Origin: an uncultured Pseudobdellovibrionaceae bacterium
GTDB lineage: Bacteria > Pseudomonadota > Alphaproteobacteria > Micavibrionales > Micavibrionaceae
Direction of reading: 5' to 3'
Assembly: GCA_964548445.1 (NCBI GenBank)
Contig: CAZJRT010000001.1
Coordinates: 1-33,892, forward strand
DNA length: 33,892 bases
Shown here: in pieces, positions 1-33,892 of the stretch
Numbering within the stretch: the first letter of the stretch is position 1
How the letters are laid out: each line of letters begins with the position of its first letter
Notes under the pieces: model-generated
What the model saw: the letters and a program-made list of their open reading frames with translations, nothing else
Databases searched by the model: none
What the model was told of the DNA's origin: nothing
Position numbers and translations under genes: made by a program

Positions 1-102
1 TGACTGGGGGCTGGGTTCTGGGGGCTGGGGACGACAAGCGTTACGCAGCGCCGCCTACACAACTCACCATTAACAATCTTGCTGACAAACCGATTCACCG
101 CC

Positions 103-146
103 AACTGCCCACTGCCAACTTCTTTCTAGTTTCCAGTGCCCAGTGT
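103..146 (+). promoter_or_regulatory. Operator-like array: two direct [A/C]ACTGCC heptads (103-116) facing two direct CCAGTG[C/T] heptads (133-146)
   Basis: Read directly: aACTGCC cACTGCC, 16-nt spacer, CCAGTGc CCAGTGt. This gives four CACTG/CAGTG cores in a convergent arrangement, ending 1 nt before TATAAT at 148. Confidence 0.3.
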
Positions 147-147
147 C

Positions 148-153
148 TATAAT
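148..153 (+). promoter_or_regulatory. Candidate -10 hexamer TATAAT
   Basis: Perfect TATAAT 12 nt upstream of ATG 166. There is no convincing -35 and no Shine-Dalgarno, so it would imply a near-leaderless transcript. Confidence 0.25.
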
Positions 154-165
154 ATTGAATAAATT

Positions 166-1275
166 ATGAACGAAACCTTACATGTAGGCCGGCCCAACAT
201 CGGTGATAGGCAAGCCTTTATGAAACTTGCCGAAGCCATGTTCGATCGCAATTGGCTTACCAATAATGGGCCGTACGTCAAGGAACTCGAGGGTCGTATT
301 GCTGACTATGTCGGGGTAAAGCATTGCGTCGCGATGTGCAACGGGACTCTTGCACTCGAGATCGCCATTCGCGCGCTGCATCTCTCGGATGAAGTCATTG
401 TTCCGTCCTATACCTTCATCGCTACCGCCCATGCCCTGCACTGGCAAGGATTGACCCCAGTTTTTGCCGATATTGATCCTGTCACCCAGAACCTCGATCC
501 GCAGTCTGTCGAAAGCCTGATCACCCCGCGAACGACGGGGATACTAGCCGTTCATCTATGGGGGCGGCCCGCGCCGATTGATACCTTGCAGGCACTTGCC
601 GACAAACACGGAATTGAACTGTTGTTCGACGCCGCCCACGCTTTCGGTTGTAGTCATAAAGACAACATGATCGGAGGCTTCGGGCGTGCCGAAATATTCA
701 GCTTTCATGCCACCAAAAGCTTCAACTCCTTCGAGGGTGGCGCTGTGGTCACCAATGATGACACCCTGGCGGAGGAGATGCGGCTGATTCGTAATTTCGG
801 TTTCTCAGGCTTTGATAATGTCATTCATCCCGGTACCAACGGCAAGATGCCTGAGATTTGCGCAGCCATGGGACTGGTCAACCTTGATTCCCTACCGCGC
901 TTCATCCAGAAAAACAAAGCCAATTACCGGCATTATCAAGAACGCATTGCCGACATTCCCGGCATTTCGCTACTTGCCTACAATGAAGCAAGGAAGAGCA
1001 ATTACCACTATGTCGTGCTCTGCGTCGAGAGCGGCCACACGCTACGTGACCAAATCCTGCAGCAATTACATGGCGCCAAGATATTGGCGCGGAAATATTT
1101 CTGGCCCGGCTGCCACAACATGCAACCCTACCGCACCTTGTTCCCTGATGCCGGGCAGCATTTACCGAACACCGAACACGTTGCCAATCGCGTCCTCGTG
1201 CTGCCAACCGGAACGGCCGTGGAGGATGCCGATATTGAGCGCATCTGCCGGATCATTCGTGATACAGTAAGTTAA
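166..1275 (+). CDS. DegT/DnrJ/EryC1/StrS-family PLP-dependent sugar aminotransferase
   Basis: 369-aa ORF. N-terminus HVGRPNIGDR...NNGPYVKELE...CNGTLALEIA is typical of the family. SFHATKSFNSFEGG contains the Schiff-base lysine context. Confidence 0.9.
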   Translation: MNETLHVGRPNIGDRQAFMKLAEAMFDRNWLTNNGPYVKELEGRIADYVGVKHCVAMCNGTLALEIAIRALHLSDEVIVPSYTFIATAHALHWQGLTPVFADIDPVTQNLDPQSVESLITPRTTGILAVHLWGRPAPIDTLQALADKHGIELLFDAAHAFGCSHKDNMIGGFGRAEIFSFHATKSFNSFEGGAVVTNDDTLAEEMRLIRNFGFSGFDNVIHPGTNGKMPEICAAMGLVNLDSLPRFIQKNKANYRHYQERIADIPGISLLAYNEARKSNYHYVVLCVESGHTLRDQILQQLHGAKILARKYFWPGCHNMQPYRTLFPDAGQHLPNTEHVANRVLVLPTGTAVEDADIERICRIIRDTVS

Positions 1276-1289
1276 TCGAGAGAATCATC

Positions 1290-2465
1290 ATGAAACATAA
1301 TCAGCATAATCTAAACTTCACCTTTGTCCATCCACCGATGGAATTCGACAAATATACCGATAAAGCGTTGCTCCAGTACTGCCTTGGCGCCGTGCTGTAC
1401 ATGCCTGGCACAAAAAACATCCTCGATAAAGTGCTGGCACGGCAGACACCGAGTCCTGCCTTGGTCATGTGCATGGAAGATGCTATCAAAGAGAATGCTG
1501 TCGAGGTTGCCGAGCATAATGTAAGGGACTGCCTTAATGTGCTATACAGATCAGTTCACGACGGGCTTATTGCCGTGAACGACCTACCCCTGATCTTTGT
1601 GAGAGTTCGATCAGTCCAGCAATTTCAGCAATTTGCGGCCAGTCTTAGCAAAGAGAGTGCCTCCATGCTGACGGGAATCAATTTTCCGAAATTCGATTCA
1701 ACCAATGGTACACACTATTTCGAGACGCTGAAAGAGATGAATACGGCGTTGGATGTTTCGCTGTATGGAATGCCGATTCTTGAGGGGAAAGCTATTGCCT
1801 TGCACGAGACGCGACAGGATGAGTTAGCCCGGCTAACTGGCATTATGGATATCTACCGCGAGTTGATCTTGAATATTCGTGTTGGAGCAACCGATTTCTC
1901 CTCGATCTTCGGGGTTCGCCGCGGGATCAATTATTCGATCTACGACATCGCAACCGTCCGTGACTGCCTTGCCGATATCTTGAATGTATTCTCACGGGAA
2001 GGATCAAGTCACGTAATATCAGCCCCGGTCTGGGAGTATTTCCTGGCTGACAATACGGAGAGTCTTGAGCATCTCCTTCATGAAGACATCCACAGGTCTC
2101 TCATGCAGCGAAGTTCGATTATCAACGATGCAATAGATGGACTGCTGCGAGAGGTGATCCTAGACAAAGCCAACGGCTTTGTTGGCAAGACCATCATACA
2201 CCCGTCGCATATGAAGTATGTCAATGCCATGCAAGCTGTTACCCGGGAAGAACACGAGGATGCCATGCAGATTCTCGGAACAGATGGAGGAGAAGTCAAA
2301 AGCGCAAAAGCCAACAAGATGAACGAAGTCAATCCGCATCGAAGCTGGGCGGGGAAAATTTGCAACCGCGCCAAGGTCTATGGTGTCATCGAGAATGAGT
2401 CCGATTATCTTAAACTTATACTCGGCGGCAACGGAATAGAAAACGCTTGTTGTCAAAAAGTCTGA
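1290..2465 (+). CDS. HpcH/HpaI aldolase / citrate-lyase beta (CitE)-like lyase family protein
   Basis: 391-aa ORF. MCMEDAI resembles the CitE DLEDAV motif, GINFPKFDS resembles PKxES, and GKTIIHPSH resembles IHPxQ. Assignment is from remembered motifs only. Confidence 0.7.
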   Translation: MKHNQHNLNFTFVHPPMEFDKYTDKALLQYCLGAVLYMPGTKNILDKVLARQTPSPALVMCMEDAIKENAVEVAEHNVRDCLNVLYRSVHDGLIAVNDLPLIFVRVRSVQQFQQFAASLSKESASMLTGINFPKFDSTNGTHYFETLKEMNTALDVSLYGMPILEGKAIALHETRQDELARLTGIMDIYRELILNIRVGATDFSSIFGVRRGINYSIYDIATVRDCLADILNVFSREGSSHVISAPVWEYFLADNTESLEHLLHEDIHRSLMQRSSIINDAIDGLLREVILDKANGFVGKTIIHPSHMKYVNAMQAVTREEHEDAMQILGTDGGEVKSAKANKMNEVNPHRSWAGKICNRAKVYGVIENESDYLKLILGGNGIENACCQKV

Positions 2466-2494
2466 CTTAGCATGAAAACGAACAGGAGCGTGAG

Positions 2495-3391
2495 GTGATG
2501 AAAGAAACAAGGGCATTTCTTCAAACGTTAAGCTTGCCAATAGGTGATGCATACGATTTACCGACTTCCGAAAAACGGTTTCCGGATGGGGCGCAATACC
2601 GGTTTGAAGTGCCTGGCATTCAAGGCCCCGGCACAATGAAGGCATTGCTGGAAGAATTGGATGTGCTTGGCATTTCGATTCATCGGGTTACGCAGACAAA
2701 AGGGATCATGTTGCTTTCAGATGATGATATAGAGCAGATGGTTGCGCTTGCAAAAAAAAATTGTGTTGAGCTTGTGCTGGCGATCGGCCCCCGTGCTACT
2801 TACGACACCAGCGCCTCGGTTCACACCCCCGAAGGGCAGCGCATGGGCTACCGGCTGCGGGGTCAGGAACAGATCATCAGGGCGATAGAGGATATAAAAC
2901 GGGCCGCGAAGCTAGGATGCCGCTCGTTTTTGATTTACGATGAGGGTTGTCTATGGGTATTGAATGAAGCTCGTAAGGTCGGTGAAATTCCAGAGAGTTG
3001 TAAATTCAAGGTTTCCGCCCACACCGGGCACGGAAACCCCTGTTCAGCGAAACTACTCGAAAGCATCGGCGCCAACTCGTTCAACCCCGTGCGTGACATT
3101 CAGGTTCAGATGCTCGCCGCGATCCGCCAGGCCGTTGCAATTCCGCTCGATATACATACAGAGAACCCGGCATCATCCGGCGGCTTTATTCGTCATTACG
3201 AGGTTCCTGAGATGATCCGCGTTGCCGCTCCCATATATCTAAAGACCGGCGGCTCGGTCGCCAAAACCCATAGCTGGGAATCCACGGCAGACGACGCTCG
3301 AAAACGCGCCAAACAGGTGATGCTCGTCAAGCGAGTGATTGATCGATATTTTCCGGAAGCCAAATACTCGGTAAAAGGTTCGACGAAATGA
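2495..3391 (+). CDS. Hypothetical enzyme, possibly TIM-barrel fold; family not recognised
   Basis: 298-aa ORF with an AGGAG RBS at 2484-2488 and a GTG 2495 or ATG 2498 start. It is tightly packed in the operon and shares an ATGA overlap with the following remnant. It contains an A9 tract at 2752-2760. Confidence 0.5.
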   Translation: MMKETRAFLQTLSLPIGDAYDLPTSEKRFPDGAQYRFEVPGIQGPGTMKALLEELDVLGISIHRVTQTKGIMLLSDDDIEQMVALAKKNCVELVLAIGPRATYDTSASVHTPEGQRMGYRLRGQEQIIRAIEDIKRAAKLGCRSFLIYDEGCLWVLNEARKVGEIPESCKFKVSAHTGHGNPCSAKLLESIGANSFNPVRDIQVQMLAAIRQAVAIPLDIHTENPASSGGFIRHYEVPEMIRVAAPIYLKTGGSVAKTHSWESTADDARKRAKQVMLVKRVIDRYFPEAKYSVKGSTK

Positions 3392-3534
3392 AAGTAGTCT
3401 TAGGAATCATGAATTTTGGCCCGCAAGTGGACGCGGGCAGTAGACGTATGATGGTTCACTGCTTGCTCCGTGCCAGACACCTGGAACTGGACACCGCCTA
3501 CGTATTTTCCGCTTATCCCGGCCGTAAAAGTTGA
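3388..3534 (+). pseudogene. N-terminal remnant (48 codons) of an aldo/keto reductase
   Basis: Own translation: MKVVLGIMNFGPQVDAGSRRMMVHCLLRARHLELDTAYVFSAYPGRKS*. It aligns with the N-terminus of the intact AKR at 4815 (MCKLILGTMTFGPQVSREDSRSMVQRFLDTGYTELDTAYVYNDG). Its ATG overlaps the upstream stop (ATGA at 3388-3391). Confidence 0.7.
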
Positions 3535-3566
3535 AAATTTAGACCCCCAGAAGAGGAGTGACTACC

Positions 3567-4685
3567 ATGATCGAGCGTATCAAAAATATAGAACCCTATG
3601 AAAAGGTAGAGAAGATAGGGAATACTCAGTACCCAACAATCCTATACGGAGCATCGCAAGCTGCCGCACTTAGTTGTGATTTCCTTGCAGCGCGTGGCAT
3701 AAATATGGATGCTGTGGTGGTTGACAGTGGTTTCTTGGCGGGCAACGAGACCCTTAACTTTCGAGGACGGCCAGTGCAGGCGATCGAAGATTTCATTGAT
3801 AGCCATAGCCGTCCCGTAAATCTGGTCATCGGTTTCTACTCGAAGAACATCCAAAGTTTGGTGTACAAGAAGCTGACTCGTTTTAAAAAGCTTGGGTTGA
3901 ATGTGGTTAATGTTGTTTTGCTTGACCACCACTTGCTCATGTATCCGGAAAGGGCTTTTACGTTCAATTATGTGCAAAGCCATTTGAAGGATTTTGAACA
4001 GACCTACAATCTTTTGGCGGATGATCGTTCAAGAGATGTTATGGTTGCATTTATAAACCAGCGGATCAGCGCTCAGATAGGTGAACTTGAACGTGTTCGC
4101 GATGACAATCAGTACTTTCTGCCTTCTGTTGTCAAGCTCACCGACAACGAGGTCTATGTCGACTGTGGTGCATACGACGGTGATACTGTGTTTGAATTCC
4201 TGGATGCGCTACAAAAGCAAACAGGACAGAGGGACTACGGAAGAATCTATGCACTGGAATGTAATCCCGCCACGTACCCCCTTCTGCTCGATAGAATTGG
4301 GCACCTCGCCAATGTCTCGTGTATGGACAAAGGGGCTTGGGACTGTGATGCCACCTGTCTCTCAATGGAGAATTTGGAGAGGAGTTCGTGCCTAACACAA
4401 AATGGGAAGTTCTCAGTACGGGTATCTCGGCTCGACGATATGTTGGATACCGAGGAGGGTTGCACATTCATCAAGATGGATATCGAAGGTGCGGAACTCC
4501 AGGCTTTGCGCGGAGCTGAAAGCACAATCAGGCAAGAGAGCCCAAAGCTGGCTATTTGTGTTTATCACAAAAATGATGACCTGTTGACCATTCCGCGCTA
4601 CCTGCACAGCATCAACCCGCGTTATAGTTTCTATTTGAGAGCCCATGAATCCAAGTCTGGCGAAGTGGTTTTATACGCTCTTTAG
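3567..4685 (+). CDS. FkbM-family SAM-dependent methyltransferase
   Basis: VYVDCGAYDGDTVFEF and FIKMDIEGAELQALRGA are hallmark FkbM (Methyltransf_21) motifs. ATG 3567 is preferred over GTG 3558 because GGAG lies at 3553-3556. Confidence 0.85.
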   Translation: MIERIKNIEPYEKVEKIGNTQYPTILYGASQAAALSCDFLAARGINMDAVVVDSGFLAGNETLNFRGRPVQAIEDFIDSHSRPVNLVIGFYSKNIQSLVYKKLTRFKKLGLNVVNVVLLDHHLLMYPERAFTFNYVQSHLKDFEQTYNLLADDRSRDVMVAFINQRISAQIGELERVRDDNQYFLPSVVKLTDNEVYVDCGAYDGDTVFEFLDALQKQTGQRDYGRIYALECNPATYPLLLDRIGHLANVSCMDKGAWDCDATCLSMENLERSSCLTQNGKFSVRVSRLDDMLDTEEGCTFIKMDIEGAELQALRGAESTIRQESPKLAICVYHKNDDLLTIPRYLHSINPRYSFYLRAHESKSGEVVLYAL

Positions 4686-4814
4686 TAGTATGTCGACTAG
4701 AAGCATAGCATCACGTCGCTTCTTGACCGTGCTGCGCGTGTCGTCTTTGTTCATGCACGTAGCGTAAGCATGGCTGCGGGGGATAGACCCCGTCAATTCG
4801 AAAGGGAGAAGTAT

Positions 4815-5765
4815 ATGTGTAAACTCATCCTTGGTACCATGACCTTTGGCCCCCAGGTTAGTCGCGAAGACAGCCGCAGCATGGTGCAACGCTTCCTGGA
4901 CACCGGATACACCGAACTTGACACGGCCTATGTGTATAACGACGGCGAGACCGAACGAATTCTCGGCGACATACTAAAGGACATCCCCGACGGGTCGTTC
5001 CGCCTGGCAACCAAGGCCCACCCCAGAATCACCGGCAGACTGGACGCTGACGCGGTCAACCTCCAGCTCACCAAATCTCTCGACAGGCTTGGGCAGGACT
5101 CGGTGGATATCTTTTATTTACATTTCCCCGACTCAACCACCCCGGTTGAAGAAGCACTGGACGGGTGCGTGCAACTTCACGCGCAAGGAAAATTCAAAGA
5201 ACTCGGTCTGAGCAATTTCCCGACCTGGATGGTTGTCGATATCTGGCACCTCTGCAAAGAACGCGGCTGGCCGAAGCCGACCGTGTACCAGGGACTCTAC
5301 AACGGTATAAGTCGCAATGTTGAGAGCGAACTGATCCCCGCACTTCGGAAATTGGGGATGCGTTTCTATGCTTTCAACCCTTTGGCCGGCGGATTGCTCT
5401 CCGGAAAACACACGGATTTTAATCGCAAACCAGAGGCTGGTCGGTTTACAGAACGGGCAAGCTATCGCAAACGATATTGGCGCAAATCCATGTTCGAAGC
5501 AGTCCAGCTTCTTGTCGATGTTTGCCGGGAAAACGATATACAACCAGTGGATGCCGCCCTCCGATGGCTCGCCCATCATTCGACGCTGGACGCATCGTAT
5601 GGCGACGGGATCATCATCGGCGCCTCGAAAATGCATCATCTCGACCAAAACTTAGCGGCGGCTGGAATAGGCGCTCTGCCCGTGTCAATTATCGAAGCGT
5701 TCGACGCAGGTTGGTCAAAGGCAAAATGTGAATGCCCCGAATATTTCCGTATTTACTCGAAATAA
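4815..5765 (+). CDS. Aldo/keto reductase (AKR7/aflatoxin-aldehyde-reductase-like)
   Basis: LGTMTFGPQ...ELDTAYVYNDGETERILG...LATK...DIFYLHFPD...LGLSNF are typical AKR motifs. ATG 4815 follows a GGGAG RBS. The in-frame extension upstream to 4770 is unlikely to be translated. Confidence 0.9.
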   Translation: MCKLILGTMTFGPQVSREDSRSMVQRFLDTGYTELDTAYVYNDGETERILGDILKDIPDGSFRLATKAHPRITGRLDADAVNLQLTKSLDRLGQDSVDIFYLHFPDSTTPVEEALDGCVQLHAQGKFKELGLSNFPTWMVVDIWHLCKERGWPKPTVYQGLYNGISRNVESELIPALRKLGMRFYAFNPLAGGLLSGKHTDFNRKPEAGRFTERASYRKRYWRKSMFEAVQLLVDVCRENDIQPVDAALRWLAHHSTLDASYGDGIIIGASKMHHLDQNLAAAGIGALPVSIIEAFDAGWSKAKCECPEYFRIYSK

Positions 5766-5768
5766 ATT
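5764..5768. repeat. Left copy of the putative 5-bp target-site duplication AAATT
   Basis: AAATT lies immediately outside the left IR, and an identical AAATT lies at 8164-8168 outside the right IR. It overlaps the TAA stop of the AKR gene. Confidence 0.6.
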
Positions 5769-5784
5769 CAGACTTCCTGATGTC
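5769..5784. repeat. IS left terminal inverted repeat
   Basis: CAGACTTCCTGATGTC is the exact reverse complement of 8148-8163. Confidence 0.85.
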
Positions 5785-5937
5785 AATCGGCGTCGCGAAC
5801 ATGGCTCAGGTTGCGTAAGATGCACACCCTCAGTGGATAGCGGCCCTTCTTAAGCGTTGAGATGGATGTGGCGCCTCGGACTATTTGATGATACGCTTTT
5901 CTCGGTAATGACGGATCATTCAAAGGGGGTTTGGGCT

Positions 5938-6423
5938 ATGCCGCAGACGTTACTTCCAATATTTGCCGAGGAATCAACGCCGATAAACGATGTCCTCTCA
6001 TTCGAGAAGCGGGACGGGACGGTCTGGTATTTTCATGCCTGCCTGCCTGTCTTCTCGCATGAGGAGACAGACTACAAAAGTTTCAATATGTTCACGAGTC
6101 AACTGGTGGATATGGGTCAATGCACGCAAATGGAGATAGTTCGCGCGTTCGGCGTGAGTCCCATTAGTGTAAAGCGGCACGTGAAAAGATTTCGAGCAGG
6201 AGGCCCTGGTGCATTTTTTGGTGGACGCAAAGCCAAGCGGCCCACGGTGTGGACCCCGGAAGTGTTGAACCGTGCACAGGAATTACTAAATCAAGGCCAC
6301 TCACGCAAAGCCGTGGCGGATCTGTTGGAGATAAAGCCGGACACCCTTTATCGCGCGATTCATTCTGGTCGCTTGGTGGAGCGCAAAAAAAAAGCGGACA
6401 GAGCAAAAGTGAACGAAGCGTAG
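5938..6423 (+). CDS. IS orfA: helix-turn-helix DNA-binding N-terminal part of the transposase
   Basis: ATG 5938 is preceded by AAGGGGG at 5923-5929. CTQMEIVRAFGVSPISVKRHVKRF and SRKAVADLLEIKPDTLYRAI look like two HTH units. It ends at TAG 6421-6423, just after the A9 tract. Confidence 0.7.
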   Translation: MPQTLLPIFAEESTPINDVLSFEKRDGTVWYFHACLPVFSHEETDYKSFNMFTSQLVDMGQCTQMEIVRAFGVSPISVKRHVKRFRAGGPGAFFGGRKAKRPTVWTPEVLNRAQELLNQGHSRKAVADLLEIKPDTLYRAIHSGRLVERKKKADRAKVNEA

Positions 6424-8138
6424 AAGATGCACAGGCCACGATGGGGGTGGGATGCACACGAGTCATAGAACGTGTCCTTACGGCTCTGGGGAAGTTCTCT
6501 GAAGCTCCATCTCGGTTCACTCCGGCGGTGGATGTAACCAATGGTGGCGTACTATGGGCATTGCCGGCGTTGTTGAATAATGGTCTGCTGCGACATACGA
6601 AGGATCATTTTTCTCTGCCCAACGGTTTCTACAGTGCTATACACATTTTCCTGCTGTTGGCATTCATGGCCCTCTCACGGATCAAGAACAACGAGCAACT
6701 CCGTTATTCGTCGGCGGGAGAGCTGGGCTTTCTCCTGGGATTGGATCGTATTCCGGAAGTGCGTACACTTCGCGAGAAAATCAAACACCTTGCCACAACA
6801 GGCCAGGTAAAGGAATGGGCGTCGGCTCTTTCAAAGGAATGGATGCAGGCCGATCCCGAAGCGGTGGGAACGCTGTATGTCGATGGGCATGTGCGGGTTT
6901 ATCACGGCAAAAACAGGCTTCCAAGGCGATATGTTTCACGACAGAGATTATGCTTGCGTGGCATGTCCGACTACTGGGTTAATGATCAACAGGGGCGGCC
7001 ATTTTTCGTGATCAGCACCCCCTTTACCTCCGGGTTGCTCGAAATGTTGCGTAGCCAGATCGTCCCTCGTTTGTTGAAAGACGTTCCCTCTCAACCCTCG
7101 CAGCAAGATATGAAAAAGAATCCGCTCCTTTCCCGGTTCACACTGGTTTTTGATCGGGAAGGATACAGTCCTGAGTTCTTCAAGGAAATGTGGGAAGAAC
7201 ATCGCATAGCCTGTATGACCTACAACAAATACCCGAAAGGCGATTGGCCAAAGCATGAATTTGAAGAACAAACAGGCATCGGCCCTAATAGAGAAGAAAT
7301 CAAAATGATGATCGCCGAGCGAGGAAGCTATATCGGAGCAAAGGGCAAGGGACTATGGGTTCGTGAAATTCGCAAGCTGACGGAAACAGGACATCAGACA
7401 GCCGTTGTCTGCACAGAATATAGAGCCGAAGTGCATTCTCTTGCCGTGCGAATGTTCTCCAGATGGTGTCAGGAGAACTTTTTCCGGTATATGCTGCAAC
7501 ACTTTGATTTGGATTCAGTTGCAGGTTACGGCAAAGAGCCGGTTGATGAGACCAAGCCGGTGGTTAACCCTGTGTACAGAAAAATAGAGTCTTTGGTGAA
7601 AAGCAAGGCGGGAAAGCTGGGTAGAAAGCTCCGTGAGTTTGCTGAAATAGCGTTAAGTCCGACTCCTCCACCGGAGGAAGTGCAGGAATACGAGGCACAA
7701 AAAGGCGCACTGATGGAGGAAATTGATCTACTGAAGGAGGACCTCGCCAGATTGAAAGAAACACGCAAAATAACAGGCAAACATATTCCCGTCTCTGAGC
7801 TTCCTGAAGCGGATCACTTCTCCCTATTGGCACCACGAAGAAAGGCGTTTGTTGACACGATCAAGATGATCGCTTACCGCGCCGAAACGGCGATGTCTGA
7901 TGTTTTGCGTGACTCAATGGCTCGCCCGGACGACGCCCGTTCTCTGCTACGTGATATCTACACTCAGGAAGCTGACATAATTCCCGATGAAGAGGAGGGA
8001 ACCTTGACTGTGCGATTGCATCACTTAACGAATCGAATGTCGGATCATGCGGTACAGATGCTGGCCCAGAATCTCAATGACACCGACACAATCTATCCCG
8101 GCACAAATTTGCGATTGCGCTACGAATTGGTGTCATAA
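6249..8138 (+). CDS. IS orfB: DDE-type transposase catalytic part, probably entered from orfA at 6385-6393
   Basis: The frame is open from 6249. Candidate catalytic residues lie in LYVDGHVRVYHG, LVFDREGYS and FSRWCQENFFRYM (R-x3-E signature). A charged coiled-coil-like tail follows. Confidence 0.75.
   Translation: MDPGSVEPCTGITKSRPLTQSRGGSVGDKAGHPLSRDSFWSLGGAQKKSGQSKSERSVEDAQATMGVGCTRVIERVLTALGKFSEAPSRFTPAVDVTNGGVLWALPALLNNGLLRHTKDHFSLPNGFYSAIHIFLLLAFMALSRIKNNEQLRYSSAGELGFLLGLDRIPEVRTLREKIKHLATTGQVKEWASALSKEWMQADPEAVGTLYVDGHVRVYHGKNRLPRRYVSRQRLCLRGMSDYWVNDQQGRPFFVISTPFTSGLLEMLRSQIVPRLLKDVPSQPSQQDMKKNPLLSRFTLVFDREGYSPEFFKEMWEEHRIACMTYNKYPKGDWPKHEFEEQTGIGPNREEIKMMIAERGSYIGAKGKGLWVREIRKLTETGHQTAVVCTEYRAEVHSLAVRMFSRWCQENFFRYMLQHFDLDSVAGYGKEPVDETKPVVNPVYRKIESLVKSKAGKLGRKLREFAEIALSPTPPPEEVQEYEAQKGALMEEIDLLKEDLARLKETRKITGKHIPVSELPEADHFSLLAPRRKAFVDTIKMIAYRAETAMSDVLRDSMARPDDARSLLRDIYTQEADIIPDEEEGTLTVRLHHLTNRMSDHAVQMLAQNLNDTDTIYPGTNLRLRYELVS
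6385..6393 (+). other. A9 slippery tract: candidate -1 frameshift or transcriptional-slippage site joining orfA to orfB
   Basis: The zero frame reads CGC AAA AAA AAA GCG (R K K K A). The -1 frame reads C AAA AAA AAA GCG GAC as ..KK SGQSKSERS.., which continues into the 629-aa orfB frame. Confidence 0.6.
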
Positions 8139-8147
8139 TAAATCCGA

Positions 8148-8163
8148 GACATCAGGAAGTCTG
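8148..8163. repeat. IS right terminal inverted repeat
   Basis: GACATCAGGAAGTCTG is the exact reverse complement of 5769-5784. Confidence 0.85.
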
Positions 8164-8168
8164 AAATT
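8164..8168. repeat. Right copy of the putative 5-bp target-site duplication AAATT
   Basis: Identical to 5764-5768. Confidence 0.6.
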
Positions 8169-8192
8169 ATACCGACCGAATATTCTACATAC

Positions 8193-9539
8193 ATGAACCT
8201 TACTGATAAATTTATAGACTCACTTGACGAGCTGCGCAATACTCAGCTTTCTCCGTCCGTCCAACATCAGGCCAAGCGCTGCCTGCTGGACTATTTGGGG
8301 GCCACTTTTGCCGGCGCGCGAATGATACAGGACAAAGGCGAGAAATTGCTGGAATTCATGGGGGGAATGTCGAACGAGTCCTCGATCATTGGCTTCAACC
8401 GCAAAACCAGCCCCGCACAGGCCGCATTCATAAACGGCCTGAGTTCGCACGTCGCGGAATTGGACGATGGAGTGATTTCGGGCATCGTGCATCCCGGTTC
8501 ACCCGTCCTCTCCGCACTTCTTCCCGTTGCCGAAAAAGAACAGATAGAGGGCGGCGATCTGCTTAACGGTATTGTTCTCGGGTACGAAGCAACCACGCGT
8601 CTTGCAGACGCTATTCAACCATCCCATAAGAAACGCGGATACCATGCCACCGGAACCTGTGGAACCATTGGCGCAGCCCTTGGAATTGCCTCAATGCTTC
8701 GTCTCAACCGCCTGCAAATGAAAGCGGTCTTTTCATCGGCTGTCGTATCGGCCCAAGGCAGTCTCAAGGTACTGGAAGACGATTCTGAATTGAAACCGTA
8801 CAACGTGGCACAAGCGGCAGTCGGAGGCGTGCTCGCAGCATCAATGGGACGCGCCGGCTTTTCCGGGCCGAACGACGTGCTGTCAGGCGGCACCGGTTTT
8901 ATTTCCATGGTAGCGGACGCGTTCGATGCGGATCAGTTGGTGCCGAAAGAGGGCGCTGCCTTTGCGGTGGAACGGGTTTATGTCAAGCCGTATGCGGCCT
9001 GCCGTTATTGCCATCCGGCCATTGATGCGGTGCTTAACATGAGGACGGATCATTCCTTGCGTCCGGAAATGATTACATCCGTAAACGTAACCACCTATGC
9101 ATTGGCCGTGGCGAAGCACGATCATACGATGACTAACGGCATTTCTTCCGCCAAGATGAGTATTCCATACAGCGTTGCCGTCGCGTTGGTTGCCGGCCAG
9201 GCAGGGATAGAAGAGTATTCCGATGAATACATTGCAGACCCAGCCGTCGCAACTTTAGCCCGAAAGGTATGCGTTCAACCCGACGATGAACTGACCAGGC
9301 TTTTCCCACGATATAGCCCTGCAATAGTCGAGGTGACGACTCTCGACGGAAACCGCTATACTGAACGGATTGATTCACCAAGGGGCGAGGCCGCGTTTCC
9401 ACTCTCAGACCGTGAAATTGAAGAGAAGTGTGCAACGCTGGCAATGTATGGACAAAAATCGGAAGAGGAAAGCCGACAACTTGGGCAGGCAGTTTGGAAT
9501 CTGGAAAAAGATTTGCCCAGCTTATTTCAGTTGCTGTAA
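8193..9539 (+). CDS. MmgE/PrpD-family protein (2-methylcitrate-dehydratase-like)
   Basis: 448 aa. KRCLLDYLGATFAG...SSHVAELDD...GYHATGTCGTIGAA...KPYAACRYCHPAIDA is the typical PrpD-family pattern. Confidence 0.9.
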   Translation: MNLTDKFIDSLDELRNTQLSPSVQHQAKRCLLDYLGATFAGARMIQDKGEKLLEFMGGMSNESSIIGFNRKTSPAQAAFINGLSSHVAELDDGVISGIVHPGSPVLSALLPVAEKEQIEGGDLLNGIVLGYEATTRLADAIQPSHKKRGYHATGTCGTIGAALGIASMLRLNRLQMKAVFSSAVVSAQGSLKVLEDDSELKPYNVAQAAVGGVLAASMGRAGFSGPNDVLSGGTGFISMVADAFDADQLVPKEGAAFAVERVYVKPYAACRYCHPAIDAVLNMRTDHSLRPEMITSVNVTTYALAVAKHDHTMTNGISSAKMSIPYSVAVALVAGQAGIEEYSDEYIADPAVATLARKVCVQPDDELTRLFPRYSPAIVEVTTLDGNRYTERIDSPRGEAAFPLSDREIEEKCATLAMYGQKSEEESRQLGQAVWNLEKDLPSLFQLL

Positions 9540-9559
9540 ACCGATTGGAATATTTTATC

Positions 9560-10696
9560 ATGATCGATCAGAAACAATTCCTTAAACAGCTACAGGATGC
9601 GGGCGTGGATTTCATTACGGGCGTCCCCGATACGTTGCTCAATGACTTCTGCCTGCATGCGGCGTCGACATGGCCGGATGACAGTCATGTCATAGCGGCA
9701 AACGAAGGAAACGCCGTAGCACTGGCCGCCGGGCATCACCTCGGCACGGGAGGCATCCCGCTGGTGTACATGCAGAATTCGGGTCTGGGCAATGCAACCA
9801 ACCCCCTGCTGTCTCTGACCAACCGGGAAGTGTACTCGATCCCTATGGTCTTACTGATCGGCTGGCGCGGCGATCCGGAGGTTGCGGACCATCCCCAGCA
9901 TCAGAAACAGGGCCGGCTCACGATCCCCCTGCTGGAAGCAATGGAAATCCCGTTCAAAATTTTACGGGACGATGAGGCGGAAGCTTTTCAAGCAGCGCAG
10001 TGGGCAGTGGATACGGCTAGGGAACAAAGCGTACCAACAGCACTGGTGGTCAAAAAAGGTGTGCTTGCAAAACTCAAAAAAGATGAGAAACTGGAGGATT
10101 CGCCATACCCCATGACCCGCGAACAGGCCATCGAATGCGTTCTAGATTGCATTCCGCAGGACGCCATCTGCGTCGCCACGACCGGGCGGGCGACACGGGA
10201 ACTTCACGCCCTACGTGGCCTGAAGGGTATGGGCCACGAAAATGACTTTCTGAATGTCGGTGCCATGGGACACGCCTCGTCCATTGCCCTCGGAATCGCC
10301 CTGGCAAAGCCAAATCGCCTCGTCGTCTGCCTGGACGGCGATGCAGCGGCAATCATGCACCTCGGCGCCCTCACAACCACTGGAAAACTCAACCCGTCAA
10401 ACTTATTACATGTAGTGCTGAATAACGGTGCCCACGAATCCGTGGGCGGTCAGTTATCTGCGGGCTTTAACGCGAATCTGACGGCCATTGCCGAAAATAC
10501 GGATTTCAACACTCCCGGTCGGGCAATTGAAACTAAGCAGGAATTGGCCAAAGCAGTCAACGCTTTAGTCGCTTTAGAGAGGCCGGCGTTTGTTGAAGTG
10601 CGTATTCGGAAAGGAATTCGCCCCGACCTTCCGCCTCTGAAGATTATCCCAAAAGGGCTGAAGGGGCCGTTGATGAAAGATATTTGCGCACGTTAG
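9560..10696 (+). CDS. ThDP-dependent phosphonopyruvate decarboxylase-like enzyme (Ppd/AepY; ComDE family)
   Basis: ATG 9560 gives MIDQKQFLKQLQDAGVDFITGVPDTLLNDFC, a typical Ppd N-terminus. ThDP motif: LDGDAAAIMHLGAL...LNNGAHESVGGQ. The 378-aa length fits Ppd. The ORF-track extension back to 9428 overlaps the PrpD gene. Confidence 0.8.
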   Translation: MIDQKQFLKQLQDAGVDFITGVPDTLLNDFCLHAASTWPDDSHVIAANEGNAVALAAGHHLGTGGIPLVYMQNSGLGNATNPLLSLTNREVYSIPMVLLIGWRGDPEVADHPQHQKQGRLTIPLLEAMEIPFKILRDDEAEAFQAAQWAVDTAREQSVPTALVVKKGVLAKLKKDEKLEDSPYPMTREQAIECVLDCIPQDAICVATTGRATRELHALRGLKGMGHENDFLNVGAMGHASSIALGIALAKPNRLVVCLDGDAAAIMHLGALTTTGKLNPSNLLHVVLNNGAHESVGGQLSAGFNANLTAIAENTDFNTPGRAIETKQELAKAVNALVALERPAFVEVRIRKGIRPDLPPLKIIPKGLKGPLMKDICAR

Positions 10697-10753
10697 TCGG
10701 GCGAATCTTTCAACAATTTATTTATAAAATGTATTATCGAGGAGTTTGTGGCT

Positions 10754-12043
10754 GTGAAAAAATTATTAATGCTAAGTGGTGTAACTCAAATGTGTCAGAT
10801 TGTGGAGGATGCTCAGAAAAAAGGTATTTATGTTATCGTCACTGACTATCTGAAAGATTCGCCCGCGAAGCAGATTGCCGATGAAAGCCTTTCTCTCAGT
10901 ATTACGGACGTTGATGGCATTGTAGATTATTGCCGCGAAAACAATATAGATGGTGTGATGAACTATTGCATCGACCCTGGCCAGAAGCCATATCAGCAGA
11001 TATGTGAGAGGCTAAAACTCCCTTGTGTGGGAACTAAGGAACAGTTTGATGTCATGACGAACAAAGATGTATTTAAAGAGTGTTGTCAGCGCTACGGAGT
11101 GGGTGTTATTCAAAGCTATGATCTTGATGAGGATCTTAAAGCTTGTGATGTTGGAAGGCTAGAATTCCCTGTGCTTGTGAAGCCTGTTGACAGCAGGGCA
11201 TCAAAAGGGATTACGGTTTGTCGAAGCAAGGATGATTTGCCAGAGGCCATTTTAAATGCATTAAAGCATTCGAGCAGAAAGAAATTTTTGGTTGAAAAGT
11301 ATATACAGAGCGATGAAGTTTGCGCCAAGTACGTGGTGTGTGACGGCGAGCCGTATTTAACATCTATGGCCGATGTTTATGACTGCCTGACATCGAGCGG
11401 AGAGAGAGCGTATATTGGGAGTCAGACTTATCCGTCTAAACATTATTCTTTATTTCTAAAGGAGACGGATGGGAAGTTGCGCGAGATGATCCGTGGCCTT
11501 GGTATAAAAAATGGCGTTCTTTCATTTACAGGCTTTCTTGATAGCGAGATGTTTCGTTTTTTTGATCCTTCTTTTCGGATGGGTGGTGCGCAAGATTGGC
11601 TTCTTGTCGCCGCAATCAGTGGAGTAGATATATCCGCGTTGTTAACAAATTTTGCACTTACGGGAAAAATGGGGAAACAGCGAAAAATTGAAAATATCGA
11701 CAAGAAATTTTCAGAGAAATCATCGGCTCTTCTTTATTTTTTAGCTAAAGAGGGGCGAATTGGACAAATAAAAGGTATTGATATCGCGTCTAAGCATCCT
11801 TCCGTCATTGGATACCATGCCCCTCATCGAGAGGGTGACATTATTGTGCAAAAAGGAACTGTTGACCATGTCTTTGTGAGATTCCTCTTAGTTTGTGATG
11901 ATAATGAGCAGTTGAAGAAAAGCATTATAGAAATCCAAAGTTTGGTTTCGATAATTAATGAAAACGGCGAAAATATGGGGCTTCCTTTGTTTGATCCAGG
12001 AAATCTTGTGAAGAGTTGTTGTTTGAATGTAATTGACAGATGA
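10754..12043 (+). CDS. ATP-grasp domain ligase
   Basis: PVLVKPVDSRASKGITVCRS and LVEKYIQSDE are ATP-grasp motifs, preceded by an N-terminal pre-ATP-grasp Rossmann-like region. GTG 10754 lies 9 nt after GGAG. GTG 10748 is also possible. Confidence 0.8.
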   Translation: MKKLLMLSGVTQMCQIVEDAQKKGIYVIVTDYLKDSPAKQIADESLSLSITDVDGIVDYCRENNIDGVMNYCIDPGQKPYQQICERLKLPCVGTKEQFDVMTNKDVFKECCQRYGVGVIQSYDLDEDLKACDVGRLEFPVLVKPVDSRASKGITVCRSKDDLPEAILNALKHSSRKKFLVEKYIQSDEVCAKYVVCDGEPYLTSMADVYDCLTSSGERAYIGSQTYPSKHYSLFLKETDGKLREMIRGLGIKNGVLSFTGFLDSEMFRFFDPSFRMGGAQDWLLVAAISGVDISALLTNFALTGKMGKQRKIENIDKKFSEKSSALLYFLAKEGRIGQIKGIDIASKHPSVIGYHAPHREGDIIVQKGTVDHVFVRFLLVCDDNEQLKKSIIEIQSLVSIINENGENMGLPLFDPGNLVKSCCLNVIDR

Positions 12044-12053
12044 GGATTATTAA

Positions 12054-12554
12054 TTGAAATCCACATGCACTCCAATTTCCGAAGATGTCGCAGGACAGTT
12101 TGTTCAGGGAGAGATAATACTGCTTTCGGGCTGGATTTTTACCGGGCGGGATGCGGTGCTGCCGAAGCTGGTTCGTCTGATTGAATCCGGCGGGCTGGCC
12201 GATGCCGGCATTGATCTTCAAGGCGCGGTGATTTTCCATACCGCCGTCAGTCCGGCCGGTGTCGGCCCGACCTCCAGCAACAAGCATGACATTGAAAGTA
12301 CGATTCCCGCTCTTTCCAAAGCCGGGGTAAAAATCCATCTGGGGAAAGGCAAACTCAGCGCTCAAACGATTGCGGCACTGAAAGAACACAATTCCATTTT
12401 TGCGGTGATACCTCCCGTGACGGCATTACTTGAAAGCAAAATCATTGAACGCAAAGTCGCCGCTTTTCCTGAAGAGGGCATGGAAGCGCTGCACCTGATC
12501 AAGGTCAAAGACTTCCCCTGCATCCTCGCCGCCGCACATGGAGAAAGCCTTTAA
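12054..12554 (+). CDS. Fe-S hydro-lyase beta-type subunit (TtdB / class-I fumarate hydratase C-terminal domain)
   Basis: TTG start lies 7 nt after GAGGA. It aligns along its length with remembered E. coli TtdB. Shared strings: GAVIFHTA, VGPTSS, HLGKGKL and EALHLIKVKDFPCILAAAHGESL. Confidence 0.85.
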   Translation: MKSTCTPISEDVAGQFVQGEIILLSGWIFTGRDAVLPKLVRLIESGGLADAGIDLQGAVIFHTAVSPAGVGPTSSNKHDIESTIPALSKAGVKIHLGKGKLSAQTIAALKEHNSIFAVIPPVTALLESKIIERKVAAFPEEGMEALHLIKVKDFPCILAAAHGESL

Positions 12555-12667
12555 ATTTAGCCACAAAAAACACAAAAAGGGCTAAAAATGAACCCAACAT
12601 CAATTATTTCTCAAAGTGGGCGGCACAGAGTTGGTGAGTTCGGAAGTTGAGGAGTAAGGGCGCAAGA

Positions 12668-14023
12668 ATGACGGAGCAAGAGTTACAGTTTATGTTGTCT
12701 GAAGGCGAGGGTCTCTTTGTTGAGTTCAAGGAGAGGCCGGACAAATCTCTTGCCCGGGAGATGTCAGCATTTGCCAATGCATCTGGAGGCAAGATTTTTA
12801 TCGGTGTATCGGATGATTCTCAACCGATTGGTATTCAGATCGACAATCGCCTTAAATCACAGATTCACAATACGGCGCGAAACTGCGACCCTCCCATTGC
12901 AGTCAAGTTGGCCACCGCAGACCAGGTTTTGGTTGTTGAAGTCCCGGAGAGCCCGAACAAACCGCACGCCTGTTCCGACGGTTTTTTCATGCGGATCGGA
13001 GCGAACTCTCAGAAGCTGAGCCGTGATGAGATTTTTTCCATGGGGATTTGCTCAGGACGGCTGCGCTTTGATGAGCAAATCTGCGGAGCGTTCGACTGTT
13101 CGTCAGATCTTGATGAGGAGAAGGTTTCTGCATATCTCCGTGCGGCGGGATTGAACGCAACGCTGCCTTTGGAGGAAATACTGGCTAATCTGGAGCTGTC
13201 CCATTCGGCAAGCGGAAAGCCGGTGATGACGAACGCCGGAGTTCTCCTGTTCGCAAAAAATCCCGCATATTTTCTTAAAAGCTCACCGGTTGTCTGTGCC
13301 GTTTATCAAGGGGAAGATAAGGTGCAGATTCTGGACCGTAAGATTTTTAATGATGGGTTGATCGGGAATATCGATGCCGCTGTGATGTATCTCAAGCGTC
13401 ATGTGAATGTTCGCTTTGAGATTCGTTCGCTACGGCGGGAGGAAATTCCCCAATATCCGGAGGCTGCTTTTCGCGAAGCCATCGTCAACGCGGTGATGCA
13501 CCGGGATTACTTTGATGCATCGGGCGATATCATGGTGGAGGTTTTTCAGAACCGGTTGACTGTTTCCAATCCGGGAGGACTCGTCCCGTGGCTCCCGCCG
13601 GAGGATTTCGGGAAATACAGCCGAACCCGAAACCGGCTGATCGCCTCTCTGCTCATGCGCACGCAGCAGGCAGAAAAAATGGGAACCGGGATTCGCCGGA
13701 TTCAGCAGGCATTGAAAACGGCGGGCAATCCCCCCGCAGAATTCGATTATGACAACTATAATTTTTCCGTTACACTGTTTTCCACTCTGCGTCCAGAGCA
13801 GGGTGGCACATTAAATGGCACATTAAATGGCACATTAAATGGCACATTAAATGAACGAATCAGTACGCTGATCAAAAAACAGCCGGGCATTCAGCGCAAA
13901 GAGCTTATTGAGCAGACCGGGGCCTCGGTCAGGACGGTTGCCAGAGTTATTTCAGAGTTACTTTCCGGTGGCGAAATCGAACACCGTGGCAGCAAAAAAA
14001 CAGGAGGCTATTGGCCTTTATGA
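12668..14023 (+). CDS. AlbA_2/Schlafen-type (divergent AAA_4) plus HATPase_c_4-like plus C-terminal winged-helix protein (RecG-like putative regulator)
   Basis: EGEGLFVEFKER...EMSAFANASGGKIFIGVSDD is the AlbA_2 signature. REAIVNAVMHRDY...NPGGL is the ATPase-like module. The C-terminal KELIEQTGASVRTVARVISELL looks like a wHTH. ATG 12668 is preferred. Confidence 0.8.
   Translation: MTEQELQFMLSEGEGLFVEFKERPDKSLAREMSAFANASGGKIFIGVSDDSQPIGIQIDNRLKSQIHNTARNCDPPIAVKLATADQVLVVEVPESPNKPHACSDGFFMRIGANSQKLSRDEIFSMGICSGRLRFDEQICGAFDCSSDLDEEKVSAYLRAAGLNATLPLEEILANLELSHSASGKPVMTNAGVLLFAKNPAYFLKSSPVVCAVYQGEDKVQILDRKIFNDGLIGNIDAAVMYLKRHVNVRFEIRSLRREEIPQYPEAAFREAIVNAVMHRDYFDASGDIMVEVFQNRLTVSNPGGLVPWLPPEDFGKYSRTRNRLIASLLMRTQQAEKMGTGIRRIQQALKTAGNPPAEFDYDNYNFSVTLFSTLRPEQGGTLNGTLNGTLNGTLNERISTLIKKQPGIQRKELIEQTGASVRTVARVISELLSGGEIEHRGSKKTGGYWPL
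13805..13852 (+). repeat. Perfect 12-bp tandem repeat x4 (GGCACATTAAAT), encoding (GTLN)4
   Basis: Four identical head-to-tail units read directly. They are in frame, in the linker before the C-terminal wHTH of the AlbA_2 protein. Confidence 0.95.
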
Positions 14024-14898
14024 CCACCCAGTCCCCAAAACCCAGAAACCCCATGAAAAACATTGAATCCAAAGTAAAAGCTGCGGTAATCCAAGCTTCC
14101 ACGGTCTTTTCCGACGATAAGAAAGCTGTGCTGCGCGAAGCAATCGAAATCGAAACCAACCCTAACGCCCGATGGGTGCTGGAACAGACGCTTGAAAACG
14201 CCGAGATCGCAGAAAGAACCGGACACGCCACCTGCGACGACACCGGCATCCCGCACACCCTGCTCGAAGTCGGTGGCAACCATTCAGTCAGCGCCGAACT
14301 GCTCGCGGCGATCGAACAAGGTATCTGCGAGGGCATGCGCGCCTTGCCCTGTCGTCCAATGGCGGTCAAGGGAGACGACGTCCAGCGACTGGAGCAATCC
14401 GCCGGACTCGACGACGATCCGGGCGCTCTGGCGCTTGCACCGATTCGGATCAAGCGTGTAGACGACGACGTTCTTCGCCTGCATATCCTGATGCAGGGCG
14501 GCGGTCCTGAGATTCGCGGCAAGACATATCGGGTCTTCCACCAGCACAAGCTTTCGGTCATCATCGACGAAATCGTAACCTGGGCAATCGAAGCCGCCGG
14601 ACTGCTGGGTTGCACCCCATGCGCCCCCGCCATTGGAATCGGCCGCACGCATTTTGAAGCTGCCTCGCTCATGCTCGATGCCATGATCCACGGAAGGTTC
14701 GACATCCAGAACGATATCGAACGCGAGATAACCCGGCGCATCAACGAAACCAACATCGGCCCGCTCGGACTGGGCGGCGACACCACCGCAATGGCCACCT
14801 TTCTCAAGGTCGGCCCGCAACGCGCCAGCGGCGTACGCATCGCCTGCCTGCGCCTTTGTTGCAGCGTGGAACCCCGTGTGGCCAGCGTCGAGCTTTAG
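14020..14898 (+). CDS. Fe-S hydro-lyase alpha-type subunit (TtdA / class-I fumarate hydratase N-terminal domain)
   Basis: ATCDDTGIPH corresponds to CQDTG, LMQGGGPE to the GGG motif, and GCTPCAPAIGIGRT to CPPxxVGVGI. The C-terminal RIACLRLCC supplies further Cys ligand candidates. ATG 14020 overlaps the upstream TGA (ATGA), and AGGAGG lies at 14002-14007. Confidence 0.85.
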   Translation: MTTQSPKPRNPMKNIESKVKAAVIQASTVFSDDKKAVLREAIEIETNPNARWVLEQTLENAEIAERTGHATCDDTGIPHTLLEVGGNHSVSAELLAAIEQGICEGMRALPCRPMAVKGDDVQRLEQSAGLDDDPGALALAPIRIKRVDDDVLRLHILMQGGGPEIRGKTYRVFHQHKLSVIIDEIVTWAIEAAGLLGCTPCAPAIGIGRTHFEAASLMLDAMIHGRFDIQNDIEREITRRINETNIGPLGLGGDTTAMATFLKVGPQRASGVRIACLRLCCSVEPRVASVEL

Positions 14899-14943
14899 TA
14901 ACATATTTTGGGCCAAATATATATTTTCCGGGAACATCACATT

Positions 14944-16197
14944 ATGAATAGCGACAAAGGACAACCAAGTGATTGCACAGCCGAAGTGAAGCTACCGGCA
15001 TCTGCATTAGAGATCACTCAAGGTCGAGACTCAGAGGATGCATGCGTAAAACCGAAAACACCACGTCGGAAGAAAACAGTCGTTCATGTTCACAATTATT
15101 ATGCGTTCATAGGTGGTACCGAGAAGTTTGAATGCGATTGCTTTGACAACATCACCATCATTATTCAGAACAGCAAACCCTATAGCGGTCCAGTGAATTC
15201 TAAAACCCATGTATTTACTGCCGCAGAAATAAAAAAAATAGTTAAGCTGTGCGAGCAAGCGGATCTAGTTGTGCTCTATGCGCTTGATGGGATCAAGGTT
15301 CGGCTGGCGCTTATGCTCCCTAATCGGGTGAAGATTGCCTGGCGTTTCTTTGGCTTTGAGTTGTATGGCAAACTAAGTGATCTTGTTTATAGCAAAAGAT
15401 CATTGCAGTATCGAACAGATACCAAGACAAATTGGTTAAAACGATCTAAGCAGATGCTGCGTAGAAATTATGCCCGGGTACGTTATGGAGCTTCTGGTCC
15501 AAAAGCATTAGAGCAGGCCATAAATCGGACAGATCTCATGCTGGGGCTGAGTGACGAGGAATACCAGATGCTCAAACAGCACTGGCCCAACCTGCCTGCC
15601 TTCGTTAGGCTTCCACCCCGACGGCTGGAGCCAAAGCAGGTGTCACTTTCGACCAATGATGAATCATCGAACAAGAAGCCAACGATTGTGCTAGGAAACA
15701 ACCGGAGCATGTATAACAACCACCTCGACATCATTGACATGATAGAGGAAGTTGATAACAGGGCTAATTACAACTTTGTCCTGCTTTTTAACTACGGAGG
15801 CGAAGGCGCTTACACCGATGCTGTCCGTAAAGCGGTACAGGGAAAACCATACTACACCTTGATCGAAGAGTATATGCCTCGCGATGAATTTAAACGGTTT
15901 TATGAACAGATCGATGCCTTAGTCATCAACGGCTATCGCCAGATGGCCGGTGCCAACATCATCGAGGCATTGCAGAATGGCGCCAAGGTTTACCTGAACG
16001 ATAAGAATGTATACCTTCAGAAGCTACGCAACGAGGGATTGATGGTCTTTACCATAACCGATCTCGAAAACGATCTCACAAACGGCACGGTGAAATTGGA
16101 TCAGGAAAGTGCCGAGAAGAACATGACCCGACTGATCGAACGCTCGAATGAATATCCTATTGATGTCTTCCAAGAGCGGATCTACAAGCTGTGTTGA
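14944..16197 (+). CDS. WecF-like glycosyltransferase (GT56, 4-amino-6-deoxyhexose transferase family)
   Basis: Segments align with remembered E. coli WecF: KIAWRFFGFELYG with FFWHIWGADLY, KPTIVLGNNRSMYNNHLDII with MTILVGNSGDRSNEHIAAL, and ALVINGYRQMAGANIIEALQNGAKVYL with [26 protein letters not shown]. It carries an N-terminal extension of about 40 aa. Confidence 0.7.
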   Translation: MNSDKGQPSDCTAEVKLPASALEITQGRDSEDACVKPKTPRRKKTVVHVHNYYAFIGGTEKFECDCFDNITIIIQNSKPYSGPVNSKTHVFTAAEIKKIVKLCEQADLVVLYALDGIKVRLALMLPNRVKIAWRFFGFELYGKLSDLVYSKRSLQYRTDTKTNWLKRSKQMLRRNYARVRYGASGPKALEQAINRTDLMLGLSDEEYQMLKQHWPNLPAFVRLPPRRLEPKQVSLSTNDESSNKKPTIVLGNNRSMYNNHLDIIDMIEEVDNRANYNFVLLFNYGGEGAYTDAVRKAVQGKPYYTLIEEYMPRDEFKRFYEQIDALVINGYRQMAGANIIEALQNGAKVYLNDKNVYLQKLRNEGLMVFTITDLENDLTNGTVKLDQESAEKNMTRLIERSNEYPIDVFQERIYKLC

Positions 16198-16203
16198 TTT
16201 GAA

Positions 16204-17307
16204 ATGAAGATTGCCAATATTACTTTAATCGCCGGTGCGCGTCCTAACTTCATGAAGATCGCGCCTATCATTCATGCCCTGGATGCCGCCGTGACGGGAC
16301 AGGGCGCCAAGATCGCGTATCGCCTTGTGCATACAGGACAGCACTATGACCGGAAGATGAGCGAGACCTTCTTCGAGGAGTTGCGAATTCCTGCGCCGGA
16401 CACGAATCTCGGTGCGGGCGGGGGGACCCAGGCTGAGCAGACGGCGGCGATCATGATCGCCTTTGAGAAGGAGTTGCTGCAGCACCCCACGGACCTGGTT
16501 ATGGTGGTCGGCGACGTTACCTCCACGCTGGCGTGTTCGATCGTGGCCAAGAAACTCAACACAAGGGTCGCGCATGTCGAGGCGGGGTTGCGTTCATTCG
16601 ACATGTCGATGCCGGAGGAGATCAACCGCCTGGTTACGGACAGCATCGCCGATCTCTATTTCACCACCACGGAAGCGGCATCACGCAATCTATTGGCAGC
16701 CGGTGCGAAACCGGAGCGGATCTTTCTGGTTGGCAACGTGATGATCGACACGCTACTGGCGACACGACATCGCTTCAAAGCCCCCGACTGTTACCGGTCG
16801 CTGGGGTTGAGTGAACGAGGGTACTTTGTCATGACCATGCATCGCCCGGCCAATGTGGACGAGGTCGAAAAGCTCAGGCGGTTCATGCGGGCGGTAACCG
16901 GAAACGTACGGGGGATGCCGGTCATCTTCCCGATCCACCCGCGCACAGCGAGGATTCTCACGGATGCTGGCTTTGCGGCGGAGAACCTGCATCTGATAGA
17001 GCCGCTGGGGTATCTCGAGTTCAACTACCTGGTCGAGCACGCCAAGGGCGTGATCACCGATTCCGGTGGCGTCACCGAGGAGACCACAGTTATGGGCGTC
17101 CCCTGCCTGACCCTGCGGGACAACACCGAACGTCCGGAAACCGTGACCGACGGGACCAACCGCCTGATCGGCACGGATCCGGAAAAGCTTAAACCCGCTC
17201 TGAACGATCTCTTTGGTGGACGTTGGCAGGCCGGGCGCATCCCCCCGCTTTGGGATGGACATACAGCTGCGCGCATTGCTGAACATTTGAGTGAAATTTA
17301 TGGATAA
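16204..17307 (+). CDS. wecB: UDP-N-acetylglucosamine 2-epimerase (non-hydrolysing)
   Basis: GARPNFMKIAPI...HTGQHYD..MS..FF..L.IP.PD.NLG...G.QAEQTA...VGDVTSTLA...HVEAGLRSFD..MPEEINR is the canonical WecB pattern. Confidence 0.95.
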   Translation: MKIANITLIAGARPNFMKIAPIIHALDAAVTGQGAKIAYRLVHTGQHYDRKMSETFFEELRIPAPDTNLGAGGGTQAEQTAAIMIAFEKELLQHPTDLVMVVGDVTSTLACSIVAKKLNTRVAHVEAGLRSFDMSMPEEINRLVTDSIADLYFTTTEAASRNLLAAGAKPERIFLVGNVMIDTLLATRHRFKAPDCYRSLGLSERGYFVMTMHRPANVDEVEKLRRFMRAVTGNVRGMPVIFPIHPRTARILTDAGFAAENLHLIEPLGYLEFNYLVEHAKGVITDSGGVTEETTVMGVPCLTLRDNTERPETVTDGTNRLIGTDPEKLKPALNDLFGGRWQAGRIPPLWDGHTAARIAEHLSEIYG

Positions 17308-18412
17308 CAAAAATATATTAATTATTAGTCGGGGGATCTTCCCTTCAAGTTTTCCTCGCGCCAATCGAGCTACAGAGTTAGCAAAAGAAATGAGCCGCAG
17401 AGGCAATCAGGTAACCCTGATTACCTTGAACAACCCAGACTATGATTACAAAGATTTTGAAAGTATGTATGGTATTAAAGTCATTAATAACATCATACTG
17501 AAGCATCAAAAGCCCAATTTGTTCAAAACCAAGAGAAATGTTTTCGTAAGATTAAAAGACCGGTTCTTATATCAGTACTTTTTATATCCCGAAATTGAAC
17601 TAGCATTTGCGCTGAGAAGAGAATTGATAAACCAAAGCATTACCTATGATTTGCTGATTTCCATCGCAAAACCTTATGCCATACATATCGGGGTTGCCAT
17701 GGCATATCCTAAAATTAAAAAAAAGATTCCTTGTTGGGTGGCGGACTGCGGTGATCCGTTTACGGGCGGGAGTAGCTTAATTAGACAATATCCTTATTAT
17801 ATGAGATGGGTGGAACAATGGATGTTCAATCATACGGATTTCGTATCATTGCCAGTTGAAACGGCAACAACTGCATATCCAAAAACGATTCAGCATAAAA
17901 TCAAGATAATACCGCAAGGTTTTAATTTTAAAAATGTTAATCTATCTCAAATCAATAAAGAATGCTTCCCCGTATTTGGCTACGCTGGCGCGCTTTACAG
18001 AAAAACAAGAGACCCAAAGCATATTATGGATCATCTAGTATCGCTCAACAATGAGTTCAAATTTATTGTTTATACTGACACTCGAGACTTGCTGAGTTCC
18101 TATCAACAGAGACTAGGCCATAAGCTCGAAATAAGAGATCCGGTGCCTCGCGAACAGCTGCTTTATGAATTGAGCGAAATGGATTTCTTGATAAATATTG
18201 AGAATACAACCAAACAAATGGTTCCAAGTAAAATTATTGATTATCATCTTACAAAGAGACCTATCTTATCGCTTCATCCTGATAATTTTGAAAAATCATT
18301 GATCGACGATTTTTTATCCGGTAATTATCAGAATCAATATACAGATGATTTCACGAAATATGAAATCAGCAATGTCGCAGAAGCATTTTTACGTTTGACC
18401 GATCATGGATAA
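17291..18412 (+). CDS. Putative GT-B fold glycosyltransferase
   Basis: NILIISRGIFPS..RANRATELAKEMSRRGNQVTLIT is a GT4-like N-terminus, and the C-terminal part has VPSKIIDYHLTKRPILS. It overlaps the wecB 3' end by 17 nt. It is the first gene of the AT-rich block. Confidence 0.6.
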   Translation: MKFMDNKNILIISRGIFPSSFPRANRATELAKEMSRRGNQVTLITLNNPDYDYKDFESMYGIKVINNIILKHQKPNLFKTKRNVFVRLKDRFLYQYFLYPEIELAFALRRELINQSITYDLLISIAKPYAIHIGVAMAYPKIKKKIPCWVADCGDPFTGGSSLIRQYPYYMRWVEQWMFNHTDFVSLPVETATTAYPKTIQHKIKIIPQGFNFKNVNLSQINKECFPVFGYAGALYRKTRDPKHIMDHLVSLNNEFKFIVYTDTRDLLSSYQQRLGHKLEIRDPVPREQLLYELSEMDFLINIENTTKQMVPSKIIDYHLTKRPILSLHPDNFEKSLIDDFLSGNYQNQYTDDFTKYEISNVAEAFLRLTDHG

Positions 18413-19574
18413 CAGTTTTGGGTGGAAATTTGTAATGAAACATCTGAAAAGCAAATTATCGAACTACAAAAAAAACCTTCTCGGTTGGCGTACCAACCGG
18501 AAGATTCTGGTTATTGAATCTGATGACTGGGGAAGCATCCGGATGCCATCGCGAGATGTATATCACCAACTTCTCGAAAAAGGCATCCGAGTTGATCTTT
18601 GTCCCTTTTCCAGATACGACACCTTGGCTAGCGAAAACGACTTGAGGAGTCTCTTTGATGTGCTGACAGCCTTCAGGGACAGAAAAGGAAATCATCCCGT
18701 ATTCACAGCTAACTGCGTAGTAGCCAATCCTGATTTTAAAAAGATTTACGAGAATAATTATAAACATTATTATTATGAGCCGTTTACCGATACGTTAAAG
18801 CGATACCCCGATCATCAACAATCATTTACACTCTGGAAGGAAGGAATGAAAGAAAAGGTCTTCTTTCCTCAGTTTCATGGTCGTGAACATCTGAATGTAA
18901 ATCGCTGGTTGCGTTATTTACAATCGGGTTCCCGAGAAACCTTGACTGCTTTTGATTGTAGGATGTTTGGTATTAGTACAACCGTTAGCCAGGAAGACCG
19001 AAGCAGCTATCAGGCCGCTTTTGACTATGATTGCCCGGAAGAAATCGAAGATCATAAGAATATAATCATAGATGGATTAGACTTATTTGAACGGTTGTTT
19101 GGTTTTCGTTCGCACTCGTTTATTGCCCCTAACGGGGTTTGGGACTTAAACCTTGCACGTACACTTGAAGCAAATGGCGTGAAATATATACAGGGTTGCG
19201 GCAAGGGGCCTGACTGCAGCAAAAATAAATTGGCTTTTTCAAGGCTCGGTTCAATAAATAAGATCGGACAGGTCTACCTTTTGCGAAATGTAAACTTTGA
19301 ACCTGCGATCGTGAACAAACAGGGAATCATTCAAAGAACGCTAAAGGAGATTGCCCTGGCATTCACCTTCAAGAAACCGGTAACCATTTGTTCACATCGG
19401 CTAAATTATATCGGGCACTTGATAAACGACAACAGGGATTCAAATCTTTTGCTTTTAAAAGAATTGTTATCCGAAGTCACAAAGCAATGGCCGAATGTCG
19501 AATTTATGAATACCATACAACTGGCTGATATTATAGATAAAGAAGTCAAATACACAGACAACGGAACCAATTAA
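18405..19574 (+). CDS. Hypothetical protein, possibly deacetylase/hydrolase-like
   Basis: 389-aa ORF overlapping the upstream stop. No family is recognised with confidence. It contains an A8 tract at 18468-18475. Confidence 0.45.
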   Translation: MDNSFGWKFVMKHLKSKLSNYKKNLLGWRTNRKILVIESDDWGSIRMPSRDVYHQLLEKGIRVDLCPFSRYDTLASENDLRSLFDVLTAFRDRKGNHPVFTANCVVANPDFKKIYENNYKHYYYEPFTDTLKRYPDHQQSFTLWKEGMKEKVFFPQFHGREHLNVNRWLRYLQSGSRETLTAFDCRMFGISTTVSQEDRSSYQAAFDYDCPEEIEDHKNIIIDGLDLFERLFGFRSHSFIAPNGVWDLNLARTLEANGVKYIQGCGKGPDCSKNKLAFSRLGSINKIGQVYLLRNVNFEPAIVNKQGIIQRTLKEIALAFTFKKPVTICSHRLNYIGHLINDNRDSNLLLLKELLSEVTKQWPNVEFMNTIQLADIIDKEVKYTDNGTN

Positions 19575-19575
19575 A

Positions 19576-20700
19576 ATGCATATTCTCATCGGCGGCGATA
19601 TATTTATATCTGATAGATACAGAAATCACACTCTCCTAGATCCGTCAGTGGTTGATCTGTTCAGACAGGCTGATTACCGTATTGTGAATCTTGAGGCACC
19701 GCTTACGCCTGACGATCCAAAGAATAAAATCAACAAAACCGGTCCCCATCTGCGAAGTTCTGATGCGACAGTCATTCCGTATCTTAAACAGCTAAACATA
19801 GATATGGTAACCCTAGCCAATAATCATATTCTCGATTACGGCGGAAATGGTCTCTCTGATACATTTAAAGCCTTATCGAATGGTCATATTGCTTATGTTG
19901 GTGCCGGGGACAATTTGCACGAAGCAGCGAAACCTTTAACCATTGAAAGAAATGGCCTTAAATTAGCCATGCTCAACTTTGCTGAAAAAGAATGGTCTAT
20001 CGCAGGCAGGAATTCTCCCGGTGCTAATCCTCTTGATATCATCGATAACGTCAATCAGATAAAAAAGGCAAAAGCTTTTCACGATAAGGTGATTTGTATT
20101 ATCCATGGAGGTCATGAAAACTATTCGTTACCAAGTCCACGCATGGTCAAACAATACCGTTTCTATGCTGATAATGGTGCTGATGCAATCATTGGCCATC
20201 ATACGCATTGCGTAAGTGGCTATGAAGTCTACAAAGAAACACCTATTGCCTACAGCTTGGGCAACATGTTGTTTACGAAGAAGGTTAATAACCAAGCATG
20301 GTACTACGGAGTTGTTGTTAAGCTTGAACTTGAAAAGAACAAACCGATAGAAATAGATCTGTATCCTGTGACTCAAGATCGAGAATTATTTAAGCTAAAG
20401 AGCGTTACTGGCAAAGACTTGCAAAACATGCTTCTTGAAATAGGGGCATTTAATAATATCATTTACGACAAGCATGCATTGCAATGTCGTTGGGATCAGT
20501 TTGTGTTGCGCAATCGAACCTCGATCAACTTTATTTCTCCAGTTAGCGCTATTCCATTTCGATTTATATTATCATTACTCTGTAAGCTGCGCATAACTAC
20601 AAAACTAATATCAAAAAAGCAACGAATAATTCTCTTGAACAAAACACGTTGTCAATCGCACAGAGACATACTGCTAAGTGTTCTTAATGAAACCTCTTGA
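19576..20700 (+). CDS. CapA-family (PGA_cap) metallophosphoesterase-like protein
   Basis: VNLEAPLT, TLANNHILDYG, IIHGGHENYSLPSP, GADAIIGHHTHCV and YSLGNMLF are the conserved CapA blocks. Confidence 0.88.
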   Translation: MHILIGGDIFISDRYRNHTLLDPSVVDLFRQADYRIVNLEAPLTPDDPKNKINKTGPHLRSSDATVIPYLKQLNIDMVTLANNHILDYGGNGLSDTFKALSNGHIAYVGAGDNLHEAAKPLTIERNGLKLAMLNFAEKEWSIAGRNSPGANPLDIIDNVNQIKKAKAFHDKVICIIHGGHENYSLPSPRMVKQYRFYADNGADAIIGHHTHCVSGYEVYKETPIAYSLGNMLFTKKVNNQAWYYGVVVKLELEKNKPIEIDLYPVTQDRELFKLKSVTGKDLQNMLLEIGAFNNIIYDKHALQCRWDQFVLRNRTSINFISPVSAIPFRFILSLLCKLRITTKLISKKQRIILLNKTRCQSHRDILLSVLNETS

Positions 20701-20727
20701 GAAATGAATGCAAAGTAACAGATTATA

Positions 20728-21696
20728 ATGAAAACGAAACATATAATACAATTGCTTTACGGGATTGCCACCTTTGTGCCAGGAATAAACCATCTTCGCG
20801 CAATTCGTGCAAAAGGAACAGGGGGGACTAACTCGGCTCGATATTGCTATTCTGTATGGTTGCGCCACTTGGTGATGGCAGAAATTAATGGACTTAATAC
20901 TAGCCCAAAGACTGTTGCTGAATTAGGTCCAGGCGATTCCATTGGCATCGGTTTAGCAGCATTGATTTCCGGCAGTGAGAAATATTACGCCTTTGATGTT
21001 GTCGAATATGCGAACATAAAAACAAATCTAACAATATTTGATGAACTGGTTACCCTATTTAAAAATAAGGCTCCAATTCCTGGAGATGATGAATGGCCCA
21101 AAGTTAACCCAAAATTAGAAGATTATAGCTTTCCAACTTATATATTGGATGAAAGTAGATTAAATAAAGCATTAGCCCCCTCCCGTATTGAGAGAATTCG
21201 AAACTCTGTCAAGCGTGTTGGTATTGAGAAATCGGTGGTTGAATATAAGGTGCCATGGCATGGCGTGAATGTGCTTACCCCTGAATCCGTTGATATGATC
21301 TATTCGCAGGCTGTTCTTGAGCATGTTGATGATCTAAAGAAGACATATAGTGCCATGAACTCGTGGCTCAAGCCAACTGGTCATATGTCGCATACTATTG
21401 ATTTCAAATGTCATAGATATGCTGATGAATGGAATGGACATTGGACACATTCGGATGTGATTTGGAAACTAATGCGAGGCAGGCGGCCTTATTGGATCAA
21501 TAGAATACCATGTTCAGTTCATATGAAGCTCATTGCTGATGCAGGCTTTATGCTTAGAACAATTAAAACAACCACTGCAGAATCAAATCTTTTACTGAAG
21601 CATCTTGCACCTCGGTTCAGATCTATTTCGCAATCTGACTTAACCACAAGCGGCGCTTACATTCAGGCAGTCAAAAAGTACGTCACTGAAATATAA
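20728..21696 (+). CDS. Class I SAM-dependent methyltransferase
   Basis: VAELGPGDSIGIGLAAL (GxGxG motif I), followed by YAFDV and a later IYSQAVLEHV (motif IV-like). Confidence 0.75.
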   Translation: MKTKHIIQLLYGIATFVPGINHLRAIRAKGTGGTNSARYCYSVWLRHLVMAEINGLNTSPKTVAELGPGDSIGIGLAALISGSEKYYAFDVVEYANIKTNLTIFDELVTLFKNKAPIPGDDEWPKVNPKLEDYSFPTYILDESRLNKALAPSRIERIRNSVKRVGIEKSVVEYKVPWHGVNVLTPESVDMIYSQAVLEHVDDLKKTYSAMNSWLKPTGHMSHTIDFKCHRYADEWNGHWTHSDVIWKLMRGRRPYWINRIPCSVHMKLIADAGFMLRTIKTTTAESNLLLKHLAPRFRSISQSDLTTSGAYIQAVKKYVTEI

Positions 21697-21816
21697 TGCG
21701 CGCCATCGGATTTGTATGTGCTGATTTGTAGTTAATTAAGACTGGGTACATTTCTTCAATAATCTCGTGATAATGTTAAATCAAAGACGAGCAGTAAGCG
21801 GGAAAGAACATATAAG

Positions 21817-22827
21817 ATGACAATAGCAATTCATAACCGCCAAGGTTCTTTTAGTGATCGGTGGATTGAATATAGCCGAGAAAATCAAATCCCGTACAAG
21901 GTTGTCAACGCGTATGATTCGGACATCATCCAACAGATCAAGGAATGCTCCGGGTTCATGTGGCATTGGCACCATGGTGATCCTAAGGCCATTTTGTTCG
22001 CTCGCCAATTGATCTACTCCATAGAAGCGATGGGTATCCCCGTATTCCCAAATGCCAAAACCTGCTGGCATTTTGACGACAAGGTTGGACAGAAATATCT
22101 GCTGGAAGCGGTCGAGGCTCCGCTTGTTCCCAGTCATGTGTTCTATGACCGAAAGCAGGCGATGGATTGGGTGGAGCGCACCGATTTGCCAAAGGTCTTC
22201 AAATTGAGAGTTGGCGCAGGATCTCAAAACGTTAGGCTGGTTAAAAATAGGACCGAGGCAAAAGAACTGGTTGATCAGGCCTTTTCAAAGGGCTTTCCGG
22301 TTCAGCAGGTCTTTTCCGATGTACGGAATAAAGTGTCGCTTGGTATCAAAAAAGGAACCTTACAGCAGAAGATCCTTCGGTCTCCAAAAACGATCCGCAA
22401 CATTCTTCAAAACAGAAGATCCCTAAGTCGCGAAAAGGGCTATGTTTATTTTCAGGATTTTATTCCCAACAATGATCACGATATTCGGATTGTTGTGATC
22501 GGTAAAAAGGCATCAGGGATGAAGCGCATGTGCAGAAAAAATGATTTCAGAGCATCCGGTAGCGGTGAAAAAAACTTCTCGCATGAAGTAATTGACCCTA
22601 GGTGTGTGAAACTTTCATTTGAGGTCTCAGAACAGCTTGGACTTCAAAGTGTGGCTTTTGACTATATATTCGATGTCGAACAGCAGCCCTTAATTGTGGA
22701 AATGAGCTATTGTTATCAAACAAGCACATATGATGGATACTGGGATCGGGATCTTGAATGGCATGAGGGTCCGTTTGACCCATGCGGGTGGATGGTAGAT
22801 TCCTTATTAATGAAGAGCATTAAATAA
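21817..22827 (+). CDS. ATP-grasp domain protein (RimK-like ligase)
   Basis: KVFKLRVGAGSQNVRLV, VYFQDFIPNNDHDIRIVVIG and VAFDYIFDVEQQPLIVEMS match the ATP-grasp K-loop, the E/D-hinge and the Mg-binding C-terminal motif. Confidence 0.75.
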   Translation: MTIAIHNRQGSFSDRWIEYSRENQIPYKVVNAYDSDIIQQIKECSGFMWHWHHGDPKAILFARQLIYSIEAMGIPVFPNAKTCWHFDDKVGQKYLLEAVEAPLVPSHVFYDRKQAMDWVERTDLPKVFKLRVGAGSQNVRLVKNRTEAKELVDQAFSKGFPVQQVFSDVRNKVSLGIKKGTLQQKILRSPKTIRNILQNRRSLSREKGYVYFQDFIPNNDHDIRIVVIGKKASGMKRMCRKNDFRASGSGEKNFSHEVIDPRCVKLSFEVSEQLGLQSVAFDYIFDVEQQPLIVEMSYCYQTSTYDGYWDRDLEWHEGPFDPCGWMVDSLLMKSIK

Positions 22828-24050
22828 TGTTGAAAATAGCATTCAACGAGATCAGTTTACTCCTGCTTATTGTATTCATTCCGTACAGTTCGGTTTATCT
22901 GCTTGGCAACCGCTACCTGTTTCTGCCAATGGTATTTTACATCCTTTATTTTATCTCAAACATCAACAATTTGCCCTTGCTTTTAAACTTAAATACATCA
23001 CGAAAGTATATGTATCCTTGGATGCTAATTGTTGCGCTTATCATTTGCAGTAGCATTATCAATTATCAACCTGAATATTTCCATGCTTACCGATCTGTAA
23101 TCCAGCGGTTCTTAATGTATTCGGTATTCTTTCTTATGGTGTATAACCACATATTGTTGAAACCGGGATTGACAGAAAGGATTCTGCAAACAGTTGTTTT
23201 TTCTGTTTATCTGATGGGTCTCTTCTATTTGTTAAATATTGGAGTTTCATATCCGTCGGGGCGGTTAAGTATTTTTGGAGCCAATTCTAATATGGTCGGC
23301 GTGTGGAATGTGATTGGCATATTGTTTGCCTTTGATCTTATCATGAACAAACGATACTCAAAAATCACCTTGTGGCTCTTGGTTATTGCTTGCTTAATAG
23401 GCTTTATTCTGGTGATACAGTCGGGATCAAGAAAATCGGTCATAATGTTGTTTGCTGGAATTATTTTTTATTATCTAATCATGAATAGGAGCCTCCTCGC
23501 GAAAATTAAATATATTGTGCCTCTTGGCATAGCAGGTTTTCTGGCATTGGATTATTTGTTGAGAGCAACATTACTTATGAATCGAATGGAGGTTGCTTAT
23601 CACGGAGAGGATCTGGGTGGCCGGTTAAGCATCTGGAAAATTGCCTTGGATATTATTGGCAACAACCTGCTGCTCGGACTTAGCCCCGGACTTTACAAAG
23701 CGAAAATGACGGAGCATTTTGGCCTTGGTCGAGTAGCGCATAATGAGTTTATTACGATTTTGGCATATGGTGGGATTTTTGCACTTTTAACATTTGCAGG
23801 GTATTTATGGAATCTTTTCCATGTGTCATATAAATGCTTAAAGGTTAAATTAAATTATATCACTGCATTACCGCTAACTTTATGGTTTATTGTGGTTCTG
23901 TTCTTATTCACAGCGGGGGGGGCGATCGAATCATTCTATACTTGGTTTTTATTTGCTTTTATTGCAGGAACAGCAGAGAAACAAACTAATGCATATACTT
24001 TGTATAATCGAAGATCTGGGCTCAGGGGGCGCACAGCGCCAGTTGGTTAA
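22827..24050 (+). CDS. O-antigen polymerase/ligase family membrane protein (Wzy-like)
   Basis: Many hydrophobic segments. QSGSRKSVIMLFAG and HNEFITILAYGGIFALL match the Wzy_C family pattern. TAATG junction with the upstream gene. The 3' end overlaps the next gene by 62 nt. Confidence 0.8.
   Translation: MLKIAFNEISLLLLIVFIPYSSVYLLGNRYLFLPMVFYILYFISNINNLPLLLNLNTSRKYMYPWMLIVALIICSSIINYQPEYFHAYRSVIQRFLMYSVFFLMVYNHILLKPGLTERILQTVVFSVYLMGLFYLLNIGVSYPSGRLSIFGANSNMVGVWNVIGILFAFDLIMNKRYSKITLWLLVIACLIGFILVIQSGSRKSVIMLFAGIIFYYLIMNRSLLAKIKYIVPLGIAGFLALDYLLRATLLMNRMEVAYHGEDLGGRLSIWKIALDIIGNNLLLGLSPGLYKAKMTEHFGLGRVAHNEFITILAYGGIFALLTFAGYLWNLFHVSYKCLKVKLNYITALPLTLWFIVVLFLFTAGGAIESFYTWFLFAFIAGTAEKQTNAYTLYNRRSGLRGRTAPVG
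23915..23922 (+). repeat. G8 homopolymer inside the AT-rich wzy-like gene
   Basis: ACA GCG GGG GGG GCG read directly, 67 nt upstream of the ATG of the next glycosyltransferase. Confidence 0.95.
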
Positions 24051-25086
24051 CTTGGCTGTTTATTTGAAGCGCTCAGGTAACAACATTGAATTTTTAACGT
24101 ATTATCAGAAAGTCTATTATACAAAGCTACTCAAGCAAGAAGCCATTGGGCACACCCTGCTTGAAATAAAAAATCCGCTGAAGCGTATCTACCATTTCAG
24201 GAAATATATCAGATCAGGAGATTTTGATGCTGTCATAGCTTTTCTTAGCATTCCAGCATTCCTCGCCGAAGCGGCTGCTTTTCCTTCTAAGCGTTTTAGG
24301 CTGATTGTGGGTGAAAGAAGCACTAATCCTAAATTGCAAAAGTCATTAAAAAGCTTGAGCATGCGGCTCTTTCATCTTTTTGCCGACCATATTGTAGCAA
24401 ACTCCTATGCTAATCTTGATATGGTTCGAGAAATAAATCCTTTATTGCCAGATCACAAGTTGAAAGTGATTTATAATGCTATTGACTTGAATAAGTTCAA
24501 GCCCCAAAAGGAATTTCAATTCAAAAATAATGACTTATTGCGGATGATTATTCCCGCTTCTTATCGCCAGCTTAAAAACCTTCTAAGGTTAATCGAAGCG
24601 GTTTCCAGGCTTTCTAAGCGTGAGAAACAAAACCTGTCAATTGAGTGGTATGGTGACAAATCAAACCGTAATAACCCTGATTTCATTCTTTATGCCGCTG
24701 AAAAACTGGTTGCGCGATACGATCTCCAGCATGTATTTACCTTCAATGATGTCCACTGGGAAATTGAAAAGAAGATACAACAGGCTGACTTGGTGGGCTT
24801 GTTTAGTATTTTTGAGGGTTTACCCAATGCAATATGTGAGGGAATGGCTTGCGGCAAACCAGTGTTGTCCAGCAATGTTTCAGACGCTCCAAAACTTGTT
24901 CAAGAGGGCATCAACGGGAAACTGTGCAATCCTTGGGATATCAATTCTATCAAGGAGGGAATTCAATATTTTTTGCGCCTTACGCCGGATCAAATGCAAC
25001 AAATGGGAAAACAGAACCGATCGAAAGCAATTGCAATATTTGACAGCCAAAAGATTCATCAGGAATATGCCGGTTTATTGCAATGA
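23989..25086 (+). CDS. Glycosyltransferase family 4 (GT-B, Glycos_transf_1)
   Basis: MHILCIIEDLGSGGAQRQLVNLA is a canonical GT4 N-terminus, and FEGLPNAICEGMACGKPVLSSNVSD is the E-x7-E region. Confidence 0.88.
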   Translation: MHILCIIEDLGSGGAQRQLVNLAVYLKRSGNNIEFLTYYQKVYYTKLLKQEAIGHTLLEIKNPLKRIYHFRKYIRSGDFDAVIAFLSIPAFLAEAAAFPSKRFRLIVGERSTNPKLQKSLKSLSMRLFHLFADHIVANSYANLDMVREINPLLPDHKLKVIYNAIDLNKFKPQKEFQFKNNDLLRMIIPASYRQLKNLLRLIEAVSRLSKREKQNLSIEWYGDKSNRNNPDFILYAAEKLVARYDLQHVFTFNDVHWEIEKKIQQADLVGLFSIFEGLPNAICEGMACGKPVLSSNVSDAPKLVQEGINGKLCNPWDINSIKEGIQYFLRLTPDQMQQMGKQNRSKAIAIFDSQKIHQEYAGLLQ

Positions 25087-26126
25087 GTAACCTTTCTAAA
25101 GATTTTTTCTGTTTTGGTTGTTTTGCATATCAAAGCAATAAATTGGACGGACAAACTGTAAAAACCCGTTCGGTACATCAGTTATTTGAAGCTAAATTAG
25201 GCCTTTCGATTCCGTTTTATGATACGGAAGAATTCAAGTCCGACAACATGAGCCTCTTGCGGTGTGTAAAGAAACTGCTAAGCGCAAAACATGTTATTTA
25301 TTTGCCGGCCCATCGCAACCTTAGGAATTTTTTTCCTGTCTTATATTTGTTGTCTATAATCGCTAGTTTTGATATCCATTACTTTGTCATCGGAGGGTGG
25401 TTGCCTGAATTTATCAATAAGAATGGGACTATTGGTAGGAAACTAAAAAAAATAAAGGCTCTTTACGTTGAAACAGATTGCATGTTGCAAAAACTTAAAG
25501 CAACAGGTTTCAATAATGTTCACTGGTTTCCAAATTTCAGGATAAGGCAGGAAAACACTCAACGTATGGAGTTAAAATCATCTGATGATTTCAGAATGGT
25601 TTTCATGTCTCGCATTAAACTTTCGAAAGGTATTGATATAGTTTTTCGATTCCTGGAATGGTCCCGCAACCAATCTTTCTTTAATAGAATCCAAGTGGAT
25701 TTTTACGGAAATATAGAGGCAGAAGATCGAAAGTATTTCTTTGAAAACTTAAATAAGCATCCTTGTTCAGCTTATAAGGGCATTCTACAGCCAGAAATGG
25801 TTCAATCTGTTATTGCACAATATGACCTCTTTTTGTTTCCGACGTATTATCGTGGTGAAGGCTGTCCAGGAGCCATAATTGACGCATTTATGGCTTCTGT
25901 CCCTGTCTTAGCTTCAAATTGGAAATACAATTCCGAGTTCATTATAGACGGGCAAACCGGTTATCTGTTTGATCTTGATAATGAATCTGTATTTTATGAG
26001 AGAATTGAATTTCTAATCAATCACCGCAGCAATCTATTAAGCATAAAACAAAATGCTTATAATTTATCCAAACAATTCACCCCCGAAAAAGCCTGGCGAA
26101 TTATTGAACCCAATTTAGTGGAGTAA
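25083..26126 (+). CDS. Glycosyltransferase family 4-like
   Basis: ATGA overlap with the upstream gene. LFLFPTYYRGEGCPGAIIDAFMASVPVLASNWKYNSEFIIDGQTGYLF is the GT4 C-terminal domain. Confidence 0.8.
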   Translation: MSNLSKDFFCFGCFAYQSNKLDGQTVKTRSVHQLFEAKLGLSIPFYDTEEFKSDNMSLLRCVKKLLSAKHVIYLPAHRNLRNFFPVLYLLSIIASFDIHYFVIGGWLPEFINKNGTIGRKLKKIKALYVETDCMLQKLKATGFNNVHWFPNFRIRQENTQRMELKSSDDFRMVFMSRIKLSKGIDIVFRFLEWSRNQSFFNRIQVDFYGNIEAEDRKYFFENLNKHPCSAYKGILQPEMVQSVIAQYDLFLFPTYYRGEGCPGAIIDAFMASVPVLASNWKYNSEFIIDGQTGYLFDLDNESVFYERIEFLINHRSNLLSIKQNAYNLSKQFTPEKAWRIIEPNLVE

Positions 26127-26127
26127 A

Positions 26128-27345
26128 ATGAAAAACAAAAAAGTCCTGTATCTCTACCAGTTTTTTCGTCATCCCGGTGAACCGGGCGGAACTCGCGCGT
26201 ATTGGATAGCCCGTAAAATGGTGGAAAACGGCTATGATGTTACAATGGTAACACAAAGAAACACGTTCAACGAAGAAAACAAAAATACGAAATTTGTCGA
26301 AAGGATAACCATTGACGGCATTCAAGTCGTTTACATCAAGAATGGCTATTTTAATGGTTTCAGTTATCCTCGCAGAATATATTCCTTTCTCAGGTTTATG
26401 CTGCTGTCATCATGGTTTGCTCTAAGAGAAAAAAATGTTGATATTGTTGTTGCAACATCGACGCCGCTAACTATTGCGTTTCCAGCATTATTAGTAAAAA
26501 AAATCAGGAATATACCTATGATTTTTGAAGTGCGGGATCTATGGCCGGAAGTTCCAATCCAAATGAGAGCAATAAATAACCGGTTATTAATTATGTTTCT
26601 TAAGTGGTTTGAAAAAGCAACGTATAAAAACTCAGATTATATTAACACCCTCTCACCTGGGATGCAGGAAGGCGTTAGCAAATATATATCACCCGAAAAG
26701 ATATCGATGATCCCTAACATGGCCAAAATTGATAAATTTTGGCCACGCAATAAAGATATCGAGATGCAAAAAAGGCTCAATTTGTCTGATAAATCATTTA
26801 AGATTATTCATTTTGGTGCGATGGGTATTGCCAATGGATTGGAGAATTACCTTGATGCTGCATCCTTAGCCTTGGAACAGGGAATATCAGATATTGAGTT
26901 TGTGCTGGTAGGTAACGGTAAAATGAAACCACATTTTGACAAGAGAAAATCGAATGAGAATCTTATTAACCTGCATATTTTTGATCGTATGCCGATGGAA
27001 CGTATTTCCAGTTTGGTTAACATTTGTGACATTTCTTATATTGGTTTTTTGCCAAAACCTATCCTCGAAACCAACTCAGCCAATAAATTCTTTGACTCCC
27101 TATCAGCCGGAAAACCAATCCTTCTAAATTTTGGCGGGTGGATGCAGGAGTTGGTTGAAAAAAATAAATGCGGGCTTAGAGTGCACCCTACTGATGGTAA
27201 GGACTTATTGGAAAAGATAATCTTCTTAAAAGCAAACCCCGAGAAGTGCGAACAAATGGGGCAAGCAGCAAGGAAAATGGCAGAGACAGAGTTTGATAAA
27301 TCCATACTTACTCAACAATTCTTGAATATTGTGGATAAGTTCTGA
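26128..27345 (+). CDS. Glycosyltransferase family 4, WbuB-like
   Basis: VLYLYQFFRHPGEPGGTRAYWIARKMVENGYDVTMVT is the WbuB-type N-terminus. The C-terminal part has NSANKFFDSLSAGKPILLN. Confidence 0.85.
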   Translation: MKNKKVLYLYQFFRHPGEPGGTRAYWIARKMVENGYDVTMVTQRNTFNEENKNTKFVERITIDGIQVVYIKNGYFNGFSYPRRIYSFLRFMLLSSWFALREKNVDIVVATSTPLTIAFPALLVKKIRNIPMIFEVRDLWPEVPIQMRAINNRLLIMFLKWFEKATYKNSDYINTLSPGMQEGVSKYISPEKISMIPNMAKIDKFWPRNKDIEMQKRLNLSDKSFKIIHFGAMGIANGLENYLDAASLALEQGISDIEFVLVGNGKMKPHFDKRKSNENLINLHIFDRMPMERISSLVNICDISYIGFLPKPILETNSANKFFDSLSAGKPILLNFGGWMQELVEKNKCGLRVHPTDGKDLLEKIIFLKANPEKCEQMGQAARKMAETEFDKSILTQQFLNIVDKF

Positions 27346-27455
27346 AACGCTTATAGCCTAGGTTCCTTCGGTCCGTCCATGAAAGTCTCAAACAGATTCT
27401 CCTGGAATTCCCCTGATGATGCATACGTTCTTTTTGTTCTGGCTGCAAGGCTACT

Positions 27456-27473
27456 ATGCATTTATAAATGCAT
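27456..27473. promoter_or_regulatory. Perfect 18-bp palindrome ATGCATTTATAAATGCAT followed by T6
   Basis: Read directly in the 151-nt gap between the WbuB-like and CapK-like genes, 23 nt upstream of ATG 27497. It could be an operator or a weak AT-rich terminator hairpin. Confidence 0.4.
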
Positions 27474-27496
27474 TTTTTCTCGGAGGAACTAGTTAA

Positions 27497-28759
27497 ATGT
27501 TCTTTAAAAAATACATTCTTAAGATTCTATTATATCTTTACAATATCATCTTCACAAAAGGAAAGTTACTTGACTATTACAAGGAAGCGTTTTCCATAAA
27601 TGAGAACATAATTCAGCCTGAATGCAATAAAGTTCAGAAATACTTGCTGAGCTGGGGGTATAATGAAAATATCACTAGTATTCCATTAATGAACAAATCA
27701 GATATACGCACTTTCGCTAGCAAGGTTTCTAGTGCTAAAGCATATAAATATAATTTTACGGGGGGCTCTACCGGAGAACCCTTAAAAATACCTGTTAGTA
27801 AAAGGAGATCATGGATTAGAACAGCAATAACATTATATTGTAATTCTATCAGCGGATACGCAGTTGGCGAACCATATCTTGCTATCAGGTCAAAAGCTAA
27901 ACCTTATTTATTGCAATGGCTTAGAAATGAATTTGTTTTTGTGCCGGAAGATTTGTCGGAATCGAATCTAAATAAAGTTGTCAACAGAATAATTAATAAG
28001 AAAATAGGCATCATTATTGGCTATCCGTCCGTAATACATTCCATAGCACAGTTTATAGAAAAGCATCATATGAAAGAGAAAATCGATATCAGGTTGGTGA
28101 TTAGTTCAGCGGAACCATTGGAAAAACATGTATGTGTATTTATTAGAAACACGTTTGATTGTGCAATCATTGACCGATATGGAAATGAAGAGAATGGGAT
28201 TATTGCTTTTCAAAAAAAGCCTAATAGCGATCTATGTGTTAATAGATTTAACTTATACGTTGAAGTCTTGGATCCGAATACACTAGAACCAGCAAAGGAG
28301 GGGGAAAAAGGTAAAGTTGTTGTAACGGATATCTATTCTGACCTTTTTCCTATGATAAGATATGATACCGGAGATTTTGCCGTTGCTTCAGAGTACAAGG
28401 ATGGACGAATAACAAAGATTCGGAAAATTTCCGGCAGGACAATTGATACTTTTTATACTACAACTAATATGCCACTTAATCCCGCATGTTTGCTACCTTC
28501 AATTAGGTTGCCTTTAACTGCTTTAAATGAATTAGTGCAATTCCAATTTGTTCAGCAATCATCAAATGAATTTGTTTTGCATCTAAAAACCGGATCAGGG
28601 GTGCTTCATAATGATGTAAGCAATAAATTGAAGCGGAATCTCAAAAAATACCTTGGCGATGATGCAATCATTGAAATCAGGATGTCATATCAAATTCCAG
28701 CTTTATTATCCTTAAAGAGACCATTGTTTAAAAACTATTACATTAAACCTGAGCAATAA
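27497..28759 (+). CDS. CapK / phenylacetate-CoA-ligase-like adenylate-forming enzyme
   Basis: FTGGSTGEPLKIPVS corresponds to the TSGSTGxP adenylation motif, and MIRYDTGDFAV to YxTGD. GGAGGA RBS at 27482-27487. Confidence 0.8.
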   Translation: MFFKKYILKILLYLYNIIFTKGKLLDYYKEAFSINENIIQPECNKVQKYLLSWGYNENITSIPLMNKSDIRTFASKVSSAKAYKYNFTGGSTGEPLKIPVSKRRSWIRTAITLYCNSISGYAVGEPYLAIRSKAKPYLLQWLRNEFVFVPEDLSESNLNKVVNRIINKKIGIIIGYPSVIHSIAQFIEKHHMKEKIDIRLVISSAEPLEKHVCVFIRNTFDCAIIDRYGNEENGIIAFQKKPNSDLCVNRFNLYVEVLDPNTLEPAKEGEKGKVVVTDIYSDLFPMIRYDTGDFAVASEYKDGRITKIRKISGRTIDTFYTTTNMPLNPACLLPSIRLPLTALNELVQFQFVQQSSNEFVLHLKTGSGVLHNDVSNKLKRNLKKYLGDDAIIEIRMSYQIPALLSLKRPLFKNYYIKPEQ

Positions 28760-28769
28760 ACATACTTTG

Positions 28770-29417
28770 ATGAAACTTTACAAATGTTACATTAAACGAT
28801 TATTTGATTTAGTAGTATCATTGTCATTACTAATTATTTTATCGCCTGCCTTCATTTTCATCTACTTTATTGTGAGGTATAAAATGTCCCAGCCTGTTTT
28901 TTATATGCAAGAAAGACCAGGTTTGAACTCAAGAATCTTTCATATAATTAAGTTCCGAACAATGAATGATGCAAAAAATGAGTTTGGCTATAACTTGCCC
29001 GATGCTCAACGCATCACGAGGTTAGGCACATTTATGCGTCGGTGTTCCCTGGACGAGATTCCCCAATTGATAAATGTCATTAAAGGAGATATGAGCCTCG
29101 TTGGGCCTCGGCCTTTAGCTGTCAAATATCTTCCCTATTACTCGGCAGAAGAGATGATTCGACATAATGTGAAACCGGGCATGACGGGGCTGGCGCAAAT
29201 CAATGGTCGCAACGGTTTAGATTGGGATAAGAAATTGCAATATGATATTGAATACGCCAATAACTTGAGTTTTTCTTTGGATATAACCATTCTTATAAAG
29301 ACATTTTTTAAGATTATGCAAAGAAGTGATGTTTCGCGAACTGGAGTAGATGCTCCGGGAGACTTTGACCAGTATAGGCTAAAGCAGGCAGAAAGAACGG
29401 AAAAAAATGATTATTAA
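28770..29417 (+). CDS. Small bacterial sugar transferase (PglC/WecA-type initiating undecaprenyl-phosphate phosphoglycosyl transferase)
   Basis: KRLFDLVVSLSLLIILSP...KFRTM...RITRLGTFMRRCSLDEIPQLINVIKGDMSLVGPRPL is the canonical Bac_transf pattern. Confidence 0.9.
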   Translation: MKLYKCYIKRLFDLVVSLSLLIILSPAFIFIYFIVRYKMSQPVFYMQERPGLNSRIFHIIKFRTMNDAKNEFGYNLPDAQRITRLGTFMRRCSLDEIPQLINVIKGDMSLVGPRPLAVKYLPYYSAEEMIRHNVKPGMTGLAQINGRNGLDWDKKLQYDIEYANNLSFSLDITILIKTFFKIMQRSDVSRTGVDAPGDFDQYRLKQAERTEKNDY

Positions 29418-29931
29418 AGGACAAGATATAGTATTACGGGCCATTGAACCAGAAGACGCAGAAATGCTGCTGAATTTAATTAACGATCCTGAGACTGAAT
29501 ATATGTTAGGCGGGTGGTCATTCCCTGTTTCAGTTAGTAATCAGCTAAAGTGGATCAACACCTTAAATGACGATAGAGGTGTTCTTCGTTGTATAATTGA
29601 AGCCAAGCAGTCATCAAAAGCAATAGGCACAGCCATACTCAAAGATATAGACTACAAGAATGGTAATGCCTCAATCCATATTAAAATCTGTGGCAGTGAT
29701 TACAGAGGGAAAGGATATGGTAGTCAAGCAATCAAGGCTATTATTAATTATGGATTTAACGAGCTTAGGTTGCATTGTATTTACGCTCAAATAAATGAAG
29801 ACAATGTTGTTTCGCTCAAAGTCTTTAAGAAATGTGGATTTACCCTAGAAGGTAAACTGAAAGATCGTTTACACAAAAATGGTAACTACCTCAGTGTTAA
29901 TGTTTGTTCTATTTTGAACCCAAACATCTGA
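29407..29931 (+). CDS. GNAT-family N-acetyltransferase (RimJ/RimL-like)
   Basis: IVLRAIEPEDAEMLLNLINDPE...YRGKGYGSQAIKAIINYGFNEL.LHCIYA.I...N..S.KVFKKCGF..EG is the GNAT A/B motif pattern. Confidence 0.85.
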   Translation: MIIKGQDIVLRAIEPEDAEMLLNLINDPETEYMLGGWSFPVSVSNQLKWINTLNDDRGVLRCIIEAKQSSKAIGTAILKDIDYKNGNASIHIKICGSDYRGKGYGSQAIKAIINYGFNELRLHCIYAQINEDNVVSLKVFKKCGFTLEGKLKDRLHKNGNYLSVNVCSILNPNI

Positions 29932-29938
29932 TATTTTT

Positions 29939-31030
29939 ATGAAGGAAGAAATTGGCAGTGATTTCTATGAGATAAAGAATACCAGGCAGAATGCTGAAGT
30001 GCAGCACTTCTTTAATTCTGCTGATCCAAACGTTTTCTATGCGCTTGCGGGCCGTACGGCTCTGGATTTTATAATTAAAGACATTTCCAAGCGTAAGAGA
30101 ATTTTTAACGTATTCTTACCTTCATATTGTTGTGAGTCAATGATCGTGCCTTTCTTAGACAATCACATTAACGTTTTTTTTTACAATGTTATTTTGACGG
30201 AGAATGGTGTCGAAATTGAAGCTGATGAAATTAGTTGCGCCGATGCTGTTGTCGTAATGAATTACTTTGGATTCAAAAGCCAATTTGTTGAAAGTTTTAT
30301 TGATCAATTAAATCAAAAAAACATTATTGTTATCAAAGATGCAACTCAGTCATTGTTTTGTGAAGAATCTTATGATGAGCGCGCGGATTATATGTTTGCC
30401 AGCTTTCGTAAGTGGATGGGTATACCTGATGGATCTATCTTGGCTAAGCGCGATGGATGTTTCAATATCTCTGTTCCTCAAGAAACAAAGACTTCGTATT
30501 TGAAAAAACGTACTAAGGCTATGCAATTAAAGAAGGAATACCTTGATAAAGGTACAGGTAATAAGAATAAGTATTTGAGTAAATTTACAGAAGCATCTTG
30601 CCTCCTCAATCAGGATTATGAAGGTTATCGAATGAGTGACTGTAGTATTAGATCGCTCAATAATAATGACTTTCCCTCAATTAAAGACAAGAGGCAGAAA
30701 AATGCACGGTTTCTTATAAATGCATTATTAAATCAAAACGGGATAACTCTTCCATTTAAATGGGTCGGGGAAAATGATGTTCCACTTTTTGTGCCAATCC
30801 TTGTTCAAGGCGGGTTCAGAAATTTACTAAGAAAGCACCTTATAAAGCAGCGAATATACTGCCCGGTTCATTGGCCCCTGTTTCCTGAGCATAAAATCTC
30901 ACAAAAATGCAAAACTGTTTATGGTAAAGAATTATCTTTAGTTTGTGATCAACGTTATGATATTGAAGATATGCGTCGGATAGCCGAAGAATTAGAAACA
31001 TTTCTGACATCTGAAAGAGAGCCTTTATGA
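29939..31030 (+). CDS. Putative fold-type-I PLP-dependent (DegT-like, divergent) aminotransferase
   Basis: ALAGRTALDFII...FLPSYCCESMIVPF...IIVIKDATQS...ASFRKWMGIPDGS, with a candidate PLP lysine in SFRK. It contains a T9 tract at 30174-30182. Confidence 0.55.
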   Translation: MKEEIGSDFYEIKNTRQNAEVQHFFNSADPNVFYALAGRTALDFIIKDISKRKRIFNVFLPSYCCESMIVPFLDNHINVFFYNVILTENGVEIEADEISCADAVVVMNYFGFKSQFVESFIDQLNQKNIIVIKDATQSLFCEESYDERADYMFASFRKWMGIPDGSILAKRDGCFNISVPQETKTSYLKKRTKAMQLKKEYLDKGTGNKNKYLSKFTEASCLLNQDYEGYRMSDCSIRSLNNNDFPSIKDKRQKNARFLINALLNQNGITLPFKWVGENDVPLFVPILVQGGFRNLLRKHLIKQRIYCPVHWPLFPEHKISQKCKTVYGKELSLVCDQRYDIEDMRRIAEELETFLTSEREPL

Positions 31031-32124
31031 TTTCAGTCCTAGTTACTGGCATAGGCGGTCCCACACCTCGGTCTATTGCTTTAATCCTTCGCAAAAAATT
31101 CCCAGATAGCAGGATAATCGGAGTCGATGCGAATCCGAAAGCATTAGGCTTCTTCATGGATGGATTGGTTGACAATTATGCTGTCATCCCCTTTTGCAAT
31201 GCGAACAATTACTGGGAGACGATTCACCGAATCATTAAAGATGAGGCAATCGATCTGGCATTTGTTCAACCTGAGTGTGAAGTCATAAAATGGGGACAGT
31301 ATTTCAAGGATCAAGGTTGTTACCCTTGCCCTGTTCTTTTGCCCCCACTTGAGTACGCCGAAGTGCTTGTTGACAAAGGCAGAATGTCGCAATTGCTTGG
31401 CGACACATCTTACATTCCCAAAACGGTTCTCATCGATCCCCAAAGGCCTGATTTTGACGAAATCGAGGGGCAACTTGGATACCCATTCTGGATAAGAGCC
31501 ACTACAGGATCAGGAGGATTTGGATCTTTAAAAGTTGAGTCTAGGGAATCTTTAGAAGGCTGGCTGCGCCTCTTCACTAAGGTGCCGATATTCACCGCAT
31601 CTGAGTTTTTGCCGGGACGTCATCTGGCAAATCAAATGATGTACATCAATGGGCGATGTGTCCGTAATGCCGGTCTCGAATGCGTGAACTATGTGATGGC
31701 AGATGTCGCGCCTTCACGTGTTACCGGAAATACATCCTACGGACGCTTTATTAACGAGCAAAGGGTGCTGGCGTTTTGCGAAGAGGTGATGGATTTCCTT
31801 TCTCGGAAGTTGAACGTCTCCCCACACGGTGTGTTCAGCTTCGATCTTAAAGAGGACCGAGAAGGCGCACCAAAAGTCACCGAAATCAATGTTCGTCATA
31901 TGGCCTACACCGGAATCATGGCAAACGTCGGGTTTGATCTCGTGACAGATACAATTGAATATCTTAACGGCACCTTCCGCACAAAAGACAGCCATAGGCA
32001 CATTTACGACAAGCCATACAGCTTCCTGCGCGACGTTGATATTGAGCCTATCATACTGCCCTATCTGCCTGAAAGTTTGGGGACAGGATCATCCGCCTTT
32101 GGGGAAGACTTTGCAGAAAAATAA
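31027..32124 (+). CDS. ATP-grasp domain ligase
   Basis: ATGA overlap with the upstream gene. YPFWIRATTGSGGFGSLKV, FTASEFLPGRHLANQMMYINGR and FSFDLKEDREGAPKVTEINVR are ATP-grasp motifs. Confidence 0.75.
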   Translation: MISVLVTGIGGPTPRSIALILRKKFPDSRIIGVDANPKALGFFMDGLVDNYAVIPFCNANNYWETIHRIIKDEAIDLAFVQPECEVIKWGQYFKDQGCYPCPVLLPPLEYAEVLVDKGRMSQLLGDTSYIPKTVLIDPQRPDFDEIEGQLGYPFWIRATTGSGGFGSLKVESRESLEGWLRLFTKVPIFTASEFLPGRHLANQMMYINGRCVRNAGLECVNYVMADVAPSRVTGNTSYGRFINEQRVLAFCEEVMDFLSRKLNVSPHGVFSFDLKEDREGAPKVTEINVRHMAYTGIMANVGFDLVTDTIEYLNGTFRTKDSHRHIYDKPYSFLRDVDIEPIILPYLPESLGTGSSAFGEDFAEK

Positions 32125-32225
32125 GGGACGGGCCTTTGCTGGCCTTGGAGCGGGTGCATCGACTCGTTCAGCAGAACGGGGCTGGTTGGATGTCGCCGGC
32201 GCTTCCAGCGCCGTGCTCCCGGGAA

Positions 32226-32244
32226 CCGAAGCAAGATGCTTCGG
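32226..32244. other. Perfect 8-bp-stem hairpin CCGAAGCA-aga-TGCTTCGG in the G-rich spacer
   Basis: Read directly. No T-run follows it, so it is not a canonical intrinsic terminator. Confidence 0.5.
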
Positions 32245-32475
32245 CGACGGCCGGGGGATGGGGGTGGGCTTTTGCCCTGCTCCTTGTGCTTGCGGTGCAA
32301 TGCGGGGGATGACGGGGGGGGACGGGGGGCGTTGCGACCACGGAGGGGGCGCAACGGAGGGTAAAAGAGGGAGACAATGGTCGGCAACCTGAACTTGCGA
32401 TGGAACACCGAGGGATTACGGCCTGGGCGCAAGTCAATGGCAGATGCAAGGTGAGTTCGATATAGACGGACGGTC

Positions 32476-33018
32476 TGGTATGTCGAGAACCGAACGTTAT
32501 TTCAGGATCTTAAAATCCTGCGAATGAATGCCTTGCAGGTGTTCAAGTCCGCTGAGACTACGGCGCTTGCGTCATATTGCAAATCAATGGTGACAATAAT
32601 ACCGATCATATTGCAATATAGAGCCCGCTTGGGGACCTGTTGTCGCTCGGGCATCACGGGGAACACGTCTTTCGGTCGGCTTCTGAATGACGAGCATGTC
32701 GTCGAGGTGGCGACGTCGGCAATGGACATTCTTTTCGAGCATACGGCGGCCCCCAGGCACGGATTTTTTACGGTGGATCTCAAGGAAGATACCCAAGGCG
32801 TGCCGAAGGTCACGGAAGTGAATGTTCGTTTTGTGGCGTTCAATCAATGCTATGCGGCGGGGGGCGCCAATCTGGCACAAGACTTCCTGGACGTGATGAC
32901 ACGGAATCCGCAATTCGACAGGACCAGCCATCGGTATACCTTCGAAAAGGATCTTATTTTCCTGCGGGATGTAGACGAATTGCCAATCATAATGAAGGAG
33001 TCTGATCTCCTTACCTGA
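32476..33018 (+). pseudogene. Decayed paralogue of the ATP-grasp gene at 31027-32124; N-terminal ~160 codons absent, several frame disruptions
   Basis: Over 32644-33018, RSGITGNTSFGR...FFTVDLKEDTQGVPKVTEVNVR...IFLRDVDELPIIM aligns with SRVTGNTSYGR...FSFDLKEDREGAPKVTEINVR...SFLRDVDIEPIIL. Upstream, RHIANQ (32570-32587, different frame) matches RHLANQ, and ING (32583-32591, third frame) matches YING. That implies a deletion of about 14 nt plus further shifts. Similarity over 32476-32560 is weak. Confidence 0.7.
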
Positions 33019-33067
33019 TGCTGCACATGAGCCGCGGGTAAGGGTTCCGGAATCTGACGGCAGCGAT

Positions 33068-33892
33068 GTGAAAGGCCAGTATAATAAGACTCCTGATTTC
33101 CGCGTGATTATAACCCACGACGTGGATCGGACGACGCTGTTTGAGCCGACGGCAGTATTAAAGGCTTTCCTGGAGACCGTTCGACTCAAATCGTCAATGG
33201 GAATCTCGCTGGCTTGCGTGTTCTCACCCCGTTCCGTATTGAGGACTGTTGATCGGCTTCTGGAAATCGAGTCTGCGGCCGGTATAGGCACCATCTTTTT
33301 TATGATGGCGGGGCCGTATGAATGGAGGCGGCTCGGCACCCGCACGGATATCCGGTGGCGGACAGCCCGCGAGTTGGGGCGTCTGGTGCTGGATGCCGGT
33401 ATGCAGGTGGGACTTCACAGCAGTGCCCGCGCGTGTGAGCGTAACAGCTATGCAGAAGAAAAAGACCGGGTCGAGCAGTGCCTTGGGGTGTCGATCAAGA
33501 CGCATCGCAGTCATTACCTCCGCTTTGATCCTCTGACCCTTGCGGCGCAGTTGGAGTCGGCAGGCATCGAATATGACTTCAGTGTAAGGGCTGCCGAGGG
33601 CATGGGGTTCCGAGGCGGGGTTGCGCATGATTGTCGCGCGTATGATTTTCAGCATGAGCGCAGCGCTCGTGTGCTTTCCATTCCGCTCTTGTTCATGGAT
33701 ACGGCCTTTCTGGGCCAGGATGCGTCGCTGGTTTTAGCGAAACTCCGGGAAAGTCTTGAACAGGTGAAGGCCGCAAAGGGCTGCGTTTCGCTGTTGTTCC
33801 ATCCGGAATGGTTTCTAATCGGCGAAAAGCCGTTCGCACTGTTCGAGGGGGCAATTGCTTTGTGCCGTGAGATGGGGGCCGACTTGTCCGGC
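33068..33892 (+). CDS. 5'-partial CDS running off the window: polysaccharide-deacetylase-like (CE4-like) protein
   Basis: Own translation from GTG 33068: VKGQYNKTPDFRVIITHDVDRTT...GLHSSARA...THRSHYLRF...LLFHPEWF..., open for all 275 codons to the window end. It is not in the supplied ORF track, presumably because it has no stop. The start codon is uncertain. Confidence 0.55.
   Translation, partial: MKGQYNKTPDFRVIITHDVDRTTLFEPTAVLKAFLETVRLKSSMGISLACVFSPRSVLRTVDRLLEIESAAGIGTIFFMMAGPYEWRRLGTRTDIRWRTARELGRLVLDAGMQVGLHSSARACERNSYAEEKDRVEQCLGVSIKTHRSHYLRFDPLTLAAQLESAGIEYDFSVRAAEGMGFRGGVAHDCRAYDFQHERSARVLSIPLLFMDTAFLGQDASLVLAKLRESLEQVKAAKGCVSLLFHPEWFLIGEKPFALFEGAIALCREMGADLSG

Follow-up and report, generated by a model that had tools for sequence, protein, structure and literature searches.

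The window analysed here, by which we mean the whole stretch of 33,892 nucleotides, comprises positions 1-33,892 of contig CAZJRT010000001.1 from an uncultured Pseudobdellovibrionaceae bacterium (GCA_964548445.1), and the region in question extends from position 1290 to position 14898 (Table 1). Profile searches placed every gene named in the first-pass annotation on the plus strand, at its proposed location and in its proposed family, albeit with a weak match for the GT56 glycosyltransferase; the description of these genes as a tightly packed, orphan combination did not hold. Within the span lie an IS element of 2.4 kb and, between the hydro-lyase subunit genes, an AlbA_2 gene, and instead of several ATGA overlaps there are two, one joining the U297 stop codon to the AKR remnant (3388-3391) and the other joining the AlbA_2 stop codon to the TtdA ATG (14020-14023). 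At the other junctions inspected, roughly 10 to 170 nt separate neighbouring genes, and the one between AKR and PrpD is interrupted by the IS.

Table 1. Features of the cassette region and its flanks, in order along the window.
Feature	Position	Strand	Assignment and details
DegT/DnrJ/EryC1-type sugar aminotransferase	166-1275	+	PF01041, 4e-113
CitE/malyl-CoA-lyase-like C-C bond lyase (CCL)	1290-2465	+	PF15617 C-C_Bond_Lyase, 5e-108
U297, cassette signature gene, 298-aa ORF	2495-3391	+	Divergent U32-like TIM barrel
AKR 5' remnant, 48 codons	3388-3534	+	Matches the N-terminal part of the resident AKR with 50% identity over 40 aa (E 1e-11)
FkbM methyltransferase	3558-4685	+	PF05050, TIGR01444
Aldo-keto reductase (AKR)	4815-5765	+	PF00248, 5e-56; ORF opens at 4770, likely start ATG 4815
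IS element, 2.4 kb	5767-8165		Begins right after the AKR stop codon
IS imperfect inverted repeats	5750-5784 and 8148-8182		Core TTCAGACTTCCTGATGTC; the repeats inside the element span 5767-5784 and 8148-8165
IS ORF, HTH	5857-6423		
IS ORF, Transposase_29	6249-8138		PF21804, 3e-196
MmgE/PrpD, IRG1/iminodisuccinate-epimerase type	8193-9539	+	PF03972 and PF19305
Ppd, phosphonopyruvate-decarboxylase-clade TPP enzyme	9560-10696	+	TIGR03297, 417 bits (cut-off 312.5)
ATP-grasp ligase	10748-12043	+	Several ATP-grasp Pfam families, PylC-like_N and LAL_C2
TtdB-like / class I fumarase C-terminal type, beta subunit of two-subunit Fe-S hydro-lyase	12054-12554	+	PF05683 Fumerase_C, 6e-20; TIGR00723
AlbA_2/HATPase_c_4/wHTH gene	12647-14023	+	PF04326, PF13749
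TtdA-like / class I fumarase N-terminal type, alpha subunit	14020-14898	+	PF05681 Fumerase, 7e-51; ORF opens at TTG 14011, ATG 14020 overlaps the AlbA_2 stop codon
GT56 (WecF-like) glycosyltransferase	14908-16197	+	Weak: PF07429, 1.4e-4, 21.5 bits (gathering score 25); NF002756, 9e-20, 70.9 bits (cut-off 457)

Module counts refer to 43 complete related loci, in which DegT and ATP-grasp genes were scored within 8 kb of U297; U297 identity and the tally of glycan genes refer to 80 loci or genomes, and searches for homologues and for the PEP mutase (PepM) motif to 85 comparison loci. The gene set recurs far beyond chance, in all 43 complete loci and across at least nine phyla, and two Desulfobacterota loci, L006 and L007, show a gene order identical to that of the window after three insertions are subtracted. 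These three, FkbM, the IS and AlbA_2, are later insertions in the window copy. The FkbM gene has no homologue in the 85 comparison loci and adjoins the AKR remnant, which we interpret as a scar left by recombination where U297 and AKR ancestrally met (the two genes are direct neighbours in L006 and L007); FkbM is thus a local addition outside the conserved cassette, not the pathway member it had been taken for, with the pathway product or a sugar as a possible target of O-methylation. The IS is missing from L006, where AKR adjoins PrpD. The comparison loci, in which TtdB adjoins TtdA, yielded no AlbA_2 homologue, and to judge from this gene order AlbA_2 is an insertion that splits the two subunit genes and does not belong to the cassette. 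The presence of three independent insertions plus an AKR remnant in one operon could indicate a decaying copy, in which the IS, the AlbA_2 insertion and recombination at FkbM have uncoupled or silenced the cassette, such that it makes no contribution to the present glycan; the IS between AKR and PrpD could be polar on the downstream genes, and expression might suffer from both the IS and AlbA_2. We consider such decay unlikely, as the cassette ORFs are all full length relative to their orthologues and keep their catalytic residues, every insertion is intergenic and co-directional, and the ATGA overlap between AlbA_2 and TtdA has been kept, which suggests continued co-translation.

U297, overlooked in the earlier gene list, is the best-conserved cassette member, with 74-85% identity over at least nine phyla (74-84% in 80 genomes); 6160 homologues were found, the best 120 of which are 78-85% identical. 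Pfam and NCBIfam profile searches with the U297 protein itself gave no match, whereas 27 of 33 distant relatives match PF01136 Peptidase_U32. Its AF2 model is a TIM barrel (pLDDT 93.9) with only generic matches in the PDB, at TM-scores of about 0.5 or less. In unrelated operons the distant relatives lie beside 2-Hacid_dh (with overlapping genes), AKR/SDR, an NAD(P) oxidoreductase and aminotransferase, or aldehyde dehydrogenases, and U297 is a putative enzyme delivering a 2-oxoacid. Its obligatory partner is the CCL, present in all 43 complete loci. The CCL family profile matches only malyl-CoA lyase (5ugr), CLYBL (5vxc) and CitE (3qll), with weak E-values of 0.004-0.04 and with alignments running through the xEDA and GFxGKxxIHP motifs, and at 22 bits the protein is far below the cut-off of the citE equivalog (443). 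Both the cassette product and its best-conserved enzyme, U297, are uncharacterised.

The decarboxylation and reduction of a 2-oxoacid, as suggested by the first-pass annotation, agrees with the distribution of the terminal modules. Among the 43 complete loci, Ppd (17 loci), 2-Hacid_dh (15) and Ldh_2 (9) are mutually exclusive; AKR accompanies Ppd in 16 of the 17 complete Ppd-bearing loci and never occurs without it, so that the pair is replaced by one or the other dehydrogenase and never combined with it. This pattern points to a 2-oxoacid intermediate that is decarboxylated and reduced in the window or, elsewhere, directly reduced. The AKR tetrad D51, Y56, K82 and H118 is conserved in 30 orthologues, and the GDG...NN motif of Ppd is conserved too. 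The cassette copies of Ppd are monophyletic (100/100 NJ bootstraps), with the PepM-linked AepY of Fulvitalea and Segatella as their sister, and are nested within genuine AepY; identity to Bacteroidota AepY is 43%, compared with 35-36% between Bacteroidota and Burkholderiales or Streptomyces AepY. Of about 52 residues invariant in AepY, 48 are retained and 4 show class-specific changes, including L to K174, which argues for phosphonopyruvate or a very close mimic as the substrate.

Considering this ancestry, and a score above the TIGR03297 equivalog cut-off, U297 and/or the CitE-like TIM barrel could make phosphonopyruvate or sulfopyruvate independently of PepM; the AepY-clade enzyme and AKR would then yield 2-hydroxyethylphosphonate (or isethionate), the dehydrogenases phosphonolactate (or sulfolactate), and the product would decorate the glycan. 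The three terminal modules parallel known branch points of phosphonopyruvate, namely Ppd, a VlpB-type 2-Hacid_dh and a predicted combination of malate dehydrogenase, fumarase and ATP-grasp (PMC8942020). The best NCBIfam match of Ldh_2 is L-sulfolactate dehydrogenase, and Lyase_1, discussed below, scores 421 bits with the CoM XcbD model, under its cut-off of 600. Neither the window, searched in six frames, nor any ORF of the 85 loci contains the PepM motif EDKx5NS, as had been noted for the proteins listed from the window; this covers the window and the loci, and a copy may lie elsewhere in these genomes. A route of this kind is nevertheless improbable. To our knowledge, the PepM family comprises the sole enzymes that form this C-P bond, and carboxylates are the substrates throughout the PrpD, TtdAB, CitE and Lyase_1 families. 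LicD, a PntC-type nucleotidyltransferase and a phosphotransferase were found neither in the window nor in the gene families that recur around the cassette, which in these genes differs from the HEP loci proper in Segatella and Fulvitalea. Moreover, a decarboxylated phosphonate or sulfonate would offer no carboxylate to the co-occurring ATP-grasp enzyme.

PrpD, for which an obligatory role is not supported, occurs in 41 of the 43 complete loci, the exceptions being L039 and the minimal six-gene operon L049. Its nearest solved relatives are Bacillus subtilis IRG1 (7bra, 2.5e-36) and IDS epimerase (2hp0), it scores far under the cut-offs of the PrpD equivalog models, and by homology it may provide an accessory step as a polycarboxylate dehydratase, decarboxylase or epimerase. 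In TtdA, the Fe-S cysteines C75, C201 and C284 are invariant in 51 orthologues, and TtdB is 48-77% identical across 53 loci. TtdAB (32 of 43 complete loci) and Lyase_1 (8) never share a locus, and Lyase_1 is accompanied by a PF04199 cyclase in 7; we read the carboxymuconate-cycloisomerase-like Lyase_1, usually with the PF04199 hydrolase, as an alternative route to net hydration. L058 and L060 lack the hydration module, and the terminal modules are retained in these two loci as well as in L039 and L049. A dehydratase-plus-hydratase function of PrpD and TtdAB is possible. The first-pass annotation went further, proposing that the CitE-like enzyme condenses, PrpD and TtdAB replace aconitase, and Ppd acts on an externally supplied phosphono-2-oxoacid, by analogy with the FR-900098 and phosphinothricin pathways. 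The families are as it stated, PrpD with a separate hydratase follows the logic of the methylcitrate cycle, and the exchange of TtdAB for Lyase_1 fits net hydration. However, no PepM motif, HMGL-type synthase or beta-decarboxylating dehydrogenase of the isocitrate-dehydrogenase type was present among the families identified in the loci examined, Ppd-type loci lack an oxidoreductase for the oxidative decarboxylation of such an elongation, and the four loci above keep their terminal modules without PrpD or the hydration module. The analogy is not supported, and we regard this scheme as highly improbable.

The proposal that these genes form a pathway of their own for a small acid, linked to an amino sugar, is supported. 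Of the 43 complete loci, 33 have DegT within 8 kb of U297, often immediately preceding the lyase gene, and 37 have an ATP-grasp gene; recognised glycan genes, one or more per locus, occur in 57 of 80 loci, the remainder being mostly short contigs. We estimate a probability of about 0.5 that the window holds a copy of a modular cassette, widespread and spread horizontally, that makes an unusual small hydroxy-acid, which becomes attached to a surface-polysaccharide amino sugar. Gene families, their co-occurrence, the exclusivity of modules and intact catalytic motifs are observed; how the steps are ordered, which acid is made and what accepts it we infer. The core, CCL and U297 always together and usually with TtdAB and a PrpD-family enzyme, would generate an anionic 2-oxoacid resembling phosphonopyruvate, at a guess oxaloacetate or an aldol adduct of the 4-hydroxy-2-oxoglutarate type. 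Plain oxaloacetate or 2-oxoglutarate would make the core enzymes superfluous, which counts against this proposal. In the window, the AepY-derived TPP decarboxylase would remove C1 and AKR would reduce the aldehyde to a primary alcohol, and in other genomes the D-type 2-Hacid_dh or the Ldh_2 dehydrogenase would turn the same 2-oxoacid into a 2-hydroxyacid. DegT would supply the acceptor by installing an amine on an NDP-6-deoxyhexose, and the ATP-grasp enzyme would join the remaining carboxylate to it in an amide. The acylated 4-amino-6-deoxyhexose would probably be transferred by the GT56 enzyme, which also occurs in the P0002 locus, L025 and L029 and lies next to the cassette without being conserved as part of it. 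There is precedent in marine bacteria, whose amino sugars are known to carry N-linked D-/L-malyl, 2-O-acetyl-malyl and 2-hydroxyglutar-5-yl groups (PMC3210612). Some cassettes are accompanied by Vat/CatB-like hexapeptide acetyltransferases. The ATP-grasp gene is the least conserved component (19-58% identity to the window copy); six complete loci have none within 8 kb, five of them of the Ppd type, and one of the six, L061, has an unlabelled ATP-grasp gene about 5 kb upstream.

Two loci lie in a different context. L049 has the order LysR-AKR-Ppd-U297-CCL-TtdB-TtdA and adjoins genes for Crp and glycogen metabolism, and no glycan gene was recognised within 10 kb of it; in L014, LysR and a TRAP DctM permease immediately precede the cassette. 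Together with the catabolic-looking operons of distant U297 relatives (ABC transporters, hydantoinase, creatininase, aldehyde dehydrogenases), they could signify that the six genes AKR, Ppd, U297, CCL and TtdBA primarily serve catabolism or fermentation of an imported organic acid, the terminal modules corresponding to pyruvate decarboxylase with alcohol dehydrogenase, or to D-/L-lactate dehydrogenase, and the presence in glycan loci being secondary. This we find very unlikely: the glycan, DegT and ATP-grasp genes counted above recur, the latter two co-directional with the core and often abutting it, L014 itself runs on into PrpD-PrpD-DegT-Bac_transf, and wide transfer along with flippase, polymerase and glycosyltransferase genes, as seen for the cassette, is typical of glycan serotype cassettes. 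Against the amino-sugar proposal we counted the AepY-like residues of Ppd, the loci free of ATP-grasp, the contexts of L049 and L014, and a possible loss of expression.

The cassette is probably a new and widespread variant of a glycan-tailoring pathway, distinguished by an uncharacterised signature enzyme, U297, and by a clade of TPP enzymes related to phosphonopyruvate decarboxylase (Ppd) that is uncoupled from PEP mutase. All large ORFs called in the window from position 166 to about 32 kb lie on the + strand. The genes 3' of the GT56 gene encode a UDP-GlcNAc 2-epimerase, glycosyltransferases, Wzy, PGA_cap, a RimK-like ligase, an AMP-binding enzyme, Bac_transf and GNAT; the window is a surface-glycan locus. 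The G+C content falls from about 50% to about 38% near 17 kb and rises again past 31 kb; it is 36–44% in the low-G+C part (about 17000–31000), which consists of the glycosyltransferase, Wzy and ligase genes. This marks the glycan locus as mosaic, with two or more origins.

Features of the cassette and its immediate flanks
Feature	Position	Strand	Basis
DegT aminotransferase	166-1275	+	Pfam/NCBIfam
CitE-related lyase	1290-2465	+	PF15617 'C-C_Bond_Lyase', 5e-108
U297, 298 aa	2495-3391	+	no Pfam or NCBIfam match
AKR 5' remnant, 48 codons	3388-3534	+	similarity to resident AKR N-terminus
FkbM methyltransferase	3558-4685	+	Pfam/NCBIfam
Aldo-keto reductase (AKR)	ORF 4770-5765, likely start 4815	+	Pfam/NCBIfam
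IS element	5767-8165		inverted repeats 5767-5784 and 8148-8165
MmgE/PrpD protein	8193-9539	+	PF03972 3e-54, PF19305 6e-39
TPP enzyme Ppd	9560-10696	+	TIGR03297, 417.1 bits vs cut-off 312.5
ATP-grasp ligase	10748-12043	+	several ATP-grasp Pfam families
Fumerase_C (TtdB-like)	12054-12554	+	PF05683, 6e-20
AlbA_2/HATPase_c_4/wHTH gene	12647-14023	+	Pfam
Fumerase (TtdA-like)	14011/14020-14898	+	PF05681, 7e-51
GT56 (WecF-like)	14908-16197	+	weak match

All protein families named in a first-pass annotation of the sequence were borne out at their places by Pfam/NCBIfam profile searches, the WecF-like transferase through a GT56 match that is itself weak. The tight packing with several ATGA overlaps described there holds for the common direction and for two junctions only (U297/AKR remnant and AlbA_2/TtdA); the other junctions have gaps, and the IS element and the AlbA_2 gene lie inside the cassette. 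These two, together with U297 and the AKR 5' remnant, had been missed. In the closest syntenic loci, from a Desulfatiglandales MAG (L006) and Desulfobacter latus (L007), the order is DegT-CCL-U297-AKR-PrpD-Ppd-ATPgrasp-TtdB-TtdA, where CCL is the CitE-like C-C bond lyase and TtdAB a two-subunit Fe-S hydro-lyase. The window therefore has the same arrangement with three secondary insertions, namely the FkbM block, the IS element and AlbA_2. FkbM, previously taken for a pathway step, has no homologue among 85 comparison loci, which places it outside the conserved pathway. The AKR remnant lies directly 3' of U297, sharing an ATGA overlap with its stop codon, and shows just 50% identity to the resident AKR's N-terminus (E 1e-11), so that the FkbM-plus-AKR block looks imported by recombination and not duplicated locally. 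The IS element abuts the AKR stop codon and has imperfect terminal inverted repeats; no target-site duplication was identified at 5767-8165. Its HTH ORF (5857-6423) and Transposase_29 ORF (6249-8138, 3e-196) overlap in different frames, which may reflect a programmed frameshift. The Schlafen-like AlbA_2 gene separates TtdB from TtdA, its stop overlapping the TtdA start (ATGA, 14020-14023). At the locus of P0002, which carries a related cassette, two small ORFs occupy the same junction, which may be an insertion hot spot.

The cassette was also described as an orphan, a status contradicted by its distribution. The window lyase has more than 5700 homologues, the best 120 being at least 60% identical, and U297 has 6160, with 78–85% identity in the best 120; no exact-sequence match to the window's own lyase is on record. 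Scanning one genome per species for U297 yielded at least 330 confirmed loci, of which the best 80 (74–84% identical) were kept. These are distributed over Desulfobacterota, Bacillota, Bacteroidota, Balneolota, Chloroflexota, Verrucomicrobiota/Lentisphaerota, Cloacimonadota, Fibrobacterota, Spirochaetota and Pseudomonadota (Halomonadaceae). Cultured carriers include Mediterraneibacter massiliensis Marseille-P2086, M. glycyrrhizinilyticus An427, Tissierella simiarum MSJ-40, Eubacterium segne BX4, Billgrantia campisalis A4, Vreelandella nigrificans, Mongoliibacter ruber DSM 27929, Desulfobacter latus AcRS2 and Pelagicoccus sp. ORFs were called in each locus and matched to the window proteins, and unlabelled neighbours were clustered and then named by Pfam and NCBIfam. 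Flippases, RmlA, glycosyltransferases and Bac_transf are frequent neighbours, and 57 of the 80 loci contain one or more recognised glycan genes, the remainder being mostly short contigs. No complete E. coli genome carries U297, so that no O-antigen of known structure is tied to the cassette.

Components were counted within 8 kb of U297 in the 43 complete loci. The CitE-like lyase is present in all 43, the PrpD-like protein in 41, an ATP-grasp enzyme of any kind in 37 and DegT in 33. TtdA and TtdB occur together in 32 loci and Lyase_1 in 8, accompanied in 7 of them by the PF04199 'Cyclase'; TtdAB and Lyase_1 never share a locus (0/43). The 2-oxoacid-consuming end of the pathway is equally modular: 17 loci carry Ppd, with an AKR alongside in 16, while 15 carry a D-2-hydroxyacid dehydrogenase (2-Hacid_dh) and 9 carry Ldh_2, and no locus combines any two of these three terminal modules (0/43). 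Neither L039 nor L049 has PrpD, and L058 and L060 lack the hydration module, yet all four keep a terminal module; L025, an apparent exception, has Lyase_1 plus Cyclase farther downstream. Upstream of the 2-oxoacid, no component other than the lyase and U297 is strictly necessary. In L049 (Ruminococcus MAG, 6665-13420) the order LysR-AKR-Ppd-U297-CCL-TtdB-TtdA adjoins glycogen genes and Crp, and no gene in the vicinity is recognised as a glycan gene; in L014 (5127-16370) LysR and DctM, a TRAP permease, precede the same six genes, which are followed by two PrpD paralogues, DegT and Bac_transf. These contexts indicate that the six-gene core is a self-contained small-molecule unit; it may draw on a dicarboxylate taken up from outside, or serve a purpose other than glycan synthesis in some of the genomes. 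In some cassettes of the 2-Hacid_dh type, for example L098 (12208-14830) and the P0002 locus, a hexapeptide transferase, KAS III, ACP and an SDR lie between the ATP-grasp gene and TtdB, an insertion that points to an additional acyl substituent of the glycan, delivered on ACP.

The CCL family profile matched only malyl-CoA lyase 5ugr, CLYBL 5vxc and CitE 3qll, weakly (E 0.004–0.04), aligning the motifs xEDA (xLEDA near beta-2) and GFxGKxxIHP (GFxGKxxIHPxQ near the C-terminus), which points to the CoA-ester lyase type and not to HpcH aldolase. Against the citE equivalog TIGR01588 the lyase reached 22 bits, below the cut-off of 443, and neither the window nor the identified neighbours of related loci include CitD/CitF-like proteins. 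The PrpD-like protein has both the N- and the C-terminal MmgE_PrpD domain and scored 49 bits with the best PrpD equivalog (cut-off 950). It is nearer to B. subtilis IRG1, iminodisuccinate (IDS) epimerase (PDB 2hp0 and 2hp3 among its matches) and cis-aconitate decarboxylase than to PrpD, and the loci contain no PrpC (methylcitrate synthase) or PrpB (methylcitrate lyase). TtdA has three cysteines, C75, C201 and C284, that do not vary among 51 orthologues and would fit a [4Fe-4S] cluster; its scores were 60 bits against NF006084 (cut-off 365) and 124 against fumarase NF004885 (cut-off 276), and TtdB, at 52 bits against NF006082 (cut-off 264), is below the L-tartrate dehydratase equivalog. Lyase_1, usually found with the PF04199 hydrolase, best matched 3-carboxy-cis,cis-muconate cycloisomerase, adenylosuccinate lyase and XcbD. 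The AKR has kept its catalytic tetrad. The ATP-grasp ligase exceeded the gathering thresholds of Dala_Dala_lig_C (33.9 bits, threshold 24), PylC-like_N (32.4, threshold 27) and ATP-grasp_4 (28, threshold 27), with 4dim as the nearest solved relative (9e-15). A division of the ATP-grasp proteins into two subtypes tracking the terminal module was rejected, as the identity distributions overlap.

Using a diverse alignment, AlphaFold (AF2) predicted U297 to be a TIM barrel with a pLDDT of 93.9 and a pTM of 0.91; a first model from 80%-identical homologues only had a pLDDT of 61, and its fold matches were discarded. Foldseek found TIM-barrel likeness of a generic kind only: the matches, none with a TM-score much above 0.5, included class II aldolases, methylisocitrate lyase, transcarboxylase 5S and the U32 protein 5d88. 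In view of these TM-scores and of profile E-values of 0.02 or more, kinship of U297 with PEP mutase or DRE-TIM enzymes was rejected. PF01136 (Peptidase_U32) is matched by 27 of 33 family members, mostly those 26–51% identical (best E 7.7e-08), and RefSeq names distant relatives 'U32 family peptidase'; the window U297 does not match PF01136 even at E <= 1. The U32 proteins UbiU/UbiV, TrhP and RlhA are characterised by Fe-S-binding cysteines and prephenate-dependent hydroxylase activity. C142, C169 and C183 are invariant in close U297 orthologues, and the wider family has no conserved Cys. Distant relatives (33–41% identical; L087/L088, 5227-15589; L089, 10001-15091; L092, 7898-17966) lie in unrelated operons. 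A Streptomyces relative adjoins 2-Hacid_dh, with overlapping genes, two aldehyde dehydrogenases and hydantoinase A/B; one on a metagenome contig has SDR, AKR, amidohydrolases and creatininase as neighbours. A third, on an Enterobacter plasmid, is accompanied by a phosphotransferase, an NAD(P) oxidoreductase, an aminotransferase, heme-oxygenase-like iron enzymes and a nucleotidyltransferase, in what may be a natural-product cluster. As these neighbours handle carbonyl compounds or 2-oxoacids, we infer that enzymes of the U297 type supply such a compound as their product, perhaps by a novel aldolase or lyase reaction. The distant-relative operons also contain lactam-type hydrolases (hydantoinase A/B, creatininase), together with 2-Hacid_dh, AKR/SDR and aldehyde dehydrogenases.

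Three mutually exclusive terminal modules all consume a 2-oxoacid, a pattern that points to such a compound as the central intermediate. The TPP enzyme of this window would decarboxylate it, and the resulting aldehyde would then be reduced by the aldehyde reductase to a primary alcohol, and in other genomes it would be converted to a D- or L-2-hydroxyacid by the D-type dehydrogenase or by Ldh_2, the latter matching L-sulfolactate dehydrogenase best (306 bits, below cut-off). The modules parallel pyruvate decarboxylase plus alcohol dehydrogenase and D-/L-lactate dehydrogenase. Pyruvate itself was rejected as the 2-oxoacid, since it would leave the core enzymes without a purpose and yield ethanol, which cannot be joined to a glycan. 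Further upstream, one reading is that TtdAB and Lyase_1 with PF04199 would both achieve the net hydration of an unsaturated polycarboxylate, TtdAB directly and the other pair by lactonisation and subsequent hydrolysis.

Ppd has the PF02776 and PF02775 domains and a GDG...NN motif (D259, G260, D261, N288, N289) conserved in 31 orthologues. As the first-pass annotation had noted for the listed proteins, no PEP mutase (PepM/AepX) was found in the window or the related loci: its EDKx5NS motif is absent from the six frames of the window and, likewise, from every ORF of the 85 comparison loci. Genuine phosphonopyruvate decarboxylase genes (aepY), in contrast, abut aepX in four of five plasmid records compared; 3' of aepY, both Segatella copri and Fulvitalea axinellae encode a phosphonoacetaldehyde reductase, with a LicD or glycerophosphotransferase-family gene nearby. 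In an NJ tree, the 31 cassette Ppd proteins are monophyletic (100/100 bootstraps) and sister to Bacteroidota AepY within the AepY radiation; they are 43% identical to Bacteroidota AepY, compared with 35–36% between Bacteroidota and Burkholderiales/Streptomyces AepY. The sequence evidence is two-sided. On the one hand, 48 of the positions invariant in five genuine AepY are invariant in the cassette clade too; on the other, the clade is separate and has gained Lys174, one of only four class-specific changes (L->K174, S->A206, D->E293, L->F344). Judged by these residues, the substrate would be phosphonopyruvate or a close anionic mimic. We favour a carboxylate mimic, oxaloacetate or a 4-hydroxy-2-oxoglutarate-type adduct whose tetrahedral C4 would imitate the phosphonate, because the co-occurring CitE, PrpD, TtdAB and Lyase_1 families all act on carboxylates, because ATP-grasp and DegT need a carboxylate to be left after decarboxylation, and because no nucleotidyl- or phosphotransferase that could transfer a phosphonate turned up.

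In another reading, the cassette would be a PEP-mutase-independent C-P (or C-S) route, in which the strongly conserved U297, with or without the CitE-like TIM barrel, would supply phosphonopyruvate to the AepY-clade decarboxylase, which has kept almost all AepY-invariant residues. The products would be 2-hydroxyethylphosphonate or phosphonolactate glycan decorations in the cassette-bearing lineages of at least nine phyla. The carboxylate chemistry of the accompanying families argues against this. The known phosphonopyruvate branch points, comprising Ppd, a VlpB-type 2-Hacid_dh and a predicted set of malate dehydrogenase, fumarase and ATP-grasp (PMC8942020), form a striking parallel to the cassette modules, but every one of them depends on PepM. 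We consider a PepM-independent phosphonate route improbable for the cassette. Dozens of genomes carry the annotation 'phosphonopyruvate decarboxylase' without an adjacent PEP mutase. Either this label is systematically wrong, which would matter when genomes are mined for phosphonates, or it hints that phosphonates can be made by a second route.

Among the closest known systems are the aepX-aepY-reductase glycan loci of Segatella copri DSM 18205 and Fulvitalea axinellae, where an AepY-clade decarboxylase (43–46% identical) is likewise followed by an aldehyde reductase. Unlike these loci, the cassette has no PEP mutase and no LicD or glycerophosphotransferase-type transferase, its reductase is an AKR instead of an Fe-ADH, and it adds five to six enzymes (U297, CitE-like, PrpD, TtdAB, ATP-grasp). 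With the methylcitrate cycle (PrpC, PrpD, aconitase, PrpB) and the FR-900098/phosphinothricin pathways it shares a C-C enzyme, a PrpD member and a separate hydratase, which by analogy could together isomerise a hydroxy-polycarboxylate. It differs from them in having no citrate-synthase- or HMGL-type synthase, ICL/PEPM-family lyase or isocitrate-dehydrogenase type, and in a PrpD-like protein that is nearer to IRG1/IDS epimerase and dispensable in some loci. Neither the window nor the recurrent neighbours in the 43 complete loci include a PEP mutase, HMGL-type synthase, aconitase or isocitrate-dehydrogenase type. From the earlier interpretation, a glycan-linked small-acid pathway with a decarboxylation-reduction branch is retained, and the FR-900098-like elongation is dropped along with the FkbM step and the orphan status.

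In VanH-VanA, a D-2-hydroxyacid dehydrogenase feeds an ATP-grasp ligase, and ATP-grasp amidoligases take part in capsule tailoring in Campylobacter jejuni. The cassette resembles VanH-VanA in that a 2-oxoacid would be reduced and the hydroxy-acid then ligated by ATP-grasp, and its 2-Hacid_dh matches VanH with 126 bits. However, the acceptor is presumably an NDP-amino sugar and not D-Ala, the 2-oxoacid would come from a dedicated pathway, and the window uses decarboxylation and reduction in place of direct reduction. Coenzyme M biosynthesis employs two of the same families, ComC (Ldh_2) and ComDE, on a 3-substituted pyruvate; there they co-occur and act sequentially, whereas in the cassette they are mutually exclusive alternatives, and the cassette decarboxylase groups with AepY (417 bits) and not with ComDE (92 and 82 bits). 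IDS epimerase of the PrpD family and a C-N lyase of the Lyase_1 family form a catabolic system for a synthetic chelator. The same PrpD subgroup is paired with Lyase_1 in the eight complete cassettes that carry it, but the IDS system has no CitE-like protein, U297 or terminal module. The Ter-operon-associated biosynthetic module, itself uncharacterised, combines a PF15617 lyase with ATP-grasp enzymes; it shares this C-C lyase family with the cassette, and ATPgrasp_Ter weakly matches cassette neighbours, but the cassette lacks TerD, phosphoribosyltransferase and HAD and lies in a glycan-locus context.

How antigenic the surface glycans of bacteria are depends in part on decorations such as amide-linked hydroxy-acids (D-/L-malyl, 2-hydroxyglutaryl), and we know of no biosynthetic genes for them, nor do the papers searched describe any. 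Strains with N-malyl or 2-hydroxyglutaryl glycans include Vibrio vulnificus YJ016 and CECT 5198, Pseudoalteromonas rubra ATCC 29570, Shewanella algae BrY, Flavobacterium psychrophilum and Tenacibaculum maritimum. The cassette is a concrete candidate pathway, with at least 330 related stretches in the species-level genome collection and protein families numbering in the thousands, carried by Firmicutes and Bacteroidota of the gut, by sulfate reducers and by marine bacteria. From the way its modules replace one another, the products are predicted to share one carbon skeleton, to differ in the presence of one carboxyl, and to have a hydroxyl of D or L configuration. It also gives a metabolic context to an unusually conserved U32-like TIM-barrel family that has no Pfam model. 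Amino sugars bear amide-linked D-/L-malyl, 2-O-acetyl-malyl and 2-hydroxyglutar-5-yl groups, some of whose hydroxyls are glycosylated (PMC3210612). The D-/L-dehydrogenase alternatives, and Vat/CatB-like acetyltransferases beside some cassettes, would fit products of this kind. A literature search for PF15617 and the family combinations in an O-antigen or capsule context found no paper on the cassette gene set; the paper on the Tenacibaculum maritimum O-antigen cluster mentions none of its families, so that the cassette could not be linked to a known 2-hydroxyglutaryl glycan.

Farther downstream, the window also carries a second amide-forming/tailoring gene set at 19576-22827 and 27497-32124, with PGA_cap, a methyltransferase, a RimK-like ATP-grasp, an AMP-binding enzyme and GNAT, and two unassigned ORFs at 29939-31030 and 31027-32124. 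Homologues of the former are also found near the cassette in L029 and L036, and the latter has a weak PylC-like N-terminal match. As called, the Wzy-like ORF (22827-24050) overlaps the GT1 ORF (23890-25086) by about 160 nt, and the GT1 start, TTG at 23890, is probably called too early.
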